Shown here in pieces: positions 1 to 64,000 of a DNA stretch of 64,000 nt (its first letter is position 1; each line of letters opens with the position of its first letter). This stretch comes from Nitrospira sp. (GTDB taxonomy: Bacteria; Nitrospirota; Nitrospiria; Nitrospirales; Nitrospiraceae). The position numbers and the translations under genes were made by a program. The notes under the pieces were generated by a model. That model had not been told where the DNA came from. It was given only the letters and a program-made list of their open reading frames with translations, and made no database searches. The stretch is from NCBI GenBank assembly GCA_047150005.1, contig AP038806.1, forward strand, positions 3,424,001 through 3,488,000. Reading direction: 5' to 3'.

Positions 1-923
1 GGCAAACCATCCGCCAAATTGCAGCAGCTCTGGATCGCGCGCCATCGACCATTCTGCGGGAACTGAGGCGCAATCGCGGCGCCCAGGTGGGCTATGCGCC
101 TGCCTATGCCCAGGAGCAGACCCGCAGCCGCCGCTGGCGCGGGAGTCGTCTGCTCCGGCAACCGGCGCTGCAGGCCCACGTCCTGCGCTGGTTGGGGCAG
201 GGCTGGTCGCCCGCTCAAGTCGCCGGCCGGCTCAAGCGCGACGGCTGCGCGCTGCGCATCAGCTCCGAGTCGATCTACCGCTTCATCGCCAGCCAGATCC
301 GCCGGACGAAAGACTATCGCTGGCGGCATTATTTGCCGCGGGGCAAAAGCAAACGCGGGTGGCGGGGGCGCAAAGGCGGCAGTGCCGTGGACCACATCCG
401 CAGCCGCGTCCCCATTAGCGAGCGACCGGCGGCGATCCAGCAGCGGCAGGACCCTGGCCATTGGGAGGCCGATCTGATGCTGTTTGTGAAATATGGCCAG
501 GCGGTCCTGGTGACGCAGGAACGCCGCTCGCGCGTGTTGGTGGCCAGCCGGCAACCCACGAAGGGGGCCCAGCCGGTGGCCGCCCGACTCACGGCGCTGT
601 TTGCCGCCCTGCCTCCGGCCCTGCGCCGGACCATCACGTTCGATAACGGCACGGAGTTCGCGTATCACGATCAGCTGCACCCGCTCGGCATGCGCACCTA
701 CTTTTGTGACCCGCATGCCCCGTGGCAAAAAGGGGGTATCGAAAACGGTATCGGCCGGATGCGCCGTGCCCTCCCCCGGAAAACTGACTTGGCCACGCTC
801 TCCACCCGCCGCTTGCTGGCGCTGGTGCGGGCGTATAATCACACCCCGCGCAAGTGTCTCGACTATGAGACACCGGCCGAGGTGTTTACTCGTGATCTGT
901 TGCACTTCAAATGTGACTCCACC
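1..923 (+). mobile_element. IS30-family element, left part outside the window
   Basis: Encodes an IS30 transposase. The right end (...gttgcacttcaaatgtgactccacc) abuts a REP-like hairpin; the exact end is approximate. Confidence 0.8.
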
Positions 924-944
924 TTCCCGCTTCCGCGGGAATGA
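3..944 (+). CDS. IS30-family transposase, 5' end truncated by the window
   Basis: Frame is open from nt 3 (QTIRQIAAALDRAPSTILRELRRN, HTH). IS30 DDE motifs GHWEADL, TITFDNGTEF, PWQKGGIEN, NHTPRKCL. Confidence 0.93.
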   Translation, partial: QTIRQIAAALDRAPSTILRELRRNRGAQVGYAPAYAQEQTRSRRWRGSRLLRQPALQAHVLRWLGQGWSPAQVAGRLKRDGCALRISSESIYRFIASQIRRTKDYRWRHYLPRGKSKRGWRGRKGGSAVDHIRSRVPISERPAAIQQRQDPGHWEADLMLFVKYGQAVLVTQERRSRVLVASRQPTKGAQPVAARLTALFAALPPALRRTITFDNGTEFAYHDQLHPLGMRTYFCDPHAPWQKGGIENGIGRMRRALPRKTDLATLSTRRLLALVRAYNHTPRKCLDYETPAEVFTRDLLHFKCDSTFPLPRE

Positions 945-945
945 C
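924..945 (-). repeat. REP/dRS3-like palindrome half-site (GTCATTCCCGCGGAAGCGGGAA)
   Basis: Hairpin ttcccgc-ttcc-gcgggaa followed by tgac. It supplies the transposase stop codon. Confidence 0.55.
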
Positions 946-1109
946 AGACTCCTGTGCTTCTGATGACAACTGACCCAATACCAACCAGTAGGGACACCTT
1001 GACGGACCGACTATCTCCATTCATGTTCGTCGCGCCATGCCCCTTTCATCGCTCTGGCTACCCTCGATCCTCTCCGTCCGCCGGCAAGAAGAGCATGGCA
1101 TGGACGGAG

Positions 1110-1412
1110 CTATTTCCGGTGGATCATAATGACCGGCCCTGCAGCACCATCATCACCAAGGATTCGTTGTACATAGACCGTCTCGACTGCGTCAGGTAAA
1201 TCGGACAAATCAAAGAGTTGTTGCTCCCTTGTTCCCAGGACACCACTCAGAATGTCCCAATTGCCATCCGAAGTTCCCACGCACAGATGGTTCACGCCAT
1301 CATGGCCATCCCAACGAATTCTGATCGGCTGCTTGAAATTCTTTTCCGATTCATCTTGGTCAGGATAGACAACCGTCTGAATTCCCAGGGCAAGGTCCTC
1401 TGCTGTTGCCAT
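1110..1412 (-). CDS. Small hypothetical protein, possible Ig/FN3-like beta-sandwich
   Basis: GAGGTG RBS before the ATG at 1412; motif RW..H..L.VGTSDGNWDILSG. Confidence 0.6.
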   Translation of the reverse strand: MATAEDLALGIQTVVYPDQDESEKNFKQPIRIRWDGHDGVNHLCVGTSDGNWDILSGVLGTREQQLFDLSDLPDAVETVYVQRILGDDGAAGPVIMIHRK

Positions 1413-1475
1413 ATTCACCTCGCTTCGTTATAGGAAATAGTTGGGTTGTTCTGGTCAATCTCACCGCAGTGCCAT

Positions 1476-1808
1476 TTACTGCATGCATGTAATAGTGGAG
1501 TAGACTCCGCCAGAATTCCAATTGCCAGCATTGTCCTGCCATTCCACGGTGGCATAGATTTTTCGATTGGAAAGATTGACATTAGGCTTTGCGAAATCAT
1601 CGTAAAGCTGCCCAAAAGGAACAGGGTTGCCGTTAGGGTTCCCTGGATACAGGTTATACCCAAACGGGGCCGAGCCAATCTTAAGTCTCCAGTGGGTCCC
1701 ATTGACGACTGGATTCGTGTTACTCCACGCGAAATGGTTTGGGTTTGACCCCATATAGGACATATGGTGGTGAATTCCCCCGTTTGGCGGATCAGTTAGT
1801 ACAGCCAT
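1476..1808 (-). CDS. Small hypothetical protein, possible Ig/FN3-like, similar to its neighbour
   Basis: AGGAGG RBS before the ATG at 1808; motif FAW...HWRLKIGSAPFGYNLYPG. Confidence 0.65.
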   Translation of the reverse strand: MAVLTDPPNGGIHHHMSYMGSNPNHFAWSNTNPVVNGTHWRLKIGSAPFGYNLYPGNPNGNPVPFGQLYDDFAKPNVNLSNRKIYATVEWQDNAGNWNSGGVYSTITCMQ

Positions 1809-1905
1809 TGCAACCTCCTTCATGATAGTGAAATGCGACTAAGGCCTTCGTCTGCCCGTATTTGGTGCGTCTTACCACCGCATAAAATTCTTCACACGAA
1901 GAGTG

Positions 1906-4900
1906 TCATGAAGTGCAATCGGATGACACACCATCGGGAAATCCCTGCTTGAGGAATCCCGGCGGAGCGATCCGCCGTAAGGAAATAATTAAGGTGTTGC
2001 CGTCTAGCAGCGGGGGTGCCTGAGTGACATTTCCAGCAGGAGATTCTAGCGTTATCCCAGCCAAGGGACTGGTGAGCCACCCGCCCGGCTCGGTCGGAAG
2101 TGTGTCCCGTCCCGCAACGACGAAGCTGCTGACTTCGCCACGGGCGATCGCGGCGCAGCGCTGGCTGAGTAACGCAGTCACTTGTAACGGGGCTTTGCCG
2201 AGCGGCTGAATCTTGCCGCCGGCCGGCGCAATCGGCGCCTGGATCGTGACCGTGCCGTTCACGCCGGATTGCGAAGACGCGCTCACGACACTGGTGGCAT
2301 CCGGCAGGAAGGTGCCCCCGTTCGTAATATTGATCAAGATATTACCGCCGGGCCCCTGTTGGGCCTGGGCGAGAATCTGACTGTTTTGGAGAATGACGAA
2401 CTGCGGGTCGAGGCTCACGCTCCCGCCGCCGCCCGTGCCGTCGAGCACCGACGCGCTGATCGTGCTGTTGGACAGGTCCACCGTGCCGCTGGGATTCGTC
2501 GTGATCTTGATGATGCCGCCGCTCGATTGATTCGCCTCGGTCGTGATCGTGCTGTTGGTCATCGCGAACTGATTGCCGGCCGTGATCTGAACACTTCCCG
2601 CGTTGCCCGTTCCCGTGCTGTTGGCGGAGATGCTCGCGCCATTGGTCATGATGAACGACTGCCCGGCCGTGATCCCGATATCGCCGCCGGCTGCGCCGCC
2701 GGTTGTGCTGGTGAGAATACGGCCGCCGTTCTCGATCATCACAGTCGGGGCCGAGAGCGTAATCTGCCCCGCGTGACCGGTTGCGCCGGAGTCGCTGCTG
2801 CTGCTGATCGCCGTGGAGGATCCTGAGATGAGAGCCTGCTGAGTCGCTGCAATGGTGATCGCCCCGGCTGCCCCGGCGCCGAAGGTATCGGCGTTTATAG
2901 TGGCATGATCGGTGAGGGTGAATTGGCCGGCGTGAATGCTGATGTCTCCGGCGGTTCCGTCTGCCGCTGTCAGACTGTGGACCCGGCTGGCTCCCGAGAT
3001 CGTGACGCTCTCGGCCGAACTCCCTGGGCCATCGAGTCCCCGCAACGTGACCGTACCGCCATGACCTGAACCAGATGTGACCGCAAAGAGATCCGCACCC
3101 GCTCCTTGTGAATTAATTCGCTGACCCTCTAGGAGGATGTTCCCAGCATTTCCAGCCCCGGACGTGGACGTGCTCAGGACTGCTCCGTCGACAGTAATCG
3201 TCGGAGCTCTGAGCAGGATATTGCCGCCCAACCCGGATCCGCCTACGGTATCGGTGTTTAAAAAAGAATTCACTGCAGTGATCTGTTGGGTCGCCCGCAG
3301 GGCAATATTGCCGGCATTACCCGCCGTGTTGTCACCTGCGGAACTCAGTGCGTTGATAGTGGACAGTCCAGACAAATTGATTGTGGCGGCGTTCACCTGA
3401 ATGTCGCCTCCGTGGTTTGAGCCCGAGGTCGTGGCCGAGAGCGTGCCGCCGTCGGAGAGCGTGACGGAGTCGGCATTGACAAAGATATTGCCACCTGCGC
3501 CCGCAGCCTGGGTGTCGGTGAAGATGCCGCTGCCGGCGCCGGTGATGAGTACGGACTGGGCCGGACTGGCGAGTCCCTCAATGGTGATACTGCCGGCGTT
3601 GCCGGGGCCGCTGGTGCTGGCTGAAACTTGCGCACCCTCCGAAATGGTGACGGAATTTCCGGCTAGCAGGGTAATGTTGCCGCCGGATCCCCCGGCTGAA
3701 CTGGTCGCGAAAACTCCGCTGGGGTTGCCGTCGGCAGTTGTACCGGCGATTGCGATCTGACCCGCGCGGACCGTGATATCGCCTCCTGTTCCCGCACTAT
3801 TGGTGCTGCTATCGATGCGGCCGCCTTGGCTCAGGTTCAACGTCTCGGTGGTAATCGATGTGAGTCCGGCGTTTCCACAAGGGCCGGTGCAGAATTCGCT
3901 CTGGACGGTACGCGAATAGATGCCGCTGGCGAGGCTGGTCACAATGTCAAAGAGCGGCCCTTCGATGGCGGGAAATGGGCGCGCCCCATCGATCACGATG
4001 GTATCTGCCGCCACTGTGATGTGGCCCCCATTTCCGTTCGATGATGTACTCGCGTCAAACCGCGCCCCCCCCCGTAGTTCCAGGGCGGACGTATTGACTC
4101 TAATTTCTGCGGCATTGCCGGTACCGATGTTGGACGTCGTGAAGAGTCCGCTCGGCCTGTTCGGAGCCGCTTCCCCGGGATCATCCGAAAAGGTAAGACG
4201 CTCCGTAGCGGTAAACGTAATGTTGCCAGCGTTTCCCTCTCCAAATGTACTGCTCTGCACGGTGCTTCCATTGGTGAATCGTCCAATTCTTCCATTGAAG
4301 ATGATGCCGCCTCCACTTTCGGCGACGGTGGTGGTGTCGATCTGTGATTCATCCAGGGAGAGAGTATCCGCAGTGATTCGGACTGTGCCGCTTCTTATTC
4401 TTCCAGAGGATGAGAGGGCGCTGCTCTTCGTGAGCTGAACATCCCGGCCTGAAATGGTGATATCACCGCCTCGGCCGGCGAAGAAGCCGTCTGTCACCAG
4501 AAACGCATCGGTCAGCTGTATGGTCTCGGCATTCACGGTCAGATTGCCGCCTGACCCAGCCGCTTCCTCGAATAAATTGTTTGCGACAAAATCACCCGTA
4601 TTGATACTGGCGTGCTGGATGTCGATATTCTTGGCAGTCAGCGTCACATTGCCTCCGTGACCTCCTGCCGGCCCGATCGTGCCGCTGTCGATGAAGAAGA
4701 TAATCCCGGATTGATCGCTCGATGCCGCGATGGTGTCCGTCGCCGTAATGGTGACGTCCCCGGCTTTGCCGGCACCGGACGTATGTGTGTCAATGACGGG
4801 GACGACGAAGTTGTCGACCGCCGAACCTGCTACGTTCAGATTTTGTGATGTGATGCGGATTTCCCCGGCGTCGCCTGAACCGGTGGTTCTTGCGGTGAGA

Positions 4901-5928
4901 GCCGGAACGTCCACGGTCGAGACAGACACATCCCCCGTCGCATGAATATCGATGGCAATCGGCGCACCATTGCCAGTGCCGGTGTCGACGGCGATCGACG
5001 CATGGTCTATCACTAGCTGGCCACCTCGAATACGAACGGTTCCCGCCGAGTCGGCCGAAACGTCGAGCAACGTCCCTTGGGTAAGACTTACATTCCCTCT
5101 TGTCATGCCCGCGGCGGGCATGAAATCGACGGACGTAACTTCGCCTGCCGCAGCCACGCTTGCGATATTGATCTGCCCGCTCGGCGCAGACAACCTGCCG
5201 GACTGGATGGTGACATTTCCCCCGACCAATGAAATGCCGGTTCCGTCTGATACCGTCAGATGACTGCCCTGGATCGCAATCGCGGCGGGGTTCGAGCCAA
5301 GAAATCCAAACGCAGCGACGTTGGCAGTTGTGAGAACACTATTGCTCGCAGGATTGGCGTAAAACACCCCCGCCACACCATTGCTTTCGGCAAACTTCAG
5401 ATAATCGGCCGTCGTGAAGGTCGCCATCCCGCCGATGTTTAAGGTTGCAGTCGGGCCGAAAATCACGCCAGCGGGATTCATGAGAAAGAGATTGGCTCCG
5501 GGATAGTAGGTGGCGCTGTCGATCGCGCCGAAAATGCTGGACGGACTGCCACCGGTCACCCGACTGAGGATGTTGCTCATGCTCGAATTGACCGAGAGAT
5601 TGTTCGTTTGAAACTGCGCGATATCACCGGAGCCGACGCTGAATTGATTGAAGCTGTGAAAGAGGTTGCTCCCTACCGTCTGGCCCCCCTTGATGCCGTA
5701 GACATTGCCGCTCGAGGTCACTTGGGTCCCGAGGTCACCTGCGCCGGTCGTGCGCGTGATGGAGGATGCCGCCTCGGCAAGCGTGCCTAGACTTTCAGGG
5801 TGCGAGATTGCTATAGAAAAGAAGAGCCCTGCGCTGACCACGCGGACGGCACAAGTCACCACATATGAGGACGCAAGCGACAGCCGGGTTGCCCTTCTCG
5901 CTTCAGGCAGGAAGTTCCTGAGTTTCAT
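1906..5928 (-). CDS. Filamentous hemagglutinin family / TpsA-like protein 1 (1340 aa)
   Basis: Signal peptide; TPS domain (NLFHSF, NILSRVTGG, NPAG); G/S/T-rich beta-helix repeats; C-terminal LLSQRC..SSFVVAGRDTLP.EPGGWL.SPL domain. Confidence 0.92.
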   Translation of the reverse strand: MKLRNFLPEARRATRLSLASSYVVTCAVRVVSAGLFFSIAISHPESLGTLAEAASSITRTTGAGDLGTQVTSSGNVYGIKGGQTVGSNLFHSFNQFSVGSGDIAQFQTNNLSVNSSMSNILSRVTGGSPSSIFGAIDSATYYPGANLFLMNPAGVIFGPTATLNIGGMATFTTADYLKFAESNGVAGVFYANPASNSVLTTANVAAFGFLGSNPAAIAIQGSHLTVSDGTGISLVGGNVTIQSGRLSAPSGQINIASVAAAGEVTSVDFMPAAGMTRGNVSLTQGTLLDVSADSAGTVRIRGGQLVIDHASIAVDTGTGNGAPIAIDIHATGDVSVSTVDVPALTARTTGSGDAGEIRITSQNLNVAGSAVDNFVVPVIDTHTSGAGKAGDVTITATDTIAASSDQSGIIFFIDSGTIGPAGGHGGNVTLTAKNIDIQHASINTGDFVANNLFEEAAGSGGNLTVNAETIQLTDAFLVTDGFFAGRGGDITISGRDVQLTKSSALSSSGRIRSGTVRITADTLSLDESQIDTTTVAESGGGIIFNGRIGRFTNGSTVQSSTFGEGNAGNITFTATERLTFSDDPGEAAPNRPSGLFTTSNIGTGNAAEIRVNTSALELRGGARFDASTSSNGNGGHITVAADTIVIDGARPFPAIEGPLFDIVTSLASGIYSRTVQSEFCTGPCGNAGLTSITTETLNLSQGGRIDSSTNSAGTGGDITVRAGQIAIAGTTADGNPSGVFATSSAGGSGGNITLLAGNSVTISEGAQVSASTSGPGNAGSITIEGLASPAQSVLITGAGSGIFTDTQAAGAGGNIFVNADSVTLSDGGTLSATTSGSNHGGDIQVNAATINLSGLSTINALSSAGDNTAGNAGNIALRATQQITAVNSFLNTDTVGGSGLGGNILLRAPTITVDGAVLSTSTSGAGNAGNILLEGQRINSQGAGADLFAVTSGSGHGGTVTLRGLDGPGSSAESVTISGASRVHSLTAADGTAGDISIHAGQFTLTDHATINADTFGAGAAGAITIAATQQALISGSSTAISSSSDSGATGHAGQITLSAPTVMIENGGRILTSTTGGAAGGDIGITAGQSFIMTNGASISANSTGTGNAGSVQITAGNQFAMTNSTITTEANQSSGGIIKITTNPSGTVDLSNSTISASVLDGTGGGGSVSLDPQFVILQNSQILAQAQQGPGGNILINITNGGTFLPDATSVVSASSQSGVNGTVTIQAPIAPAGGKIQPLGKAPLQVTALLSQRCAAIARGEVSSFVVAGRDTLPTEPGGWLTSPLAGITLESPAGNVTQAPPLLDGNTLIISLRRIAPPGFLKQGFPDGVSSDCTS

Positions 5929-5944
5929 ACTTCACCCTCATGGT

Positions 5945-6349
5945 TCACATACAAGCACAATCACACCGACCGTTATCCTTATTCCAGGTGGTCTTACAAG
6001 TCTTGTTGGGGTAGAAGCTGCAGTTAGCCTGACCGGGGTTGGTGCACTTCTTATTTTGTCCACCGGTCCAGGTGCACTTCTCGGTGCCCGGCAGGCTTTC
6101 CAGCGTATCGCCGGTGGGTTGACCAGAATTGTTGATGACCACGGAGTTGCTTGGAGCGTCGCTATTCACCGCCACGTCGGTCTTTTGGCAGGGAGCCCCA
6201 GGTTCTTCCGACCCACCGGGCTTTGCTTCACCACAGTTCACCATCACTGATTGCGTAATGGGACTATGGCACCCTTGGAGGGCAATGAGGAAAGCTACGG
6301 CTACTGTCCAGCGGACCATGCCAACTATTCGGACGGGGACGCTCTTCAT
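5945..6349 (-). CDS. Cys-rich lipoprotein A (9 Cys after the lipobox, C-terminal GRCDCAC)
   Basis: Hydrophobic signal ending in LQGC; GGAGG RBS; paralogs at 21883 and 32215. Confidence 0.8.
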   Translation of the reverse strand: MKSVPVRIVGMVRWTVAVAFLIALQGCHSPITQSVMVNCGEAKPGGSEEPGAPCQKTDVAVNSDAPSNSVVINNSGQPTGDTLESLPGTEKCTWTGGQNKKCTNPGQANCSFYPNKTCKTTWNKDNGRCDCACM

Positions 6350-6398
6350 TGGCTACCTCCTGATCGTGTTAGGAATGATCCGGGTTCTCTGTGACGCA

Positions 6399-7136
6399 TT
6401 ATCCCGGATTGTGCTCATCATGGGCCCTCGCTTGTTGGGCAAGTAGCGCGAACACCACCGCGGCTTCCACTGGGACCCCTTCCGTCAACCCGTACAATTG
6501 CCTCGTCGCCAACGGTGTCAACTTGAGAGTTTCATCGGGATGATCGCCCAAGAAGTGTAGGTTCAGAACGGGGAACCAGACCACGAAATCCGAGTCTGAC
6601 TTCTTATGACGCATCACCAATGTGATGAGTTGTTGCAGCCCGTAAGCCGTGGTTGTGAAATCCTGCGTTTCCATAACGCGCGACACGACCAGAGACGAGC
6701 GGACTTGACCCGCGACGCTCAAGGGATAGAGACGAGATTCAAGCTGACTGATCAAAGGAGCGACTTTATCCCCAGGCTTGTACTCACGTATTCGGGTGAG
6801 ACCGATGGTATAGATATCAATCGGCTTGCCAATGTGAACGTTTGAGGCATCCTCCACTTTATCGAAACCGAGAAGCTTTGAGTTGGCGGAGTTAATCAGC
6901 GACTTGAATTTGGAACATCCTTCCAATGCTTTCATATTCCACTTTTTCAAATCTTCCGTAGGTGGCGATTGACCCGTCGTAGCCGTAAGCGGCGACGGTG
7001 GTGTGACGGCCGTGGAGCCGGGGGAAGGGACTTGTCCTGGACCAGGCAGGCACGGCACAGGCTGTGCCGACGCGTATGAACCAATCTGGCCCATCAGGAT
7101 TCCCAGAACAAAGATCATCATTCGCACGGTACGCAT
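6399..7136 (-). CDS. Secreted protease-partner protein
   Basis: Signal peptide; homologous to 22357..23076 (LGF; YP/FP..G.VR.S..V; F.V..P.L...FLG; A..VF..L). Confidence 0.8.
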   Translation of the reverse strand: MRTVRMMIFVLGILMGQIGSYASAQPVPCLPGPGQVPSPGSTAVTPPSPLTATTGQSPPTEDLKKWNMKALEGCSKFKSLINSANSKLLGFDKVEDASNVHIGKPIDIYTIGLTRIREYKPGDKVAPLISQLESRLYPLSVAGQVRSSLVVSRVMETQDFTTTAYGLQQLITLVMRHKKSDSDFVVWFPVLNLHFLGDHPDETLKLTPLATRQLYGLTEGVPVEAAVVFALLAQQARAHDEHNPG

Positions 7137-7157
7137 GCCGGCATCCCTCCTCAAGTC

Positions 7158-7790
7158 TCACCTTGCAATGTCGTAGTAGGTTCTCCAATGTTCATAGGAC
7201 CCATCCGCCGCTACACCGAATAAATGTTTGAATTTCAGAATGGCAGGGCCACGGAATCCATCGGGGTCAATCACCAACACGAACTGTTCGCCATCTTCGT
7301 CAAGTTGGTAACCGATCACCGTCCCCATATGGCCCCCACCCGAAACGAATTTAATGGCAACGGCAAGGGGGAGACCACTGTCGATCTGCGCTACAACCTG
7401 ATCCCAGCTCAAAGGTCGGCTTGTCTGCTTGGACTGAAATCCATAGCGCTCAAAATGAGGCCAGCCCGAACGATTGCAAAGCGGACTCTCAGGGTCATCG
7501 CAACAGGTCGAAGGGTCGCTTTTCCCCGGAAAGCTGTCATCGGCCTGGATGCATTGAAGCCACTGAGGTTGCCCATGGAATGTCATGATCATGTCCGCAG
7601 TGGCTGCCCAACACCAACGGTCGCTCTTTTGCTTTTTGAAAAACCTCGCCCCGGCATCCGGATCGTCTCCGAAGACAAATTTGTAATACAACGGACGCTC
7701 ATTTTCGGGGGTTGCCGGCTGTCCGAGGGCATGGGAACCCCCTAAGAGCACGGCGACTGTCACGAGGCCTGCGCAAGTCTTTCGCATCAT
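7158..7790 (-). CDS. Secreted papain-like cysteine protease (C39-like / C70 AvrRpt2-like)
   Basis: Signal peptide; QKSDRWCWAA (Gln, Cys), GGGHMGTVIGY (His), VIDP (Asp). Confidence 0.85.
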   Translation of the reverse strand: MMRKTCAGLVTVAVLLGGSHALGQPATPENERPLYYKFVFGDDPDAGARFFKKQKSDRWCWAATADMIMTFHGQPQWLQCIQADDSFPGKSDPSTCCDDPESPLCNRSGWPHFERYGFQSKQTSRPLSWDQVVAQIDSGLPLAVAIKFVSGGGHMGTVIGYQLDEDGEQFVLVIDPDGFRGPAILKFKHLFGVAADGSYEHWRTYYDIAR

Positions 7791-7808
7791 GTGAGGCTCC
7801 TGTTCTTT

Positions 7809-7898
7809 TCAAAAGCACGAGAGATCGTCAAAACGCCTTTCCGAGAAGTGCTGAGCAGGGGGGAGGGGATCACTCTTTCGGTGAAGGTAAGACGTCAT
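7809..7898 (-). other. 29-aa upstream ORF MTSYLHRKSDPLPPAQHF..., homologous to the N-terminal leaders starting at 24153 and 35140
   Basis: Manual translation; matches MTLHLHRNSRPSPPAQQ in the other modules. Confidence 0.4.
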
Positions 7899-7938
7899 GA
7901 AGTGGTATCCCGTTTCGCCTAGGTGCTAATCAGCCGCC

Positions 7939-7982
7939 TACCTATGCTTATAATGAAAATCCCGCAATAACCCTTTCGGCTA
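7939..7982 (-). promoter_or_regulatory. Module promoter: imperfect palindrome plus TTG..-N17-TAGGTA
   Basis: TAACCCTTTCGGCTA next to TTGCGG-17-TAGGTA; same spacing in 4 copies. Confidence 0.55.
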
Positions 7983-8178
7983 GGGGCGATGGCCTCTGCT
8001 CCTCCATCTCTAGCTGTAGCAGTAAGATCTCCGTGTCACCCCACAGCTTGTAAAAGCCGTATTATCTGGTTCGTCTCGTTTGTGCGGTCTGTCTTACTTC
8101 ATCCTCATTCAGCATCGACTCCGTTCATAGCTCAGGACGCTGCACTCAGCACGCAGCACTCAGAGCTCATGACTGCTT
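7965..8178. repeat. About 210-bp direct repeat, near-identical to 41566..41779
   Basis: Direct sequence comparison; the six-frame ORFs at 7989 and 41590 share their N-terminal translation. Confidence 0.9.
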
Positions 8179-8180
8179 CC

Positions 8181-8267
8181 CTAGGCCTGCCAGATGATCT
8201 CGATGACGATGTAGACCAGCGCCGCCATGAGAGTGTTGGCGAGAAACAAGCTCATTCCGATGTCCAT
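8181..8267 (-). CDS. 28-aa single-TM peptide, copy 1 (MDIGMSLFLANTLMAALVYIVIEIIWQA)
   Basis: GAGG RBS; five copies of identical length in the window. Confidence 0.7.
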   Translation of the reverse strand: MDIGMSLFLANTLMAALVYIVIEIIWQA

Positions 8268-8608
8268 GATTGCCTCGGTGACGATTCGGTTCACTGCTGC
8301 CCTCGCGAGAGTGCAATGGGTAGACCAATGAGAGATTTGACGCGAGTCAACGGCAGGTGAAGCGTGAGATCGCAGTGTGGACAATGAGATCTGCCGGTGC
8401 GGGGATTCACAGCATGGCGACAGAAGGATCTAGCGCGATCAGGCCGAAAGGACCTAAAAGCATTCGCGATGGATCGAAAGTGATTCAGTAGACAAGGTCG
8501 CGATAGTGGGATGAGAAAAGCCTCAATACGGGAGACTGGAGATCGAGGGGTTAAGAAACCCCGTGTATGCCTGACAGCCAGCCACGTGGCAATTCGAATT
8601 TCTGGATG

Positions 8609-8711
8609 TCAGGACGTGCAGTCCGTGACCCAATCCTCTGCGAGGAGCTATGCCACTTTGCTCGGGGAGGGGAGCCGGCGCAACGAAACGAGCAGCGACC
8701 CTTCGGAGTGA
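8609..8711 (-). pseudogene. Orphan TpsA 3'-tail remnant
   Basis: Translates SEGSLLVSLRRLPSPSKVA*LLAEDWVTDCTS*, matching the tails of the 14422 and 28104 genes. Confidence 0.85.
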
Positions 8712-8743
8712 CCCTGCTGAGCCTCGGCGAGAAACTGACCAGA

Positions 8744-8772
8744 TTGACATACAGCCATAACAGCAGTATGGT
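8744..8772 (+). promoter_or_regulatory. Sigma70 promoter of the vapBC pair, probably leaderless
   Basis: TTGACA-17-TATGGT, 7 nt before the ATG at 8780; overlapping ccata/tatgg inverted repeat. Confidence 0.7.
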
Positions 8773-8779
8773 TTTCCAT

Positions 8780-9007
8780 ATGAAGACCACGTTGAATATT
8801 GATGCATCCGTCATGGCCAGGCTGAAGCGGGAAGCGGTGCGGCAGGGCCGGACCATGTCGGAGCTGGTCGAGACCGCGTTGCGGGCCCTTCTTCGCGCAC
8901 AGAAAACACGGCACGCTCTTCCACCTTTGCCGTCCTTCAAGAGCGGTGGCCAGCTCGTGGACGTAGCTGACAGAGACGCGTTGTATCAAGCGATGGAAGG
9001 GCGGTAG
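8780..9007 (+). CDS. vapB: VapB-like ribbon-helix-helix antitoxin
   Basis: MKTTLNID...GRTMSELVETALR; overlaps the start of a PIN gene. Confidence 0.85.
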   Translation: MKTTLNIDASVMARLKREAVRQGRTMSELVETALRALLRAQKTRHALPPLPSFKSGGQLVDVADRDALYQAMEGR

Positions 9008-9450
9008 TGTTTGTCGTCGATACGAACGTCCTGATCTATGCGGCCGATGAGGACTCCTCCCCCCATCTGCAGTGCCGAAGGTTGCTGGATGAGTGGCGCC
9101 AACAGGCGTCGGTTTGGTGCGTGACCTGGGGCATCCTGTACGAATTTCTCAGAGTCGCGACACACCCACGGGTCTTACGAACTCCATGGATTGCCAGCCA
9201 GGCCTGGCGATTTGTCGATGTGCTATTGGCCTCTCCAGGGCTCGAGGTGCTCGTTGAGAGCGAACGTCATGTGGCGATTGCCGATCAGGTGTTGCGCCAG
9301 GTACCTCAGCTAGCAGGTAACCTTCTGCACGATGCGCACACTGCGATCTTGATGCGAGAACATGGGATTCGTCGGATCTACACCAGGGACACCGACTTTC
9401 ACCGCTTCCCGTTTCTTGAAGTGATCGATCCCCTTCAAGCGTCCGCCTAG
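9007..9450 (+). CDS. vapC: VapC PIN-domain toxin
   Basis: VVDTNVL, EFLRV, DAHTA, TRDTDF. Confidence 0.9.
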   Translation: MFVVDTNVLIYAADEDSSPHLQCRRLLDEWRQQASVWCVTWGILYEFLRVATHPRVLRTPWIASQAWRFVDVLLASPGLEVLVESERHVAIADQVLRQVPQLAGNLLHDAHTAILMREHGIRRIYTRDTDFHRFPFLEVIDPLQASA

Positions 9451-9614
9451 AATCGAGGGGGAGAGGCGCGCCATCTCAGAAGCGGCGTTGTCAACTTCCC
9501 GCCATCGCAGATTCTCAGAAGACGAGTCTTCGGGTGCGTCGCAAGGGCACGATCGCTTGACTTCGAGCGTATGACGATTATGTGATCGATCATAATATCG
9601 TAAGGAGACCGGTC

Positions 9615-9824
9615 ATGGCATCGACAACGATTTCACCGAAGTTTCAGATTGTGATTCCGAAAGCCGTCAGAGAAAAACTCGGCCTCACCCCGAGTCGGCG
9701 CTTACAGGTCGTGGAGAAGGGAGGTGTCATTACACTCGTGCCCGAAGCGTCTCTGAAATCCCTCAAGGGTGTGCTCAAAGGCATGACCAGGACGGAGATT
9801 CGGGAAAAGAAGGATCGTCTGTGA
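9615..9824 (+). CDS. AbrB/MazE/SpoVT antitoxin
   Basis: TTISPKFQIVIPKAVREKLGL; AAGGAG RBS. Confidence 0.9.
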   Translation: MASTTISPKFQIVIPKAVREKLGLTPSRRLQVVEKGGVITLVPEASLKSLKGVLKGMTRTEIREKKDRL

Positions 9825-10192
9825 AGGTCGTGCTGGATTCCAGCGGCTGGATTGAATTCTTTACCGGAGGACCGCTGGCCGAGCGGTACGCGGCCTATCT
9901 CAGCTCTCGCTATCAGCTCATCACACCGACCGTCGTTCTGTATGAAGTGTACAAGAAGATCAAGAGAGAACGGGGAGAAGAAACCGCCTTATTGCTGGCC
10001 GGACGGCTCAATACGACTGAGGTGATCCCCTTGACCGACTCCATTGCTTTCCTGGCCGCTGACTTGAGCCTGCGCCATGGTTTGGCCATGACCGATGCCA
10101 TCGTCTATGCCACGGCCAAAGACCAGCAGGCCGAGGTGATCACCAGCGATGCCGATCTCAAGGATCTTCCCGGGGTGTCCTACTTCCGTTAG
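9821..10192 (+). CDS. vapC: VapC PIN-domain toxin
   Basis: VLDSSGWIE, YEV, DAIVYATA, TSDAD; GTGA overlap with the antitoxin. Confidence 0.9.
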   Translation: MKVVLDSSGWIEFFTGGPLAERYAAYLSSRYQLITPTVVLYEVYKKIKRERGEETALLLAGRLNTTEVIPLTDSIAFLAADLSLRHGLAMTDAIVYATAKDQQAEVITSDADLKDLPGVSYFR

Positions 10193-10386
10193 CAGGCTGT
10201 TGACAAAGCCCGCCAGCGGCGTTCTCGCATCGCTCAGAGGCTTAACGTACGGCAAAGAGTACGCGCTTCGCCTCTTCACTCGCTGCGGCCTTTCTGAACA
10301 GCCTGCACCGTATGCTGGTGGCGTCCGTGGCCTCAGGCACGACCCCAGTTCCGAAGTCATCCCGTAGTTTGTCAACACGCTGTTAG
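10190..10386. repeat. MITE-like element with terminal inverted repeats, flanked by TAG
   Basis: TAG-caggctgttgacaaa ... tttgtcaacacgctgt-TAG; no credible coding content. Confidence 0.6.
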
Positions 10387-10405
10387 CTGTTCCGGTCTTC
10401 CGCTA

Positions 10406-10505
10406 TTACGACCCGCAGCCACCCAGCCGGTCGAGGGGACTGGGTGCACAAACCCCTAATCCAGCTCCGAAGAAGGGGAGATCGTCGGCGCATCGACGCA
10501 CAAGT
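10406..10505 (-). pseudogene. Degenerate TpsA 3'-tail remnant
   Basis: ASMRRRSP, then after a frameshift SPLDRLGGCGS*; compare ISLRRLPS...SPLDWLADCES* of the 18582 gene. Confidence 0.65.
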
Positions 10506-10567
10506 GCGTGGTCTGTGTACGCTCTCAAAATTCGTGTATGTTTCCTGATGACGGGGAGCTTTGGATC

Positions 10568-10954
10568 TTACCAGAGGGTTCTGATGGGATATTGCGTGAG
10601 GAGGGGATCCGGTGTCAGGAGCACGCAGTCGTGCTCGATCGCCTGGCAAACCAACATCCGGTCGAACGGGTCTCGATGCAAGGTGGGAAGTTTGTGGAGG
10701 TGGAGGGCCGCCCCCTCATGAAGCGGCAAAGGCGTGATTTGATGATGCTCACGTTGCTCGGCGACAAATCGATTAATCATGCCAGGAACAGGTAGCCTCC
10801 CCAGCGAATGTTTTATCGAAAGTTCCCACACCGACACCGCGCTGAGGAAGATCTCATTCACCGGATTGGCGAAGGTCTCCCGGACTGCTCCGGAAAGTTC
10901 CTTGGCATCCGCGATGATCCACAAGAACGTGCAGGTATCGAGGAGGCACTTCAC
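10568..10954 (-). CDS. vapC: VapC PIN-domain toxin
   Basis: LLDTCTFLW, SVWELSIK, HRDPFDRMLVCQA. Confidence 0.92.
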   Translation of the reverse strand: MKCLLDTCTFLWIIADAKELSGAVRETFANPVNEIFLSAVSVWELSIKHSLGRLPVPGMINRFVAEQREHHQITPLPLHEGAALHLHKLPTLHRDPFDRMLVCQAIEHDCVLLTPDPLLTQYPIRTLW

Positions 10955-11196
10955 GCTGACGGACCGTCAAATGCGCTGAGGAGATCGTCCGGGAGGGGAT
11001 CAAAGAATGTTGGTGGGACGGCAAATCGTCCCTTGCACAATCCAATAGGGCGCGGACGGACCGGCGACTGAGGCAACGGGGTGATTTCCGCCACAGGCTG
11101 ATTGCGTCGGCAGATCAGAATGCGCTCTCCTGCCTTCAGCTTAGCCAAGTACTTGGAAAGATGCGTTTTTGCCTCGTGGATATTCAGCTTTATCAT
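10951..11196 (-). CDS. Phd/YefM antitoxin
   Basis: MIKLNIHEAKTHLSKYL...GE.I.I.RR.QPVA. Confidence 0.92.
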   Translation of the reverse strand: MIKLNIHEAKTHLSKYLAKLKAGERILICRRNQPVAEITPLPQSPVRPRPIGLCKGRFAVPPTFFDPLPDDLLSAFDGPSA

Positions 11197-11202
11197 GGAC
11201 AC

Positions 11203-11231
11203 AAAGTAAACTAGATAGTTGACTAAGTCAA
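11203..11231 (-). promoter_or_regulatory. Sigma70 promoter/operator of phd-vapC, probably leaderless
   Basis: TTGACT-17-TACTTT, 6 nt before the ATG; palindrome TTGACT-T-AGTCAA. Confidence 0.65.
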
Positions 11232-11279
11232 GAGGCTGAATTGTCTCCCTTCCGACCGGTGACTGTCCCCGCTGGAGGG

Positions 11280-14255
11280 CTAAGAGCCACACTCAGTGAG
11301 CCAATCCTCTCCGGCCAATTGCATTGCCACTCGCCACTGAGAGGGGAGCCGGCGCAGCGAAATGAACGCCGTATCGTTGGAATCAGCTGAGAGTCCCGGT
11401 GCAAGAGCCTGGATCGATGGTCCACCTCCAGCGGGCGTGGACGCGAGCGGGCTGGTCAGCCAGCCGCCTGGGTCGGTCGGCAGGGTGTCGCGTCCGGCCA
11501 CGATAAAGCTGCTGACTTCGCCACGGGCGATCGCGGTGCACCGTTGGCTGAGCAAGGCTGTCACTTGAAGAGGAGCCTTGCCGAGCGGCTGGATTTTGCC
11601 GCCGGCTGTGGCGATCGGCGCTTGGATCGTAACCGCTCCGTTCTGACCGAACTGGGACGAGGCGCTCACGACGCTGCTGGCATCCGGGAGAAATAACCCG
11701 CCGTTCGTGATCGCAATGTTGATGTTGCCGCCCGGCCCCTGCACCGCCTGTGCGAGGATCTGACTGTTTTGCAAAACCACGAATTGCGGATCGATATTGA
11801 CGCTCCCGCCCCCGCCAGCGCCATCCAGGACCGACGCGCTGATCGTGCTGTTGGAAAGCTCCACCATTCCGTTCGGGCTGGTTGTGATTTTGATAGTGCC
11901 GCCACTCGATTGGTTGGCCTGTGTCGTCACCGAGCTGTTCGTCATCGCGAACTGGTTGCCAGAGTTGATCGAGATGTTGCCTGCGTTGCCCGAGCCGGTA
12001 CTGCTCGCGGAGATGGACGATCCACTGTTTAGAGTGACTGACTGCCCAGTGGTAATGGAGATGTTGCCCCCGGGACCACTGGCAGAACCGGTGCTGCTGA
12101 TTCCTGACGCGTCATCCGCCAAGAAGGTGTTGGCGGCAAGTAAGATGTTTCCGGCTGGCGCGCCTCCCTGCGTATCAGTCTTAATTTTGCTATGAGTCAG
12201 GTGAATGGTGTCTGCCGTCACCGTGAGTATGGCAGGAGTGGTCTGTGAGGTACCGCTGAATACCCCCATATTAAGCTCGATATTCTGAAGTGCAACCAGC
12301 TTGGCTGCATCGGTCGTTTGGGGACCAACGCCAGATATTGTGACGTTACCTGCCTGCCCCGACACAAGGCTCACGCTACCAATCAAGGCCCCGCTCCCGC
12401 CAGTGATGAGCGCCCCGTGCGTGGCATTGCCACGGAGTGTATTCACGTTGAGTGTAATATTACCTGCCGGCGCGCCCCCGTCACCGAATGAAGCCGTAAA
12501 GATTTGTGTGCCAGTATCGAGGCTCAGCGTATCCGTCGTGATGGTGATATTCCCCGGTGCTGTTCGGGGGTTGCCACCATCCACCCCTGTAGTGATGAAT
12601 GTGTTGTTGACGGCCACGAGCTGTGCGGCATCAGTAGACTCGGGGCGAATCCCGGAAATCGTGATGGTTCCAGTCGGCCCCGCCGTGATGCCGGGATCAT
12701 TATTTGAAATGACAAAGACTGTTTTGGCCCCTGCAATCGGCGTTTCGTCGGAAGTCACATTGCTGCGCAGCGTGTTCACGTTGAATGCCACATGCCCTCC
12801 GGGTGCAGAGCCGAGGGTATTCGCTACTATGGTTGCGGCACGTCCACCAGCCGGCAATCCCTCATTGACCAGCACCAGAGAATCGGCGGTAATGGTGATC
12901 GATGAGGGAGTCGTTTGCGGCGTCCCACCGAATACCCGGCTGCTGATCGTGGAATCTTTCAAGAGGACGCTTGTCGCCGCGGTTCCAGGTCCCCCGACGC
13001 CTTGGATGGTGATCGCCCCTGCAGGCCCGGCTCCCGCATCCGTGCTCCTACTGTCGCTGGCAATAAAGTTGCCGGCGAAATTAAAGTTGTTGGTTGGATT
13101 TAGTGGAAGGCGATTGAGGCCGGCTTGGGTGGTCAGCACGTCGACATTCAGCACGATGTCGCCACCCGCCGCTGTCCCGTAGCTGTCCGCTGTGATGAGT
13201 GCGCCGTTGCTGAATGCGGCGGTCTCTGCTGTGATGGATATCTTCGGAGAGCTGTTTGGTGAGGCAATCTCGCCACCCGGTCCGTTCATGCTAATCGCCT
13301 TGATGGAGGCGTCATTCATGATGAACTGGCCACCACGAATTACGATGCGTCCGGCTGTGTCAGCGCTCGTCTCAAGACTTGTTCCTTGTAAGAGACTGAT
13401 GTGTCCCAGCGCAGTAAAAGTTTGCCCATTGATGTTCTGAGCCGATTCCAAATTGGGAAAGAGGACTTCACCTGGCGAAGCCACACTGGCAAGACTAATC
13501 TGCCCTGCTGGCGCCGTGAGATTGGCAGCCTGGACGGTCCCCTGGACAGTCCCATTGTCCAACGTTCCATTCTGAATATTGATGTTCCCACCGATGAGTG
13601 AAATACCCATTCCTTCCGTGACCGATAGGTGGCTCCCTTGAACGGCGATGGCTCCCGGATTCGAGCCCAAGAACCCGAACGCCGCAACCGGCGCCGTGCT
13701 GAGCAACGCATCCGCGCTTACATGCGGGATTGCGTTGAATCGTGCACCATCAGCAAGCCGCAGATAATCAGCCGTTGTAAACGTCGCCATCCCGCCCACA
13801 TTCAAAGTAGCAGTCGGACCGAAGATCACGCCGGCGGGGTTCATCAGAAATAGGTTCGCATTGCCGAAGCCCCCGACGCCGTTCGTCTGAATCACTCCGA
13901 AAATGCTGGAGGGATTTCCCCCGGTGACGCGGGCCAGAATGTTGCTTGTCGGAAGACCAGAACCAAGCAGATTGCCGGCAAGGTCAACGGAGCCTGAGTT
14001 CACAAAGTTCGCGATGTTGTTTGCTGGCACATTGAAGTTGCTGAAACTGTGGAAGAGATTCATTCCACCATCCGGCCTTGATCCGCCGGTGATGTTGTAT
14101 TGCGTCGAGGTTCCAATTTGGACGGGATTGCTGACGATGGTGTGGAGATTGCCCGCGCCGGTGGTAGGCGTGATGGGTGCAGGCGTTTGGGCATGGACCA
14201 GTGGCGATTGCACCGCCCACCCGATCAACAGCCCGACGATCAAGATCCAGTTCAC
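11280..14255 (-). CDS. Filamentous hemagglutinin / TpsA-like protein 2 (991 aa)
   Basis: Signal peptide (VHA-Q), TPS domain, conserved C-terminal domain. Confidence 0.92.
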   Translation of the reverse strand: MNWILIVGLLIGWAVQSPLVHAQTPAPITPTTGAGNLHTIVSNPVQIGTSTQYNITGGSRPDGGMNLFHSFSNFNVPANNIANFVNSGSVDLAGNLLGSGLPTSNILARVTGGNPSSIFGVIQTNGVGGFGNANLFLMNPAGVIFGPTATLNVGGMATFTTADYLRLADGARFNAIPHVSADALLSTAPVAAFGFLGSNPGAIAVQGSHLSVTEGMGISLIGGNINIQNGTLDNGTVQGTVQAANLTAPAGQISLASVASPGEVLFPNLESAQNINGQTFTALGHISLLQGTSLETSADTAGRIVIRGGQFIMNDASIKAISMNGPGGEIASPNSSPKISITAETAAFSNGALITADSYGTAAGGDIVLNVDVLTTQAGLNRLPLNPTNNFNFAGNFIASDSRSTDAGAGPAGAITIQGVGGPGTAATSVLLKDSTISSRVFGGTPQTTPSSITITADSLVLVNEGLPAGGRAATIVANTLGSAPGGHVAFNVNTLRSNVTSDETPIAGAKTVFVISNNDPGITAGPTGTITISGIRPESTDAAQLVAVNNTFITTGVDGGNPRTAPGNITITTDTLSLDTGTQIFTASFGDGGAPAGNITLNVNTLRGNATHGALITGGSGALIGSVSLVSGQAGNVTISGVGPQTTDAAKLVALQNIELNMGVFSGTSQTTPAILTVTADTIHLTHSKIKTDTQGGAPAGNILLAANTFLADDASGISSTGSASGPGGNISITTGQSVTLNSGSSISASSTGSGNAGNISINSGNQFAMTNSSVTTQANQSSGGTIKITTSPNGMVELSNSTISASVLDGAGGGGSVNIDPQFVVLQNSQILAQAVQGPGGNINIAITNGGLFLPDASSVVSASSQFGQNGAVTIQAPIATAGGKIQPLGKAPLQVTALLSQRCTAIARGEVSSFIVAGRDTLPTDPGGWLTSPLASTPAGGGPSIQALAPGLSADSNDTAFISLRRLPSQWRVAMQLAGEDWLTECGS

Positions 14256-14421
14256 CGTTCATCCCTTCTCGGGGTGGTGAACAAATCCTCTGATTAGTCG
14301 TCGTTCAATAAGAAGGCCTCTGCCGTCGATATGGTATCACGAACCCGGTGAGGGCGGGAATGGTTCCTGACACTATCTTGTTCTGTTCTGACACCCTCGC
14401 TCTCTTACCTCACTCGCACCT

Positions 14422-17400
14422 CTACGAAGTTTCGCAGCCCGAAATCCAATCTGCTTCTGAAAGCAGCTGCGCCACCTTACTTGGGGAGGGGAGCCGGCGC
14501 AGGGACACGAACAGCGATCCGTCGGAGTGAGTCGCGATTGCGGGCACACCGGCTTTCACCGAGATTCCTCCTTCGGCGGGGATGGAAGCCAAGGGACTCG
14601 TGAGCCACCCGCCTGGTTCGATGGGCAAGGTATCCCGGCCCGCCACGACGAAGCTGCTGACTTCGCCTCGCGCGATGGCCGCGCAGCGTTGGCTGAGCAG
14701 GGCAGTGACTTGAAGGGGCGCCTTCCCGAGTGGCTGGATCTTACCGCCGGCCGGCGCATTGGGGGACTGAATGATGACGTTGCCGCTTTGGCCGAACTCA
14801 GAGGAGGCGCTCACACGACTGGTGGAATCCGGCAGAAACAACCCGCCGTTGGTGATGGTGATGCCAATGTTTCCTCCGGGCCCCTGTTTGGCCTCAGCGA
14901 GAATCTGACTGTTCTGCAGGATGACGAACTGCGGATCGATGTTCACGCTCCCGCCGCCGCCCGTCCCATCCAGCACTGACGCGCTAATCTTGCTGTTGGT
15001 AAGCTCGACCCTACCGCTGGGGTTCGTCGTGATCTTAATAATCCCGCCACCTGACTGATTCGCTTCCGTCGTCACCGAGCTATTGGACATGGCAAACTGG
15101 TCACCGGCGCTGATATTGACGTTGCCGGCTGTGCCGGTCCCAGTGCTGCTGCTCGAGATTTGACTGTTGTCTTGGAGCGTAACAGTCTGCGCGGACACAT
15201 CGATGTTGCCGGCAGACCCGGTGGGAACCAGTCCTTCTGCTCCGGCGACACTTCCGGTTGTAAGACGGCCCCCACTGCTAATCGACAGGGCGTCCACATT
15301 TAGGACAATCGCCCCTCCTGCCCCGTTTGTTTCTGTAGTGGCGGTGATCGTACCTCCCTCAGTGATCGCAAGGCTTGGGGTAGAAACGGAGATTGATCCA
15401 GCGTTGCCGTATTGAAAAGCCGGATCCACCCCGGCGGTGCTTCGGCTGCTTACCTCGCTGTTCGAAGCAATAACCACTTGGCTTGGAGTATCAATGCTGA
15501 TGTTGCCGGCATGTCCACGGCTGAATCGAGTCTCAGCGCTAATCTTGCTGTTGGTGAGTGACAACTGGTCGGCGGCAAGATCGATATTACCGGCAGCTCC
15601 TTCCCCTGGCAGCAAAGGATCGACATTTGTTGTTTCTGTCAGGATCTGGCTGTCGCTGGCCAGAGTGATCGTCTGAGCCTTGGTTCGTGGACCCTGAAGG
15701 CCGAGGACGCTAACAGTCCCTCCTTGGCCTTGACCAGCCACGGAAGAAGTGATTTCACTGAAGTTCATTGTCAGGCTGTTGGTCTGAAGAGTAATGGCGC
15801 CGGCATTGCCATGGCCGATAGCGGACGTGGCAATCGCGCTTGAAGACCTCAGATCAATAACCGGGGAACTGATGAACACTTGTCCGCTATTGCCGGCCGC
15901 TGGAGATTCGGAGAATGAGCCGCTCAGAATTGCGGAATTGCTCAAGCTTACGTGGTCGGTCGCGGTAATGTGCACGCTTCCCGCATTTCCTGAGCCCGCG
16001 AAGGCGCTGCTTCCTATGGACCCAAACCCAGTGAGCGCCACAGAACCCGCTTGAACCTCGATCCCACCGGCATTCCCTTCTCCGAAGGTGTCGGCAGATA
16101 TCATGGAGCCGTCAATGGCCAACGAGCCGCTCACAATGCTGATTTTTCCGGCATCTCCATCTCCCAGGGTCTGGGCAGTGATTGTCGCCCCGCTGCTAAG
16201 AGTGAGGCTCTGCGCCGGGCTCGCGAGCCCCTGGATCGTGACGTTGCCGGCGTTACCGGGACCGGTGGTGCTGGCTGAAACCTGAGCGCCATCAGAGATG
16301 GTGACGGACTGCCCGGCGTTGAGGGTAATGTTGCCGCCGGAACCAGAGTCGGGATCCGTCCCGATCGACCGGCTGAAGATGCCGACTGGGGTACCGTCGC
16401 TCAGAGTTCCGGACAAGGCGATCGTCTCAGTTGCTGAAACCGAAATATTCCCTCCCTGTCCACTGCTGCTCGTGCCGCTGTCGATCTGAGATCCGTTTGC
16501 CATCGCCAGGGATCCGGTATTAATCGAAATGTTTCCTGCGTTGCCACAGGAGCCTGAGCAGAACTCGCTCCCAACTGTCTGTGTAAGAATTCCACTAGGG
16601 TGGATATTCCCGATGAATCCCGGTCCCCCAACATCTGGGTTGGGAAATTCGCCTGAAATTTCAATCACGCCGGCATTTACTGTGACATTGCCACCACCGC
16701 CACTGGTGCTTGTACTCGTGCTAATCCGACCTTCATGCATTACCAATCGTGGCGTCGTAACAAACACGTTTCCTGACGCTCCTTCCGTACCGACGAATCC
16801 CAGTGAGTTGGTGAAGAGTCCAGCAGGGCCACCTTGAATATTCGAGCCGCTATTCCCGATGAGACTGAAATGGTCCGTCGCAGTCACATGAATGTCGCCA
16901 GCATTGGCTCCCGCGCCTCCGGAGGTATTAGTCAGAAAGGAGCTACCATTGGTCAACTCGATAACGCGCCCGTCGAAGCTAATCCCTCCTCCGGGACCGA
17001 AAGCCGTGAAGGTACTGAACACAGTGTTGGTCGCGAGCAACGAATCTCCGCTAATCGTGATCCCGCCTCTGCCGCCAAACGAGTCCGTCGCCACTTGAGT
17101 ATCGAGCATGGTGATATCACGCACGTTCAATCGTATGTTACCCCCATAATGAGAGGCGCTTGGAGTAACTGATGCACTGCTAATGAGGATTGCACCATCA
17201 GTATGCAGGCTATCCCCTGTGAGAGTCAGGTTACCGGACGGACCGCTGGGCTCGAAACCGAGGAGTTCAGCAAGCTGGGTTCCCGTGCTAAGTGTTGTGC
17301 CCGATAGGTCAATCCCATGAGCGACAATCTCCGTATCACCGCCCGGGCCACCCGCTTGCTGGCCACTATCGGAGAAATGCCATGTCGGAAAGGGGCCAAC

Positions 17401-18555
17401 CGTATTCTGGACTGTGAGATTACCAGTGGTGATGTTGATGTTTCCTGCCCTACCATCACCGGACGAATGTGTATCGATCATCGCGAACGGCGCAAAATCC
17501 GGATCACTCGATGTTGCAGTAAGATTGGCAGAAACTATGCGTACTTCGCCGGCATTGCCGGTCCCGTTACTTATGGCAGTGATCGCAGGGAGGGCCCGTG
17601 AGTCGGAGATTGTTACGTCGCCCGCGACATTGATATCAACAGCGGTGGAAGCTCCATTGGCATTGACCGTGTCGGCCGATAGTGTCGCGTCTGCAATCAC
17701 AAGCTGCCCGGCACGGATCCTGATGGTTCCACCGGAATTGGCAGAAACGTCCAACAAAGAGTCCTCGGAGAGATTGATGTTCCCTAACGTCATGCCGGCA
17801 ATCGAAGAAAAAGTCACCGCGGATACTTCACCAGGTCCAGCAGCACTAACCAGATTAATTTGGCCGCCTGGCGCCGAAAGGCGAGCCGATTGAACCGACC
17901 CGTCTTCGAGCTTGCCGGATTGAATTGTGATGTTTACGCCCACCAGGGAAATGCCCGTCCCGTCGGCCACCGTCAATTGGGTTCCTTGAACCGTTATGGC
18001 CCCAGGGTTTGAGCCGAGAAAGCCGAAGGCGGCGACAGGTGCTGCCGTCAACAAGTCCGGCACGACCGGCTTCAGTGACGCATTGAACCTCCCGCCGTCA
18101 GCCAAGCGGAGATAATCCGCTGACGCAAACGTCACCATCCCGCCGACGTTGACCGTGGCGCCAGGTCCAAACAGAAATCCGGCTGGATTGATGAGGAAGA
18201 GATTGGCATTCCCATAACCGGAGGTCTGGATCATGCCAAAGATATTCGAAATGTTCCCTCCGGTCACGCGGCCGAGAATGTTGGAAGTAGCTAGGTTGGG
18301 AGTGAGGTTGAGAAAGTTTGCGATGTTGTTAGTCGGAATTCCGAACTCTCCGAAACTATGGAAGAGATTCGGTCCGCCGCCCGGTCTCGTGCCGCCGGTA
18401 ATATTGTAGGTGTTCCCGTTCGGTGTGACGATGGTATTCAGGCCTGAGGAGGTGATGGGACTCGAAGGTGTCTGTGCTGCTGCCGGAGGGACGGACGAGA
18501 CTTGCAGCCACGTCAGGAGACACGCAATAAAAAGACGGGTGATCAACGCGCTCAT
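14422..18555 (-). CDS. Filamentous hemagglutinin / TpsA-like protein 3
   Basis: Likely start MSALITR with signal peptide; TPS domain; conserved C-terminal domain. Confidence 0.9.
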   Translation of the reverse strand: MSALITRLFIACLLTWLQVSSVPPAAAQTPSSPITSSGLNTIVTPNGNTYNITGGTRPGGGPNLFHSFGEFGIPTNNIANFLNLTPNLATSNILGRVTGGNISNIFGMIQTSGYGNANLFLINPAGFLFGPGATVNVGGMVTFASADYLRLADGGRFNASLKPVVPDLLTAAPVAAFGFLGSNPGAITVQGTQLTVADGTGISLVGVNITIQSGKLEDGSVQSARLSAPGGQINLVSAAGPGEVSAVTFSSIAGMTLGNINLSEDSLLDVSANSGGTIRIRAGQLVIADATLSADTVNANGASTAVDINVAGDVTISDSRALPAITAISNGTGNAGEVRIVSANLTATSSDPDFAPFAMIDTHSSGDGRAGNINITTGNLTVQNTVGPFPTWHFSDSGQQAGGPGGDTEIVAHGIDLSGTTLSTGTQLAELLGFEPSGPSGNLTLTGDSLHTDGAILISSASVTPSASHYGGNIRLNVRDITMLDTQVATDSFGGRGGITISGDSLLATNTVFSTFTAFGPGGGISFDGRVIELTNGSSFLTNTSGGAGANAGDIHVTATDHFSLIGNSGSNIQGGPAGLFTNSLGFVGTEGASGNVFVTTPRLVMHEGRISTSTSTSGGGGNVTVNAGVIEISGEFPNPDVGGPGFIGNIHPSGILTQTVGSEFCSGSCGNAGNISINTGSLAMANGSQIDSGTSSSGQGGNISVSATETIALSGTLSDGTPVGIFSRSIGTDPDSGSGGNITLNAGQSVTISDGAQVSASTTGPGNAGNVTIQGLASPAQSLTLSSGATITAQTLGDGDAGKISIVSGSLAIDGSMISADTFGEGNAGGIEVQAGSVALTGFGSIGSSAFAGSGNAGSVHITATDHVSLSNSAILSGSFSESPAAGNSGQVFISSPVIDLRSSSAIATSAIGHGNAGAITLQTNSLTMNFSEITSSVAGQGQGGTVSVLGLQGPRTKAQTITLASDSQILTETTNVDPLLPGEGAAGNIDLAADQLSLTNSKISAETRFSRGHAGNISIDTPSQVVIASNSEVSSRSTAGVDPAFQYGNAGSISVSTPSLAITEGGTITATTETNGAGGAIVLNVDALSISSGGRLTTGSVAGAEGLVPTGSAGNIDVSAQTVTLQDNSQISSSSTGTGTAGNVNISAGDQFAMSNSSVTTEANQSGGGIIKITTNPSGRVELTNSKISASVLDGTGGGGSVNIDPQFVILQNSQILAEAKQGPGGNIGITITNGGLFLPDSTSRVSASSEFGQSGNVIIQSPNAPAGGKIQPLGKAPLQVTALLSQRCAAIARGEVSSFVVAGRDTLPIEPGGWLTSPLASIPAEGGISVKAGVPAIATHSDGSLFVSLRRLPSPSKVAQLLSEADWISGCETS

Positions 18556-18581
18556 TTGAACACTCGCCCGGCGTCTTCGGT

Positions 18582-21500
18582 CTATGACTCGCAGTCTGCC
18601 AGCCAGTCGAGGGGACTGGCACCATTCTCCGCGGTGCCTGTCCCCCTCAGATGCGCGATGACCCACTGAGAGGGGAGTCGGCGCAGCGAAATGAACGCCG
18701 TATCGTTGGAATCAGCGGAGAGTCCCGGTGCGAGAGCCTGCACCGATAGTCCGCCATCGGTGGTCGTATTGGCGAGCGGGCTCGTGAGCCACCCGCCTGG
18801 TTCGATGGGCAAGGTATCCCGGCCCGCCACGACGAAGCTGCTCACTTCCCCGCGCGCCATCGCCGCGCAGCGCTGGCTGAGTAACGCGGTGACTTGCAAC
18901 GGCGCCGCACCCAAGGGCTGAATCTTGCCGCCGGCCGGCGCAATCGGTGCCTGAATCGTGACCGTGCCCTGTTGGCCGAACTCAGAGGAGGCGCTCACAC
19001 GACTGGTGGAGTCCGGCAGAAACAACCCGCCGTTGGTGATCGTGACGTTGATGTTACCGCCTGGGCCCTGCACCGCCTCAGCGAGAATTTGACTGTTCTG
19101 CAGGATGACGAACTGCGGATCGATGTTCACACTCCCGCCGCCGCCGGTGCCGTCGAGAACCGACGCGCTGATCGTGCTGTTGGTCAGTTGAACGGTCCCA
19201 CTGGGATCCGTCGTGATCTTGATGATGCCGCCGCTGGATTGATTCGCTTCGGTCGTGACGGAACTGTTGGCCATCGTGAACTGATTGCCTGCGGTGATGT
19301 TGATATTGCCGGCAGGGCCTGAGCCGGTGCTGCTTGCCGAGACTGATGCACCGTCCGAAATGTTTACTGATTGGCCGGCTATAAGAGAGATGTTGCCGCC
19401 GGAGCCTGATCCTGGGTCTATGCCGACTGTGCGGCTAAAGACTCCACTTGGCGTTCCATCGGTCATCGTACCGGAAATTGTGATTGTGTTCGCAGCGTGA
19501 ACAGTAACGTTTCCTCCGATTCCACTATTAGTCGTATCACTATTGATCGTTCCTCCATTCCCGAGATTCAACGAGTTGCCAGAGATGGTTACGCTACCAG
19601 CGTTGCCGCAAGGTCCCGTGCACAACTCACTGCCGACGGTGCTCGTGTAGATCCCACTTGCACGGCGCTCAGGGAGCCCACCGAGAGGTCGTTCACCTAT
19701 AATTGACACCCCCTCTTTCGCCGTGATTGTGATTGCCCCGCCGTTGCCATTGGTCTGGGTGGTACTGTCGATTCGAGCACCGCCTGTGATGGTGAGAGAT
19801 CCGGCAGAAACATTAATGGCACCGGCATTGCCGTGAGTTCCCAGGCTCACATCACCTATAGAGTTGGTGAATAGGCCGCTGCGAGCGGGAATGATGGTGG
19901 GGTCGTCGAACGTATCAGCAAACGTAGCATTACCAGTGACGGAAAGTTTAATGAATCCTGCGTCCGCATCCCCGGAGGTTTGACTGAAAACGCGAGAGCC
20001 ATTCCTGAACTCAGCGTTCTCTGCCGTAATTGTTATGCCTCCGCCAGTACCCGACGCAGTTTGATTGAAAATAATAGATCCATCCTTCAGTGCGAAGTTT
20101 CTCGCATTGATCGTCACAGTGCTTTCCCCAAGCAGACTCAAGGGGCCAATTTGACTTCCATTCACTATGGAAATGTTGCGTCCGTCTATGAGGACATTTC
20201 CTCCTCGGGCGTTGAGCGAATCAGTTGCGATCGACACAAGCTCAAACGTCATGTCCCCACCCGTGAAGGTGACATGACCGCCAGATCCAAGGCCGCCGAG
20301 AATGGCATCGCCTGTGTCGATGCGAGCTTCTTTCAAATGCATGCTATCGGCGTGGATAGTGACGTGCCCCCCGTTTCCTTCCCCGGCAGTTCCGCTCATG
20401 ACGAAGAAGTCGAACCCCCCAGGATTTCCGGTAAACGTGAGCTTTCCTGTGTTCAGGGTTATGTCGCCGCCGTTGCCTGATCCTTCAGTGTGAGTATCAA
20501 TAAGCGCAACGACCTCCGGAAGGGTCGACACTGCACTTATCCCAGGGGAACTCACCGTGATACTTCCGGCATTCCCGCTTCCGAACGATCGCGCCGTGAG
20601 AGCAGGCACTGTATCGCTTGAGATCGAGAGAGTCCCGCTCAGCTCAATATCAATAGCCGGTTGAGCAGCATCAAGGCTTCCCGTATCTGCATTGAGCGAC
20701 GAATTGATAAGTTCAAACTGTCCGCCTCGAATCCGAATGGAACCGGCCGATTCGGCCGAAACGTCTAACGACGATCCTTCGGACATGCTAATGAGCCCCA
20801 ATGCCATCGACGATGCCGGCTGGTAATTTGCGGTCGCGACCTCACCTGGTCCGGCAACGCTGACGAGGTTGATTTGTCCCCCCGGAGCAGCCAGCTTAGC
20901 CGGCTGAACGGTTTGATCCGCAAGCGTGCCTGATTTGATCGTTATGTCGCCCCCAACCAATGAGATACCTGTGCCTTCTGCTACTGTAAGGTGACTGCCT
21001 TCAATCAGGATCGCCGCGGGCTTCGAACCGAGGAATCCGAACGAGGCAACAGGCGCGGCGCTTAATAGCGCGTCAGCCGCAGCATTGGGAGAGGCGTTGA
21101 AAATTGTCCCATCGCTAAGTTTCAGATAATCCGCGGTCGTAAACGTCGCCATGCCGCCGATGTTCAGAGTGGCGGCTGGGCCGAAGATGACTCCCGCAGG
21201 GTTCATGAGGAAGAGGTTGGCGTTGGGATAGTAGGTCGCGCTGTTGATGGTTCCGAAGATGCTCGAAACACTTCCACCGGTGACCCGGCTGAGCACGTTG
21301 CCAACTGTCTGGTCAGCTATCAAATTTACGGTTTGAAACTGGGCCGTTTCCAGCGCACTAATACTAAACGTATCGAAGCTGTGAAAAAGGTTTGGTCCGG
21401 CTTTCGTGCCCTGAGTTATTTGATAGACGTTCCCCACCTTGCTGACCTGCGTATTGAGGCTGCCGGCGCCAGGCGTCGGAGCGACCTGCGCCATGGCTGG

Positions 21501-21608
21501 CAGAACGATTGCCAATGTCAGAAACAGGGGTCCGGTTACTTGCATCGTCGTGGCGTGATAAAGGTGCAAATCAACTCTGGCATGGGGCAGCGAGAAGTGG
21601 ATGGTCAT
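18582..21608 (-). CDS. Filamentous hemagglutinin / TpsA-like protein 4
   Basis: Signal peptide (AMA-Q), TPS domain, conserved C-terminal domain; start codon uncertain. Confidence 0.88.
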   Translation of the reverse strand: MTIHFSLPHARVDLHLYHATTMQVTGPLFLTLAIVLPAMAQVAPTPGAGSLNTQVSKVGNVYQITQGTKAGPNLFHSFDTFSISALETAQFQTVNLIADQTVGNVLSRVTGGSVSSIFGTINSATYYPNANLFLMNPAGVIFGPAATLNIGGMATFTTADYLKLSDGTIFNASPNAAADALLSAAPVASFGFLGSKPAAILIEGSHLTVAEGTGISLVGGDITIKSGTLADQTVQPAKLAAPGGQINLVSVAGPGEVATANYQPASSMALGLISMSEGSSLDVSAESAGSIRIRGGQFELINSSLNADTGSLDAAQPAIDIELSGTLSISSDTVPALTARSFGSGNAGSITVSSPGISAVSTLPEVVALIDTHTEGSGNGGDITLNTGKLTFTGNPGGFDFFVMSGTAGEGNGGHVTIHADSMHLKEARIDTGDAILGGLGSGGHVTFTGGDMTFELVSIATDSLNARGGNVLIDGRNISIVNGSQIGPLSLLGESTVTINARNFALKDGSIIFNQTASGTGGGITITAENAEFRNGSRVFSQTSGDADAGFIKLSVTGNATFADTFDDPTIIPARSGLFTNSIGDVSLGTHGNAGAINVSAGSLTITGGARIDSTTQTNGNGGAITITAKEGVSIIGERPLGGLPERRASGIYTSTVGSELCTGPCGNAGSVTISGNSLNLGNGGTINSDTTNSGIGGNVTVHAANTITISGTMTDGTPSGVFSRTVGIDPGSGSGGNISLIAGQSVNISDGASVSASSTGSGPAGNINITAGNQFTMANSSVTTEANQSSGGIIKITTDPSGTVQLTNSTISASVLDGTGGGGSVNIDPQFVILQNSQILAEAVQGPGGNINVTITNGGLFLPDSTSRVSASSEFGQQGTVTIQAPIAPAGGKIQPLGAAPLQVTALLSQRCAAMARGEVSSFVVAGRDTLPIEPGGWLTSPLANTTTDGGLSVQALAPGLSADSNDTAFISLRRLPSQWVIAHLRGTGTAENGASPLDWLADCES

Positions 21609-21882
21609 CGGTTCCCCGGTTACACAAGCCACACGTTCGCAATAATACGCCTGATAACTGTGAGATCCCCAATCGTCATCGGTGCTGCCTTGAATGACCG
21701 AAGACACATCGCCACGTTCTGCACCTGTTCGGCGCATCAGCCGGGCAAGAATCTGTGGCACGCATGAGGTGAAGCAACCGTCTCAAACGATAAATTGAAT
21801 CGATTATGGGAAAGTCATTCCGCATCAGGGAGCACATGTCGAAACCGTTGGGCAATGCTTCATTCCCCCTCGATGAGGTTTG

Positions 21883-22320
21883 TTACGGATAAGCATTTGC
21901 ACAATCGCATCTGCAATTACCGTCTCTGCTACCCGGACTGACCGGAGATATCCACCAGGTCTTGCATGGAGGCCCTCCAAGCGTACAAGTTCCAGAAGGA
22001 GATTTGCATCTTGTATTGCCTGTTCCGGCCACGCACCGGTAGGGTGGACTCTGACCAGTTGGAACTTGCGTGCCATTGGTGAAATAGGTGTTCGCATCCG
22101 TGTTCCAAGGACTCACAATCGTTTGCTTTAGACAAGCTGTAGGTTCATCCTCTTGTCCTCCGCCCTCTCCACCTCCGCCAGACTTTGGTGGGCAGGTCAT
22201 CTGCACATTGACCGATACCTCGACGAATCCCCTATGACAACCTTGCAAGAAGGCCACAAGAACCAGGCCACTGAGCAATGCGCCTTTCTGCCAGCAACAA
22301 TTGGCTTCAAATGCTCGCAT
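21883..22320 (-). CDS. Cys-rich lipoprotein B
   Basis: GGAGG RBS, LQGC lipobox, 9 further Cys, GNCRCDC near the C-terminus. Confidence 0.8.
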   Translation of the reverse strand: MRAFEANCCWQKGALLSGLVLVAFLQGCHRGFVEVSVNVQMTCPPKSGGGGEGGGQEDEPTACLKQTIVSPWNTDANTYFTNGTQVPTGQSPPYRCVAGTGNTRCKSPSGTCTLGGPPCKTWWISPVSPGSRDGNCRCDCANAYP

Positions 22321-22356
22321 CAAATCCTCCCTGGGTAGAGCACCCTGATCGCCGTG

Positions 22357-23076
22357 TTATCGAGGCATTTGCTCCGCAAAGATCTGCGCCGCATCCGGCT
22401 GAAGACGTTTAAAGACCAGTAGAGCAGGTTCCTCAGTTCCCGCTACTATCACGATATTGTGCACTCGATCATCAACCACATGCTTAAGTTTGAACTCGCT
22501 TCCTGCAATGGTTCCCAAAAAATACTTGTCGAGAGCGGGCACCTCGACGATGAAATAGGTTGGTGGGAGTCCGAATTGCGCGAGTGGCTGAGATTTTTCA
22601 GGAGAACCAAGCTGTAACATTCGCCACCGATGGTCGGTCATCTTCATTCCCACCAGCACGGACGCTCTGACTACGGTTCCTGAGCGAATAGGGAAAAGAA
22701 ATTGCGCGGGAACCGGTATGGACCATCTGAGAAAGTTTGTCTTCTCCAGGAGAAGTGAGATCGCATGGTGTTGCTGCCAATTGAAATCCTTTAGGCGCTC
22801 AAGGCTTATCTGAAAAACTGGATAAGGGGCAGCCACATTGATGTTTGGTATTTGAGGTATGGAGAAATCGCTTGCCCCGTTAAACCCAAGCTTCTTCGCG
22901 AAGCCATCGTGGTTTCCGACCAACCGGGGTAGGAGTTGTGTCGCAGCACCTGAAGCCACGGCGGCGGCTGTGGGCGGAGCACTAAATTCCCAGCTTGCAA
23001 AGTCTCCGATCTCGAATGCTTCTAGTCTGCTGCTACAGAAAGCGAATGCGGCGACTAGACAGATTACAATTCGCAC
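22357..23076 (-). CDS. Secreted protease-partner protein, paralog of 6399..7136
   Basis: GAGGTG RBS, GTG start, signal peptide, shared motifs. Confidence 0.78.
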   Translation of the reverse strand: MRIVICLVAAFAFCSSRLEAFEIGDFASWEFSAPPTAAAVASGAATQLLPRLVGNHDGFAKKLGFNGASDFSIPQIPNINVAAPYPVFQISLERLKDFNWQQHHAISLLLEKTNFLRWSIPVPAQFLFPIRSGTVVRASVLVGMKMTDHRWRMLQLGSPEKSQPLAQFGLPPTYFIVEVPALDKYFLGTIAGSEFKLKHVVDDRVHNIVIVAGTEEPALLVFKRLQPDAAQIFAEQMPR

Positions 23077-23086
23077 AGTGGGCACC

Positions 23087-23857
23087 TCACGGTCGCATAA
23101 TGAAGTAGTCGAATTCATGAGCAAACTTGCTTGGAATCCCGTTGTAGAAGTCGGTGAAGGGCATGATGTAGAAATCTTGCTGGCCAGGATCATAGACGTG
23201 CACAAACTCGCCTGAATTTGGTGAATTGCTATAACCTCCTATCGTGACGGCATGGCGACCGCCTCCGACCCACCTCACAACGACGATATACGGAAGTTCT
23301 TGGTCGATCTGCCAAGTCAAATCGTTCCATCCTTGAAGTTCATCAAAAGGGGGGTCATAGGAAACCTTGAGGAATTTGATGTCGGCTTTACTCAAGACGT
23401 CATCCGGCCATAGGCCGCGGTCACAATAATCCCTGGCTTCGGGTGCACCGAGTTCATTCATCGGTACGGTTCGGCGAGCTAGGCAGCAGTCAATTTGTTC
23501 CCCCGAACTCGCGCTTCCGCCCTGCGGATCGTCTTTGAAAACCTGACTCACGAGGTTGCATTGATCCTTTGGATCATGGAGAAGTTTGCGGATGAATTCG
23601 TTTACGGTTTGTGCGCTTCCGGCCCAACACCATGAGCCGGTCTCCTGTCGATGATTGGTCATGACGAGATCCCGACGCATTCCACTGCCTTCTTCGTTGA
23701 ATGCCTGGCCAGGGCTATCGGGATCTTGATCGACAATGAGTTCCTCTCCGCCGCGTGGACCTATGCCGTCTTCAACTGGTAAATTGTGATCGCTCAGATC
23801 TAAACTTATGTGCACGCATGACGACATACACAGTCCGATAAGAGCCACAAAAGGCAC
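23087..23857 (-). CDS. Papain-like cysteine protease (C39/C70-like), separated from its original start at 24153 by a MITE
   Basis: QETGSWCWAG, GGGRHAVTIGGY, VYDP. Confidence 0.8.
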   Translation of the reverse strand: MPFVALIGLCMSSCVHISLDLSDHNLPVEDGIGPRGGEELIVDQDPDSPGQAFNEEGSGMRRDLVMTNHRQETGSWCWAGSAQTVNEFIRKLLHDPKDQCNLVSQVFKDDPQGGSASSGEQIDCCLARRTVPMNELGAPEARDYCDRGLWPDDVLSKADIKFLKVSYDPPFDELQGWNDLTWQIDQELPYIVVVRWVGGGRHAVTIGGYSNSPNSGEFVHVYDPGQQDFYIMPFTDFYNGIPSKFAHEFDYFIMRP

Positions 23858-23880
23858 TTGTCCGAAGCGCGATGATGAGA

Positions 23881-24048
23881 CTAGAACCTATCTCAAAATT
23901 GAAAAACCGGCATCCTGAGAAATGCCGCACGTGCACGTCCAGGATGTGAACCGTGGTATTTCCAAGAAATTCCGCACATTGCTCATGCCGCACACCGGTA
24001 GTGAGTAGCGGTTCCCTCCTCGATAAACGATTTCGAGATAGGTTCTAG
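23881..24048. mobile_element. Non-autonomous IS5-derived MITE in a CTAG target
   Basis: Ends ctagaacctatctc...gagataggttctag match the IS5 at 38174..39013; no transposase. Confidence 0.88.
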
Positions 24049-24153
24049 TGAAAACGATGTCAGGAACCGTTTCCAATGCACCAAAACGGGCGACGGGACT
24101 GATTGCTGAGCAGGGGGTGAGGGGCGACTATTCCGGTGAAGGTGAAGCGTCAT
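24049..24153 (-). pseudogene. Detached 5' part of the protease gene (MTLHLHRNSRPSPPAQQSVPSPVLVHWKRFLTSFS)
   Basis: Removing the MITE joins it in frame to 23857. Confidence 0.7.
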
Positions 24154-24192
24154 GAAGTGGTGTCCCGTTTCGCGTTAGTGCTAATCAGCGCC

Positions 24193-24236
24193 TAGCTATG
24201 CCTTTCGTGAGAAATGCTCAATAACCCTTTCGGCTA
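24193..24236 (-). promoter_or_regulatory. Module promoter, copy 2
   Basis: TAACCCTTTCGGCTA plus TTGAGC-17-TAGCTA. Confidence 0.55.
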
Positions 24237-24432
24237 GGGTCGATGGCGTCTGCTACTTGAACTCAAGATGTAGCTGCGATCTTCGATCGGACCCCCATAT
24301 CTGGCAAAGGCCGTATTGTCTGGTTCGTCGTGTGAAATTGGATTCAAACGAACAACGTCCGCTCCATCATCATACGGACTGGCTCCACAAACCCGGCGGC
24401 ATCTGCTATCGTAGGAGCACTGGAGGTGCTGG

Positions 24433-24651
24433 ATGAAAACGTTCACCGCATATGTGGAGTGGGACCCCGACACGAAGCTATATGTCGGCTTCGTGCCTGG
24501 TATCGCTGGTGCGCATACGCAGGGAAGCAGCTTGGATGAACTGCAAAAGAATCTGAAGGAAGTCTTGCAATTATGCATTGAAGAGTCTGAGAAGGCCGGC
24601 GAGGACCTCCCTCGATTTGTCGGACTGCAGCAGATTGAGGTAGCCGGGTGA
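24433..24651 (+). CDS. hicB: HicB-family antitoxin
   Basis: YVGFVPGIAGAHTQGSSLDELQKNLKEVL; GGAGG RBS. Confidence 0.9.
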   Translation: MKTFTAYVEWDPDTKLYVGFVPGIAGAHTQGSSLDELQKNLKEVLQLCIEESEKAGEDLPRFVGLQQIEVAG

Positions 24652-24668
24652 GCCGGCTCCCGATCGTC
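24648..24668 (+). pseudogene. hicA: hicA stub (MSRLPIV)
   Basis: GTGA overlap with hicB and a HicA-like start, cut off by a repeat-end sequence (tttcaacatcctgctag). Confidence 0.5.
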
Positions 24669-24681
24669 TTTCAACATCCTG

Positions 24682-24768
24682 CTAGTCCTGCCAGATGATC
24701 TCGACGACGATGTAGACCAGCGCTGCCATCAGAGCGTTGACGAGGAACAAGCTCATTCCGATGTCCAT
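24682..24768 (-). CDS. 28-aa TM peptide, copy 2 (MDIGMSLFLVNALMAALVYIVVEIIWQD)
   Basis: RBS; paralog family. Confidence 0.7.
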   Translation of the reverse strand: MDIGMSLFLVNALMAALVYIVVEIIWQD

Positions 24769-25029
24769 GGTCGCCTCGCTGACGATTCGGTTCACTGCTG
24801 CCATCGCGAGGTTGCAATGGGTAGGCCAATGCGAGTGTTGGCGCGAGTCAGCGGCAGGTGAAGCGTGAGATCGCAGTGTGGACAAGGAGATCTGCCCATG
24901 CGGGGATTCAGAGCATGGCGACAGAAGGATCTAGCGTGATCAGGCCGAAAGGACCTAAAAGCATTCGCGATGGATCGAAAGTGATTCAGGTCGCGTTTCC
25001 TCCGATTCAGGCGCTGCAGCAAGGTTGGC

Positions 25030-25115
25030 TCGAAGCTGCGCGACTGTGGTCTGAGAGGGGAGCTCGCGCAGCGGACGGCGCCAGCGTCGATGCTGTCCCC
25101 GTTAGGCAGTCAACA
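25030..25115 (-). pseudogene. Degenerate TpsA tail remnant split by IS3; continues at about 26325..26350
   Basis: LRELPSQTTVAQLR resembles LRRLPSQWVIAHLR. Beyond the IS, caggc..ctcgcaccaggg resembles the QALAPG codons of TpsA2/4. Confidence 0.55.
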
Positions 25116-25192
25116 TGTAAGCTCCCCCAAATGTGAGACAGGTCAAAGGGAGAATCTTCTGGCACAATAGCCACCCTAGCCAGGAGGTTCTT

Positions 25193-25459
25193 ATGCGCCA
25201 GTCGAAGTTCACTGAAACGCAGATCGTCGCCATCCTCAAAGAGGCCGATGCCGGTCGCCCGGTCAATGAGATCTGGCGGCACTACGGCATTAGCTCGGCG
25301 ACGTACTACAAGTGGAAAGCCAAGTACGGCGGCCTGGAGGCCTCTGACGTGAAGCGGCTGAAGGAATTGGAACACGAAAACAGTCGGCTCAAACGCATGT
25401 ATGCGGATCTCTCGCTGGAGAACGCGGCGTTGAAGGATGTCATCGCAAAAAAACTCTAA
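25193..25459 (+). CDS. IS3 OrfA
   Basis: MRQSKFTETQIVAILKE...YGGLEASDVKRLKELE; ends in an A7 slippery run. Confidence 0.92.
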   Translation: MRQSKFTETQIVAILKEADAGRPVNEIWRHYGISSATYYKWKAKYGGLEASDVKRLKELEHENSRLKRMYADLSLENAALKDVIAKKL

Positions 25460-25482
25460 GGCCTGCTGAACGCCGGGAACTT

Positions 25483-26310
25483 GTGACGCACCTGGTCACG
25501 GTCACCGGACTCCCGGTTCAGCGGGCCTGTCGGGCCGTCGGGATGGGACGAGCCACCTACTATCGGCCCCGGATTGATTGGGCGCGGCGCGATGCGCCGG
25601 TCATTGCGGCGCTCACGACCCTGGTGGCCGCGAAGAGCCGGTGGGGGTTCTGGAAGTATTATGACCGGCTGCGGCTCGATGGCCATCCCTGGAATCAGAA
25701 GCGGCTGTGGCGAGTCTACTGCCAGTTGCGGCTGAATCTCCCGCGGCGGACCAAGAAGCGGTTGCCTCTTCGGCTGCGCCAGCCGCTCGTGGTGGTGCCG
25801 CAGCCGAATGCCGTGTGGGCCGTGGACTTCATGAGCGACACGTTGTACGGCGGCCGACGGTTTCGGACCTTCAATATTCTGGATGAAGGGGTGCGAGAAG
25901 GCCTGGCCATCGAGATCGACACGTCGCTCCCGGCCGAGCGGATGATTCGGGTGCTGGAGCAGGTCGTGGCCTGGCGCGGACGCCCGCAGGCCCTTCGGCT
26001 CGACAACGGGCCTGAACTGCTCGCCGACCGCTTCATCACCTGGTGTGCAGAGCGCGGGATCGAGCTGCGCTACATCCAACCGGGGAAACCGGATCAGAAT
26101 GCGTTCATCGAGCGGTTCAATCGGACCTATCGGACGGAGGTCCTGAATGCCTATGTGTTCGCATCGCTCGACCAGGTGCGGGAGATCAGTGCGCAATGGT
26201 TACAGAGTTACAACGAGGAGCGGCCCCATGATGCGTTAGCCGGGCTCCCGCCCGCCACGTATCGGGCTCAACTGACAGCCGGAAATTCTCCCTTGCCAGT
26301 GTCTCGTTGA
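25483..26310 (+). CDS. IS3 OrfB, DDE transposase (joined by -1 frameshift)
   Basis: WAVDF, DNGPE, PGKPDQNAFIERFN. Confidence 0.92.
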   Translation: MTHLVTVTGLPVQRACRAVGMGRATYYRPRIDWARRDAPVIAALTTLVAAKSRWGFWKYYDRLRLDGHPWNQKRLWRVYCQLRLNLPRRTKKRLPLRLRQPLVVVPQPNAVWAVDFMSDTLYGGRRFRTFNILDEGVREGLAIEIDTSLPAERMIRVLEQVVAWRGRPQALRLDNGPELLADRFITWCAERGIELRYIQPGKPDQNAFIERFNRTYRTEVLNAYVFASLDQVREISAQWLQSYNEERPHDALAGLPPATYRAQLTAGNSPLPVSR

Positions 26311-26407
26311 CGGGGGAGCTTACAAACACCCTGGTGCGAGTCGCCTGCGCGTTTGCTACATTGGACGCATCACAGTGATGCGAAAAGCGACGCACGGGGG
26401 AGTCATC

Positions 26408-26665
26408 ATGAAAGCCATCACGCTACGAAATATCCCGCCTGATCTGGATAAAGCCATCCGCAAGCGCGCACGAGACAAGCGGGTGAGCGTGAATAAGGCC
26501 GTCCTGGGTCTGCTTGAAGAACATCTGAGTTCTGGAAAAAACACGCGACGTGAGCTTCACCATGATCTGGACTCCCTGTGTGGGTCATGGCCTGAGGAGA
26601 TGGCCGAGACGTTCGATAAGGCGCTCGCGGAGCAGCGCTCGATCGATCCGGACATCTGGAAGTAA
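26408..26665 (+). CDS. FitA/RHH-like antitoxin
   Basis: MKAITLRNIPPDLDKAIRKRA...SVNKAVL; directly upstream of a PIN gene. Confidence 0.8.
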   Translation: MKAITLRNIPPDLDKAIRKRARDKRVSVNKAVLGLLEEHLSSGKNTRRELHHDLDSLCGSWPEEMAETFDKALAEQRSIDPDIWK

Positions 26666-27010
26666 TGCGGCTCCTGCTGGATACCTCCGCCTACTCCTGG
26701 TTCATGCGCGGCCACCAGGAAGTGAGCAAAGTCCTTCAATCCGCCGATTCGGTTGCCGTCAATCCAAAACAAAACAACCCTCGCGGAATTTCTTGCTTCG
26801 CCCCGTGTTCACGTCGTCCCCATCGATGAGGACACCGCGGAATGGTACGCGGTAATACTCCACGGACTGAAGAAGATCGGTACGCCAATCCCGACCAACG
26901 CTCTTTGGATCGCGGCGAGTGCCATGCAGCACGGCTTGACGATCCTGACAACCGATGCTCATTTCAAGCATGTGATTCAAGTGCTCGTTCACCACGTCAC
27001 GATTCCGTAA
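26665..27010 (+). pseudogene. vapC: vapC PIN toxin with internal deletion and frameshift
   Basis: MRLLLDTSAYS...AVNP in one frame and IPTNALWIAASA..TTDAHF in another; the conserved Glu helix is missing. Confidence 0.8.
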
Positions 27011-27103
27011 AAGCACAGTTCGGCGGACTGCATCCCTGTGGGGTTTGTCGTCAGGGCCTTCCAAATCTACCAGCGCCTGTCTCCGTTCATCTCGCTCAGA
27101 TCC

Positions 27104-27309
27104 CTACGAGGTTTCGCAGCCCGAGATCCAATCTTCTTCTGAAAGCATCTGCGCCACCTTGCTCGGGGAGGGGAGCCGGCGCAGGGAGAGGATCGTTGGC
27201 TCAGAAGATTCCGAGGAGGACGTTCGATCTCCGGCGTGCACTGCGGCCCCTGCTTCGGGTGGTCCCAAAGCCAACGGGCTAGGTAGCCATCCACCCGGCT
27301 CGGTGGGTA
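27104..27309 (-). pseudogene. Orphan TpsA 3' tail, chimera of the TpsA5 and TpsA3 tails
   Basis: PTEPGGWLPSPL...PTILSLRRLPSPSKVAQ equals the 28104 gene; DWISGCETS* equals the 14422 gene. Confidence 0.9.
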
Positions 27310-27462
27310 TTGGTGACTTTGGAAATACGTGCATTCTTGGAAGGACAAGGGATCCCCATATTGCTTACTCCCTGATTGAGCATGCTCATCCCGTTTGTTC
27401 GTGGAGACGCATTTGATCTTTGGCTGGGACACAGGTACGATGAGACCGGTGCGGAGTCGTAC

Positions 27463-27669
27463 ATGACCAAGGCATTTGAGCAAACGATCTTGGAAAAGCT
27501 CCGGAGCCTGCCTCCGGAACGACTTGCCGAGGTCGAAGATTTTGTCGACTTTCTGGCTCACCGTCAGGCAGACGAGCATGGCCTCACTCATGCCGCAGGC
27601 CGCCTTGCCGTAGCTGCATTCACTCAAGTCTGGGACAACCCCGCTGACGCCGATTATGACCGGCTATGA
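27463..27669 (+). CDS. DUF2281-like antitoxin
   Basis: LEKLRSLPPERLAEVEDFVDFL...VWDNPADADYD; overlaps mazF. Confidence 0.8.
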   Translation: MTKAFEQTILEKLRSLPPERLAEVEDFVDFLAHRQADEHGLTHAAGRLAVAAFTQVWDNPADADYDRL

Positions 27670-27994
27670 GTTCGGGGATCTTGTCCTCGTTCCCTTTCCT
27701 TTCACGGACCAGTCAACCGTTAAGCGCCGCCCTGCTGTCGTCATCAGTAGCGCAGCCTATCATCGAGGCCGTCCGGATATCCTAATCATGGCCGTCACCA
27801 GTCAACAGCTATCGACTCTCTCCGTGGGCGAAGTTCAGGTCCAGGAATGGCAGCGCGCGGGCCTGCTGAAACCATCCGTGTTGAAACCAGTCCTCACCAC
27901 TGTCGATCCCGCGCTGGTTCTCAAGAAACTGGGTCGCCTTACGGCGACCGATCAAGCTACCCTACGACAGGCTCTCGCTACTATCATCGGATAG
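27656..27994 (+). CDS. mazF: PemK/MazF-family toxin
   Basis: GDLVLVPFPFTD..KRRPAVVIS...AVTS...GLLKPS. Confidence 0.92.
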   Translation: MTGYEFGDLVLVPFPFTDQSTVKRRPAVVISSAAYHRGRPDILIMAVTSQQLSTLSVGEVQVQEWQRAGLLKPSVLKPVLTTVDPALVLKKLGRLTATDQATLRQALATIIG

Positions 27995-28103
27995 CTCTCT
28001 TGCGTCTCAAAGGCGGAACACCCGAGCGCGCGTCGGCGTGCGCTGAAGGATTGAGAGCGATATAAGCGTACCGACACCAACTCCGAGTGGAACGCGGCCT
28101 CAG

Positions 28104-31100
28104 CTATGACCCGCAGTCTGTCACCCAATCATCAGTCAGCAGCTGCGCCACCTTACTTGGGGAGGGGAGCCGGCGCAGGGAGAGGATCGTTGGCTCAGAA
28201 GATTCCGATGAGGACGTTCGATCTCCGGCGTGCACTGCGGCCCCTGCTTCGGGTGGTCCCAAAGCCAACGGGCTAGGTAGCCAGCCACCTGGCTCGGTGG
28301 GTAAGGTGTCACGACCCGCGACCACGAAACTGCTGATCTCACCACGTGCAATTGCGGCGCACCGCTGGCTCAGCAGGGCGGTGACTTGAAGCGGAGCCTT
28401 GCCGAGCGGCTGGATCTTCCCGCCGGCCGGCGCGATCGGCGCCTGGATCGTGACCGTGCCCTGTTGGCCGAACTGGGAGGACGCGCTTACGACACTGGTG
28501 GCATCCGGAAGAAAGGTCCCGCCGTTGGTGATCGTGATGTTGATATTCCCGCCGGGCCCCTGTTGGGCCTGGGCGAGAATCTGACTGTTTTGCAGAATGA
28601 CGAACTGCGGGTCGAGACTCACGCTGCCGCCGCCACCGCTCCCATCAAGCACCGAGGCGCTGATCGTGCTGTTGGACAGGTCCACCGTGCCGCTGGGATT
28701 CGTCGTGATCTTGATGATGCCGCCGCTCGATTGATTCGCCTCGGTCGTGATCGTGCTGTTGGTCATCGCGAACTGATTGCCGGCCGTGATCTGAACACTT
28801 CCCGCGTTGCCCGTTCCCGTGCTGTTGGCGGAGATGCTCGCGCCATTGGTCATGATGAACGACTGCCCGGCCGTGATCCCGATATCGCCGCCGGCTGCGC
28901 CGCCGGTTGTGCTGGTGAGAATACGGCCGCCGTTCTCGATCATCACAGTCGGGGCCGAGAGCGTAATCTGCCCCGCGTGACCGGTTGCGCCGGAGTCGCT
29001 GCTGCTGCTGATCGCCGTGGAGGATCCTGAGATGAGAGCCTGCTGAGTCGCTGCAATGGTGATCGCCCCGGCTGCCCCGGCGCCGAAGGTATCGGCGTTT
29101 ATAGTGGCATGATCGGTGAGGGTGAATTGGCCGGCGTGAATGCTGATGTCTCCGGCGGTTCCGTCTGCCGCTGTCAGACTGTGGACCCGGCTGGCTCCCG
29201 AGATCGTGACGCTCTCGGCCGAACTCCCTGGGCCATCGAGTCCCCGCAACGTGACCGTACCGCCATGACCTGAACCAGATGTGACCGCAAAGAGATCCGC
29301 ACCCGCTCCTTGTGAATTAATTCGCTGACCCTCTAGGAGGATGTTCCCAGCATTTCCAGCCCCGGACGTGGACGTGCTCAGGACTGCTCCGTCGACAGTA
29401 ATCGTCGGAGCTCTGAGCAGGATATTGCCGCCCAACCCGGATCCGCCTACGGTATCGGTGTTTAAAAAAGAATTCACTGCAGTGATCTGTTGGGTCGCCC
29501 GCAGGGCAATATTGCCGGCATTACCCGCCGTGTTGTCACCGGCGGAACTCAGTGCGCTGATAGTGGACAGTCCGGACAGATCAATAGTCGTAGCGCTAAT
29601 CTGAATGTCGCCTCCGTGGTTCGGGCCTGAGGTTGTGGCCGAGAGCGCGCCCCCGTCGGAGAGCGTGACGGAGTTGGCGTTGACGACGATGTTCCCGCCG
29701 GCGCCGGAGCCCTGCGTGTCGGTGAAGATGCCACTGCCAGCGCCGGTGATGAGGACCGACTGCGCCGGACTGGCGAGCCCCTGGATGGTGATGTTGCCCG
29801 CGTTGCCGGGGCCGAGGGTGCTGGCTGAAACCTGAGCGCCATCAGAGATGGTGACGGAATTTCCGGCTAAGAGCGTGATGTTGCCGCCGGAACCAGAGCC
29901 AGGGTCTGTGCCGATCGCGCGACTGAAGATTCCGCCAGGCTCGCCCGTACTGATGGTTCCTGCCATCGCTATGGAATCGGCTGCATCAATGGTGATATTC
30001 CCGCCTCGCCCGCTACCGCTCGTGCCACTGTTGATCTGGGATCCGGCACCCATGGAAAGTGAATGTGTGGTGATAGAGATGTTTCCTGCATCGCCGCAGG
30101 CACCGGCACAATTCCCTCCGGTAGAAAGCGTAAAGATGCCACTTTGTTGAGTCACGCCTAGCGCAAATAGCGGTGGAGGCGGAACCTCGCCTGCTTCCCC
30201 AGACATTGAGATTGTGTCAGCATGAATTATTACATTCCCACCGTGTCCATTGGTGGCGGTACTAGTATTGATTCGGGAGCCACCGGTCATGGTAAGAATT
30301 GGGGTGGTAATCGTAATATCTCCTGCGTTGCCCAATCCTGAAACGCTTCCAAATGAATTGCTGAAGATGCCGCTCACTTGATCAGTCGGGTTGACTCGCG
30401 AAAGCAAGAGGTGATCTGTCGCCGTGATATTGATGGGGCCGGCACTTCCATCTCCGCCCGTGCTTGACACAAAACTACTTCCACCTGTCAATTCGATAGT
30501 AGAACCGTTGACGGTAATTCCTCCACCTGGGGACTGAAAAGTCTGGGCGGTAAGTTGGGTGTTATTCGCCGTCAAGTGGTCCGTGTTTATTACGAGGGAG
30601 CCCCCACGCTCACCACCGACGGTTGTGACAACGCTCTGGTCAAGAGCGATGTTAGGCACGTTAAGGAGAATGTTCCCCGATTGTCCGATGTTGTCGCTAA
30701 AGAGTGAGAAGGCATCGGCCACGACAATCACATTACTAAACTGAAGGCTATCCGCAGAGATGGATATGTTTCCAGCTGAGCCCGTTGATTCCTCGCCCAG
30801 TTGAAGAGCTAAGCTGTTACCGGAATTGATGACCGTGTCGTTAGCAGTGAAGTTGTGAGCACGAATACTGATGTCTCCTCCATGACCACCATTTGGACCA
30901 ATAGTTCCGCTGTCAACAAAAATTGGGACTCCAGCAAATTGAATCGCTGTAAAGTTTAAGTCACCAGTATCGATTGCGACGTTGCCAGCTCTTCCAGATC
31001 CCGACGTATGCGTATCAATGACTGAAAAGAGAAAGCTATTAATGGCCGTCCCAGTTATGTCGGTACTGCCGGACGTGATCTTAACCTCGCCGGCATTGCC

Positions 31101-32144
31101 CGTACCGGTCGTCATCGCAGTGAGCGCCGGCACATCAGTCGTCGAAATCGACACATTTCCCGTCGTATGAATATCAATCGCAACAGGCGCTCCGTCGGCA
31201 TCAACAGAGTTAGCGGAGATAGCAGCCTGATCCATCACGAACGTCCCGCCTCGGATGCGAACCGTGCCACCTGCATTTCCGCTCACGTCCAATACGGAGC
31301 CTTGCGAAATGCTAATGGAGCCAAGGGACATTGGTGAAGCGGGCTCATACGTTGAGGCCAAGATTTCACCTGGTCTTGCAACGCTTGCGATATTAATCTG
31401 TCCTCCAGGTGCTGAGAGATGAGTCGGCTGGATCGGTGTTCCATCAGCCTGCAAGCCGGTTGCCTGAATGGTAATGTTCCCACCGACGAGGGAAATGCCT
31501 GTTCCTTCTGACATTGTGAACTGACTTCCTTGAACTGTAATGGGCCCAGGGTTCGCTCCTAAAAATCCAAACGCTGCCACAGGAGCTGTGGTTAACAAGT
31601 CTGCGGGTAGTGCGCTCGGATTGGCATTGAACCGACCTCCATCGGCCAGTTTCAAGTAGTCAGACGTCGTAAACGTCGCCATCCCGCCCACGTTCAAGGT
31701 CGCGGTGGGACCAAAAATTACACCAGCTGGGTTCATCAAGAACAGGTTTGCACTCGGATAGAAAGTCGCGCTGTCAATGGTACCGAAGATGCTCGATGGA
31801 TTCCCTCCAGTGACACGACTGAGGATATTGTGCATCCCCGCGTTGGGGATGAGGTTGTTCGTTTGAAACTGCGCGGTATCACCGGTTGCCACACTGAACT
31901 GACCGAAACTATGAAACAAACTTGTGCCGACCGTGCTGCCGCCTCTGATCCCATATGTATTGCCACTGGCTGTGACCGTCGTGCCGAGGTTGCCAGTGCC
32001 GGTGGTAGGCGTGATGGAGGTTGTGACTTGGGCATGTGAAACTTTGGTAAGCCCAGGCGTGAGAGCTATAGAGGCAAGCACGAGGTAGAGAAATGCGATG
32101 GAAGAACATGAAGCGATGGACCGTCGATCTAGAAGGTGTGTCAT
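28104..32144 (-). CDS. Filamentous hemagglutinin / TpsA-like protein 5 (1346 aa)
   Basis: Signal peptide (SHA-Q), TPS domain, conserved C-terminal domain. Confidence 0.92.
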   Translation of the reverse strand: MTHLLDRRSIASCSSIAFLYLVLASIALTPGLTKVSHAQVTTSITPTTGTGNLGTTVTASGNTYGIRGGSTVGTSLFHSFGQFSVATGDTAQFQTNNLIPNAGMHNILSRVTGGNPSSIFGTIDSATFYPSANLFLMNPAGVIFGPTATLNVGGMATFTTSDYLKLADGGRFNANPSALPADLLTTAPVAAFGFLGANPGPITVQGSQFTMSEGTGISLVGGNITIQATGLQADGTPIQPTHLSAPGGQINIASVARPGEILASTYEPASPMSLGSISISQGSVLDVSGNAGGTVRIRGGTFVMDQAAISANSVDADGAPVAIDIHTTGNVSISTTDVPALTAMTTGTGNAGEVKITSGSTDITGTAINSFLFSVIDTHTSGSGRAGNVAIDTGDLNFTAIQFAGVPIFVDSGTIGPNGGHGGDISIRAHNFTANDTVINSGNSLALQLGEESTGSAGNISISADSLQFSNVIVVADAFSLFSDNIGQSGNILLNVPNIALDQSVVTTVGGERGGSLVINTDHLTANNTQLTAQTFQSPGGGITVNGSTIELTGGSSFVSSTGGDGSAGPINITATDHLLLSRVNPTDQVSGIFSNSFGSVSGLGNAGDITITTPILTMTGGSRINTSTATNGHGGNVIIHADTISMSGEAGEVPPPPLFALGVTQQSGIFTLSTGGNCAGACGDAGNISITTHSLSMGAGSQINSGTSGSGRGGNITIDAADSIAMAGTISTGEPGGIFSRAIGTDPGSGSGGNITLLAGNSVTISDGAQVSASTLGPGNAGNITIQGLASPAQSVLITGAGSGIFTDTQGSGAGGNIVVNANSVTLSDGGALSATTSGPNHGGDIQISATTIDLSGLSTISALSSAGDNTAGNAGNIALRATQQITAVNSFLNTDTVGGSGLGGNILLRAPTITVDGAVLSTSTSGAGNAGNILLEGQRINSQGAGADLFAVTSGSGHGGTVTLRGLDGPGSSAESVTISGASRVHSLTAADGTAGDISIHAGQFTLTDHATINADTFGAGAAGAITIAATQQALISGSSTAISSSSDSGATGHAGQITLSAPTVMIENGGRILTSTTGGAAGGDIGITAGQSFIMTNGASISANSTGTGNAGSVQITAGNQFAMTNSTITTEANQSSGGIIKITTNPSGTVDLSNSTISASVLDGSGGGGSVSLDPQFVILQNSQILAQAQQGPGGNINITITNGGTFLPDATSVVSASSQFGQQGTVTIQAPIAPAGGKIQPLGKAPLQVTALLSQRCAAIARGEISSFVVAGRDTLPTEPGGWLPSPLALGPPEAGAAVHAGDRTSSSESSEPTILSLRRLPSPSKVAQLLTDDWVTDCGS

Positions 32145-32214
32145 GGCACCGTCCCCTGTTCCGCCGAGATGCTAAAAAAGCGACGAGTTCAAGGACCTGC
32201 GCGCTGGGATCTTC

Positions 32215-32556
32215 CTACATGCACTTGCAATCACAGCGTCCAGGGCCAGGGCTCGGGTTGGGATTTAACTTACACTTGCCACTCGGGGTTGCGACATCGC
32301 TGCATGCAGCATTGAGGCTGTTGCAAACCCACGAATCATTGGAAGGTGACCATGTCGTGCAATTCGGATAGTTTGCTGCATCGCTAGGCCATTGTCCCAT
32401 TTTATGTTTATAGCAATTGCCCTCACCGAGAATCCCACTGACATTCTCACAGCTGCCGTCTACTACCTGCACCTTGAGGGGGCACCCTTGGAGCATTAAG
32501 GCTACGAACACAAAAGCCGTTAGGCTCATCAGCTTGTAAAGTGGCCGCGAACTCAT
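32215..32556 (-). CDS. Cys-rich lipoprotein C
   Basis: AGGAGG RBS, LQGC lipobox, 9 further Cys, ends GRCDCKCM. Confidence 0.82.
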   Translation of the reverse strand: MSSRPLYKLMSLTAFVFVALMLQGCPLKVQVVDGSCENVSGILGEGNCYKHKMGQWPSDAANYPNCTTWSPSNDSWVCNSLNAACSDVATPSGKCKLNPNPSPGPGRCDCKCM

Positions 32557-32640
32557 GTTCGATACCCTCCTTTTGTTAGTTCAATAGTACGTCGCCCACC
32601 TAACGTTGCAGAATCCCGGAGAATCGAGATTTGCGAATTA

Positions 32641-34134
32641 TCAGATTGCTGCCATCGCCTTCGCGCAGTTCAAGCTGCGCCCGCCGATAATTTGCCCCAT
32701 GAAGGGGGTATCAGCGTTATTCAATAAGAAATCCTTGAGTTGATCGACGGTTAGGAGTGTACCGGACACAGACACTTTTCTAGATTGAAGAAGGGCGGCA
32801 CAGCCGGACACGTGCGGCACCGCCATTGATGTCCCTTGACCAGATGTATAGCTCGTTGACGGAATCGACGGATTCCAATGATCTGTAGTTTCGATCTGAT
32901 TTCCAGGCGCAGCAATGTGGACAGTTTGAGACCCATAATGAGAATTGCTCCAAAGATCGTTATTCGTGCAGCTGGGGAAGGAGGGAATCGTGCAATCGGT
33001 TGCAGCAACAGAAATCACATTACTGTAACTGTACGGAGGTGCCGCATAATTTGCTGGATACACTTGGGAACCGCAGGGCGCATTCGTTCCAGTGCAGGCA
33101 TCGTTATTTAAGGGCTCGCCGAAGTGTCCATTTCCCGCTGCGGCGACAAACAGAGCGGGCACGCAATTAGCCACTACACCTGGCGGTATACAGTTTGTTG
33201 TTCTAACAGTATCTGCAAGTATGTTGATTTGTGTATTAAAGTTAGGAATCCCAGGTTGTACTCTCCAGCTATTATTAATGATGTGAGCGTGTAATTCCAT
33301 TGCCCAGTGTATTGCTTCTATCGCGAAGTAGACCCCACCTATAGCGATTCCATCATTGACCGTGCATAAGGCCTTAAGAGCGACTAACTGTACCTTCCAA
33401 GCCGTTCCTACGCCGCCATAGTTGTTATTGCCTCTCGCTCCGATCACTCCCGCGACCCCCGTTCCATGATGGATTGTGTCTCGTGGATCGTCATCGTTGT
33501 CACAAAAATCGTAGCCGCGTCCTCCGGTGGGATCCGTATACATGTTGGGCGCAAGATCGGGGTGTGAATAGTCAATTCCTGAATCGATGACGGCCACAAC
33601 AATATTGCTTGCGTCGGTTTGGTAGCCCCAGGCACTTCTCATGCCGATTTTCTTGAGACCCCAGAAGGATCTTCCTCCGATAAGCCATTGCGGATCATTG
33701 GGGTCATGCGGAGAAGGGATCTGTTCCCCGATTATGCGAAAGTTATACTCGGCATACTCGATATTTGGATTCTTGCGTAATGCCTCAATTACGATGTGAA
33801 GCTGATCTCCTGCATTTATGTGGAACAAATGAACCCCCAAAACTGGAAGTATGCGAATTGGTCTAACACCGTGCTGCGCGGACAGTTCTTTCGCAATGCC
33901 TTCCATTTTAGCTTTACGTTCCACGGAAATGTTCGATCCAAGGACGGACTCTTTGTATTTCACGATGATCGAATCATCGAACAATTGAGGATTCTGACCT
34001 TTGGAATGAAAGGGTGGGGGGACGGGTTCAGCGAGTGTGGTTACGACAATCAGTGTGGCATGGAAGACTGCCGTGGTGATCATGACAGTCTTTAATCCAG
34101 TAAACCTCCACCTGCTTTCTGTTAATGAATCCAT
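32641..34134 (-). CDS. Secreted S8 subtilisin-like serine protease with propeptide
   Basis: VAVIDSG, HGTGVAG, AAGN, GTSMAVPHVSG. Confidence 0.93.
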   Translation of the reverse strand: MDSLTESRWRFTGLKTVMITTAVFHATLIVVTTLAEPVPPPFHSKGQNPQLFDDSIIVKYKESVLGSNISVERKAKMEGIAKELSAQHGVRPIRILPVLGVHLFHINAGDQLHIVIEALRKNPNIEYAEYNFRIIGEQIPSPHDPNDPQWLIGGRSFWGLKKIGMRSAWGYQTDASNIVVAVIDSGIDYSHPDLAPNMYTDPTGGRGYDFCDNDDDPRDTIHHGTGVAGVIGARGNNNYGGVGTAWKVQLVALKALCTVNDGIAIGGVYFAIEAIHWAMELHAHIINNSWRVQPGIPNFNTQINILADTVRTTNCIPPGVVANCVPALFVAAAGNGHFGEPLNNDACTGTNAPCGSQVYPANYAAPPYSYSNVISVAATDCTIPSFPSCTNNDLWSNSHYGSQTVHIAAPGNQIETTDHWNPSIPSTSYTSGQGTSMAVPHVSGCAALLQSRKVSVSGTLLTVDQLKDFLLNNADTPFMGQIIGGRSLNCAKAMAAI

Positions 34135-34207
34135 GGTACCTTTCGTCCGTTGACTTGCTCAGCTACTAATCTGTGCCAACTACGTACGCGATGCTTTGAG
34201 CCTATTC

Positions 34208-35140
34208 CTAACGAATTGTAACCCCATGGGGGGCCGCCGGGGGCGTAGTATCTGCACTCCCACTGCAGCCAATACGTGTCGTACCGATGGCGAATTGATC
34301 GAGATATACAATCCCTGTCCCTGTCTGTTTGAGAATTTGAATTGAGTTGAAGGTAGAAAGCGATGAGTTGCCATTTGGTCCAATCGGCGAACTTCCACGT
34401 ATACGGAAGTTTGTATATGCCAGAGTCAAAACCCCATTCACCCATAATTGCACTATTGCATTGGCACTGCCTGGAGTATTCAGGGTTGTTTGAGTTTCTA
34501 CGCAATACCATTGGTCGTCGGTGATATTTACGGTCGCGAGATTCGGAGTGACAGGCAAGGTTGCATAACAATTCTGGATGGAGCCAGGACAATCTTGCCC
34601 AACGAGGATCTCAAGAGTCATAGCTCGTGACCCAGGGCCCGAGTGGAGGGCAACCACCCCTACATCTCCTAAATAAAAATGATTGGTCGCGTTCTGGCTG
34701 TAGGTGAAACCGTGGGTACGATAATAAAAACGAGTGAAGAGAGTTGGGTCGGTCTGAGGGAACGAGCGGATAATAGCTATATTATGATTATCATTGTACT
34801 CGACGGCATCGTAGACGAGTTTGAGAGAATGTGTGCCGCTATGCGCTATGTCGGTTGAGATATCAAGATACGGACACGGACTACCATTACACGCGTATTG
34901 TAAGTAATTCCATCTTCCTGCGAGTGGGTTTTCAAAGTCATCATCCCAGTAAACCGTGGCATGGGCATCTCTGGCACAGACGATACCGAGAGTGAAAAGA
35001 AAAAGGACAGTCAGAAGTTGTATTACCTTTCGATATGAAAAAGGTGTCAGGAACCGAATCGAGTTCTTTCGAACGGGCGACGGAACTGATTGCTGAGCAG
35101 GAGGTGAGGGACGACTATTCCGGTGAAGGTGAAGCGTCAT
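34208..35140 (-). CDS. Secreted ConA/LamG jelly-roll (polysaccharide-lyase-like) protein
   Basis: YWDDDFE, AHSGTHSLKL, QWYCVE, QLWVNG, YLDQFAIGTTRIGC; function inferred from fold motifs. Confidence 0.7.
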   Translation of the reverse strand: MTLHLHRNSRPSPPAQQSVPSPVRKNSIRFLTPFSYRKVIQLLTVLFLFTLGIVCARDAHATVYWDDDFENPLAGRWNYLQYACNGSPCPYLDISTDIAHSGTHSLKLVYDAVEYNDNHNIAIIRSFPQTDPTLFTRFYYRTHGFTYSQNATNHFYLGDVGVVALHSGPGSRAMTLEILVGQDCPGSIQNCYATLPVTPNLATVNITDDQWYCVETQTTLNTPGSANAIVQLWVNGVLTLAYTNFRIRGSSPIGPNGNSSLSTFNSIQILKQTGTGIVYLDQFAIGTTRIGCSGSADTTPPAAPHGVTIR

Positions 35141-35179
35141 GAAGTGGTGTCCCGTTTCGCGTTAGTGCTAATCAGCGCC

Positions 35180-35223
35180 TAGCTATGCCTTTCGTGAGAA
35201 ATGCTCAATAACCCTTTCGGCTA
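35180..35223 (-). promoter_or_regulatory. Module promoter, copy 3
   Basis: Same sequence as copy 2. Confidence 0.55.
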
Positions 35224-35419
35224 GGGTCGATGGCGTCTGCTACTTGAACTCAAGATGTAGCTGCGATCTTCGATCAGACCCCCATATCTGGCAAAGGCCG
35301 TATTGTCTGGTTCGTCGTGTGAAATTGGATTCAAACGAACAACGTCCGCTCCATCATCATACGGACTGGCTCCACAAACCCGGCGGCATCTGCTATCGTA
35401 GGAGCACTGGAGGTGCTGG

Positions 35420-35638
35420 ATGAAAACGTTCACCGCATATGTGGAGTGGGACCCCGACACGAAGCTATATGTCGGCTTCGTGCCTGGTATCGCTGGTGCG
35501 CATACGCAGGGAAGCAGCTTGGATGAACTGCAAAAGAATCTGAAGGAAGTCTTGCAATTATGCATTGAAGAGTCTGAGAAGGCCGGCGAGGACCTCCCTC
35601 GATTTGTCGGACTGCAGCAGATTGAGGTAGCCGGGTGA
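35420..35638 (+). CDS. hicB: HicB-family antitoxin, identical copy
   Basis: Same protein as 24433..24651. Confidence 0.9.
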   Translation: MKTFTAYVEWDPDTKLYVGFVPGIAGAHTQGSSLDELQKNLKEVLQLCIEESEKAGEDLPRFVGLQQIEVAG

Positions 35639-35668
35639 GCCGGCTCCCGATCGTCTTTCAACATCCTG

Positions 35669-35755
35669 CTAGTCCTGCCAGATGATCTCGACGACGATGT
35701 AGACCAGCGCTGCCATCAGAGCGTTGACGAGGAACAAGCTCATTCCGATGTCCAT
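35669..35755 (-). CDS. 28-aa TM peptide, copy 3
   Basis: Identical to copy 2. Confidence 0.7.
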   Translation of the reverse strand: MDIGMSLFLVNALMAALVYIVVEIIWQD

Positions 35756-36000
35756 GGTCGCCTCGCTGACGATTCGGTTCACTGCTGCCATCGCGAGGTT
35801 GCAATGGGTAGGCCAATGCGAGTGTTGGCGCGAGTCAGCGGCAGGTGAAGCGTGAGATCGCAGTGTGGACAAGGAGATCTGCCCATGCGGGGATTCAGAG
35901 CATGGCGACAGAAGGATCTAGCGTGATCAGGCCGAAAGGACCTAAAAGCATTCGCGATGGATCGAAAGTGATTCAGGTCGCGTTGACCTTCCCCCCTTTA

Positions 36001-36798
36001 TTACACCAAAGCTGAGGAAGTTAGCTCCTGTGTCGGCTGGGCCTGGTTTTGATAGTTGGTAATGAACTCCTGGGGTGTCACATCCCCAATTGCGCTATGC
36101 GTCCGGTCTTCGTTGTATTCCCGTCGCCACGCTTCACTCACGACCTGCGCTTCCTGCAGCGTCACAAACCAATGCTCGTTGAGACATTCATCCCGAAACT
36201 TACCATTGAAGCTCTCGATAAACGCGTTCTGCACCGGCTTCCCTGGCTGAATGAAGTGCAGATGCACGCCGTGCTGCGCCGCCCAGGCATCGAGCGCCGT
36301 CCCCGCGAATTCTGGGCCGTTATCCAGGATCAGCGTCTCGGGCAGCGGGCGAGTGAGAAACACCCGATCGAGAATCCGGCACACTCGTGCCCCACCGATC
36401 GACACCTCGACCTCAATCACCGGGACCTCTTTCGAACACGGATCGGTCATCGTCAAACATTTATACCGTCGTCCGGTCACCAATCGGTCGTGCACAAAAT
36501 CCAGGGCATAACAGCGCCCCGGCTGTGTCGGCCGGGGGAGCGCGACGCGCGGCACCGCGGCGAATTTCTTCCGTCGACGCCGGCGTAACGACAGGCCTTC
36601 GTCCCCATAATAAATCCGTTCCACTTTCTTATGGTTCGCACGCCAGCCCTCGCGCCGTAAGCGCACATAGATCCGGGGACAGCCGTACCGCCGCTTGGTC
36701 TCGGCAATCTCGCGGATCCGGGTCCGCAGCGCCTCATCGTCGTGGCGACGACTCCGATACCGAAGCGTCTGGCGATCGAGGGCCAAGAGCCGGCACAT
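36001..36798 (-). CDS. IS3 OrfB transposase
   Basis: [36 protein letters not shown]. Confidence 0.9.
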
Positions 36799-36863
36799 CC
36801 GTCGTTGACTGAGCCCAAAGCGCTCGGTGCTCCACTGAGCCGCCGCTCGCTTCGCCTTGGGCC

Positions 36864-37130
36864 CTACCAGTTTTTTGCGTTGACCGCTTTCAGCGCCTGG
36901 ATGTCCAGGGCTTGGTCTGCCACCATCTGCTTGAGCCGCCGGTTTTCGTCTTCCAGCTGGCGGAGCTTCTTCACATCACTAACTTCGAGCCCGGCATATT
37001 TCGCCCGCCACTTATAAAACGTGGCGTCCGAGATGCCGTGTTTGCGGCAGAGCTCCTGAATGCCTGTGCCCGCCTGGGCATCCTTGAGTACCGCAATGAT
37101 CTGTTCCTCCGTGTGCCGCTTTCGTGTCAT
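36864..37130 (-). CDS. IS3 OrfA
   Basis: [16 protein letters not shown]...; A AAA AAC slippery site. Confidence 0.9.
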
Positions 37131-37205
37131 GGCCCCCTCCTGTGGGGCCCATCTCAGCACAGGTGCACTTCCTTGCCAATGGTCTAGTTTTCAGGGGGAA
37201 GGTCA

Positions 37206-38173
37206 GGATGGCATTGTCCGTGTACGATGTCGTCATACTGGCAACGGTTGTCAGGACAGGAAGTGGTGCCGCGCTTGCACACTGGCTATCCTGGCCGCGA
37301 TAGATCTTGAAACCAGTGATGTTTGTACTGGATCCGGTCCAGTTCAACATTCCAGGATTCACGGGATTGAATGTCAGAGCCCCAGCACAGCCAATGCGAT
37401 CTGGTCCGACGGCGAATTGGTCAAAATATACAACCCCACTACCTCCCGCTTGCTTATAGAGTTGGACCACATTAAATCCAGAGAACGATGGGTTATCATA
37501 CGTTCCACTCACTGACCTCCCCCGCATGCTGAAGTTCGTGTACTCGAAAGTCCTAACTCCGTTCACCCACATATTTATCCTGGCATCCTCCGTACTATCC
37601 GGACTGTTCATGGTAATTTCCGTTTCAATGCAATACCATTGATCGTCAATAAAATTGACTATTGCCGCATTCGGTTTTGCGGTCCAGTCAGCAAAACATT
37701 CCACTTGCACGAAGAAGCAAGCCTCACCGTTCTGAACACCGATAGCGAACACATTCGAAGAAGTGTCAACAATCGGTTTTACAATTATTGTGGTCGGGGA
37801 ATAATGAGTCAGATCGGCCTGCTTGAAGAGAGTGATTACTGGTTCAGAGGTAGAGGCGTGGGTGCGATAATAAAAGCGGCTGAACAATGTCGAGGTAGCC
37901 GTGGCTGAGCCAGTCTGAGGGATAGCACGGCTGATCGCGACGTCAAATAGATTATCAGGAAAGGCAGTATCGTAGACTAGTTTCAGTGAATGCGTGCCGC
38001 TATGAGCGACATCTGTCGATATTCCCAGATCAGGACAGGGAGTGACCGACGGAGGGTTATTGGCACACAAAGCTTTTTGAGAGTAGACCCATCTACCTGC
38101 TTGAGTGATCGGAATTTCGAAATCATCCTCCCAGTACACTGCGGCAAAACCAGACCTGCTGAAGACAATGACA
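37206..38173 (-). pseudogene. Main fragment of a jelly-roll/lyase-like plus FN3 gene, paralog of 34208; 5' pieces at 39014..39033 and 41432..41471
   Basis: YWEDDFE, AHSGTHSLKLVYD, DDQWYCIE, YFDQFAVG.DRIGC, then FN3-like GFKIYRG...TTSYTD. Confidence 0.85.
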
Positions 38174-39013
38174 CTAGAACCTATCTCAAAATGGTTGTGC
38201 TCATCAGAAAAGTGCCTATAATGCGCCCGCATGTTGCGCCTGCGCGACGACCAATGGGAGCGGATTCGGGAACATTTTCCCGAGGAACACATTCCCGAAG
38301 GCCGGCCCGGCCGCAAACCCGTGCCCGCCCGCGCGGTCTTGGAGGCCGTGCTGTGGATTCTGAACACCGGGGCGCAGTGGCACATGCTGCCGCAGTGCTA
38401 TCCCAACTACAAAACGGTTCATCGCCGATTTCAGCAGTGGTGCGAACGCGAGGTGCTGCGCGAGATTCTCACGCAGTTGGCGAATACGCTGCGCGACGAG
38501 GGCGCCATCGACGAGCGCGAGAGTTTCATCGACGCGACGTTCGCGGCCGCCAAGGGCGGGGGCGACGCGGTGGGGCTCACGAAACGCGGCAAAGGCGTGA
38601 AGATCCTGGCGATTGTGGATCGTCATGGGTTGCCGCTCTCGGTCAGTACGCACGCGGCCAATCATCATGAGGTCACATTGGTCCAACTCAGTTTCGACTT
38701 CTACATGCTGGAGGCCAAGCCCGAGCATCTCATCGGCGATCGGGCCTATGACAGCGATGGGCTCGATGACGACCTCAAGCAAGGCGGCGTGAACCTGATC
38801 GCGCCGCACCGGTCCACCCGCAAACTCAAGACCCAGGACGGGCGCCACTTGCGCCGGTACCAACGCCGCTGGCTCGTCGAACGGTTCTTTGCGTGGCTCC
38901 AATGGAAGCGGCGGTTACTCGTACGTTGGGAATATTACGCCTCAAACTTCCTGGGGTTTGTGCAGCTCGCATCGATTACCATGCTCCTAAAGCAATTTTG
39001 AGATAGGTTCTAG
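38174..39013 (+). mobile_element. IS5-family element in a CTAG target
   Basis: ctagaacctatctcaaaat ... attttgagataggttctag. Confidence 0.93.
38231..39001 (+). CDS. IS5-family transposase
   Basis: LRDDQWERI, TGAQW..LP, IDAT, GDRAYD, RWLVERFFAWL. Confidence 0.93.
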   Translation: MLRLRDDQWERIREHFPEEHIPEGRPGRKPVPARAVLEAVLWILNTGAQWHMLPQCYPNYKTVHRRFQQWCEREVLREILTQLANTLRDEGAIDERESFIDATFAAAKGGGDAVGLTKRGKGVKILAIVDRHGLPLSVSTHAANHHEVTLVQLSFDFYMLEAKPEHLIGDRAYDSDGLDDDLKQGGVNLIAPHRSTRKLKTQDGRHLRRYQRRWLVERFFAWLQWKRRLLVRWEYYASNFLGFVQLASITMLLKQF

Positions 39014-39080
39014 AAAGGAAGAGAACAGTAAGATGTATAACTCACGACTTCATCTGACAGACAGCGAGTCCTCACCGGGT

Positions 39081-39800
39081 TTAGGCCGCTAACATTTTCT
39101 CCTTGGCCAGTGGCACACTATCGAGAAACGTCTGCATCGGTGTCTTGCCATAGCACCAGCGCCCTTGGTGGGGGCGCTGCTCGTTGTACTCCTGGATCCA
39201 CGCATCCAAGTCAGCCTGGAGGTCCTCCAGCGTTCGATAGATCTTCTTGCGGAGCGCCACGCGGTAAAACTCGTTCAACATGGTCTTGTGGAACCGTTCA
39301 CAGATCCCGTTGGTCTGGGGATGCCGCGTCTTGGTGCGCGTATGATCGATGTTCTCCACGGCCAGATAGAGTTCGTACTCATGGCGCTCCGGAGTTCCAC
39401 AGTATTCCGTGCCGCGATCCGTGAGCACACGGTTCAGCGGAATGGCATGCTGCTCGAAGAACGGCAAGACCCGATCATTGAGCAATTCCGCGGCCGTCAC
39501 CGGCGTCTTGCGGTCGTACAGCTTCGCAAATCCCACCTTGCTGTAGGTATCGATGAAGGTTTGCTGGTAGATGCGGCCGACGCCCTTCAAGGTGCCGACG
39601 TAGAACGTATCCTGCGCGCCGCAGTAGCCGGGACATTCGCTCTCAAATTCGCCGTGGGCCTCTTTGTCCGCCGTCGCCTTCTCCAGCGCCACGACTTGGG
39701 CCTCGGTAAGCACCAGTCCCGCTTGGGCTACCTTCGCTTCCAGTGCCTTTAAGCGTTTCCGCATCGTTGCGAGATCATGGCGGAGCCAGATACAGCGCAC
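39081..39800 (-). pseudogene. IS481 transposase, 3' fragment
   Basis: [41 protein letters not shown]. Confidence 0.88.
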
Positions 39801-39869
39801 GTATCCTGCTCCCCTTGAAATTGAGACCACCTCTACGACATGGTCCTACGACGGACCGAGGAGGTGGCG

Positions 39870-40196
39870 ATGGCAGCAGAAGCAGCAGAACCCATTGAAC
39901 GGTGGACGGCCAAGCGACGCGTGGCATTGGTCGTGAGTAATCTGAAGGGTGAGACCTCGGTGGCCGAGGCGGCCCGGCAGCACGGCCTGACCGTGGCGGA
40001 GGTGGAGGCGTGGCGTGAGAAGTTTCTCCTCGGCGCCGAGAACGCGCTCCGGACTCGGCCCAAGGACGAGGAGGCCGTGAAGGACGAGCAGATCAAGAAG
40101 CTGAAACAGAAGATCGGGGATCTGGTCGTGGACAACGACATCTTACGGGAGGCCTTGAAACCCTTCCCTTTGGACCGGAAGACATCCGACGCGTGA
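39870..40196 (+). CDS. IS3 OrfA (DUF1153-like HTH)
   Basis: RWTAKRRVALV...AEAARQHGLT.AEVEAW; GAGGAGG RBS. Confidence 0.85.
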   Translation: MAAEAAEPIERWTAKRRVALVVSNLKGETSVAEAARQHGLTVAEVEAWREKFLLGAENALRTRPKDEEAVKDEQIKKLKQKIGDLVVDNDILREALKPFPLDRKTSDA

Positions 40197-41026
40197 GAGC
40201 CCGCGTGTCGGGTGTCTCCGAGCGACGGAGTTGCCAGGTGCTCCGCGTGAACCGAGCCGGTCTGCATCGGACGAGAGCAACGGAGGGACGACGCCGAGGC
40301 CCCACGGCACCCCCGTGGCTGGAGCGGATGCGGTATTGGATTCAGCAGCATCCCACGTTTGGGTATCGCCGACTCTGGGTGATGTTGCGGTATCAGGATG
40401 GGATCCTGGTGAATCGCAAAGCCGTGTATCGCGTGCTGAAGCAGCAGGGCTGGTTCGTCCACCAACGCGTGGCGACCCCGCGCCCTCGGGTGCGAGGCTG
40501 GCGCAGTCGGGCTGGGCAGAGCAATGAACGGTGGGCGATGGACGTGACGCATATTCCCTGTGGCCAGGACGGCTGGGCCCATCTCGCGGCCGTGATCGAC
40601 TGTCACGATCGGGAAGTCATCGGCTACGAGTTCGCGTTGCGCAGTCGGGCCAAGGAGGCGGAGCGGGCCGTCGAAGCGGCGTGCCTGCAGCGGTTCGGGA
40701 CGTTGCGGCCTACGGGCGCACCGGTCCTCCGCAGTGACAACGGCCTGATCTTCCAGAGTCGCCGGTTTCGACAAGCCTGTCGGGACTATCGGCTCCAACA
40801 GGAATTCATTACGCCCTATACGCCGGAACAGAACGGCATCATCGAGCGGTTCTTCCGGAGTCTGAAGGAGGAGTGCGTCTGGCAACACACGTTCCAGACG
40901 TTTGAGGAGGCGCGACGGATCATTCGGGACTGGCTCCACTGGTACAACGAGGGACGACCGCACAGCGCCTTGGCGTATCGGAGTCCCGTCCAATTCCGCG
41001 CGCAACAGTCAACCCAGGTGGCTTGA
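40193..41026 (+). CDS. IS3 OrfB transposase
   Basis: [32 protein letters not shown]. Confidence 0.9.
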
Positions 41027-41044
41027 TTTCAGGGGAGCACTACA

Positions 41045-41362
41045 CACGCCCGCTGGGGAGATGGACAGCGCCTGCTTGCGCAGTTCATTCGCCACGCGGG
41101 CTTGTCCCCACGCGGGTTGCTCAATAGCGATCTGCACGATGGCCTGTTCCACCTCGGGTGCCACCCGATTCTTGAGGAGCGGCTTCTGCCGCGAAATCTC
41201 TTGAAGCGCGGCCTCGCCGCCGGTCTCGTAGAGTTCCTTGAATCGATAGAAACTATCGCGGCTATACCCCATCAGCTGGCAGGCTTTGGAGACATTGCCG
41301 AGCTGCTTCGCCAGTTCCAGCACGCCGACTTTCGTCTTAATGATCTTTTGTTCCGTCGTCAT
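41045..41362 (-). pseudogene. IS481 transposase, 5' fragment
   Basis: [31 protein letters not shown]. Confidence 0.88.
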
Positions 41363-41539
41363 GGTCCTCGCTCCTTTCGTGAAGAGGGAGGACTCTAGCT
41401 GACTGTCAGATTAAGTTCTAGCTTCCACACATAAGAACTAGAATGTGGACCGCTTTTGGTTCTCCATTCATAGGTAATATCTGTTCATCAAAACCAATTC
41501 TAATTAGCAGGTCAGAAATCACTCAGATCCAGCCCGCTC

Positions 41540-41583
41540 TAGCTATTCCGATTGGTCCATTTCCACAATAACCCTTTCGGCTA
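41540..41583 (-). promoter_or_regulatory. Module promoter, copy 4
   Basis: TAACCCTTTCGGCTA plus TTGTGG-17-TAGCTA. Confidence 0.55.
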
Positions 41584-41779
41584 GGGGCGATGGCCTCTGC
41601 TCCTCCATCTCTAGCTGTAGCAGTAAGATCTCCGTGTCACCCCACAGCTTGTAAAAGCCGTATTATCTGGTTCGTCTCGTTTGTGCGGTCTGTCTTACTT
41701 CATCCTCATTCAGCATCGACTCCGTTCATAGCTCAGGACGCTGCACTCAGCACGCAGCACTCAGAGCTCATCACTGCTT
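41566..41779. repeat. Copy of 7965..8178
   Basis: Direct comparison. Confidence 0.9.
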
Positions 41780-41783
41780 ATCT

Positions 41784-41870
41784 CTACTCCTGCCAGATGA
41801 TCCCGACGACGATATAGATTAGCGCCGCCATCACTGCATTCGCCAAGAATAAGATTACGCCGATGTCCAT
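41784..41870 (-). CDS. 28-aa TM peptide, copy 4 (MDIGVILFLANAVMAALIYIVVGIIWQE)
   Basis: GGAGG RBS; conservative substitutions. Confidence 0.72.
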   Translation of the reverse strand: MDIGVILFLANAVMAALIYIVVGIIWQE

Positions 41871-42155
41871 GAGAGCCTCCGTTGCCGATTGGGGTTGCTG
41901 CTGCACGTAGCGAACTGCAATCAGTAGGCCAGGAGAAATCCCAGAAAGCTCCGCCTGTATTGCACGTGCGTGACTGCAGTGAAGACAAGGCAATCCGTCG
42001 ATGACGATCGAATGAATGAAGATGGAACGACCCTATGTTTCAGGCCGAATGGGCTCTAAAAGAGTTCGGGATGAATCAAAAGAGATTCAGAGAGGGACGC
42101 CGATTTGTAGATTCCCAGAAGCGGGACGGTTTCCAACAAGAAGAGAGGCTGTCCC

Positions 42156-42704
42156 TTACGATTGCCCGGTGGGAAGGCTTTGACAGAAGAGGTCGACCGT
42201 CTTTCGAAAGAGGAACAGCGCGGTATCTTGAGGCGAGGCAGCGAGGGCAGCACCCGCAGCCGCACGAATCTGATCCGCTGTGAGATCAAACCGTTTGACC
42301 ACAAAAGCCGCGTCGTCAAGGTCAAGCTCCGTTCCCCGTCGCAACTTGGCAATGACGCAGTCGAGAGGAGCCATCAGTCTTATGCGGAGATTATCGTGAT
42401 GCACCAAATCGGTTGCGCGATCCCGATATCCTGGTGGCATCGCGACGACCGACCAGCCGGAAAAATTGGTGGTCAAGTCGGCTGGAATCTGATGTTGATT
42501 CAGGAACCCGGCTAAGGGCTCGACAGCCCCAATAAGCTCCGCGTCCACATCCCGTGTCAGTCGGTCTTGGTAGCCATACGCCTGCAGGGTCAAGGCTCCC
42601 ACGAGCAAGACATCGACCGGGTCGCTGGTTTGGCCGGCGTACGATCTCAGCAAGCCGATAACGTAATCAACGGTGAGCGCAGACAAAGGTGAGAGCCTCG
42701 GCAA
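42156..42704 (-). CDS. DUF6036-like nucleotidyltransferase (AbiEii / type IV TA-like)
   Basis: LLVGA.....G...RLTRDVDA, IAKLRRG...DLDDA. Confidence 0.7.
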   Translation of the reverse strand: MPRLSPLSALTVDYVIGLLRSYAGQTSDPVDVLLVGALTLQAYGYQDRLTRDVDAELIGAVEPLAGFLNQHQIPADLTTNFSGWSVVAMPPGYRDRATDLVHHDNLRIRLMAPLDCVIAKLRRGTELDLDDAAFVVKRFDLTADQIRAAAGAALAASPQDTALFLFRKTVDLFCQSLPTGQS

Positions 42705-43008
42705 ATGCCCGATAGTCGCGGGAGTCGATAGGACCCGTATCCAACGGCAGTGGTGATCTGTTCAATAGATACGTGATCAAGCGGCTGTATTGTGTGTACC
42801 AACGGCAGGCGTTCCGATACGCCGCTTCAACAGCCGGATCCGACTTCCAGGGTGAAACATCAAGTTGGTCGTTGACGAGAATCTCGAGCCACAGGGTTTT
42901 GCGGCCTCGCGCGGTCTTCACGGCCTCAGTAATTGAGTCGGTACCCAAGTAAGCCGGTAGCAATCGAAGCGGCTGTTCGGCTGATCCTGACTGAGCCACT
43001 TGTTTCAT
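42667..43008 (-). CDS. Hypothetical protein, probable partner of the nucleotidyltransferase
   Basis: Overlapping two-gene arrangement. Confidence 0.6.
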   Translation of the reverse strand: MKQVAQSGSAEQPLRLLPAYLGTDSITEAVKTARGRKTLWLEILVNDQLDVSPWKSDPAVEAAYRNACRWYTQYSRLITYLLNRSPLPLDTGPIDSRDYRAFAEALTFVCAHR

Positions 43009-43247
43009 GACGCGAGTGTATCACAGCGTTCAATCAGGCAGGAAGAGCGAAGCGCCTACACGAACGAGAAGGGGGACAGCCACCGACTGGAAGGAAGGCC
43101 GCGCTGCCAGTGATGGTGACAGCGCGGCCTTAGTGGCGCAGAGGCGACCGGCGGACTCTGGAAGGGTCAGGACCAGAACCAGCCAGGACGGCGGCCGTCT
43201 CGCGACGGTCGAACACCCGATGGTCGGCTCCGCGCCGGAAGCTTACA

Positions 43248-43365
43248 AGAGTTCTGAGTTTTAAGTGCTGAGTGTCGGTCATGATGTAGAGGATATGTAT
43301 CCTGTTCCAGAAGGGGACCACACTCCGCCCACTCAGGACTCAACACTGAGGACTCAGGACTCCGT
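43248..43365. repeat. Degenerate heptamer repeats (actcagg / tgagtgc) in inverted arrangement
   Basis: gagttctgagttttaagtgctgagt ... actcaggactcaacactgaggactcaggactc. Confidence 0.5.
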
Positions 43366-43368
43366 CCA

Positions 43369-43455
43369 TCAGTCCTGCCAGATCTTGGTAATCACAATGT
43401 AGATGAGGACGGCCATCAGTGTATTGCTGAGGATTAGGATCACTGCGAAGTCCAT
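43369..43455 (-). CDS. 28-aa TM peptide, copy 5 (MDFAVILILSNTLMAVLIYIVITKIWQD)
   Basis: AAGGAG RBS; same length and MD..N..MA..YIV..IWQ pattern. Confidence 0.72.
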   Translation of the reverse strand: MDFAVILILSNTLMAVLIYIVITKIWQD

Positions 43456-43858
43456 GATGCTCTCCTTCTCGTCCTATGGTCCGACGATGGATTGTGCGCG
43501 TGACCCTTGCCCGCGATACAAAGCAATACGCATGCCATCGGATCTCGGATATGTCGGTTCATCCATACACAACGTGATTGGCCGCAATTTTAGAGGCGAT
43601 TCGCATTTCTCTCGTCGAGGGCTGTCACGACGGAGTGAATCAATACGCAACACAACTGAATCTGTTCGTCCTGTAACGGCATCACATTTGATCCAGGAGG
43701 TGTCAATCAAGAATCAAGAATTCCGATTGAGGAATTTCTGCCGAGGCTGCGCGGGAACGTGCTGAATGCTGAGCCGGAACTCAGCACAATGGGAGAGGAC
43801 AGGCTGCATCTTCTTCCGACCAGAGATGATGAGGAGGTCGGCGAGACGTCGGCGTCAT

Positions 43859-46081
43859 TTATCTGATTGTCTCCTGTGTCGAATAGAAGGGAAGGGTGAA
43901 GTAGAATGAAGTGCCTCGACCAACCGTGCTGTCCACCCAGATGCAGCCGCCGTGCAACTCGACCAGACTTTTGGCGATGGCCAAACCCAACCCGGCTCCT
44001 CTGGCTTCCGCTGATGTGGTTGTTCCCCTGAAGAATTTCTCGAAGACTTTCGGCAGCTCGGCAGGCGGGATGCCGCAGCCGGTATCGGACACGCAAATCT
44101 GGAGAAAGTCGGTGTTATCGTGGACCTGTGCCTGCACGGAGATCCGTCCCCCGGGCGGGGTGAACTTGATCGCGTTGCCGATGAGATTCGTCAGAATCTG
44201 CGTAAGCTTGTCCCGATCTGCATGAACAGCCGGCAGAGCCGCAAGGGAGTGCAAGTCGATGGTCACGGATTTACCGGCCGCGAGCGACTGCAATCCTTCA
44301 ATCAGCTCGTTCATCCATTCGACGATCGGAATCGGTTCCTGTCTCAGCTCGACTCGACCGGCTTCAATGCGGGACAGATCGAGCAGATCCACGATCATTC
44401 GCGTCAGACGGTCGATGTTGAATTGGATGCGGCGAAGATACTGCGATTGTTTGTCGTTCACGGCGCCGGTCACACCGTCGAGCATGTTTTCAACATAGGT
44501 CCGGATCGACGTCATGGGCGTGCGCAGCTCGTGCGACACCATGGACACGAACGAGGATTTCAGCTGATTCAACTCTTGTAACTGCTTGTTCGCCGCTTCG
44601 AGTTGGACCGTCCTCTCGCAGACTTTCTGCTCAAGCCCCGTATTCAGTTCTTCGATCTCCCGGTACGCCGCGACATTGTCCAACGCGATGGCCAGTTGAT
44701 TGGCAAAGGTGACCATGAGAGCCAAGTCATCTTGAGTCAGACTATGCGCCTTACTCCGGTCTACAGTTATCGAGCCCAAGATCCAATTCTTGACCTTTAA
44801 TGGGACAGAGAGAAACGACTCGGTGCCTGTTTGTTCCACGAGTTTCCAAGAGAGAGGATGAAGTTGTTCACGAATCTTGGTCACGTCACTGACAAGAATG
44901 GGCTGACCCCGCAAGAGGACCATTCCCTCGATGCTGGATGGGTCGGCCACCGGCACTTCAAGTTGCCGAGCGAACGCGGCGATCTCAGGCACGACTCCGA
45001 GGAGGCGGGCACTGTGGCTGATCTGGCGAAGAGGGTCGTAAAAGCTGATCATGACTCGATCGTAAGACAGTTTGTGGATGAGTGTTTCTTGAGCGCAATG
45101 AAGTAACGTTTCCTTGTCCCTGGTCGAGGTGAAGGCCAATCCCGCATCATAGAGTGTGGTCAAATGATCGACACGCCGCTGAAGATCCGAAGCGAGCTGC
45201 TGTTGCTGAACATAGGCCTTTTGCAGTTCGTCGTGCCAGGCATCGAGCGATCGTGCCTGCTCCTCGATAATGTGTTCGCGTTGTGCGATCTGTTGAACGG
45301 ACCCCGGCCGGTTCAACCATGTGCTCACTCGCCACAAACGCCGCGCCGGTGTGCTTGCTTGCCAGGCCACTTCCCATTCGCAATATTCGTCGCCTTCCGC
45401 GACACAACTACGATCGGTCACCGTTGCGGGCGGCAGTTGGTGGAAGATTTCAGGGACTCCGACGAAATAGCCCTTCACGGCGGTACACCACAGACGAGCG
45501 CACGAACGACGATACAGGCCGAAATGACGATACGTGCGTTCGCTGAACGTCAACCGCATGATGGCCCACCGGTCCGACATCGTGACGGCATCCACAAAAA
45601 AAGAATTTCTTGAGTATCGTTGAGCGATATAGACGGACATCTTGTAGATTTGTTGAACCGAGAACCGCCGCAGCAGTATCTGGATGATAGGTGAAATGGC
45701 CTTCTTTCTGGCCATGTTGAATTGAAGATCCGGATCGCCGGAAATGTCGGAGCAGATCTGAGTAAAGAAGGCGGAGAATTCGGTGGAGTAGCTGTTCCAC
45801 GGATTCTTCAAGATCGCTTCGGTAATGCGAAATGCCGGATCTGGAATCCGTTCATTCAGCAGGCGGACGAGCTCTTGAAGTGCACGCGCTCCGGAAGCGA
45901 CACCCTCTTTCTTGGAGACATACTCCTCCAGCTCTTCGACGCAGGCCTTGACGACGACTCCACTGAGATCGCGGATCCTTGTTCCGTCAGGTTCGGTCCC
46001 GAAGGGCTGAAATTCCATCATGCCCTTCTCGGTAATGGAATGATCTTTCGGGAGCAGCTCGGTCACGGCCTCGGTCTCCAA
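43859..46081 (-). CDS. Cytoplasmic sensor histidine kinase (V4R-like, GAF, HisKA, HATPase_c)
   Basis: SCVAEGDEYCEWEV, SFLSVPL, VSHELRTPM, NLIGNAIKF, DTGCG, GAGLGL; start uncertain. Confidence 0.92.
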   Translation of the reverse strand: METEAVTELLPKDHSITEKGMMEFQPFGTEPDGTRIRDLSGVVVKACVEELEEYVSKKEGVASGARALQELVRLLNERIPDPAFRITEAILKNPWNSYSTEFSAFFTQICSDISGDPDLQFNMARKKAISPIIQILLRRFSVQQIYKMSVYIAQRYSRNSFFVDAVTMSDRWAIMRLTFSERTYRHFGLYRRSCARLWCTAVKGYFVGVPEIFHQLPPATVTDRSCVAEGDEYCEWEVAWQASTPARRLWRVSTWLNRPGSVQQIAQREHIIEEQARSLDAWHDELQKAYVQQQQLASDLQRRVDHLTTLYDAGLAFTSTRDKETLLHCAQETLIHKLSYDRVMISFYDPLRQISHSARLLGVVPEIAAFARQLEVPVADPSSIEGMVLLRGQPILVSDVTKIREQLHPLSWKLVEQTGTESFLSVPLKVKNWILGSITVDRSKAHSLTQDDLALMVTFANQLAIALDNVAAYREIEELNTGLEQKVCERTVQLEAANKQLQELNQLKSSFVSMVSHELRTPMTSIRTYVENMLDGVTGAVNDKQSQYLRRIQFNIDRLTRMIVDLLDLSRIEAGRVELRQEPIPIVEWMNELIEGLQSLAAGKSVTIDLHSLAALPAVHADRDKLTQILTNLIGNAIKFTPPGGRISVQAQVHDNTDFLQICVSDTGCGIPPAELPKVFEKFFRGTTTSAEARGAGLGLAIAKSLVELHGGCIWVDSTVGRGTSFYFTLPFYSTQETIR

Positions 46082-46123
46082 AGGCGCAGGTGAGAAAAAC
46101 CCTTCCGACGCTGTGGCATGTTG

Positions 46124-47683
46124 TTACAGCGTCTTCAAATACTCCATCAGTGCCCGTTTGTCCTGATCGGGCAGGTTGGTGCCGTAGACATGGCCTCCAT
46201 TGCCGTTTCCCGGTAGCCTGGTATCGTACTTGAAAGATCCGCTGCAGTCATCCGCACCGGGGTCCCACTGAAATCCGACATGGTCCCAGTCATACAGGTT
46301 GTTTCCCCGACAAAATTCGACGGGCCGTTTGGATGGATCCTGGAGGAGATGCCACAGGGTTGGAACCGACCCATTATGGAGGTACGGAGCCCGCAACCAG
46401 ATACCGGTCAACAACAGGTTCGCGTAGCCGTTCGTCTTCCAGTAGTTTTCGAGCCTCCAGGCGGCCAGATGATGGACCTCGTTCAGCTTGTCGCTGAGCG
46501 CCTCGCTAAACGCATCCAAACGGGCCTGGTCCGTCCCAATGTCCTTGATGCCCACAATTCCGCTCGTTTGAGCGCCGTCTCTCCCGTGACATTTATGACA
46601 GTGGGTCGTGAAGAGCGCCAGGCCCTTCGCCACGAGCTTTTCGGCAAGAAGGGGATCGGTTTTCGGGCCTGGCACCATACTGTGATAGCTCTCGATGGCA
46701 TAGTCATCCGCCTCAAACCATGTCGCAATGCGGGTGACTGCCCGAAGGTCGAGCGTCGCGGGAGTGGCCCCGGCGCCAAGGGCGGCCGTGATGTTGCGCT
46801 CCTGCGGGCTCCGGTTATTGCCGTCCCAGTGCAATGCTCCCTGTGGCAGTTTTTCCCTCCAGAGTGCCGGAAAATCAGCGATTCCCGATAACGCGCCCGG
46901 ATCCATCTCAAGGGTCGGTGCGCCGAACGCCGGCAATTTCTCAAAGATCTGTAAAGAGTCCTGGAGCTTTTCAACCTTGTAATAGGCCCACGTATCGACC
47001 CGGCCCGGTCCGAACGGAGTCGGTCTGCGGTCGAGGAAGCCGAACTTGTGCTTCATGCTTTTCGCGCCGTCCTGAAAGGCCGGAATCAGCAGATAGCGGT
47101 GGATGAACTTCTCCCAATATCCCAGCCGGCCCTTCTGCTCGATGTGTTTCAGGACATTCTCGGTCGTAAAATCGGGATCATCCGCCGCGGCGAAGAGAAA
47201 ACGGAAAAACGCTTCGGCATCCACCGTGTTTGCCGGCATGCCCAAGATGATGCGGGTGGGACCGTCAGGCGTCGCGCGTACAGTCGATACATGACAGAAC
47301 GCGCAATTGATTCCGATGAACTCACCCGCGCCGAACCGCCAGCGCTTTGAGAAGCCGATCGGACGATCGACGCGGTCTTTCGGGTCCATCGTCAGCCCGA
47401 AGGCTTCGTAGGTGAGGGATTGGCATTGCGGGAGATGCGGGAGGTGCTGGGGAAACATTTCCGGCAGGATCTGCCAGATTCTGTAGGGAATGCCTCGTCT
47501 CAAGTTGTCCGACCCGATGGAACCGTACTTGAAGTGCATGGCGGTGTCGTCGTAGGAGTCCGCACATCCATCCAGCACCAACTTGTTGAACAGGTAGACC
47601 AGAACCGCCAGGAGTCCCAGCACGAGGAGGATTCTGCCGCCGGGTCCTCGTGACCGCTTCTGCTTCACCGCGTCTGTTCCCAT
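46124..47683 (-). CDS. Membrane-anchored di-heme c-type cytochrome (RoxA / peroxidase-like)
   Basis: CAFCH, CHKCH, GIWLRAPYLHNGSVPTL, GNGNGGH; N-terminal TM helix. Confidence 0.85.
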   Translation of the reverse strand: MGTDAVKQKRSRGPGGRILLVLGLLAVLVYLFNKLVLDGCADSYDDTAMHFKYGSIGSDNLRRGIPYRIWQILPEMFPQHLPHLPQCQSLTYEAFGLTMDPKDRVDRPIGFSKRWRFGAGEFIGINCAFCHVSTVRATPDGPTRIILGMPANTVDAEAFFRFLFAAADDPDFTTENVLKHIEQKGRLGYWEKFIHRYLLIPAFQDGAKSMKHKFGFLDRRPTPFGPGRVDTWAYYKVEKLQDSLQIFEKLPAFGAPTLEMDPGALSGIADFPALWREKLPQGALHWDGNNRSPQERNITAALGAGATPATLDLRAVTRIATWFEADDYAIESYHSMVPGPKTDPLLAEKLVAKGLALFTTHCHKCHGRDGAQTSGIVGIKDIGTDQARLDAFSEALSDKLNEVHHLAAWRLENYWKTNGYANLLLTGIWLRAPYLHNGSVPTLWHLLQDPSKRPVEFCRGNNLYDWDHVGFQWDPGADDCSGSFKYDTRLPGNGNGGHVYGTNLPDQDKRALMEYLKTL

Positions 47684-47734
47684 GCTGGCCTCCCTCTCGA
47701 TGTGCCGGTGACACCGGCACATCGGATAACCGCC

Positions 47735-50700
47735 TCATGCGTTGATGTTCGCCTCCAGCATATCGGGGTAGATCCTCCACACTTCCCAAGGATCCTTTTC
47801 CATGGTTTGTTGGAGGTTCTGTAACTCACGGCGAAACTGAGCGAAGGCAGCGGCTCCGCGGTTGTCGAGCGCGAGATACGAAAAGTCATCCATCAACGCG
47901 CGTCTGGTTACATTGAGGTTGAAATTCGCATTGACCAACCGTTGATAGACATCGAGCGGCTCGCGTCGCCCGTTCGTGTAGACTCGAACCGGTTGGCGGT
48001 GGGTCCAGAGCTGATAGTTCCAGAGAGAGGTCCCCACACTTTCATGCTGAACGGTCACCAGATAGATGAAGCGGGCAATAAGGCGGGCCACGGCGGCCAA
48101 CGTGAGAGCATCGTGATCTACCCCTACCGCATGGTGAACCCCCGCAGGGCATGGAACGAGATCATTCAAGGCCTTCACCCAATTGACCATGTCGTGGTCA
48201 TCTCGAATGCTGAGGTGAGGTGGATAATGGGCGTCGAGATAGCGCTGAACGTGCTGATGAATCACGTTAAAGAGCGCTTCGAAATTCTGTTGACTGGTAG
48301 CGATCCTGGCAGTCTTCAGGCCCTCGAGGTATTGCCGTACCCCGCGTCTCTTCGCATCCTCCTCCGGATCATTCACAAGAAAGTCGAAGCGGTTATAACT
48401 CTCCGTAAACAGCCGGCACATGCCCTCCTGCGTAAAACTAAAAATCGTTTCAAAGTCCCCATCCTCAACCATCTGCACCAATGTCACCATATAGTTGCTT
48501 TGCAGCGTTCCATAGACGTGGGGCCACAGTAACCGGCAGACCGGGTGGTCGGAAGGCAGGCAGTTTCTGGTGGCGATGGCGAGCGGTTCAGCGCTCGCAA
48601 GGTGCACCCAGTTGAAATGACGGACGAGCGAGAGATGGGTCGTGGCCGCGCAGAGCGCCAGCTTCTTCGCGAGGTCCCAATTGTCAAACCAGGGTCGCGA
48701 AGAGCGAAGAGTTCTTTCCGTGATGTTTTCGATTTCTGTGGCCTCGAGTCGGCCGGGCTGGCGGCGACTGCTGCGGAAGAACACTCTCACCCCTAGACGG
48801 TACAGCCCTTGGTGATACAGGTTCTCCGGAAGCGCGAGATCGCGAAAGTCCCATTGGTACTCTCGAAGCCCCGGCCTGTGTTCGGCGGCGGGGACTCGCT
48901 CGGTATAGCACGCGTAGGGTCCTTTGATCGCGAGCGACCCGAGGTCGGGGCTGCCTTCATATTCCGGAGGCAGATCAGGAGGATCAAAGGCTCTTCGCTG
49001 CAGAAAGGAATAGGCGGTCCGGAATGCCTCTGCCGGATTCGACGACACCGCAGGTAACGGGTTATCGTCCTGCATGGGTGAAAAAATTGAGTACAGTCGG
49101 ACCTGTATGTCGGAGAAGAAGGCCTTTTTCCGTTCTCGTTCGTCGGCCGGAATGTTGCCCGACACCCTGATGTTCGTAATCGGGATCGTCGGGAATCGTT
49201 CGTTGAACGGCACAACGGAAATATCGTCAAGCCGCCACGCCGCCTTGGATTGCCTCAGGCGGCGGTCGAGTCGGTCTGTGAGACATTTCCAGAAATGTTC
49301 AAGGCGCCTTCCGTGCAGGTGTGCGTTTGTCGCGCGGGCTTCGGCCCAGAATTTGAGCCAGACCACCTGTTTCCACCACCATCGTCGGCGAGGGGGAGGA
49401 AGATTGACCGGGCGGTTACCCGCGAATTTGAACCAGCCCACGAAGCGCCAGAATCGCCCCCGGAGGCTCCACGTTACCTCTGCGGGACGGACCATCCAGA
49501 CCGAGCCGATGAAGAGGGCCGAGAGGAGGGCCCCCCACCATGCGGGAGGGCTCGTCAACGCCAGCCAGACGAAGGAATGAAAGTCCTCTTCACGGGCCTT
49601 ATCCAGCAGAAACTTTCCGACACCTAGGGCGAAGCCCACGAGCGCGCCTCGCAGCCCCCACACAACCATCCATGTCCGGTCGCGGACCAGCACCCACGTG
49701 ACGCTGAAGCCCAGGACTGTCCCGAGTACGGCTCCAGCGCTTGCGGTGGACGAGGCCAAGGCCTCTGGAAGGTGCCATTGATGGTGGAAGATCAGATGGA
49801 GCAGCCCTCCGAGGAGCCAACCGCCGGCCGCGGCGACCGCCACCCATCCCATCATCAACAGGCTCAGTCCTGCGGCAGCGCCGATCGCGGCTCCCGCAGC
49901 GACATGAAAGCTCATGACATCGAGTGTCGCGAGAGCCGCGGTGAGGAATGACGCAGAACCACCGGCCCATTCCAGGATGCCCCATACAAGTCCCACGGTC
50001 GCAAGCGTTCCCAATGCGGCGACAAGACTATCGCGTCTTCTGCTCGGTCCCGTTCGCACGAGGGCGTCGCGCAACGCCGTGACCGCGATCACCACGGCGA
50101 GAGATGCGAAGAGCATTAATGCCGTCGAAAGGACCTGCCACAGGTCTTCGACCAGGCCGACGATCACTCCGATGACCGTGCCGATGATCGCTCCGAACAG
50201 TGTCCCAAACAGCAGCCCGTATAATGTCCGCGAGATGAAGCGGCGTATGCCGCCCTCGGCAAATATCCCCCGCAACGGTTTCCGCCCCGCATAGATGACG
50301 GCAATGGCGGCCCCGCAGAAGGCCCCGATCAGCGCCTCCCGTTCGCCCAGTCCATGAAAGAGGATTGTGAGGTCTTTGAGGCCCGAGAAAGACACCTCCT
50401 CGTCCCAGAGGTACCAGGCCCCACCGAGTATCCAGCCGACCAAGGTGCCGGTTCTGACTCGCCATGGACTCTGTTCTCGAATCAAACCGGCGGCGGCCCC
50501 ACACAAGGCTCCGATCAGTGCGGTCCTGGTCAGCAACGCGTGACCGAGAGTCACTGCGACGTCCCAGAGTCCCGACAAGAACAGTCCGTGATTCCACACA
50601 TGGTAGCGCGCACCCATGACCCACCCGATCGTCGCCCCTATACCGGCGGCAGTCTGCATCTGCTCGCGTAACGTGAGGACACGCGTCGCGAGAAAGCTGG

Positions 50701-53011
50701 TTCCGTAGAGGATCGCCAAGGTCGCCCCTCCGAAGATCGCGCCGATTACGGCCCCGTATGCGGCCGTCTCGGTGCCGAGCGACGGCAAGAATTGACTGAA
50801 CGTGAAGTGTGGCTGAGAGGCGTGGACGCCGGCTCCGATCAGCCACCCGATGAACGCGCCTCCGAACATCGGCATCTGGAACATCGACACGCGCCGCATC
50901 TCGGGCCGCGGATCGGCGGCGGCGGGGTTGGGATCGAACGGCGCGGGAGACGGGCGCTCCGTCCGCTGCCACGGGGTAAACGCGTTCCTGATATCGTCGA
51001 GCGCCGGCGCAAGATCCGGATGGTGACGAAGAAGCACGCTCTTGAAGGTGTTGTGCTCGATCCAATCCAGTCCGATCTGGGTGTAGACATCCGCGTTGAA
51101 ATCCGTGGTAATGAACCGATCGCTCTTGAGCCGACGGGGGGCCATCAACACGAATATCCGAAAGGCTGTGTCGCTGAATCCAAATCCCTTCGGGACTACT
51201 TCCGCATGGAGTCCGACCATCAGGTCGAGATCCTCCTTATCGGGATACGACTTCTTGAGCTGCCTGGCCCAGGCTTTCCGTTCCTTGATCTGGCGATTGG
51301 AGAGTCCGCTGAACCACGTAATGAGCGGGACTCCGACGAGCTGATTGTACGAGACGCAAGGAGCCATCATGAGCATCCGGCGGAAGTTGTTGTATCGGGG
51401 AACGGCGCGTTCGCGGTCGCGCATGATATCAATCGTCCCCAGATCGAGCGGCTCGCCCTGCGGAAAGGTGTGGTCTTCGTCTTTCATCCTCCTAAAGTGC
51501 TGCAATGCACGCGGGAAGTTATTCAGAGTGACCGCGCCGGGATGGGCGACACCGAACGAATACAGGAGATTGTTCACGCCGGCTCGTTCCACGAAATCTC
51601 GCGCATGGTCCCCCTGCAGGTCGTTAAAACTGCATCCCACGGCCAGTTCATCCGTTTGCAGGTCGTAGACGCGATACTCGTCGGGGATCAACGGGTGCAT
51701 CCGATACACGGAGACGAACTCCTCCGTCATATAGAAAGGGGACGCATGATGATCTTGCTCAGACGCCGGAATGCCGCTCACCTCTTCTTGCAGATCGCGT
51801 AAGACACGTAAGCGTCCGATGATTTTCGTGAATCGTTGCGTGAGGATGCCCCACCAGTTGGCCCGCATGCCTTGGTACAGCGTGGGATGGCCCAAAATGG
51901 CCGGCGTCCACTCCACGGTGTGAATCTTGGCGATCAAGGCCGCATTGATCAGGCGCGCCGTCTGAAACAGACGCTCTTCCGGCCAATGAGGGTATCCCTC
52001 TTTGAGACGGTCGCAGATGGCGTTGTGTTCCAGCGCAAAGAGCGTATGGAGCAGGTTCAGCCCGGCCCACCAGTTGTCGTTAAATCCGGTGAGATCGACC
52101 CCGGCGCGCGCGGGATCGGCGGGCAGTCGCCCCGCTACGGTGAAGAGTTTCCCGCTACCGTCGTTCTGCCGCAGTTCGCTCTGCTTTTGCTGACTGCTTC
52201 CATACAGCTGCGACGCGTCCCACCAGTGCGTTTCGGTGTTGCGGTACACGGGAAGATCGGCCAGCCCTTCAAACCGTTTCCCGGGACCGAAGTCAGGGCT
52301 CTGGCGGTCAATCGTGTCATCCGGCAACGTCGCGCGAATCTGCATGGTGCACTCGCCATCATTTCTGCCTGGCCAGTCATCCTGTGGATCCAATTCAACG
52401 GGAGGTAGTTCATTCCCCTGCTCCGGCGGCGGCTGCTGCCCCGGCGGCAGGGGAGGACGCCTGCGGTGATTGAACCAATCGTGAACCTGAAACTGAATCC
52501 AGGCAGCCGCAAGGAGGTTCAGCGAGGATGCGGCCCTGAAACGATCGCGCGTCAACAATGTCCGGCTGATGGTACGGGGATTCGGCGACAGGAGATGGGA
52601 ACGGTTGCCGGTGGCTTGCTCCCGGAACAGCTCGCTCAATCGCTTCAGCGGAAAATTCCTGGCAAAGCGGGTTTCGGCGCTGCCCATGCGCGGATCTTGG
52701 AGATCGTTGAACGTGCCGTCTGCAGTCCGGGCCGTCCGATACAGAGGGTTCCAGCGCTCTGTGCGAGGATCGGAAGGAGGAGGTTGGGTCGGCAGCAAGG
52801 ACGTATCGTAGAGATTGCGCCTGCGCATGATGAAGCGGTACATGGCAAGATTCCAAATGCCGATGTGTCGCCAGAGGTGATGCCAGGAAATGAGCAGGTT
52901 GAGTAGGAGGAAGAATGAAGCCAGAACCCAGAACAGCATGGCGGCTGCAAGGCCGAATCCTCCGAAAAATATCTTGCGCAGCAGGTCCCAGAGGAAAAAT
53001 GGTCTGGTCAT
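47735..53011 (-). CDS. Fusion of alpha-dioxygenase-like heme domain, multi-TM Gly-rich region and lipoxygenase domain
   Basis: WIQFQVHDW, KIHTVEWT, EEFVSVYRMH, DRERAVPRYN.FRR, RRLKSDRF; LOX motifs RHFNWVHLASAEP, HPVCRLLWPH, QHESVG, C-terminal NINA. Confidence 0.88.
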   Translation of the reverse strand: MTRPFFLWDLLRKIFFGGFGLAAAMLFWVLASFFLLLNLLISWHHLWRHIGIWNLAMYRFIMRRRNLYDTSLLPTQPPPSDPRTERWNPLYRTARTADGTFNDLQDPRMGSAETRFARNFPLKRLSELFREQATGNRSHLLSPNPRTISRTLLTRDRFRAASSLNLLAAAWIQFQVHDWFNHRRRPPLPPGQQPPPEQGNELPPVELDPQDDWPGRNDGECTMQIRATLPDDTIDRQSPDFGPGKRFEGLADLPVYRNTETHWWDASQLYGSSQQKQSELRQNDGSGKLFTVAGRLPADPARAGVDLTGFNDNWWAGLNLLHTLFALEHNAICDRLKEGYPHWPEERLFQTARLINAALIAKIHTVEWTPAILGHPTLYQGMRANWWGILTQRFTKIIGRLRVLRDLQEEVSGIPASEQDHHASPFYMTEEFVSVYRMHPLIPDEYRVYDLQTDELAVGCSFNDLQGDHARDFVERAGVNNLLYSFGVAHPGAVTLNNFPRALQHFRRMKDEDHTFPQGEPLDLGTIDIMRDRERAVPRYNNFRRMLMMAPCVSYNQLVGVPLITWFSGLSNRQIKERKAWARQLKKSYPDKEDLDLMVGLHAEVVPKGFGFSDTAFRIFVLMAPRRLKSDRFITTDFNADVYTQIGLDWIEHNTFKSVLLRHHPDLAPALDDIRNAFTPWQRTERPSPAPFDPNPAAADPRPEMRRVSMFQMPMFGGAFIGWLIGAGVHASQPHFTFSQFLPSLGTETAAYGAVIGAIFGGATLAILYGTSFLATRVLTLREQMQTAAGIGATIGWVMGARYHVWNHGLFLSGLWDVAVTLGHALLTRTALIGALCGAAAGLIREQSPWRVRTGTLVGWILGGAWYLWDEEVSFSGLKDLTILFHGLGEREALIGAFCGAAIAVIYAGRKPLRGIFAEGGIRRFISRTLYGLLFGTLFGAIIGTVIGVIVGLVEDLWQVLSTALMLFASLAVVIAVTALRDALVRTGPSRRRDSLVAALGTLATVGLVWGILEWAGGSASFLTAALATLDVMSFHVAAGAAIGAAAGLSLLMMGWVAVAAAGGWLLGGLLHLIFHHQWHLPEALASSTASAGAVLGTVLGFSVTWVLVRDRTWMVVWGLRGALVGFALGVGKFLLDKAREEDFHSFVWLALTSPPAWWGALLSALFIGSVWMVRPAEVTWSLRGRFWRFVGWFKFAGNRPVNLPPPRRRWWWKQVVWLKFWAEARATNAHLHGRRLEHFWKCLTDRLDRRLRQSKAAWRLDDISVVPFNERFPTIPITNIRVSGNIPADERERKKAFFSDIQVRLYSIFSPMQDDNPLPAVSSNPAEAFRTAYSFLQRRAFDPPDLPPEYEGSPDLGSLAIKGPYACYTERVPAAEHRPGLREYQWDFRDLALPENLYHQGLYRLGVRVFFRSSRRQPGRLEATEIENITERTLRSSRPWFDNWDLAKKLALCAATTHLSLVRHFNWVHLASAEPLAIATRNCLPSDHPVCRLLWPHVYGTLQSNYMVTLVQMVEDGDFETIFSFTQEGMCRLFTESYNRFDFLVNDPEEDAKRRGVRQYLEGLKTARIATSQQNFEALFNVIHQHVQRYLDAHYPPHLSIRDDHDMVNWVKALNDLVPCPAGVHHAVGVDHDALTLAAVARLIARFIYLVTVQHESVGTSLWNYQLWTHRQPVRVYTNGRREPLDVYQRLVNANFNLNVTRRALMDDFSYLALDNRGAAAFAQFRRELQNLQQTMEKDPWEVWRIYPDMLEANINA

Positions 53012-53056
53012 GCACGCCTCGGGATGACGGGAGTCGTGCTCCGGCAGCAATCTGTG

Positions 53057-55537
53057 TTAACGAGGCCAACAGGTTTCAACATATTGGAATAATGTCTGCG
53101 CGGCGTTCGGTGAACAGGCCTCAAGCGTGGCTTCCAATTGCTCGTCCATTTCTCGGGCGGACTCCTGGGAGAGTGTCCAGCCGAGTGGAAGGTTGGCCGA
53201 GGCGGCTCGGAGCCTGAACCGGATGAATCTTGCCTTTGGCCCGACCCGCTCATGCTGCGTCTGGCGCTCCACGTGCAGGGCTGTGTGGCGGCCACGCGCC
53301 TGTTGCGATCTATACATCGTGATGAAGGGCGTCACGACCTCGTCCAGATAGGTCCGACCCGGCTGCATCACATCCACCACGGTATCGACACGATCAAGCC
53401 GGAGTGTGTAGTACCGATTGGTCTTGAGCCGGTCCCTCACGGATTTCACGGCGATGAGCGTCGTTTCACTCGGAGACATCGAGGGGGTGGGCGGACAACT
53501 CCTGTGAACATCATGCAGCCGGTGAGGGCCTTCTTCCTGAAGCTCGACGCGAATGCATTCCGGAAAGATGGGAGGCACGCGTGTGTCGAGCGGGCCGATA
53601 TATCGGACGCCCACGGTGACCAGTTCAGGCTCATTGCTGATGTGTAGCACAATGGGCATGATGCCTTTGCCGCCGATAGGATCTGAACTCCAGCGATCGA
53701 TCTTCGGTCTGACCTCGCGATACACCTCTTCCAAGGAGGTCATCCCGGAATTCTCGAAATAGCCGCCGTCAACGAGATGAAGTCGCTTGTTCACCGTCCC
53801 GGCCGGACTGACAAACGAGAAACGGGCGCTGTTGTTGACTGCGGTGCTGAGTCGTACGGTCCGCGGATCGGGTGCGGCACGAAGGCCGACGTTACACTCC
53901 GGCTTGTTCAACGCCCTCGTGAGATCAATGACGTCATCGAATATGCCGGTCGCTCGTCCTGTCGAGGTCTCAAGACAGTCATCGTTACGCGGAGAACTGT
54001 CTACCTGAAGGCTGCTTGTGAGAACTCGAATGCCCTGCTCGACCGAGGTCGTATTCAGGATCAGGCCCGGCACATCGGTTTTCCTTTTGCCGAGCCAGAG
54101 GTCTTCGAACGGCTGTTCAAATCGGTTCGATGCGTGCCTTGTGACTTCGTTCCACTGCTGTTCCCAACCGAGCTCGATGCTTCGCCCACGGTCCCAATAC
54201 GGGACCGGCACGAACAGAAAACGTTGCAGGAGATCCGGATAGAGTAACGTACCGAACGTGGAAGCAAGATAATCCTGCCGCAGCATCGTTCGTGCGCATT
54301 CTAAGAACTTCGCTGGAAGGCCGCAGTCGCTCCGGCTGCCTTCGTCGGCAACAAGTGCGGTAAATATCGCAGCGCCCAAGCTTCCCCCCGATACTCCGCT
54401 GATCACGAACACATGTGATCCAAAATCCGGTCGGTCCTGCTCGATTCGAGAGAGCACGGATGCTGTCCAGTACGCCGCTCGAATTCCGCCTCCCTCCGCG
54501 GCAACAAAGAACACCGGGATAGGCCCCGGAATGGTCTTGTCGTCACTCAGGCGGCGCTGCATCCACGCGTCGAAGTGGTCCGCCACGGCCAGTCTGACCG
54601 GTTGCGCCCCGTCGGAAGGGCGGATAGTGCGTATGACGTGATTATCGTTATAGGGGCTGACCACCAACACGTAGAAAAAGAGGACACTCAGGATTGGGAT
54701 TCGGTGCCAAAGGCTCCAATAGATCAGCATCGTGCCGGGTGGAATCCAAGAGGCTGCAGCCAGCAACACGATGAATGCAGGTCCGAGCGCAGGGGCCAAG
54801 CGCAGATTCATCCAGGTGGTTTGGAAGACGATCAAGGGGATCAGAAACAACAGGACGAATGACCAGAGAAGGGCCCTGAATGTGGGAGCGGGCAGATCAT
54901 CCCGGTTTCTGTAGAAATGACCTGCTCGTGGATCTTTGATTCGGGGAATGTGCTTCGGGAGCAGTCGGTTGGCCGACTGAAATCTTCTTCTGAGGCGAGT
55001 AGCCCACACGTGACGCTTCGACACGACAAGCCCGAAGATTGCTGCGCAGATCAGATAGAACCCTCCATTGCCGATGACGAGACTGTCAGCCGTTCTCCCC
55101 TCAAGGGACCACAGAAACCCGACCGCAACCGTCAGGATGGCGGTCACACCAAGGGCACGGGGCAGCACACGGTGGTACCAAAGAATCCAGTCACGCCTTT
55201 GGGGGGCCGCATCGGCGGGGGGCCAGTGTGGAAACTGGAAAGAAACGATGACGCGGGACCAATACCACGACGCCCAAGCCCACGTGAATACACTTAGCAG
55301 AAACCAAGCATTTTGAGTCGCCCATCCGCTCTGGAGAGTTTGCAACCGAATCAGGAGTTCCTGGCCTTGCGCACTCCAGTTCAAGAGCACACCCGCCAAG
55401 ACAATGGTGAGGACCGAGAACCGGCAGAGTTTGAGCACCTGCCAGAGATCGAGGAGGGGCTCAAGGAACCGTGCGATGACGGCGGCGACGCCGTCCAAGA
55501 AGCTTCTGCAGCTCGTTTGCGTGCTCTCAGGACTCAA
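53057..55537 (-). CDS. Membrane-bound patatin-like phospholipase
   Basis: N-terminal TM helices; GGGIRA, GVSGGS, LVDGGYFEN. Confidence 0.88.
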   Translation of the reverse strand: MSPESTQTSCRSFLDGVAAVIARFLEPLLDLWQVLKLCRFSVLTIVLAGVLLNWSAQGQELLIRLQTLQSGWATQNAWFLLSVFTWAWASWYWSRVIVSFQFPHWPPADAAPQRRDWILWYHRVLPRALGVTAILTVAVGFLWSLEGRTADSLVIGNGGFYLICAAIFGLVVSKRHVWATRLRRRFQSANRLLPKHIPRIKDPRAGHFYRNRDDLPAPTFRALLWSFVLLFLIPLIVFQTTWMNLRLAPALGPAFIVLLAAASWIPPGTMLIYWSLWHRIPILSVLFFYVLVVSPYNDNHVIRTIRPSDGAQPVRLAVADHFDAWMQRRLSDDKTIPGPIPVFFVAAEGGGIRAAYWTASVLSRIEQDRPDFGSHVFVISGVSGGSLGAAIFTALVADEGSRSDCGLPAKFLECARTMLRQDYLASTFGTLLYPDLLQRFLFVPVPYWDRGRSIELGWEQQWNEVTRHASNRFEQPFEDLWLGKRKTDVPGLILNTTSVEQGIRVLTSSLQVDSSPRNDDCLETSTGRATGIFDDVIDLTRALNKPECNVGLRAAPDPRTVRLSTAVNNSARFSFVSPAGTVNKRLHLVDGGYFENSGMTSLEEVYREVRPKIDRWSSDPIGGKGIMPIVLHISNEPELVTVGVRYIGPLDTRVPPIFPECIRVELQEEGPHRLHDVHRSCPPTPSMSPSETTLIAVKSVRDRLKTNRYYTLRLDRVDTVVDVMQPGRTYLDEVVTPFITMYRSQQARGRHTALHVERQTQHERVGPKARFIRFRLRAASANLPLGWTLSQESAREMDEQLEATLEACSPNAAQTLFQYVETCWPR

Positions 55538-55598
55538 CGGTCATGACTCCCAATCCCGCCGCACACTACCGATTCCCGTGAGAGGCAACACGATCGGA

Positions 55599-57020
55599 TT
55601 AGAAATTGAGGCGAAGGTTAATGGAACCGATGTGTAAGAGCGTCTGATAATCTCCATTGACGGTCGGATTGATATTGCCCGTGATCGTCCGGGTTTCGTA
55701 TATTTGCGCCTGATACGCCAGATCCAGTCCGATCGCCCCTCTGCCTTCCCTGCCCATCGAACCGCAGGGAATCACCCCGAGAAACGATGCGTGCTCTTTG
55801 CAAAGAAGCCCGAGACCGACCGTGATTCCGTTGAAATTCGAGTCAGGAACGGTAGGATTAAAGGTCGCGTCGGGGACCGGAGTTTGTGAGCGGATATATC
55901 CCCCACGCGCCGCCACTTCCCAATTCGGCAACCGTTCAACTTGAAGCCACCGGTATTCCGTACCGATCATGACCACTACGCTGTTTTGCCAATTTTGCGG
56001 GAAGGGGAGGGTCGCCCCATTGGACAGGTTGACATTAAAGTTACGGAAGGATTGCCACCCGACATAGTCGAGATCCAATTCGAGTTTCCATTCACGCTCG
56101 CGGTTGCGAACCGGCCAGATCCCGATGCCCGCCGAGAAGATCTGAGGCAACACCGCGGTCGCTGAGGTATTCGCCGCGGTGCCTCCATTGACGAGAAATT
56201 GGCCGTTGATGGGAAGGACGGCTTGACTTCTGTACACGAGCCCAACATTCACCAACGGCTTGCCGTCTTCGTTGCGGAACGGCGTGTACATCATGCTGAC
56301 ATTGAATCCTGCTCCCGTGCCGTTGCCGTTAACCTCTAGGGGAGTGAGAGGAGGAATCCCGGGAATGCCAGGCGGGCTATTGAATTTTTGCTCGAAATGG
56401 CCGTTTCCGAGAAAGCTCGCAAACGTATAGATGTCGGCTCCGAGCCCGAAAGACAGCTGCTCGTTCAGCTTGAAGGCAATGGTCGGTTTGATGTCCATCA
56501 GAGGCAACGCCGCGCTTGTCACGGCAGTCGAGAACGGTCCGTCATTGGGGTATCGAATCTTGAGCCCGAACGGTGAGTTCACTCCGATACCGACTACGGT
56601 GTCGCCGAGCGCCTTCAGTCCCAGGTCTTTGAGGTTGGCCGTGAGGTACAAATTGCTGGGTGGCGGCATCGCGACGCTCCCCCCAAGATCTCCGCGGACG
56701 TTAAGGCCGGTCGGACTCGTGTAGCTGACGGAACCCCCTACGAGATTGGTGCCCAGGTACACTTGAATGCCGTGAAGTTGTGTCATGCCGGCCGGATTGT
56801 AATGAATGGCCGAAGGGTCGTCGGCTTGAGCAATAAACGCGTTGGCCTGACCTTCGGCGGCGGCGCCCTGTGGCATGATGCGAAAGGCTTCGGCTTGCAC
56901 CCAGCCAGGGACAACTGCATTCCCGGCGAGAACGCAGAGCATCGTCGCACAGACCCTAGTCCCGATTCGGTGGGCCGCTCGACTCTCTGCCTTCTCGGTT
57001 CTGCTCACTCCTGGATGCAT
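55599..57020 (-). CDS. fadL: OmpP1/FadL long-chain fatty-acid outer-membrane transporter
   Basis: AQADDPSAIHYNPAGM, PFGL, PD motif, C-terminal Phe; GGAGG RBS before 57020. Confidence 0.9.
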   Translation of the reverse strand: MHPGVSRTEKAESRAAHRIGTRVCATMLCVLAGNAVVPGWVQAEAFRIMPQGAAAEGQANAFIAQADDPSAIHYNPAGMTQLHGIQVYLGTNLVGGSVSYTSPTGLNVRGDLGGSVAMPPPSNLYLTANLKDLGLKALGDTVVGIGVNSPFGLKIRYPNDGPFSTAVTSAALPLMDIKPTIAFKLNEQLSFGLGADIYTFASFLGNGHFEQKFNSPPGIPGIPPLTPLEVNGNGTGAGFNVSMMYTPFRNEDGKPLVNVGLVYRSQAVLPINGQFLVNGGTAANTSATAVLPQIFSAGIGIWPVRNREREWKLELDLDYVGWQSFRNFNVNLSNGATLPFPQNWQNSVVVMIGTEYRWLQVERLPNWEVAARGGYIRSQTPVPDATFNPTVPDSNFNGITVGLGLLCKEHASFLGVIPCGSMGREGRGAIGLDLAYQAQIYETRTITGNINPTVNGDYQTLLHIGSINLRLNF

Positions 57021-57148
57021 AACGGGCCTCCCTAGCGGGACATATTCCTGCACAGTCTGTTTCCGCCTCACGAATACTGCTGGGTTACACATTCGGCATA
57101 GGGAGCAGAATCAGCATTGGAATCATGATGCGAGGAGAGAACTCGTAG

Positions 57149-57164
57149 AGCAATCCACACGCCA
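57149..57164 (-). promoter_or_regulatory. Candidate sigma54 promoter of the fadL operon
   Basis: TGGCGT-GTGGA-TTGCT (GG-N10-GC). Confidence 0.5.
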
Positions 57165-57344
57165 TATGCCAATCAGGCTTGGGCAATTTCCTCAAACCCT
57201 TGTCCTTGATTGAATTCCAGGTGGATTGTTGCACGAGGGAATAGCCTGATCTAGGCTCGACAGAATCCTTTTAGATTCATCAAGGATCGAAATGGATGCT
57301 ATTTCGTGGTTGGGATTTGGGGGCTCTTCCTTTACACTTCCGTC

Positions 57345-57926
57345 ATGCGGTTAATACTTCCATCCTCCTGCGAACCGGCCTTGCTCGAACGGTTTCTCAA
57401 AGCCGAAGCCATGGCGCTCTGGTCCGTGCGCGCGGCGCAGGTGAGGGATGTTCCTCCCGGTGTCTTGGCGTTCCTCCGCCGGCATGAGGAAGAGGAAGCG
57501 GAGCATCTTCGCGAATTCGAGGCCAGGCTCGGGGTGATCTCACACAGGCGGGAGAAGCTCCCGCGCGTTCCCAGCCAATGGTGGGCGTTGGTCATTCACC
57601 TCTACGGCTACGAGACGCTCGGACTGGAGTTTGCGAAGCTCCTGGTGCAGGTACAGCCGGATCTGCAGTCGATCCTCGAGGATGAACTGGTTCACGTCGA
57701 ATTCTTCGAGGAGGAAGTGCGGAAGGTGTTGGCTCAAGGAGGGCGAGGTGCCGTGGAGGCCGGGAAATCCGCGCAGGCTTGGTGGCGGAGATTGCCGCCC
57801 ACCGTCGATCGGTATCTCGAAGGGGAGCAACTGGCTCCCTATCGGGCTGACCTCAAACGGTTGATTCTGGAATCGATCGAAGAGCGGTTTGCGAACGTCG
57901 GGCTATTCAATAGAGTACTGAAATAA
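57345..57926 (+). CDS. Ferritin-like di-iron protein
   Basis: AEAMA, EEAEH, YETLG, DELVH (E...ExxH twice); TACACT 6 nt upstream suggests a leaderless transcript. Confidence 0.75.
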   Translation: MRLILPSSCEPALLERFLKAEAMALWSVRAAQVRDVPPGVLAFLRRHEEEEAEHLREFEARLGVISHRREKLPRVPSQWWALVIHLYGYETLGLEFAKLLVQVQPDLQSILEDELVHVEFFEEEVRKVLAQGGRGAVEAGKSAQAWWRRLPPTVDRYLEGEQLAPYRADLKRLILESIEERFANVGLFNRVLK

Positions 57927-57937
57927 GGAGCGACGGC

Positions 57938-58474
57938 ATGCATTGCATTTTGTTTCGTCACGGCATCGCGATTGATCGGGAGGAATGGGAAGGACCGGAT
58001 GAGGATCGTCCCTTGACGGATCGAGGAGCGAAGCGGGTGGCTCAGGTGGCGGAGGGGTTCAGATGGCTCGAGCTGCAGCCGACGCATGTGATCTCCAGCC
58101 CGCTGCTGCGCGCTATCGAGACGGCGAAGATTCTCCAGGATGCCCATCGAGTCCGGTCCGCCGTGCAGATCGCCGATGAGTTGCTGCCGGATGCTTCTCC
58201 AGATCTTCTGCTGACCAGGCTGTCTGAGCTGCCGCCGGAATCCTGCGTGTTCTGCGTCGGTCATGAACCCCATCTGGGGCTGGCGGCGTCGCTGATGCTG
58301 GCCGGCAAGCCGTTGATGGGATTTCCGTTCAAGAAGGCCGGCGCCTGTCTCATTGAGATCGCGATGCCGCTCAAGTCGGGCCGGGGCATCCTGCGCTGGT
58401 GGATGGAGCCGAGCCACCTGCGCGGGCTCGGCAGAAAGAAGCGCAAAGGCGACAAACTACCGCTGAAGACTTAA
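57938..58474 (+). CDS. sixA: Phosphohistidine phosphatase SixA
   Basis: RHGIA, DRPLT, SSPLLRA.ETA, VGHEP. Confidence 0.92.
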   Translation: MHCILFRHGIAIDREEWEGPDEDRPLTDRGAKRVAQVAEGFRWLELQPTHVISSPLLRAIETAKILQDAHRVRSAVQIADELLPDASPDLLLTRLSELPPESCVFCVGHEPHLGLAASLMLAGKPLMGFPFKKAGACLIEIAMPLKSGRGILRWWMEPSHLRGLGRKKRKGDKLPLKT

Positions 58475-59220
58475 GACTTGGGCAGCGCAGGTTCTTCCAT
58501 GATCGGAGCGGGCGTCGTGGTGCGGGCCAGGCCTCCCTGCGTCAACAGCTGCTGAATCTTGCTTCGTAACTCGTCCTGAATCTCCTCCGGCGACTTTCTG
58601 GCATCCACCACTTCGAACTTGAACTCCTCCGCCATCTTGTCGAATTCTTCGATGAGCAACGATTGGTATTTCTTGAAGCTGTCGTAGAGGTCGGCGCCCA
58701 GTCTGAGATCCATGCCGGATTCCCAGTAGTTCATCGCCTTGGTCTCGATCACACGCAAGACCAATGTCTCCACATCGATGCGGAGATAACAGACGAGGTC
58801 CGGGACGAGCGCGAAGCCGAAGACGTCCCGGATCCACTTGCGGTCGTTGCTGCGGACGAAGTCGCGCGCGAAGGCCGTAAAGATATAGCGGTCCGCCAGG
58901 ACGATGAAGCCGGATCGGAGCGCCGGAATGATCTGGTGCTCCAGCCGATCGGCGAAGTCGGTCGCATAGAGCAGGCTCAGCGACCAGCGATCGATGATGT
59001 TGCCTTCCTTGGCGACCTCGATCGTCTTGGACATGAGGTTCGACCTGGTCCAGCCGGTGGTGATGACCCCATAGCCCTGCACTTCGAGCCATTCCTGCAA
59101 CATCTCGATGTGCGTGGAGCGGCCAACCCCGTCCGTGCCCTCGATGGCGATCAGTTTGCCTTTGAGGTCACTCGGATTTAGGTACGTCAAACCGTCGCCA
59201 AAATAGTGAGCGTCGACCAT
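58471..59220 (-). CDS. Thymidylate-kinase-like protein with degenerate P-loop
   Basis: IEGTDGVGRST, LADRY. Confidence 0.85.
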   Translation of the reverse strand: MVDAHYFGDGLTYLNPSDLKGKLIAIEGTDGVGRSTHIEMLQEWLEVQGYGVITTGWTRSNLMSKTIEVAKEGNIIDRWSLSLLYATDFADRLEHQIIPALRSGFIVLADRYIFTAFARDFVRSNDRKWIRDVFGFALVPDLVCYLRIDVETLVLRVIETKAMNYWESGMDLRLGADLYDSFKKYQSLLIEEFDKMAEEFKFEVVDARKSPEEIQDELRSKIQQLLTQGGLARTTTPAPIMEEPALPKS

Positions 59221-59917
59221 GGGTCCCCCGTCTCGGTTTGTAATCTTTCAACGCTTCGTCCACCAGGGCCCGCATGCCGTCCTGCTGGGCGGCAATGTCT
59301 TTCGTCGCATCCATCGGAATGAGCTGATATTCATCCACGATCTTGTCGTACTGCGCCAGGATCCGTGACTGAAAAATGCGGAAGCTTTCGGTCACGTCCT
59401 GACTCAGGTTCATGTCCATGCCGGCCTCGTAGTACTTGAACTGGCCGCGCGTGCCGCCGAGCAGGCGTGAAATCGCGACCTCGATCGGCACTTTGAAATA
59501 GAAGGCCATGTCCGGCCGGATCGCGAAGCTGTAGAGCTTGCGCACCCATTCGGGGGAGACGCCGCGCACCACGTCGCGCGCGAAGGCGGTGTACATGTAG
59601 CGGTCGGCCAGCACCAGCATGCCGGCTTTGAGCGGCGGCAGGATTTCATGGTAGAGGCGGCTCGCGAAATCGGTCGCATGCAGTAAGCTGAAGGTGGTGG
59701 GCGTGAGGCTCTTGTTCTTCTTGCCGCGCTTGGTCGTGTCCTTGACCAGGTTCGAGGAATTCCATTCGGTGAAGAAGACTTTGTGCCCCCTGGATTCGAG
59801 CCATTTGTGGAGCAACAAGAGCTGCGTGCTCTTGCCGGATCCGTCGATCCCCTCGACGATAATCAGCTTGCCGGGATAGGGATGCGGGGCGTTGGAAGGC
59901 GCGGTCTGATCGGTCAT
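59168..59917 (-). CDS. Thymidylate-kinase-like protein
   Basis: VEGIDGSGKST, LADRY. Confidence 0.88.
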   Translation of the reverse strand: MTDQTAPSNAPHPYPGKLIIVEGIDGSGKSTQLLLLHKWLESRGHKVFFTEWNSSNLVKDTTKRGKKNKSLTPTTFSLLHATDFASRLYHEILPPLKAGMLVLADRYMYTAFARDVVRGVSPEWVRKLYSFAIRPDMAFYFKVPIEVAISRLLGGTRGQFKYYEAGMDMNLSQDVTESFRIFQSRILAQYDKIVDEYQLIPMDATKDIAAQQDGMRALVDEALKDYKPRRGTHGRRSLFWRRFDVPKSE

Positions 59918-61464
59918 GCGTTGTCCTCTTGTGCCGAGAGAATGAAGCGGACCCGTCTACGGAAGACGCGTTCGAACAGGTCGGCGCGGCCTCGCGCCGC
60001 CCAGGCTTCCAATTCCGCGTCGCCCGTGACGTGGGCGGTGATGGCGACGGTATGGCCGAGTCTGACGTCCACGGAGCGCACGACGGAAAACCGCGTGCGG
60101 TCGAGCGCGTCCGCAATCCGGAGCAGCGAGGCCAGAATGCGCACGGTGCGTTGACGTTTCGCCGGCAGGGCCTCGTACCCCTCGTGTTTGGTCTGCGGCA
60201 AGGCGCGCCGGTGATAGCGCGCCACGTTGGCGATGATCTGCAGCTCATCGGCCGAGAGGCCGCCCAAGCCGCTGTGGGTAATCAGATAGTAGGCATGCTT
60301 GTGATGCTGGCGCTCGTTGATGAGGTAGCCCACGTCGTGGAGAATGGCGGCGTACTCCAGCCAGTCCCGCTCGGCCTGGCCGAGCCCGTGCAATCGCTTG
60401 GTCTGGTCGAACAGACGCAACGCCAGGCCGGCGACGTGCAGACTGTGCGCTTCGGGAGCCTGACAGCGGCGGGCAAACGCCATGACGTTTCGCCGGCGCA
60501 GATCGGGAATCTCCGCTTCCGCTTTGAGCCGTTCCTTGTGACGGACGACGAAATCGTAGATGACGCCTTCGCGGATGGCTTTGTCGCAGAGCACCATCTC
60601 GTCGCGTTCCGTGAGTTCCATCACGCGGCGCAGCACGATGGCGGCGGGAAACAGCGTGTCCACCCGCTTGCTGTCCAGGCCTGCAATGGTCAGTCGCTCC
60701 TTGATGGTCGAGCGCCGAAGCTCCTGCTCGATTTCCTTGATGTCCTTGAGGCTGACCGTGGCGAGGTTGAGCTGAGGCAGCGGCCGTCCGGTCTTTTTCA
60801 GATGAATGACTTCGGCGAGATTGCCGGCCATACCGGAGGTGGCGATGAAGGAGTCGAATCGCTTGGTCTTGAACGAATCCAGCGCCCCCTTCAATCGCTC
60901 GGTGACCACATCTTCGAGTGCGCGCAGCATGCCCTCCGAAGGCGGCGTGCGTTTCAAAAATTGGTCGGCGAGTCTGATGGCGCCAAGCTTGAGGCTCTTC
61001 ACATGCAGCAGTTGGTCACGGTTGCCCACCATGAGTTCCACTGAACCGCCGCCCACATCGACCGCCAGCACAGGCTGCTCGCCCATGGGCACACTGTTCT
61101 TTACGGCAAAGAAAATCAGGCGGGCTTCTTCGTTTCCGGATACGACCCTGATCGTGAGCCGAAGCTGCTCCGTGACCAGATCGATGAAATCGCCGCCGTT
61201 CTTGGCTTCGCGCACGGCGCTGGTGGCCACGGCCACGATGCGATCATAGCCCTTGTTCCGAGCGAGGGTGACGAGCTGGCGCAGGACCTCCAGTCCACGG
61301 GCGATGGCCTCATCGGAGAGCCGCTGCGATTCGAACATTCCGTCGCCCAGCCGGGCCATGTTCTTGAAACGGTCAACAATCTTGTAGTTTCCGTCGGGTT
61401 GAACCTCAGCCAGTACCATGTGGATGGAATTGGTTCCGATATCGATAACGGCCAGTTTGGTCAT
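59914..61464 (-). CDS. ppx: Ppx/GppA exopolyphosphatase with HD domain
   Basis: IDIGTNS, ATSAVREA.N, EEARL, DVGGGSVE, LHDVG. Confidence 0.95.
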   Translation of the reverse strand: MTKLAVIDIGTNSIHMVLAEVQPDGNYKIVDRFKNMARLGDGMFESQRLSDEAIARGLEVLRQLVTLARNKGYDRIVAVATSAVREAKNGGDFIDLVTEQLRLTIRVVSGNEEARLIFFAVKNSVPMGEQPVLAVDVGGGSVELMVGNRDQLLHVKSLKLGAIRLADQFLKRTPPSEGMLRALEDVVTERLKGALDSFKTKRFDSFIATSGMAGNLAEVIHLKKTGRPLPQLNLATVSLKDIKEIEQELRRSTIKERLTIAGLDSKRVDTLFPAAIVLRRVMELTERDEMVLCDKAIREGVIYDFVVRHKERLKAEAEIPDLRRRNVMAFARRCQAPEAHSLHVAGLALRLFDQTKRLHGLGQAERDWLEYAAILHDVGYLINERQHHKHAYYLITHSGLGGLSADELQIIANVARYHRRALPQTKHEGYEALPAKRQRTVRILASLLRIADALDRTRFSVVRSVDVRLGHTVAITAHVTGDAELEAWAARGRADLFERVFRRRVRFILSAQEDNA

Positions 61465-61606
61465 GAATCAGGACTGCAAAATCAATAGGTTGGAGTTGAA
61501 AGTGCTCACCAGGCCCTGTATAGAATCGGTAAAGGTTAAAACGGACGATAAAGAATGAGCGGAGGCCTGTCAAGGCCGTGATTGATTAAATTATTGTGAT
61601 ATTTCC

Positions 61607-62506
61607 ATGACTTTGAGGAGAAATCCCAGGGGACTGCAGCCTCCGCCTCGATTCATCGTCGTCACCGGTGCCTCGACCGGGATCGGTGCAGCCTGCGCCT
61701 TGTCCTGCGCCAGCCACGCTATGACCGTCTTCGCCGGCGTGCGGTCCCGGGAAGCCGGCGAGGCATTGCGTCAGCAGGGAGGAGAGCGCCTCATCCCGAT
61801 TCCACTCGATGTCACCGACCCGGAATCGATCCGGCAAGCGGAAACGGTCGTGCGTGAAACCGTGGGCCTGGCAGGCGTGAGCGGCCTGGTGAATAACGCC
61901 GGCATCGCCGTCGGCAGCCCGTTGGAGGTCATTCCGATCGATGCCCTGCGGAGACAGCTCGAGGTGAACGTGATCGGGCAGGTTCTGATCACACAGGCGT
62001 TCCTGCCGTTGATCCGACTCGCGCGCGGCCGGATCGTCAACATGGGCTCCATCGCGGGACGCGGGACGATCCCGGTCATGGGACCCTATTCAGCCTCGAA
62101 ACATGCCCTGGAGGCGTTGACGGATGCGCTGAGGTTGGAGCTCCAGCCCTGGGGACTTCATGTGTCGATCATCGAACCAGGTGCCGTTGCGACGCCGATC
62201 TGGGAGAAGTCGACGAAGGTCGGCGACGAGATCGCTGCATCGGCAGGCCCGGCCGCGCTGGCTCTCTACGGAGAGCTGGTGGCGCGGGTCAAGGACAGGG
62301 TCGCTCAATCGGCGAGGAGGGCGATCTCACCGGACGTCGTGGCACACATGGTGCTTCATGCCCTGACCGCGACGAAACCGAAAACCCGATATCTGGTGGG
62401 GTCCGACGCAAAAATCCGGGCCCTGATGCTCCGGTGGCTTCCCGATCGGGCGCATGACTGGATTTTGACGAAGGTTCTGGCGCTCCCGGGGTGGAATACT
62501 AAATAG
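61607..62506 (+). CDS. SDR-family oxidoreductase
   Basis: TGASTGIG, NNAG, YSASK. Confidence 0.93.
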   Translation: MTLRRNPRGLQPPPRFIVVTGASTGIGAACALSCASHAMTVFAGVRSREAGEALRQQGGERLIPIPLDVTDPESIRQAETVVRETVGLAGVSGLVNNAGIAVGSPLEVIPIDALRRQLEVNVIGQVLITQAFLPLIRLARGRIVNMGSIAGRGTIPVMGPYSASKHALEALTDALRLELQPWGLHVSIIEPGAVATPIWEKSTKVGDEIAASAGPAALALYGELVARVKDRVAQSARRAISPDVVAHMVLHALTATKPKTRYLVGSDAKIRALMLRWLPDRAHDWILTKVLALPGWNTK

Positions 62507-62515
62507 AGGAGGGGA

Positions 62516-62606
62516 AAATACGAATCTCGAAATACGAAACTCGAAACCGGAAATGACACGCCGGACCCGAACCACGAAATTCGAATCTCAAGACCCGAAC
62601 CCCGGT
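62516..62606. repeat. Degenerate heptamer tandem repeats (..cgaaa) between convergent genes
   Basis: atacgaa tctcgaa atacgaa actcgaa accggaa ... Confidence 0.55.
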
Positions 62607-62607
62607 C

Positions 62608-63042
62608 TCAGCCGACGAGATCGGGATTGAGACGATTCAACGAGCGGATGGACAGAGCCTTGATCTCGTTGTAGATGATCGTGCGGCCGGCCTGGCGCAG
62701 CCTCGTGAATATGCCTTCGACGATCACTTGATCGCCTTCACGCACTTCCGCTTGACCGAGACCGATCACCTTGACCGTTCCCGCGTGGTCTTTGAGGAGA
62801 AATCCGTAGGCGGGCTGGCCTTGACGATTCGTCGCGAGTTGGACATTGGTGACTTCACCGCTCACAACGACCTCCTGACGGTCGTATTGTTCGGGATGGG
62901 AGATCAAGTCCGCCAGATCCAGTAGGCCGGCTGCGGAGGCTGTCAGTGGAGCGGCAAGAGTTCCCAACAGGAAAACGGCGTACCGGAACCGAGCGATAAG
63001 AGGCCGGGCAGGACGCGGCGAATGCTGTATGACAAATCGCAT
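62608..63042 (-). CDS. Secreted OB-fold protein
   Basis: Signal peptide; VVVSGEV...LKD..GTVKV...EGDQVIVEG.F; GAGGAGG RBS. Confidence 0.75.
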   Translation of the reverse strand: MRFVIQHSPRPARPLIARFRYAVFLLGTLAAPLTASAAGLLDLADLISHPEQYDRQEVVVSGEVTNVQLATNRQGQPAYGFLLKDHAGTVKVIGLGQAEVREGDQVIVEGIFTRLRQAGRTIIYNEIKALSIRSLNRLNPDLVG

Positions 63043-63197
63043 GGTGCCTCCTCAGAATGGCACTACTATACCGTGGCCTTCCCGGTTTGAAAAGCGTTCA
63101 ATTTCCTGTCGTGTTATCTTCTTGATGTGCGCCGGCGCTTACAGGCCGGCTTGAATCGACGAGGATGGACGCAAGGCGTTCGAGCGCGTCGGAGAGG

Positions 63198-63998
63198 CTA
63201 CCACTTACCCCCGCCGTACAGATCGGGATGTTGTTCCCCGAACATGCTCTTGAGCACGTGCTCTCTCATGTCGTTTGCCGGGTCGGTGGATTTCTTCTCG
63301 AGCAGCTTCGTGTCTTCTTCCTGATCGTGGGGTTTGGGGGTGATGCGGGCCAGCAGCGTCTCGTCGATGGATTCCGGTGAGGTGTCCGTGTCGCCCAGAA
63401 TCGCCGCCAGCCGCTGGAGGCCGAAGAGGTTTCTGGTCACTTCCGACAGAACGGCGTTGGAGCTGGCGCCCTGGACGAGCGACAACCAGAACTTGGTTTC
63501 CACGTCCTCGGTGAGGGTTCCTCCCACCAACAACGTCAGCTTTTCGATGAGGTTCGCTTCCGTGCGCTCCAGGCCGTCATAAGTGGAGACCGATCGCTGC
63601 ACGGGCCGTGTGGCCAGCACAGTGAACGTCTCTTTCCACAAATCGATCGGCGGTGGCGCTTGTCCGGTGCCGGTGACCGTTCCCTGCAGCGCGGCCTGCA
63701 GGGCCTGCAGGTACGCCGTCATGTGTTTGACCTTGCGCGCCGCCAGGCTGCCGGCGGGAATGCCCCAGATATGGGCGATTTCATGATCCTGAAGCGGCTG
63801 ATAATCGGCCGACTGGCGTTCGCGAGCCGCCAACGCCAACCGCTTCCGATACCGTTCGGCGAAACGGAGTTGGATTTGCACCTCGATGCCGAGTCTCTGT
63901 TGCTGATAGTCCTCGAGGGGGATCCCCTGCGCCTCCCACCGCTGCTCCAACATGCGGACGGCCGGTCTGTGAACAGCCGTGCGGGCCTGGGATTGCAG
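63198..63998 (-). CDS. Hypothetical protein, 5' end outside the window
   Basis: Frame is open to the window edge. Confidence 0.7.
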   Translation of the reverse strand: MQSQARTAVHRPAVRMLEQRWEAQGIPLEDYQQQRLGIEVQIQLRFAERYRKRLALAARERQSADYQPLQDHEIAHIWGIPAGSLAARKVKHMTAYLQALQAALQGTVTGTGQAPPPIDLWKETFTVLATRPVQRSVSTYDGLERTEANLIEKLTLLVGGTLTEDVETKFWLSLVQGASSNAVLSEVTRNLFGLQRLAAILGDTDTSPESIDETLLARITPKPHDQEEDTKLLEKKSTDPANDMREHVLKSMFGEQHPDLYGGGKW

Positions 63999-64000
63999 GG

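Follow-up and report, generated by a model that had tools for sequence, protein, structure and literature searches.

A Nitrospira two-partner secretion locus with cassettes of TpsA, protease and cysteine-rich lipoprotein genes

Accessory proteins act on TpsA proteins in several two-partner (type Vb) secretion systems. According to the part of PMC5422565 that covers these systems, SphB1 releases FHA, LapG cuts the periplasmic tail of CdrA, a C-terminal disulfide loop anchors HMW1 and HxuA, and BcpO, a small predicted lipoprotein encoded in a TPS operon, is required for TpsA function. Cassettes that pair a TpsA filament with its own, predicted latent protease and a Cys-rich lipoprotein are undescribed for well-studied two-partner secretion. 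Literature searches found no published description of such an architecture, in agreement with the novelty asserted in an earlier note on this DNA. The new elements here are the protease slot, the Cys-rich lipoprotein and the sigma-54 head.

We analyzed a 64,000-nt stretch of DNA (the window) from a Nitrospira-type genome, that of a nitrite oxidiser. Our reading, held tentatively and with a little less than even confidence for the cassette and processing proposal as a whole, is that the cassettes in the window make up the upstream, variable half of a single long two-partner secretion locus.

Cassettes, heads and the downstream core

The window contains three complete cassettes, all on the minus strand, and two additional heads (Table 1). 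Each cassette opens with a sigma-54-type element and a gene for a 28-aa membrane peptide, continues with a protease slot and a 9-Cys lipoprotein gene, and closes with one to three TpsA genes; the slot holds either a C70/C39-like cysteine peptidase and its partner or an S8 subtilase and a jelly-roll protein. The protease, lipoprotein and TpsA genes are closely packed, with intergenic gaps of 3–121 nt. One putative inhibitory module accompanies each exported protease, a cis prodomain in the S8 subtilase versus a separate partner for the C70-like peptidase. ORF boundaries and Pfam domains confirmed the threefold minus-strand module that the earlier note had described, with TpsA genes ending at 1906, 11280 and 28104. 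The fourth head, which it had called wrecked by IS elements, is indeed followed, after its leader, by IS3-, IS5- and IS481-type elements.

The five peptide ORFs start at 8267, 24768, 35755, 41870 and 43455 of the minus strand, and their sole invariant upstream block is a sigma-54-type -24/-12 element. TGGC-N6-ATTGC matches 8 sites in the window (0.79 expected), with 4 of the 8 in heads, while head 1 carries a one-base variant (TGGT). This element also precedes the peptide gene at three loci of other genomes (L040, L079 and L083), and head 5 is syntenic in L083. About 300 nt of head DNA are 92% identical across modules 1–3, and the module 4 leader is 99% identical to that of module 1. Across the peptide ORFs the Shine-Dalgarno sequence is conserved and differences are concentrated at third codon positions; the rest of the genome holds no further copies. 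The peptide is hydrophobic and contains no cysteine in its five window copies, contrary to its earlier description as Cys-rich; the Cys-rich cassette products are therefore the lipoproteins. The genome carries a single rpoN gene and encodes 25 enhancer-binding proteins, of which one adjoins the locus. Because of these components and the elements at all five heads, the cassettes may well be co-regulated, a proposal of the earlier note that holds at the level of sequence.

TpsB lies 1–3 kb past the left edge of the window. Downstream, the cassettes are followed by one TpsB gene, a gene for an exported, caspase-like TPR-CHAT protease and two DUF928 genes, a core that the earlier note lacks. It is surrounded by a REC-PAS protein, a histidine kinase and a sigma-54 activator. 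The order of this core is kept elsewhere: CHAT follows 33 of the 35 TpsB genes with sufficient downstream DNA, and DUF928 follows 28 of 30 CHAT genes. Consequently, the cassettes form an array that feeds one two-partner secretion core. An IS30-type element, with a full copy (HTH_38 and rve) in L004, now parts module 1 from TpsB. The two small ORFs between TpsA and TpsB matched no protein family.

Table 1. Positions of features in the window
Feature	Position	Strand	Basis or remark
IS30-type transposase gene, cut by window edge	3..944	+	rve domain
Two small ORFs (115 and 102 aa) between TpsA and TpsB	1110..1823	-	Same place in L035, L042, L043, L079
Module 1 TpsA, 1340 aa	1906..5928	-	TPS domain E 3.8e-37
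Module 1 9-Cys lipoprotein	5945..6349	-	Lipobox, CxCxC end; model pLDDT 80.5
Module 1 partner, predicted trans inhibitor/prodomain	6399..7154	-	Model pLDDT 80.8
Module 1 exported C70/C39-like cysteine peptidase	7158..7790	-	Pfam PF12385 E 2.6e-6, PF13529 E 4.1e-6
Module 1 head peptide, 28 aa	8181..8267	-	Five window copies, conserved Shine-Dalgarno
Module 1 sigma-54-type element, TGGT variant	8313..8327	-	Upstream block invariance
Module 2 TpsA 3, 991 aa	11280..14255	-	TPS domain E 1.9e-40
Module 2 TpsA 2, 1414 aa as listed	14422..18666	-	TPS domain E 8.8e-37
Module 2 TpsA 1, 1059 aa as listed	18582..21761	-	TPS domain E 1.6e-34
Module 2 9-Cys lipoprotein	21883..22323	-	HMM E 1.1e-37
Module 2 partner	22357..23205	-	Partner family alignment, 20–21% identity
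Module 2 C70-like peptidase	23087..23857	-	Weak Pfam match E 1.8e-3; catalytic Cys, His, Asp align
Jelly-roll gene-start remnant in module 2 leader	24037..24153	-	tblastn 74% over 39 aa, module 3 jelly-roll query
Module 2 head peptide	24682..24768	-	ORF copy match
Module 2 sigma-54-type element	24814..24828	-	Pattern search
Module 3 TpsA, 1346 aa	28104..32144	-	TPS domain E 4.9e-37
Module 3 9-Cys lipoprotein	32215..32556	-	HMM E 7.7e-26
Module 3 S8 subtilase with N-terminal prodomain	32641..34134	-	PF00082 E 7e-46, PF22148 E 3.2e-7
Module 3 jelly-roll (PL14-like) protein	34208..35140	-	Weak PF21294 match E 2.1e-4, below cut-off
Module 3 head peptide	35669..35755	-	ORF copy match
Module 3 sigma-54-type element	35801..35815	-	Pattern search
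IS block: IS3-type x2, IS5-type, split IS481-like	36001..41362	.	Pfam transposase domains
Jelly-roll remnant inside IS block	37363-38169		tblastn
Module 4 head and leader	41563..41931	-	Element 41917-41931, peptide 41784-41870
Module 5 head	43369..43537	-	Element 43523-43537, peptide 43369-43455; cassette absent behind
GAF histidine kinase directly upstream of head 5	43859..46081	-	Pfam GAF, HisKA, HATPase_c

Proteins of the cassettes

The module 1 peptidase matches Peptidase_C70/C39_2 with 27.8 bits (cut-off 19), and its C60, H154 and D175 are invariant in an alignment of 10 sequences; the module 3 subtilase carries Asp, His and Ser motifs. Both the peptidase and the partner have signal peptides. 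The module 1 partner belongs to no family in Pfam or NCBIfam and has no sequence similarity to any PDB chain. In module 2, the true start of the partner probably lies downstream of the listed 23205. Multimer structure prediction, which the earlier note had suggested, placed the partner on the peptidase's catalytic Cys and His with an ipSAE of 0.86, compared to 0.01 for the best control; 116 of 157 solved complexes and 2 of 215 mismatched pairs attain that mark. The runs had a contact agreement of at least 97% and a partner pLDDT of at least 88, and the modeled interface spans peptidase residues 54, 57–61 and 150–155, including C60 and H154. The partner model weakly resembles the prostaphopain B proregion (Z 5.9, 121 aligned, rmsd 3.9) and, also weakly, the cystatins (Z 5.1–6.1), and fold searches pointed the same way (prostaphopain/cystatin-like; Foldseek rank 2, E 0.04; Atlas lead 0.82). 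From these models, the partner probably restrains the peptidase in trans, as an inhibitor or a prodomain.

All five large ORFs have a Pfam TPS domain (E 1.6e-34 to 1.9e-40). Their TPS and C-terminal domains are conserved and their centers are variable; pairs are 43–67% identical, with conserved ends and mosaic tracts, a pattern that favors the polymorphism proposed earlier. The C-terminal domain, about 200 aa long, is alike whichever protease class accompanies it, and thus gives no sign of protease-specific recognition. Across seven compared TpsA proteins, two conserved cysteines lie within the last ~85 aa, spaced ~80 residues apart. TAAG, the cleavage site of LapG, is found at a single position in the five TpsA proteins, residue 361 of the third TpsA of module 2, outside the C-terminal tail. 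Each of the three lipoproteins carries an LQGC lipobox, has exactly nine cysteines after it and ends in CxCxC; a search with their HMM gave no match in 24 genomes of the same genus and 16 of the same order. Among PDB chains, Spatzle and coagulogen alone reach a Z of at least 2 against the lipoprotein model (Z 2.1–2.7); both are cleaved by dedicated proteases.

The jelly-roll gene has paralogues at 37363-38169 and at two further genome sites (tblastn). Its remnant in the module 2 leader falls in a 949-nt tract that is 98.3% identical between modules 2 and 3, and the 3′ 1632 nt of the module 3 TpsA share 92% identity with the TpsA of module 1. Because of the mosaic tracts and this remnant, we propose that cassettes may be shuffled by recombination at the shared heads and the conserved TpsA ends.

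Recurrence elsewhere and competing explanations

The cassette order recurs in other Nitrospiraceae genomes. On genome contigs, 27 of 56 array-leading TpsA genes are immediately preceded by a small ORF encoding 8 or more Cys (25 of 54 without two duplicated loci), an approximately eightfold enrichment over the 5.7% background at random positions. This bears out the link between lipoprotein and TpsA drawn in the earlier note. The strict lipobox-plus-CxCxC pattern was found 10 times on the TpsA strand, always 106–412 nt upstream of the TPS domain, and never on the opposite strand. Protease genes lie upstream of TpsA at about 22 of 54 loci (S8 at 12, C70 with partner at 8, and M10-like and S53-prodomain at 1 each), so the slot does appear swappable, as had been claimed. 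In metagenome contigs, the peptidase precedes the partner at 9 of 9 loci with upstream DNA, the lipoprotein is next at 4 of 4 close loci, and TpsA is next in both that are long enough.

In the mechanism that we propose, the cassettes would be alternative, co-regulated sets of a surface filament and its processing enzyme. The shared TpsB would export TpsA, which the two-Cys C-terminal domain would retain. The peptidase would be latent, since the modeled partner covers its catalytic Cys and His and has a weakly cystatin- and staphopain-prodomain-like fold. Once freed from its inhibitor or prodomain, the cassette protease would trim or release its own TpsA or, alternatively, act on the lipoprotein through a disordered linker. 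The Cys-rich lipoprotein, located at the outer membrane, would be a per-operon accessory of TpsA.

Alternatively, the proteases and Cys-rich proteins may be independent exported products, for matrix remodeling, protein foraging or antagonism, that share an island and a regulator with TpsA and do not act on it. We consider this explanation unlikely, though it is the strongest of the alternatives. The peptidase–partner pair occurs without TpsA or lipoprotein nearby at L005 in this genome and at five distant metagenome loci (L014, L016-L019); the pair can thus exist independently, and its presence here may be simple co-location. Partner-like clusters are widespread in other phyla, and non-protease genes, among them GMC oxidoreductase and FGE-sulfatase-like genes, occupy the slot at other loci. 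About half of the array-leading TpsA genes have no accessory (29 of 56 have no Cys-rich ORF and mostly no protease upstream), and the genome's second TPS-CHAT locus, L006, has no accessory genes at all, so the accessories are dispensable for this TpsA family. However, the gene order is conserved and the spacing tight, proteases of several unrelated classes turn up at one and the same place, immediately before the Cys-rich gene and TpsA, and the Cys-rich ORF is enriched as given above; these observations speak against independent cargo.

The same components could also form an envelope signaling system, where the TpsA–TpsB–CHAT–DUF928 core senses a surface event, a protease cut in the lipoprotein or TpsA is the signal, and the cassette promoters receive feedback through the neighboring kinase and sigma-54 activator. 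The regulators flanking the core, the elements at the heads, a CheY-like receiver after the peptide gene in L040 and L079, and the lipoprotein model's resemblance to Spatzle and coagulogen are all consistent with such signaling, but those Z scores are too low to carry weight, DUF928 here has no fused sensor domain, and proximity is what ties the kinase and activator to the promoters; we regard it as rather improbable. Least probable of all, and by our estimate a slim prospect, is that the head is a selfish or stabilizing element whose peptide gene, type I toxin-like or a leader, spread with its promoter and is unrelated to the cassettes. The small hydrophobic ORF is present five times with a conserved 5′ region, once (module 5) without a cassette behind it, and the island abounds in type II toxin–antitoxin pairs, as would suit such an element; yet the peptide is always on the cassette strand, right behind the sigma-54 element and ahead of the cassette, it is syntenic at the head of a TPS locus in three other genomes, and no antisense RNA family or terminator was detected.

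Comparison with described systems

The modeled peptidase–partner pair would resemble staphopain and its proregion, staphostatin and the cystatins, where a papain-like protease is restrained by a dedicated helix-plus-sheet protein, although here the peptidase is C70/C39-like rather than C47 and the fold matches are weak. The two conserved C-terminal cysteines are similar to those of Haemophilus HMW1/HMW1B and HxuA, as outlined in a section of PMC5422565, and would fit a disulfide-closed periplasmic plug; unlike HMW1 and HxuA, their spacing is ~80 residues rather than that of a short loop, and both disulfide and retention are predicted. P. aeruginosa CdrA/CdrB offers a parallel: its TpsA adhesin is held by a periplasmic C-terminal tail until a cysteine protease sets it free, according to the relevant portion of PMC5422565. 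LapG, however, is under c-di-GMP control and encoded away from the TPS operon, whereas the Nitrospira peptidase is C70/C39-like and encoded within the putative operon beside its predicted inhibitor, and the single TAAG is not in the C-terminal tail.

Burkholderia BcpAIOB likewise encodes a small predicted lipoprotein in its TPS operon, as stated in part of PMC5422565. BcpO sits between an immunity gene and the transporter of a toxin-delivery system, while the Nitrospira locus has no polymorphic toxin end or immunity gene and its lipoprotein is Cys-rich and upstream of TpsA. In Bordetella FhaB/FhaC, a TpsA filament is also exported via TpsB, the subtilisin-type SphB1 frees the mature protein, and periplasmic proteases (CtpA and DegP) work on the C-terminal part, as described in portions of PMC5422565, PMC6070651 and PMC8263021. 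No Cys-rich lipoprotein, CHAT or DUF928 partner accompanies FhaB. Unlike FhaB, the Nitrospira TpsA proteins have a short, conserved C-terminal domain, and their protease genes sit within the cassettes and vary in class.

Gene order of the cassettes and the downstream core

Three complete cassettes occupy the minus strand, as delimited by ORF calling and Pfam families, together with two further heads that lack an intact cassette. Each head consists of a sigma-54-type element and a 28-aa peptide gene, and is followed by a slot for a protease. The gene content and order, the export signals, the intact catalytic residues and the common promoter element are read directly from the sequence; the intergenic spacing inside the cassettes is 3-121 nt. 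The earlier note had described a minus-strand gene order repeated three times, with a fourth head broken by IS elements. Its coordinates are exact for both peptide starts and TpsA ends, the ORFs and Pfam families bear out the repetition, and the leader of head 4 indeed runs into IS elements of three types.

Positions of the features discussed, in window coordinates unless prefixed by G000 (the Nitrospira sp. genome) or by an L-number (a locus in G000, a metagenome or a GTDB genome contig)
Feature	Position	Strand	Remarks
Module 1	8327 to 1906	-	head, peptide, peptidase, partner, lipoprotein, one TpsA
Module 1 28-aa ORF	8267-8181	-	
Module 1 C70/C39-like cysteine peptidase	7790-7158	-	Pfam
Module 1 partner	7154-6399	-	
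Module 1 small lipoprotein	6349-5945	-	
Module 1 TpsA	5928-1906	-	TPS domain
Module 2	24828 to 11280	-	module 1 order, with three tandem TpsA genes
Module 3	35815 to 28104	-	jelly-roll protein and S8 subtilase in place of peptidase and partner
Head 4	41931-41784	-	leader, then IS3-, IS5- and IS481-type elements
Head 5	43537-43369	-	
Jelly-roll remnant near module 4	37363-38169		
147-aa ORF in module 2 and 3 leaders	24234-24677 and 35221-35664		
115-aa and 102-aa ORFs	1110-1823	-	
TpsB	G000 3421286-3423103	-	PF03865 E 9.7e-24 (ShlB barrel), PF08479 E 3.5e-23 (POTRA_2)
Enhancer-binding protein gene	G000 3408304-3408804		beside HAMP-GAF histidine kinase
Tract common to modules 1 and 3	2059-3690, 28263-29894		TpsA 3' half
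Orphan TpsA 3'-end fragments	8637-8711, 27135-27309		between cassettes
Type II toxin-antitoxin genes	8567-11292, 27656-27994, 42156-43008		Pfam
Operon-like row	46124-57164	-	
FadL-type outer-membrane transporter	55599-57092	-	
Patatin-like protein	53057-55537	-	
1771-aa fusion	47735-53050	-	animal-haem-peroxidase domain, many predicted membrane helices, lipoxygenase domain
RoxA-like cytochrome c	46124-47722	-	
Sigma-54-type element TGGC-N6-ATTGC	57150-57164	-	upstream of FadL gene
Head peptide gene, then CheY-like receiver	L040:1419-1949, L079:3475-3987		
Third peptidase-partner pair (L005)	G000 3599115-3600406		
Conserved ~180-nt noncoding element	L021:3151-3330		
Proline-rich tail	34208-34260; L021:7000-7048; L033, L062, L081, L087		
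Second Cys-rich type	L024:7003-7413, L026:6379-6804, L049, L050, L058, L088		

All five large ORFs contain a PF05860 TPS domain (E 1.6e-34 to 1.9e-40), and TIGR01901 is found in the module 1 TpsA, the one of the five that was scanned for it. Just downstream of module 1, on the same strand, follow 115-aa and 102-aa ORFs, an IS30-type element, TpsB, TPR-CHAT and two DUF928 genes; the TpsB gene lies outside the window and the IS30 element separates it from module 1. The TPR-CHAT protein (776 aa) carries a signal peptide, and its His/Cys dyad is intact, in the motifs HIATHG and LSACQTG. A second locus in the same genome, L006, carries TpsA, TpsB and TPR-CHAT without accessory genes. Scanning GTDB genome contigs with the TpsA C-terminal domain yielded 73 loci, nearly all labelled Nitrospira or Nitrospiraceae, and core conservation was assessed within that family: CHAT follows 33 of the 35 TpsB genes having enough downstream DNA, and DUF928 follows 28 of 30 CHAT genes. 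Consequently, the cassettes in the window form the variable upstream half of a conserved TpsA-TpsB-CHAT-DUF928 locus. The 115-aa and 102-aa proteins have no signal peptides and match no Pfam or NCBIfam family; both also stand between the last TpsA and TpsB in L035, L042, L043 and L079, and the 102-aa protein additionally occurs in L038 and L039.

A conserved TpsA C-terminal domain of ~200 aa, with two Cys located ~85 residues and three residues from the end, is present in all seven TpsA compared (five from the window, that of L006 and one metagenome protein). Contact-dependent inhibition (CdiA/CdiI, BcpA) was considered and rejected: the five TpsA contain no VENN or ELYN, Pfam shows the TPS domain only, and the C-terminal 200 aa are not variable, being the most conserved part of the protein (69-77% identity). 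Also rejected as evidence was the C-terminal LPxxPGGW stretch, considered as a possible AvrRpt2-type cleavage site, because the S8 cassette's TpsA has it equally, as do TpsA 2 and TpsA 3 of module 2.

TpsA pairs share 43-67% identity overall. Modules 1 and 3 have a 1632-nt tract in common at 92%, and a 949-nt stretch of head and leader matches at 98.3% between modules 2 and 3. Over ~300 nt, the heads of modules 1, 2 and 3 agree at 92%; the leader behind head 4 and the module 1 leader are 99% identical. A jelly-roll gene has left its first 39 codons in the module 2 leader, and therefore the C70-type slot of module 2 replaced an S8-type one. Orphan TpsA 3'-end fragments, the second of which matches the module 3 TpsA end at 94% identity, were probably left behind by earlier recombination. 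Between the cassettes lie IS elements and type II toxin-antitoxin genes: RHH with PIN, MazE-like with PIN, Phd with PIN, a MazF-like toxin, and a DUF6036 nucleotidyltransferase next to a 113-aa protein. Farther along the minus strand lies an operon-like row of genes, pieces of which (FadL, peroxidase, RoxA-like, GMC oxidoreductase) flank the TPS locus in other Nitrospiraceae too.

Sigma-54-type elements and the head peptide

The 28-aa ORF is preceded by a GAGG Shine-Dalgarno in all five copies, and no further copy exists in the genome outside the window. The copies differ mostly at third codon positions; between copies 1 and 4, there are 6, 3 and 12 differences at codon positions 1, 2 and 3. 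The module 1 peptide, MDIGMSLFLANTLMAALVYIVIEIIWQA, is hydrophobic and Cys-free; the Cys-rich products of the cassettes are the lipoproteins. An NCBIfam search with the peptide returned no family.

Upstream of the five peptide copies, the sole invariant block is TGG(C/T)-N6-ATTGC, a -24 GG / -12 GC element with sigma-54 spacing, which reads TGGC in heads 2-5 and TGGT in head 1. The exact TGGC-N6-ATTGC form occurs 8 times in the window, compared to 0.79 expected, and four of the eight are in heads 2-5. A sigma-70 consensus scan of two heads returned no sites, an Rfam scan of the window returned no family at gathering scores, and a single, weak terminator-like hairpin was seen upstream of head 1. 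Three other Nitrospiraceae genomes have a homologous peptide gene preceded by a -24/-12-type element, located 75-79 nt from the peptide start codon in L040 and L079 (TGGCAT-N5-TTGC) and 50 nt from it in L083. The G000 genome encodes one rpoN and 25 enhancer-binding proteins (PF00158). By sequence, the invariant element, its recurrence in other genomes and the presence of rpoN and its activators make a well-supported case for the heads as predicted sigma-54-dependent promoters. A promoter shared across the modules, as the earlier note had it, is thus represented by a -24/-12 sigma-54-type element at all five heads. One enhancer-binding gene lies beside a HAMP-GAF histidine kinase, ~9 kb past the DUF928 genes, and its product may be the activator that serves the heads.

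At L040 and L079, the gene after the head peptide encodes a single-domain CheY-like receiver. The receiver's position behind the peptide gene suggests that the peptide may be part of a regulatory unit that opens the locus.

Slot proteases, their partner and the Cys-rich proteins

The module 1 peptidase matches PF12385 (27.8 bits, cut-off 19) and PF13529 (27.9 bits, cut-off 24), and the module 2 peptidase falls just below threshold (18.6 bits, cut-off 19). Across 10 aligned peptidase sequences, C60, H154 and D175 are invariant and the oxyanion Q54 is nearly so. The module 3 subtilase (PF00082, E 7e-46) has a Fervidolysin-type N-terminal prodomain and the triad motifs DSGID at 184, HGTGVAG at 223 and GTSMA at 434. 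A PDB sequence search gave no match for the peptidase, the jelly-roll protein or the 838-aa slot protein of L040.

In ~40% of the related Nitrospiraceae loci, a protease gene lies just upstream of a Cys-rich protein and TpsA. Same-strand S8 subtilases of several sizes are found upstream of TpsA in L021 (two copies), L022, L033, L051, L052, L054, L055, L078, L081, L086 and L087, and in L040 by cluster membership only. The C70-like peptidase and partner take this position in L023, L053, L063, L065, L067, L069, L070 and L082, and likewise in L027, L030 and L080, whose contigs have short upstream DNA. Upstream of TpsA, L077 has one matrixin-like gene (24.8 bits, cut-off 24) and L060 has one pro-kumamolisin activation domain. 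The slot classes in related loci are S8 and C70 with its putative inhibitor, and probably M10 and S53; the interchangeable slot claimed from the window alone therefore recurs across related loci.

A conserved noncoding element of ~180 nt is found in L021 and ~28 other loci (73-90% identity; L013, L015, L020, L022-L024, L026, L040, L055, L070 and L081 among them), just upstream of the first slot gene, that of the protease. It was not found in G000, where the sigma-54 peptide head takes its place, and Rfam gave no family at gathering scores for L021, L023 and L015, nor for the element itself. The jelly-roll protein and several slot subtilases share a proline-rich tail, TTPP-x-AP-x3-V-R/H/Q, that resembles the first strand of a fibronectin-III domain; the jelly-roll remnant at module 4 continues into a fuller one.

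The partner, encoded just after the C70-like peptidase, has no family in Pfam or NCBIfam. Its AlphaFold model, built from 20 sequences (pLDDT 80.8), has 57 disordered N-terminal residues, followed by a long helix that packs against a curved sheet. In a VIA-align comparison against 48,161 chains, the best fold matches, all weak, are a designed cystatin fold (Z 6.1 over 71 aligned residues), the prostaphopain B proregion 1x9y_A (Z 5.9 over 121 aligned residues, rmsd 3.9) and papain-bound tarocystatin (Z 5.1). Foldseek found no match at E <=0.001 and placed 1x9y_A at rank 2 with a weak E of 0.04; the nearest named Atlas cluster, as a lead only, is Staphopain_pro (0.82).

Multimer structure prediction, proposed in the earlier note, was applied to peptidase residues 40-210 and partner residues 55-245, and the predicted complex has an ipSAE of 0.86, compared to 0.01 for the best control. 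Of 157 solved complexes, 116 score this high, as do 2 of 215 mismatched pairs, although the calibration is only rough because custom alignments were used. The runs have at least 97% contact agreement, with a partner pLDDT of at least 88. The modelled interface joins peptidase residues 54, 57-61 and 150-155 to the partner's C-terminal tail (238-245), and takes in the invariant catalytic C60 and H154. With no PDB chain resembling either protein in sequence, recall of a solved complex would be an unlikely source of the prediction. According to these models, the partner is likely a co-exported protein that would inhibit the peptidase or serve as its trans prodomain. A search of longer proteins yielded no fusion of peptidase and partner, which is weak evidence. 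Among metagenome contigs containing the partner, the peptidase precedes it in 9/9 loci with upstream DNA. In the close metagenome loci, the lipoprotein follows the partner in 4/4, and the two contigs of sufficient length (L013, L015) continue into TpsA; neither gene accompanies five pairs of lower similarity (27-31% identity). A third pair in G000, at L005, has no TpsA or lipoprotein nearby, and its neighbours are a methyltransferase and a GNAT acetyltransferase.

The three small lipoproteins of the window share only 28-32% pairwise identity, yet all carry an LQGC lipobox, exactly nine Cys after it and CxCxC at the C-terminus; their acylation is predicted. Searching 1.84 billion representatives with their profile yielded 27 proteins at E <=0.001, all of 118-162 aa, and gave no match in any of the 40 relatives searched (24 of the same genus, 16 of the same order). 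In a 37-sequence alignment, the lipobox Cys and seven others are invariant, with two more nearly so. Pfam and NCBIfam have no family for them, Atlas has no named one (best score 0.79), and Foldseek gave no match at E <=0.001. The model (pLDDT 80.5) combines a low-confidence linker (residues 36-47, below 50) with a confident beta-rich domain (residues 50-134, block means 88-97). Against the 48,161 chains, only Spatzle (2.7), coagulogen (2.3) and Spz1C (2.1) reach Z >=2, values too weak to name a fold that nevertheless offer a lead towards a cystine-knot-like arrangement.

The 73 genome loci contain 70 TpsA starts with at least 3 kb upstream, of which 14 lie behind another TpsA and 56 do not. 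A Cys-rich small ORF (<=200 aa, >=8 Cys, directly upstream of TpsA) precedes 27 of these 56 array-leading TpsA, compared to 5.7% at random positions; the 27 include two duplicates in overlapping loci (L065/L066, L053/L058), and the unique count is 25/54. The strict lipobox and CxCxC pattern has 10 matches on the TpsA strand, all 106-412 nt upstream of the TPS domain, and none on the opposite strand. The rule that a 9-Cys lipoprotein always sits directly upstream of TpsA holds for the window copies and all 10 strict matches; the broader Cys-rich ORF is found at about half of the array-leading TpsA. Linkage in other genomes, the neighbourhood check the earlier note had suggested, is seen in this enrichment and in the upstream proteases, but not in the peptidase-partner pairs without TpsA at L005 and in the five metagenome contigs. 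From the protease genes and Cys-rich ORFs upstream of TpsA across these loci, the interchangeable slot and the Cys-rich/TpsA link are read as lineage-wide yet optional features. Six loci have a different, unrelated Cys-rich type directly upstream of TpsA, whose 9-11 Cys cluster immediately behind the signal peptide and which has no CxCxC end; four of the six have a TAT-exported GMC oxidoreductase upstream.

Candidate roles and comparison with known systems

We tentatively propose, at a little under even odds, that the cassette protease matures or releases the TpsA or lipoprotein of its own cassette. Each cassette would be a single sigma-54-driven operon, its TpsA would be exported through the shared TpsB, and the two-Cys C-terminal domain would hold TpsA in the manner of HMW1 and HxuA. 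After release from its inhibitor or prodomain, the protease would mature or release TpsA or the lipoprotein, while the periplasmic CHAT protease and DUF928 would act on the common TpsA C-terminal domain. The release of FHA by SphB1 and of CdrA by LapG are precedents for a protease acting on TpsA, according to the available part of PMC5422565. Against such a dedicated role, the peptidase-partner pair exists elsewhere without TpsA, half of the related loci are without accessories, and the TpsA C-terminal domain is the same whatever the protease class. These genes might instead encode co-located but independent exoproteins, which we consider unlikely.

A signalling reading of the locus is in our judgement quite improbable. 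An elaborated form, to which we give only slight credence, makes the cassettes switchable extracellular units of proteolytic signalling or recognition: the latent protease, freed from its inhibitor, would cut the lipoprotein (taken as cystine-knot-like) in its disordered linker or TpsA at its Cys-loop anchor, and the product would be read by the shared TpsB, CHAT and DUF928 core, the nearby kinase and a sigma-54 activator that drives the heads. If true, bacteria would have an equivalent of protease-activated cystine-knot ligands, and the alternative cassettes would confer different specificities. The head could also be a selfish element encoding a type I toxin-like peptide, a minor rival that we regard as very improbable. 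Returning to processing by a dedicated protease, the varied classes across loci supply a natural set of matched triples of protease, substrate candidate and accessory protein, useful for determining how TpsA filaments are matured, tethered or shed.

Because Nitrospira form dense microcolonies in biofilms, a variable set of adhesins and proteases under predicted sigma-54 control is a plausible entry point to aggregation in nitrifying systems. The analysis also defines a small family of 9-Cys lipoproteins and gives a widespread, nameless partner family a likely role as protease inhibitor or trans prodomain. The earlier note knew of no description of this architecture, and we found none in the literature searched. 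No literature was found linking the CHAT domain with two-partner secretion or DUF928; the accessible part of PMC10811720 draws no link between these terms, the one DUF928 paper found concerns WD40 proteins in the part available, the papers found by one search do not contain 'CHAT domain', and those found by another do not contain 'Nitrospira'. As a putative inhibitor or trans prodomain, the partner of the C70-like peptidase would be the counterpart of the cis prodomain that the S8 subtilase carries. Two-partner secretion is a textbook pathway, and what is new for it here is a protease slot, a 9-Cys lipoprotein family, an inhibitor-like partner and a sigma-54 peptide head.

Follow-up and report, generated by a model that had tools for sequence, protein, structure and literature searches.

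Two-partner secretion (TPS) is usually described as the work of two proteins and a few ad hoc helpers. A third partner is present in the bcpAIOB TPS/CDI loci of Burkholderia, where BcpO, a protein of 73-74 aa that is nearly invariant in its class, is encoded between bcpI and bcpB, hence 5' of tpsB (PMC3415462, PMC5422565). Elsewhere, the periplasmic end of CdrA is cut by LapG, FHA is released by SphB1, and HMW1 and HxuA are held in their TpsB by a disulfide-bonded C-terminal anchor (PMC5422565). In Bacteroides, the staphostatin-like inhibitors Bfi and Bti, which are small (116-138 aa), mainly beta and exported, share transcripts with papain-fold C10 proteases, an arrangement comparable to the staphopain-staphostatin operons; lipoproteins occur among them, and one carries a signal-peptidase-I signal (PMC3462683).

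The locus examined here lies in a 64,000-nucleotide stretch of a Nitrospira sp. genome (the window), which contains three genes for small Cys-rich lipoproteins, named CysLpp1, CysLpp2 and CysLpp3 (Table). Like BcpO, the CysLpp proteins are small predicted outer-membrane lipoproteins without Asp at the lipobox +2 position (His, His and Pro in CysLpp1, CysLpp2 and CysLpp3) and stand as a third partner within a TPS locus. Unlike BcpO as it is described there, a comparison by description only, they are 112-146 aa long, follow a protease pair on the 5' side of tpsA, possess nine conserved Cys and diverge fast. The bcpA-I-O-B order reported for Burkholderia is not matched either, as the CysLpp genes precede tpsA and their loci contain no immunity gene. 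With Bfi and Bti, as portrayed in the cited account, the family shares small size, beta-rich character, predicted export, a mixture of lipobox and ordinary signals, and proximity to a papain-fold protease gene, which is found two genes upstream of the lipoprotein slot in 9/9 long loci. CysLpp proteins differ from staphostatins in their predicted disulfide-locked scaffold and in the X250 gene that separates protease and lipoprotein, and the sequence and fold searches listed no match to staphostatins. Finally, the cited description of the CdrA, FHA, HMW1 and HxuA systems has a TpsA retained at TpsB through a disulfide-bonded periplasmic C-terminus and freed by a dedicated protease; comparably, a conserved Cys pair stands at the end of each window TpsA, and papain-fold or S8 proteases are encoded upstream. 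However, no Cys-rich lipoprotein or prodomain-like partner appears in that description of CdrA/CdrB-LapG, FHA-SphB1 or HMW1/HxuA; LapG belongs to another peptidase family than the window proteases and is controlled by LapD/c-di-GMP, and cleavage of the window TpsAs is only proposed here. Our literature searches returned no description of a TPS-CHAT-DUF928 module or of a Cys-rich lipoprotein encoded ahead of tpsA, and those on DUF928 gave nothing related.

Table. Genes of the lipoprotein clusters, with positions counted from the first nucleotide of the window.
Feature	Position	Strand	Description
TpsA1	1906..5928	-	1340 aa, with a TPS domain; 16 nt separate its start from the CysLpp1 stop
CysLpp1	5945..6349	-	134 aa; lipobox LQGC (Cys27) in the signal peptide; Cys39 as last residue of the V-x-V-x-C strand motif, then Gly/Pro linker; folded domain with Cys54/92/102/110/118/129/131/133
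X250-1	6399..7154	-	exported, 251 aa; next gene upstream of CysLpp1; assigned to no Pfam family
Papain-fold peptidase 1	7158..7790	-	exported; Pfam Peptidase_C70 27.8 bits, Peptidase_C39_2 27.9 bits
Additional TpsA	11280..14255	-	991 aa; no lipoprotein gene of its own
Additional TpsA	14422..18666	-	1414 aa; no lipoprotein gene of its own
TpsA downstream of CysLpp2	18582..21761	-	1059-aa ORF; two further TpsA genes come after it
CysLpp2	21883..22323	-	146-aa ORF read from TTG; lipobox Cys is residue 29, then nine further Cys; C-terminus CRCDC plus five residues
X250-2	22357..23205	-	X250-1 paralogue (22% identity); upstream of CysLpp2
Papain-fold peptidase 2	23087..23857	-	alignable with peptidase 1; C70 18.6 bits, narrowly missing the cut-off (19)
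TpsA3	28104..32144	-	1346 aa; shares 67% identity with TpsA1; lies downstream of CysLpp3
CysLpp3	32215..32556	-	113 aa; lipobox Cys25; nine further Cys, one moved relative to CysLpp1 and CysLpp2
S8 subtilase	32641..34134	-	Fervidolysin-type N-terminal prodomain; in the protease position upstream of CysLpp3

The original prediction, made from the nucleotide sequence, claimed three small lipoprotein genes, and the open reading frame listing gives all three on the minus strand at the same coordinates. The LQGC lipobox, the nine further Cys and the Lys after the sixth of these, which it also named, are found in each translation, and the position after this sixth Cys is basic in 34/36 family sequences. 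The Cys order that it took to be common to the three does not hold for CysLpp3 and its two orthologues, in which the MAFFT alignment shows one Cys lost and one gained. Similarly, the terminal G-x-C-x-C-x-C is present near the C-terminus of the window proteins (GRCDCAC, GNCRCDC and GRCDCKC), but across the family only CxCxC is conserved, the Gly occurring in 17/39 members. The low-complexity linker described for two of the proteins was recovered as a Gly/Pro/Glu-rich stretch after the first post-lipobox Cys, for which the model has a pLDDT <50. A strong ribosome-binding site of the AGGAGG type precedes CysLpp1, and CysLpp2, when read from its TTG start, carries two extra Cys in the n-region of the signal peptide. 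A chance ORF or non-coding region was rejected on the basis of the ribosome-binding site, the conserved homologues and the confident fold. Pairwise identities among the three are 30-37% (local BLAST alignments, E 1e-4 to 1e-3). By sequence comparison they are real paralogues of one family and not a chance resemblance, since a profile search of their own genome with the family gives matches at E 2.6e-62 to 2.5e-42 and the 39 aligned members share invariant Cys columns, apart from the one shifted Cys of the CysLpp3 group.

The family was then surveyed outside the window. Two word searches retrieved 8 and 2 non-self homologues, and a search of 1.84 billion proteins yielded 27 representative clusters at E<=1e-3; a pattern search of genome contigs produced 111 matches, none confirmed, and a related-locus search of metagenome contigs produced a single locus of 1070 bases. 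The Cys pattern persists across the family: nine Cys follow the lipobox in 37 of the 39 aligned members and eleven in the other two, and the count is odd in 19 of 22 further relatives occupying the same gene slot. The three relatives with an even count retain the V-x-V strand and lack only its terminal Cys, so the Cys closing this strand, beside the lipid anchor, is probably the unpaired one. Lipoproteins are recognised by a basic n-region, a hydrophobic h-region and a [LVI..]-x-[GAS]-C lipobox (PROSITE-type criterion). The lipobox expression matches at the aligned Cys in 34/39 members, the other five having an unusual -2 residue, and 4/22 further relatives carry an ordinary signal peptide instead; hence membrane anchoring is not obligatory. 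A match to a described family was also looked for. Pfam returned no family at E<=0.01 for any of the three proteins, NCBIfam none, and the PDB sequence-profile search a single chance row (E 0.49), while the best ESM Atlas feature score was 0.79, to unnamed clusters with a structure TM <=0.36. As judged from these searches, the family is unnamed and previously undescribed, and most of its members are predicted outer-membrane lipoproteins.

The AF2 model of CysLpp1 displays pLDDT values of 87-97 over residues 51-134, which contain eight Cys, and below 50 for residues 36-38 and 40-48, a low-confidence tether within which Cys39 lies; the mature part consists of strands only. The earlier interpretation of a disulfide-knotted variable domain, with an odd Cys count leaving one thiol free, is supported in part. 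Against the PDB, Foldseek found nothing at E<=1e-3 for either AF2 model, lipoprotein or X250. The sole structural matches of the lipoprotein, all weak, are Spaetzle (3e07, 4bv4), NGF (1sg1), NT-3 (9fik) and coagulogen (1aoc), and staphostatin chains, which form a lipocalin-like barrel, are absent among the fold-search matches listed. As modelled, the lipoprotein resembles neurotrophin-type knots in its elongated beta domain pinned by a Cys cluster and its C-terminal CxC. An extra unpaired Cys, as predicted for the lipoprotein, is also present in the Spaetzle dimer, and Spaetzle, coagulogen and pro-NGF are activated by proteolysis. A knot of this type is defined by three disulfides, the third of which threads a ring. 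Pfam (E<=0.01) and PDB profile searches gave no sequence-profile membership in the neurotrophin, Spaetzle or coagulogen families. The X250-1 model resembles the prostaphopain B proregion, which we take to be residues 49-193 of the 1x9y chain, and cystatin-like folds.

The lipoprotein gene is always immediately 5' of tpsA, including in the CysLpp3 cluster, with gaps of 16, 121 and 70 nt in the window. In 9/9 long X250 loci and in the genome itself the order is C39-like, X250, slot protein, TpsA, TpsB, CHAT and DUF928. Of 23 examinable X250-positive genomes, 21 encode a member of the family, in full or short form, as the next gene after X250, and two lack it; and in TpsA-TpsB-CHAT-DUF928 loci without X250 the lipoprotein is missing too (4/4); this locus sampling covers one bacterial phylum. 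Gln54, Cys60 and His154 of peptidase 1 are invariant among four aligned homologues, and a PDB sequence-profile search with the peptidase returned no match. X250 and the papain-fold peptidase are absent from the CysLpp3 cluster, where the S8 protease is found instead. All five window TpsAs possess a C-terminal Cys pair 82-92 residues apart (Cys1258/Cys1338 in TpsA1, whose terminus is C-x-S). The upstream element had no Rfam match and a 28-codon micro-ORF no Pfam or NCBIfam match, and a scan of 5800-8700 for sigma-70 promoters and terminators gave counts not above the shuffled expectation.

The hypervariability attributed to the lipoprotein gene proved to be strong divergence indeed, but it is not special to that gene, as the two upstream genes diverge equally fast. 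Mean normalised divergence is 0.84 for the lipoprotein, 0.88 for X250 and 0.86 for the peptidase, versus 0.31 for TpsB and 0.33 for CHAT. Together, the genes of the exported papain-like peptidase, the prostaphopain-prodomain-like protein and, in third place, the lipoprotein form a fast-evolving trio. Lipoprotein distances are best tracked by those of X250 (Spearman 0.44), a modest correlation over 45 non-independent pairs with distances near saturation, and are untracked by the TpsA C-terminus, TpsB and CHAT (0.03, 0.02 and -0.11). A CDI immunity protein was rejected, given that the product is exported, the gene lies 5' of tpsA and there is no co-variation with the TpsA C-terminus.

The family, whose genes are flanked by those of the exported protease pair on one side and of a large secreted surface protein on the other, is probably a regulatory or docking partner. 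We tentatively propose, as a reading with a reasonable though less than even chance, that the lipoprotein is an outer-membrane-anchored partner of the protease module controlling TpsA processing or release. Each protein has a lipobox signal, a short strand-like V-x-V motif with a single, probably unpaired Cys, a Gly/Pro-rich tether predicted to be flexible and a beta-rich domain of ~80 residues. Four disulfides would lock this domain, and the C-terminal CxCxC strand would take part in three. The lipoprotein would bind the protease module, be it to inhibit it, to act as a decoy or to serve as its docking site. The protease would thus be kept or curbed beside the TpsB pore in the outer membrane, which would control proteolytic processing or release of surface-held TpsA, and the lone Cys might form a reversible intermolecular disulfide. 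The anatomy, the odd-Cys rule, the linkage of the genes and their common fast divergence are observed here, and we infer from them where the protein is located, how its disulfides pair, what it binds and how it affects TpsA. The retention of Gln, Cys and His in the peptidase, the fast divergence common to the trio, in which X250 tracks the lipoprotein best, and the location of CysLpp3 behind an S8 protease speak for a protease partner, as do the C-terminal Cys pairs of the window TpsAs and the Bacteroides, LapG, SphB1 and HMW1/HxuA precedents. Against it, the lipoprotein adjoins tpsA even where X250 and the papain-fold peptidase are lacking, in the CysLpp3 cluster, which a partner of TpsA would fit equally well; two of the 23 X250 loci have no lipoprotein; and the correlation with X250 is modest. 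Moreover, a second inhibitor is not required, since X250 already resembles a protease inhibitor or prodomain.

A partner of TpsA is indeed what a helper of the BcpO type would be, acting on TpsA export, maturation or tethering of the C-terminal anchor at TpsB independently of the upstream protease, with the lone Cys perhaps linked to a TpsA Cys. The gene position directly 5' of tpsA irrespective of the protease type and the conserved Cys pair of the TpsAs favour it, and there is a precedent in BcpO, which in the cited text is required for BcpA function (PMC3415462). We nevertheless regard it as rather unlikely: all four X250-less loci lack the lipoprotein gene, so their TpsA/TpsB pairs do not need it, two more window TpsA genes do without, and its divergence follows neither TpsA-C nor TpsB nor CHAT. 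Furthermore, TpsB has no conserved Cys and the Cys count of mature TpsA is even.

In another reading, a knotted domain stored on the membrane would be liberated when the co-encoded peptidase cleaves the Gly-rich tether, much as Spaetzle, coagulogen or pro-NGF are activated, and would become a diffusible signal, an adhesin ligand or an antimicrobial. This is improbable, as is its stronger form, in which these would be the first prokaryotic neurotrophin/Spaetzle-type cystine knots, lipid-anchored pro-ligands freed by a co-encoded, co-evolving papain-fold protease. It is highly improbable that the protein binds metal, as a metallothionein-like lipoprotein or Cu/Zn chaperone in which the spare Cys and those of the CxCxC tail would serve as thiolate ligands and not form disulfides. 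The Cys-rich composition, invariant CxCxC and odd count would suit such a role, but export to the oxidising periplasm is predicted, eight Cys lie in a confident AF2 beta domain, and Cys numbers vary by two except at one position, as expected for disulfide pairs; neither metal-handling genes in the operon nor a metallothionein-type Pfam match was found.

In the loci described here, a conserved add-on module, consisting of a protease, a prodomain-like protein and a predicted disulfide-locked lipoprotein with a spare thiol, precedes tpsA in a widespread, unstudied TpsA-TpsB-CHAT-DUF928 envelope system. The lipoprotein, with about 80 residues, four disulfides and one free Cys as predicted, would offer a compact, expressible handle on the processing and release of surface filaments, and may represent a new type of disulfide-rich bacterial scaffold. 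Should the weak Spaetzle/NGF knot resemblance be true, this fold would extend beyond animals, and should the knot pro-ligand reading be true, bacteria would have in this family an equivalent of the knot cytokines that proteases activate, here associated with an envelope system of the two-partner-secretion/CHAT kind.

The three Cys-rich lipoprotein genes (CysLpp1, CysLpp2 and CysLpp3) were found by ORF listing at the locations originally predicted, all on the minus strand. An AGGAGG-type ribosome-binding site lies 6 nt 5' of the CysLpp1 ATG, and 16 nt separate its stop from the next start codon. All three proteins display a basic n-region and a hydrophobic core followed by LQGC, and the lipobox with exactly nine further Cys, as claimed, is present in each of them. 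They end in GRCDCAC-M, GNCRCDC-ANAYP and GRCDCKC-M, respectively. Their mutual identity is 30-37% (local BLAST, E 1e-4 to 1e-3) and a profile search of the own genome gave these three copies only.

A word-based search retrieved eight non-self homologues of CysLpp1 (57-78% identity) and two of CysLpp3 (74% and 66%). The profile matched 27 clusters at E<=1e-3 among 1.84 billion representative proteins, eight of them at <=1e-10 and three at <=1e-30, labelled 'hypothetical protein' in the sources naming any; these family sizes, counted in clustered databases, are lower bounds. Pfam and NCBIfam gave zero matches at E<=0.01 for the three lipoproteins and a profile search of PDB sequences one chance row only, and the question of whether they fit a described family was thus answered with none among the library families tested. 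An alignment of 39 sequences shows no variation at the lipobox Cys and at seven of the Cys after it, and hardly any at two others, with nine Cys after the lipobox Cys in 37 sequences and eleven in two. The proposed G-x-C-x-C-x-C ending held for C-x-C-x-C, which closes all 39, but not for the preceding Gly, found in only 17. The few other conserved features are a P-G after the fifth Cys and a P-T-G motif; a basic residue follows the seventh Cys in 34 of 36 sequences. Taxon sampling covered one phylum: searches of 32 other own-genus genomes and of 400 drawn from across the phylum, sister genus g9 excepted, gave no family member, and within g9 profile matches occur in 11 of 134 genomes. The family is real but rare.

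The AlphaFold2 model of CysLpp1, based on a 39-row alignment, has a mean pLDDT of 79.7, with values below 50 at residues 36-38 and 40-48 and of 87-97 in ten-residue blocks from residue 51; the mature protein is modelled with beta strands only. Eight Cys (54, 92, 102, 110, 118, 129, 131 and 133) lie within the confident domain. The ninth, Cys39, closes a conserved strand-like motif (Val35 in 31/38 sequences, Val37 in 22/37, then Cys) just past the lipid anchor and before a Gly/Pro-rich tether. The parity sample was extended by 22 more proteins that occupy this genomic slot in g9. After the signal peptide 19 of these carry 11, 9, 5 or 3 Cys and three carry 8, 4 or 2, the latter retaining the V-x-V strand and having lost precisely its Cys; therefore, Cys numbers change in pairs except at the strand Cys. 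This parity pattern gives good indirect evidence, drawn from sequences, that the strand Cys is an unpaired thiol and that all others are disulfide-bonded, and it indirectly supports the earlier view that the odd count leaves one thiol free. Furthermore, a PROSITE-style lipobox pattern fits 34 of the 39 family members at the aligned Cys, and an ordinary signal peptide replaces the lipobox in 4 of the 22 slot proteins, hence predicted lipid anchoring is usual, not universal. The lipoprotein is a mini-domain predicted to be exported and usually lipid-anchored, probably locked by disulfides and carried on a flexible tether, with a spare Cys beside the anchor.

Each CysLpp gene lies directly 5' of a gene for a two-partner-secretion (TPS) exoprotein, TpsA. 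CysLpp1 and CysLpp2 each follow X250, an exported protein of no family (251/282 aa), and X250 in turn follows an exported peptidase of papain fold; the first of the two peptidases matches Pfam Peptidase_C70 (27.8 bits) and Peptidase_C39_2 (27.9 bits); CysLpp3 is preceded by an S8 subtilase in place of this pair. Beyond the window edge, past an IS30-like insertion, follow the outer-membrane partner TpsB (ShlB/POTRA_2), a TPR-CHAT protease and two DUF928 genes. All these operon proteins begin with signal-peptide-like N-termini.

In g9 the order peptidase, X250, small Cys-rich protein, TpsA, TpsB, CHAT, DUF928 is kept at all nine long X250 loci. DUF928 is present in 85 of 134 genomes and X250 in 24; the two lie 7.6-9.2 kb apart on the same contig in 20 of these 24, and on different contigs of fragmented assemblies in the other four. 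Of the 24 X250 genes, 23 were examinable, one being cut by a contig end, and at 21 loci the gene right after X250 is a family member or the short form of one, while at two (G574, G610) it is not. Moreover, all four TpsA-TpsB-CHAT-DUF928 loci without X250 also have neither peptidase nor lipoprotein. Given this joint absence and the linkage of the trio, the lipoprotein is part of an optional three-gene add-on, not of the core system. Its linkage is strict: an exported peptidase of papain fold and a prodomain-like protein are encoded with it, 5' of a TpsA with an anchor-like C-terminus. In one genome (G571) two family members, both with ordinary signal peptides and no lipobox, flank the peptidase-X250 pair.

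In all four aligned peptidases an invariant Cys (in W-C-W) is preceded, six residues earlier, by an invariant Gln, and a His is invariant too, which is the papain arrangement; four additional Cys are also invariant. All five window TpsAs carry two C-terminal Cys with a spacing of 82-92 residues, the second of them lying three residues from the C-terminus. This pair resembles the disulfide-bonded periplasmic anchor by which HMW1 and HxuA are retained in their TpsB (PMC5422565), and by analogy may be such an anchor. A mid-protein C-x3-C is seen in four of the five TpsAs. In the DUF928 proteins of the operons compared the number of invariant Cys is odd, at five, with a C-x-C among them; in those operons CHAT has two, one within its catalytic S-A-C-Q-T-G motif, and TpsB zero.

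An upstream element, 92-100% identical, precedes each of the three TpsA modules; the whole genome holds three full copies and one partial, all within the window. It carries a conserved hydrophobic micro-ORF of 28 codons with the ending I-W-Q-[DE]; Rfam gave no match for the element, and Pfam and NCBIfam none for the micro-ORF. In six g9 genomes this micro-ORF also lies upstream of TPS-CHAT-DUF928 loci, some of which lack the trio. The region is island-like: it holds several genes for rve-type transposases and an IS30-like element in two identical copies, one separating tpsA1 and tpsB, and the TpsA modules are interleaved with two toxin-antitoxin pairs of the PIN type (RHH+PIN and Phd+PIN). Two paralogous exported proteins show weak, sub-threshold Polysacc_lyase_14 matches, and the first gene has its start and upstream region in common with the leader region found in the two other modules. 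An oxylipin-type-looking cluster beside a GAF histidine kinase encodes a 1771-aa protein in which animal haem peroxidase and lipoxygenase domains are fused, along with a di-haem cytochrome c like RoxA, a patatin-like phospholipase and an outer-membrane channel of the FadL type.

Coordinates of the features (window positions unless a locus is named; L023 is the own genome just outside the window)
Feature	Position	Strand	Details
CysLpp1	5945-6349	-	134 aa, ATG start
CysLpp2	21883-22323	-	146 aa, TTG start
CysLpp3	32215-32556	-	113 aa
TpsA after CysLpp1	1906-5928	-	Pfam TPS, E within 1e-34 to 1e-37
TpsA after CysLpp2	18582-21761	-	Pfam TPS, E within 1e-34 to 1e-37
TpsA after CysLpp3	28104-32144	-	Pfam TPS, E within 1e-34 to 1e-37
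Other TpsA	11280-14255, 14422-18666	-	
Upstream element	8181-8480, 24682-24981, 35669-35968	-	
Micro-ORF	24682-24768, 35669-35755, 41784-41870, 43369-43455		g9: L021, L031, L033, L037, L038, L039
Transposases, IS30-like, toxin-antitoxin	87-944, 25483-26310, 36001-36798, 39081-39830, 8567-9450, 10568-11292; L023 10065-11075, 17935-18945		
Sub-threshold Polysacc_lyase_14 match	34208-35140, 37012-38385	-	
Possible oxylipin-type cluster	46124-57092	-	
DUF928, Cys comparison	L023 11279-12913		also L021, L022, L031, L032, L034, L035, L041
G571 family members	L032 9787-10263, 11589-11939	-	

Over ten operons the mean normalised distance is 0.84 for the lipoprotein, 0.88 for X250 and 0.86 for the peptidase, compared to 0.57/0.49 for TpsA N/C, 0.31 for TpsB and 0.33 for CHAT. 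Lipoprotein distances correlate best with those of X250 (Spearman 0.44; peptidase 0.17), which is weak support because the pairs are non-independent and the distances near saturation, and are uncorrelated with TpsA-C (0.03), TpsB (0.02) and CHAT (-0.11). That the lipoprotein acts on TpsA itself, as a BcpO-like helper (BcpO: PMC3415462), is a possibility to which we give limited credence. A knot ligand or toxin released by the protease is unlikely and metal binding by the lipoprotein highly improbable; the remaining probability falls to some reading not considered here.

In the literature searched, made up of papers readable without a subscription, nothing describing the trio or the lipoprotein was found. 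The lipoprotein differs from known TPS third partners and protease-linked inhibitors in sequence, scaffold and gene position, and by analogy it would work most like one or the other. Precedents cited for a protease partner are LapG/CdrA and SphB1/FHA, for protease-dependent TpsA processing or release (PMC5422565), and, from Bacteroides, small beta-rich inhibitors, some of them lipoproteins, whose genes lie next to those of papain-fold proteases (PMC3462683). Our tentative reading is a membrane-anchored partner of the protease module, which it would bind as inhibitor, decoy or docking site, and this binding would help to decide when TpsA is processed or released.

Follow-up and report, generated by a model that had tools for sequence, protein, structure and literature searches.

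Predicted toxin–antitoxin pairs alternate with truncated copies of tpsA 3′ ends in two arrays of a Nitrospira genome

The movement and clustering of chromosomal toxin–antitoxin (TA) modules are poorly understood. A 64,000-nucleotide stretch of Nitrospira sp. DNA (hereafter the window) bears on this question, since predicted TA pairs lie downstream of a two-partner secretion exoprotein gene, tpsA, and alternate there with short orphan copies of the tail of that gene. A first-pass annotation, made from the sequence alone, proposed that [tail + TA] units accumulate by recombination at the conserved tpsA 3′ end, and likened the arrangement to the orphan arrays of CDI and Rhs loci and to integron cassette arrays. 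What process, then, could have generated such an alternation, and is it tied to TA cargo? We favour, at a probability of roughly 55%, the reading that the arrays consist of tpsA 3′ ends displaced in succession by homology-anchored recombination. A literature search on two-partner secretion in Nitrospira, or on Nitrospira TA modules together with hemagglutinins, found no paper on this topic; PMC3482391 names Nitrospirae in phyletic tables only.

The window encodes five TpsA proteins. The 3′ end of TpsA-B (11280..14255, minus strand; 991 aa; the "TpsA2" of the first-pass annotation) forms the head of array 1. This protein carries a TPS domain (Pfam TPS, E = 1.9e-40; TIGR01901), and over its C-terminal 200 aa it shares 74-77% identity with the remaining four paralogues. 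A second array is headed by TpsA-E (28104..32144, minus strand; Pfam TPS, E = 4.9e-37). The 3′ ends of the family share a layout in which a conserved block of ~600 nt, with 75-100% identity between the paralogues of the window, precedes a variable linker and, after that, a conserved tail of ~30 codons. Compared along this layout, the paralogues prove to have mosaic 3′ ends: TpsA-A and TpsA-E show 100% identity between about -900 and -540 nt, yet only 33-45% in linker and tail, and TpsA-B and TpsA-D have a tail in common (81-82%).

Array 1 holds three gene pairs whose domains and adjacency mark them as predicted type II TA modules (VapBC-like), and all three assignments made at first pass were borne out by Pfam and NCBIfam. 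Nearest to TpsA-B, a Phd/YefM-type antitoxin gene (10951..11196, minus strand; PF02604, E = 1.8e-8; TIGR01552) is overlapped at its end, by 4 nt, by the start of a PIN-domain (VapC-like) toxin gene (10568..10954, minus strand; PF01850, E = 2.3e-12). Beyond it lie an AbrB/MazE-type antitoxin gene (9582..9824, plus strand; PF04014, E = 2.1e-8; TIGR01439, E = 3.9e-12) with its PIN-domain (VapC-like) partner (9821..10192, plus strand; PF01850, E = 3e-20), and an RHH (CopG/VapB-like) antitoxin gene (8780..9007, plus strand; PF01402, E = 2.3e-5; PF09957, E = 7e-4) with a PIN-domain VapC toxin gene (9007..9450, plus strand; PF01850, E = 1.7e-14; TIGR00028, E = 3.7e-27, above the cut-off). The genes within these pairs overlap by 4 nt or 1 nt, and the orientation of the pairs is mixed, with Phd and its PIN partner on the minus strand and the other two pairs on the plus strand.

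The clearest orphan tail of array 1 marks its distal end (8609..8711, minus strand) and comprises 34 codons of C/E type with one in-frame stop (SKVA*LL). Already read as a remnant at first pass, it was recovered by tblastn with the C tail (75% identity over 32 aa, E = 1.8e-10) and the E tail (E = 1.6e-9), by blastn (77% over 97 nt against 14434-14530, E = 8e-15), and by nhmmer, whose E-value of 1.5e-22 is partly circular because the remnant is itself one of the seven sequences in the profile. A second remnant, originally drawn from 10406 to 10505, holds up in its 3′ core, a D-type tail end (10406..10443, minus strand; blastn 84% over 37 nt against 18583-18619, E = 1.6e-4), in which 10407-10443 pairs with the final 37 nt of TpsA-D and overlaps the stop codon. 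This core scores 44 in local alignment against 18.4 ± 2.4 for shuffled sequence (0 of 300 shuffles as high), and 37 against 22.7 ± 3.8 at the protein level (3 of 500 as high). The part reaching to 10505 did not survive: the score of an upstream extension at 10444-10540 was matched by 110 of 500 shuffles. The BLASTN/tBLASTN comparison of TpsA tails with the window that had been suggested as a check is therefore significant for 8609-8711 and for the 10406-10443 core. The "very degenerate" remnant placed at 9453-9555 (minus strand) had to be given up; its score of 18 equals the shuffle mean of 18.0 (171 of 300 shuffles as high), neither the tail HMMs nor nhmmer match it, and we regard it as the spacer separating two TA pairs. 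No remnant is detectable between the pairs at 9582-10192 and 8780-9450. A search of a large protein collection for short proteins like the 76-aa orphan ORF, returned two candidates, none of which scored, although this is a weak negative since the method needs shared exact words.

The same pattern recurs, with two further remnants, at 25007-28104 (array 2). Next to TpsA-E lie an antitoxin-like ORF (27376-27669, plus strand; DUF2281/VapB-like match, E = 5e-5) and a MazF/PemK toxin gene (27656-27994, plus strand; PF02452, E = 3.3e-13), followed by an orphan tail of 72 codons (27104..27322, minus strand; tblastn E = 1.2e-35) that is 96% identical to 28138-28303 and 89% identical to 14409-14505. 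Sliding-window identity reveals this orphan to be chimeric, its 5′ part being E-like (92-98%) and its last ~60 nt C-like (86%). Further out, Pfam identifies a FitA-like RHH antitoxin gene with a frameshifted PIN toxin gene (26375..27010, plus strand), and an IS3-family element (25117..26325, plus strand; orfA and orfB by Pfam) has inserted between this pair and the next orphan; the inverted repeats and 4-bp duplication at the ends of the element were read by eye, so its coordinates are approximate. The distal end of array 2 is a degenerate orphan tail (25007..25075, minus strand; nhmmer E = 0.0075), which scores 36 against 18.3 ± 2.3 for shuffles (0 of 300 as high), is in frame, and retains the Cys-x-x-stop ending of intact tails. 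All four orphans of the window (8609-8711, 10406-10443, 27104-27322 and 25007-25075) are oriented like tpsA, are bounded by TA genes and keep 12-72 codons of the conserved tail. These comparisons support the remnants as true 5′-truncated copies of tpsA 3′ ends, lying in gene orientation.

The two arrays also share their surroundings. The distal orphan of array 2 lies 10 nt ahead of a 949-bp repeat, and a partial copy of this ~949-bp repeat (7849..8488), 78-92% identical to 24104-24329 and 24682-24989, begins ~120 nt past the distal orphan of array 1. Arrays 1 and 2 occupy equivalent places in a segmental duplication. Several IS3 and IS4/5 transposases are also present in the window.

We compared the window with 26 related loci drawn from a collection with one genome per species, the best match among them having 77-78% identity across the C-terminal block. 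In other Nitrospiraceae the usual order is tpsA, tpsB and a TPR-CHAT gene; tpsA stop and tpsB start overlap there as ATGA. The tail directly overlaps the tpsB start in eight of the 26 loci (L001, L002, L003, L004, L007, L015, L018 and L021), and an insertion separates tpsA from tpsB in seven (L005, L009, L012, L016, L017, L019 and L022). Six of these seven still have 6-70 codons of orphan tail joined to the start of tpsB (L016, E = 2.3e-14; L019, 3.2e-13; L017, 4.7e-9; L005, 3.3e-5; L009, a weak 1.1; and L012, where ~6 codons are kept, as judged by eye); L022 has no orphan at this position. In L020, a locus without tpsB, an orphan tail (E = 1.5e-14) lies behind TA cargo. The succession of tail, cargo and orphan tail, the orphan lying exactly where tpsB begins, is thus found in at least six independent genomes. 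Several of the relatives are frameshift-rich MAGs, and fine junction details in those loci may therefore contain assembly errors.

What lies between the tails in these relatives bears on the first-pass proposal directly. TA-type cargo includes PIN and RHH genes in L012, ParE, RHH and DUF433 in L019, and DUF4258, an MqsA-like ORF and an MNT-type nucleotidyltransferase in L020, while L016 has an AF2212-like gene and a PIN gene downstream of TpsA1. The FitA-like pair of array 2 has its counterpart in L012 (10632-11290; 71-75% aa identity, tblastn E = 3e-40 and 7e-37), where it occupies the space between tpsA and tpsB with its orientation unchanged and, as in the window, with a tail on either side. 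Equivalent sites also hold haem-peroxidase genes (An_peroxidase in L005 and L016; by eye, L010 has a peroxidase-like N-terminus after a tpsB stub, before the contig ends) and unannotated DNA, the insertions of L009, L017 and L022 containing no Pfam families. The idea that units build up through recombination at the tpsA 3′ end is supported by the orphans, the mosaic ends and the recurrence across species, but the cargo is not specifically TA. The window itself contains no tpsB or TPR-CHAT remnants (tblastn gave nothing below E = 0.19, and the best hit of a tpsB 5′-end nhmmer profile, E = 0.29, fell in an unrelated place); lacking any tpsB, its arrays have been rearranged further than those of its relatives.

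Might the alternation nevertheless be coincidental, abundant TA pairs having inserted wherever DNA is non-essential, and the tail remnants being debris, unrelated to them, of a rearranged region rich in IS elements? The transposases, the ~949-bp repeat beside both arrays and the non-TA cargo at some junctions would fit, as would the TA genes found away from tails in the flanks of relatives (L003, 412-1064; L005, 3197-3754; L020; L023). We nonetheless consider this improbable, given that the tail-cargo-orphan layout recurs across genomes with its orphan placed precisely at the start of tpsB. Furthermore, all four Pfam-named TA toxin ORFs of the window (three PIN, one MazF), from a scan that took in 118 ORFs of ≥110 aa, fall inside the two arrays, which cover ~9% of its length, although this count was made post hoc.

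The lengths of the orphans speak to another possibility, namely that TA genes inserted independently between full-length tandem tpsA genes, of which later deletions spared only the ends. Tandem tpsA genes do occur, both in the window (D, C, B) and in L015, L016 and L021; the stubs that follow TpsA1 in L015 and L021 are tandem-duplication junctions, and the equivalent positions of arrays 1 and 2 in a segmental duplication would also suit such a history. Random deletions, however, should often spare long pieces, and none of the 12 orphans keeps more than 90 codons of parent genes that encode 991-1414 aa. The 11 that flank cargo keep 6 to ~72 codons, none of them reaching the conserved block, even though the search used full-length TpsA queries with which longer fragments would have shown. 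The twelfth, upstream of tpsA in L022 (5406-5568), keeps ~90 codons and starts inside the conserved block; it has no nearby TA genes, and its surroundings are without Pfam families. Moreover, homology-driven deletions between paralogues would be expected to yield hybrid genes, not orphans. Decay of tandem genes therefore seems to us an unlikely source of the arrays.

Truncated tails in the same orientation, bracketing TA cargo in two arrays and in other species, together with the mosaic 3′ ends, make recombination at the 3′ end the most economical reading. Under successive displacement, recombination anchored in the conserved block would import the linker, tail and downstream DNA of another tpsA copy, whether by gene conversion among paralogues or by homology-facilitated illegitimate recombination with incoming DNA. 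The second end would join illegitimately within the resident linker or tail, and as a result the resident tail would be kept and shoved downstream as a 5′-truncated orphan. Repeated rounds would leave tpsA followed by cargo and orphan in alternation, the oldest such unit being farthest from the gene. The features expected at both sides of such events are present: a conserved anchor lies just upstream of the break points, the 11 cargo-flanking orphans all starting downstream of the ~600-nt block, and the right-hand junctions are variable and non-homologous, as seen both in the differing extents of these orphans and in the tpsB 5′ stubs of 4-51 nt that follow the proximal tails in relatives. The proximal orphan at 10406 is, however, more degenerate than the distal orphan at 8609, which is not what simple age order predicts. 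Also counting against this reading are the lack of a remnant between two of the array 1 pairs, the L022 orphan with no TA genes near it, the TA genes that relatives carry away from tails, and the absence of tpsB from the window. As for the prevalence of TA genes in the window, we infer two possible causes: TA pairs may be common neighbours of tpsA copies, or cargo between direct tail repeats may be readily deleted unless its loss harms the cell.

The same junctions could be read differently, as the product of a circle of tail fragment and TA genes, excised between direct tails and re-integrated by a single crossover at any tpsA tail (Campbell-type integration). Direct repeats of the junction segment do flank the cargo, the combination in relatives of a proximal tpsB stub with 6-70 distal codons is exactly what a single crossover predicts, and orphan 27104 matches the E tail with 96% identity across 166 nt. 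Such a route would still require an illegitimate event to form the initial unit, and the tails flanking the units of the window differ in type (B, D-like, C/E-like) and are 49-84% alike, making them a poor substrate for excision. Hence we rate it, too, as an improbable account.

Site-specific recombination, with tail DNA serving as the attachment site for a recombinase encoded elsewhere, was the other analogy drawn at first pass. Chromosomal integrons typically carry TA cassettes, which may help to stabilise the array, and the likeness extends to small cassettes separated by short repeated units, with TA modules prominent among them. Here, however, the repeated unit is coding sequence, the end of a protein gene whose tail is conserved at the protein level, and the boundaries are direct copies of this coding tail in which inverted repeats are inconsistent; neither an integrase nor an attC-like structure accompanies them. 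None of the 118 ORFs of ≥110 aa in the 64-kb window encodes a Phage_integrase-family or tyrosine recombinase, Rfam gave no matches at E ≤ 1 over 5900-11400, the cassettes lie in both orientations, and the variable 5′ boundaries of the orphans leave no fixed crossover point. The AbrB-PIN pair is bordered on both sides by inverted repeats whose core resembles GTTGACAA; this candidate flanking motif is not enriched, with three matches against 1.42 expected and at least three in 18 of 100 shuffles. The 221-nt spacer folds only modestly above shuffles (z = -2.5). An integron-like system is thereby largely refuted, and we regard it as highly improbable.

The comparison with CDI and Rhs loci fares better, and holds for the mechanism. 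Poole and colleagues are said to have described, in 2011, orphan cdiA-CT/cdiI modules of CDI loci. According to PMC3848433, tpsA of Neisseria meningitidis is followed by tpsC cassettes with intervening ORFs. In these systems, as here, a gene for a TPS-domain exoprotein precedes 5′-truncated copies of its own 3′ end in the same orientation, interspersed among small genes, and the arrangement is explained through recombination at the gene 3′ end. The displaced piece differs: it is a conserved, non-toxic tail in our arrays and a variable toxin domain in CDI. None of the five TpsA proteins has a VENN-like motif, Pfam finds the TPS domain alone with no toxin domain, and a search with the TpsA C-terminal 200 aa gave no match better than E = 0.09. 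Likewise, where CDI arrays pair a toxin CT fragment with a single cognate immunity gene, the orphans described here consist of tail codons and are accompanied either by peroxidase genes or by complete TA pairs of two genes, which may lie in either direction. A further difference from CDI follows from the tpsA-tpsB-CHAT order of the relatives, in which the orphan remains fused to the tpsB start and may serve to preserve it.

PMC5361080 describes displacement of Rhs C-termini and effector–immunity arrays of the Vibrio cholerae T6SS, for which homology-facilitated illegitimate recombination is proposed. Those systems and the arrays described here share a conserved upstream anchor, a variable illegitimate right junction, and an old downstream part that is shifted but retained, with successive insertions enlarging the array. 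They part company over what is kept, in that the immunity genes retained in those systems are selectively valuable, whereas the orphan tails of the window have no evident function and the cargo bears no relation to what the anchor gene does.

Several TA pairs in this genome are thus flanked by a readable scar, the displaced end of a gene, which suggests that they hitch-hiked on recombination within a multi-copy gene family and not on a dedicated mobile element. A more tentative proposal, which we consider less likely than not, is that conserved block and tail together act as a portable homology anchor for integrase-free cassette capture: genes landing downstream would be copied to other tpsA loci or strains by RecA-type recombination, TA pairs would be kept since their loss kills the cell, and the orphans would form a silent reservoir for tail switching. 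Displacement at tpsA 3′ ends predicts that strains should differ by whole units, that TA genes should be enriched behind tails, and that TA and tpsA phylogenies should be discordant. The arrays extend orphan-module architecture past polymorphic toxin systems, to a tpsA family without a toxin tip, in hosts that, as nitrite oxidisers, are environmentally important.

The five tpsA paralogues of the window all lie on the reverse strand (A, 1906-5928; B, 11280-14255; C, 14422-18666; D, 18582-21761; E, 28104-32144), and each encodes an N-terminal TPS domain (Pfam; TIGR01901), the sole domain that Pfam matched in these proteins. Their C-terminal 200 residues are common to all five (74-77% identity) and share a layout in which a strongly conserved block precedes a variable linker, which leads into a ~30-residue tail that closes with Cys-x-Ser-stop; no VENN-like motif was found in any of the five. 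Two invariant cysteines, ~85 residues (conserved block) and 3 residues (final Cys-x-Ser) from the C-terminus, bracket the linker and, judging from the sequences, may close a disulphide loop. A search of the 64-kb window found neither a tpsB gene or fragment nor a TPR-CHAT partner; with five tpsA and no tpsB, either the transporter gene must lie outside the window or the window copies are unsecreted.

Downstream of B lies array 1, in which the first-pass annotation had seen three toxin-antitoxin (TA) pairs alternating with displaced, 5'-truncated copies of the tpsA 3' end, here called orphans. Domain matches (Pfam/NCBIfam) bore out all three pairs: a Phd antitoxin with a PIN toxin (10951-11196 and 10568-10954, reverse strand), an AbrB/MazE-type antitoxin with PIN (9582-9824 and 9821-10192, forward) and an RHH antitoxin with PIN (8780-9007 and 9007-9450, forward). 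The proposed orphans fared unequally. That at 8609-8711 is a clear 5'-truncated C/E-type tail with one in-frame stop (tblastn E 1.8e-10; blastn E 8e-15; nhmmer E 1.5e-22 with a profile that itself includes this remnant). For 10406-10505, only the last 37 nt could be upheld: they match the end of D at 84% identity, reaching and overlapping the stop codon (blastn E 1.6e-4), and the DNA score of this core was reached by 0/300 shuffles and its protein score by 3/500, whereas the upstream 60 nt were equalled or exceeded by 110 of 500. The proximal orphan is more decayed than the distal one. The "very degenerate" remnant claimed at 9453-9555 behaved like shuffled sequence (171/300 shuffles reached its score), leaving no remnant between the AbrB-PIN and RHH-PIN pairs. 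An imperfect long hairpin (10192-10306; 22-nt arms, 86% complementary) starts at the stop of the PIN gene 9821-10192, and a 17-nt palindrome of operator-like appearance (9574-9601) overlaps the start of the AbrB antitoxin gene.

Array 2, downstream of E, begins with a MazF pair (27376-27994), followed by a 72-codon orphan (27104-27322; tblastn E 1.2e-35), an RHH antitoxin with a frameshifted PIN (26375-27010), an IS3-family element (~25117-26325, ends read by eye) and a degenerate in-frame tail (25007-25075; nhmmer E 0.0075; score reached by 0/300 shuffles). The antitoxin is intact, and the PIN toxin (26665-27010) is split into ORFs 26665-26829 and 26753-27010. Both arrays end alike: past the distal orphan come, in order, a ~949-bp repeat copy, the gene for a C39/C70-like peptidase, an unknown gene, one small Cys-rich gene and the next tpsA. 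This places the two arrays at matching points of a segmental duplication, and the content between head gene and distal tail looks like later additions.

The ~949-bp repeat is present in two full copies that are 98.3% identical (24049-24997 and 35036-35984), each adjoined by a different IS3-family element, and in partial copies at 7849-8075 with 8181-8488, 41563-41931, 42040-42090 and 43330-43458. It encodes a HicB-like antitoxin ORF (24433-24651; 35420-35635), a part absent from the array 1 copy, and a 147-aa ORF without family. The conserved trio directly upstream of tpsA-A (7158-7790, 6399-7154, 5945-6349) and of tpsA-D (23087-23857, 22357-23205, 21883-22323) comprises genes for a papain-fold C39/C70-like peptidase, for an unknown protein and for a small, secreted-looking Cys-rich protein. 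Four of the related loci described below (L016, L010, L006 and L024) likewise have homologues of its first two genes upstream of tpsA, and the trio may serve this TpsA family in an accessory or processing role.

A scan with the C-terminal alignment, taking one genome per species, returned 26 related loci, of which 23 are labelled Nitrospirota/Nitrospiraceae/Nitrospira, with L010 and L011 bearing other family names. The closest relative is 77-78% identical, and several are frameshift-rich MAGs. Their canonical order is tpsA, tpsB (ShlB/POTRA_2) and a gene for a TPR-CHAT protein, with the tpsA stop overlapping the tpsB start as ATGA. An intact tail adjoins tpsB directly in eight loci (L001, L002, L003, L004, L007, L015, L018, L021), and tpsA and tpsB are separated by an insertion in seven (L005, L009, L012, L016, L017, L019, L022); with L020 set apart, in the ten that remain the contig ends too early or tpsB is absent from the locus. 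L020 has cargo and an orphan (E 1.5e-14) after TA cargo, with no tpsB in the locus. In six of the seven insertion loci the tpsB start still carries a fused orphan: L016 (E 2.3e-14), L019 (E 3.2e-13), L017 (E 4.7e-9), L005 (E 3.3e-5), L009 (weak, E 1.1, but exact in position) and L012 (only ~6 codons, by eye); none was found at the tpsB start of L022. Where an orphan adjoins tpsB, it may have been retained for preserving the coupled tpsB start. In relatives, a stub made of the first 4-51 nt of tpsB often trails the proximal tail, so that the junction segment stands duplicated on either side of the cargo. The tail-cargo-orphan architecture is real and recurrent. About 2 kb downstream of the tpsA tail of L008, a phage-integrase N-terminal SAM-like fragment (4780-5100, reverse strand) was the sole recombinase-like match seen near any tail.

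The cargo itself is varied: PIN and a FitA-like RHH protein in L012; ParE, RHH and DUF433 in L019; DUF4258, an MqsA-like ORF and an MNT-type nucleotidyltransferase in L020; haem peroxidase in L005 (10624-13956) and L016 (17090-19758); and unannotated DNA in L009, L017 and L022. TA pairs occupy all four tail-to-tail intervals of the window but three of seven in relatives, which makes the site a hot spot at which varied cargo inserts and not a TA-specific device. TA genes also occur in the relatives' flanks away from tails. Addictive cargo that resists deletion between direct tail repeats could account for the dominance of TA pairs in the window. The RHH-PIN pair of array 2 is 71-75% identical to that of L012; the two pairs are oriented alike with respect to tpsA, and each stands between a tail and an orphan. 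The L005 peroxidase ORF has the first ~11 codons of tpsB as its own beginning; in L016 and L010, the ORFs that follow the stub show this start in a degenerate or shorter form, the L010 one (5259-5425) being a peroxidase-like N-terminus read by eye before the contig end. The window also encodes a 1771-aa animal-haem-peroxidase/lipoxygenase fusion beside patatin-like and FadL-like genes (47735-53050, 53057-55537, 55599-57092), and together with the peroxidase cargo of relatives this points to a connection of peroxidase genes with this TPS family. Separately, two overlapping thymidylate-kinase-family ORFs (58471-59220 and 59168-59917; about 69% nucleotide identity over 170 nt) adjoin each other beside a Ppx/GppA phosphatase gene.

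In the 11 cargo-flanking orphans, which keep 6 to about 72 codons, the start point lies on the downstream side of the conserved block, between the two invariant cysteines. A twelfth (L022, 5406-5568; no TA nearby) keeps ~90 codons, reaching back into the block to begin approximately at the upstream cysteine. Searches with full-length TpsA queries found no long 5'-truncated tpsA fragments. Decay of full-length tandem paralogues, which could also leave tpsA 3' ends behind, is disfavoured by this clustering of break points, and we consider it unlikely. Start points vary from case to case, with no fixed crossover site. Such variable junctions, together with mixed cassette orientation, no recombinase among 118 ORFs of ≥110 aa in the 64-kb window and no Rfam match in 5900-11400, argue against the integron analogy of the first-pass annotation, and a site-specific, integron-like system seems highly improbable.

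The paralogue 3' ends are themselves mosaic in sliding-window identities. A and E are 92% identical over 1632 nt (2059-3690 versus 28263-29894) and 100% identical from about -900 to -540 nt (a ~360-nt stretch, approximately 2446-2805 versus 28650-29009), yet only 33-45% identical in linker and tail, their last ~150 nt being unrelated tail types. This pattern indicates gene conversion that is very recent and broke off sharply ahead of the linker. The tails of B and D are of one type, and the orphan at 27104 is chimeric, 92-98% E-like and then 86% C-like over the final 60 nt, of which 13 lie past the stop.

Orphans, cargo and mosaicism match recombination anchored in the conserved block, a reading drawn from sequence comparison to which we give a probability of about 0.55. 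Such an event would import another copy's linker, tail and downstream neighbours; the other end of the imported segment would join illegitimately inside the resident linker or tail, and the resident tail would thereby be shifted downstream. The same scars would result if a circular [tail + cargo] molecule integrated in Campbell fashion, but this appears to us a good deal less probable. Anchored recombination of this kind is the same model, homology-facilitated illegitimate recombination, that is proposed in PMC5361080 for Rhs C-terminal displacement and T6SS immunity arrays, and a near likeness is offered by the tpsC/IORF cassettes downstream of meningococcal tpsA, as described in PMC3848433. 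What is new relative to known arrays of orphan or displaced 3' ends is a tpsA family without a toxin tip, with complete TA pairs as its cargo.
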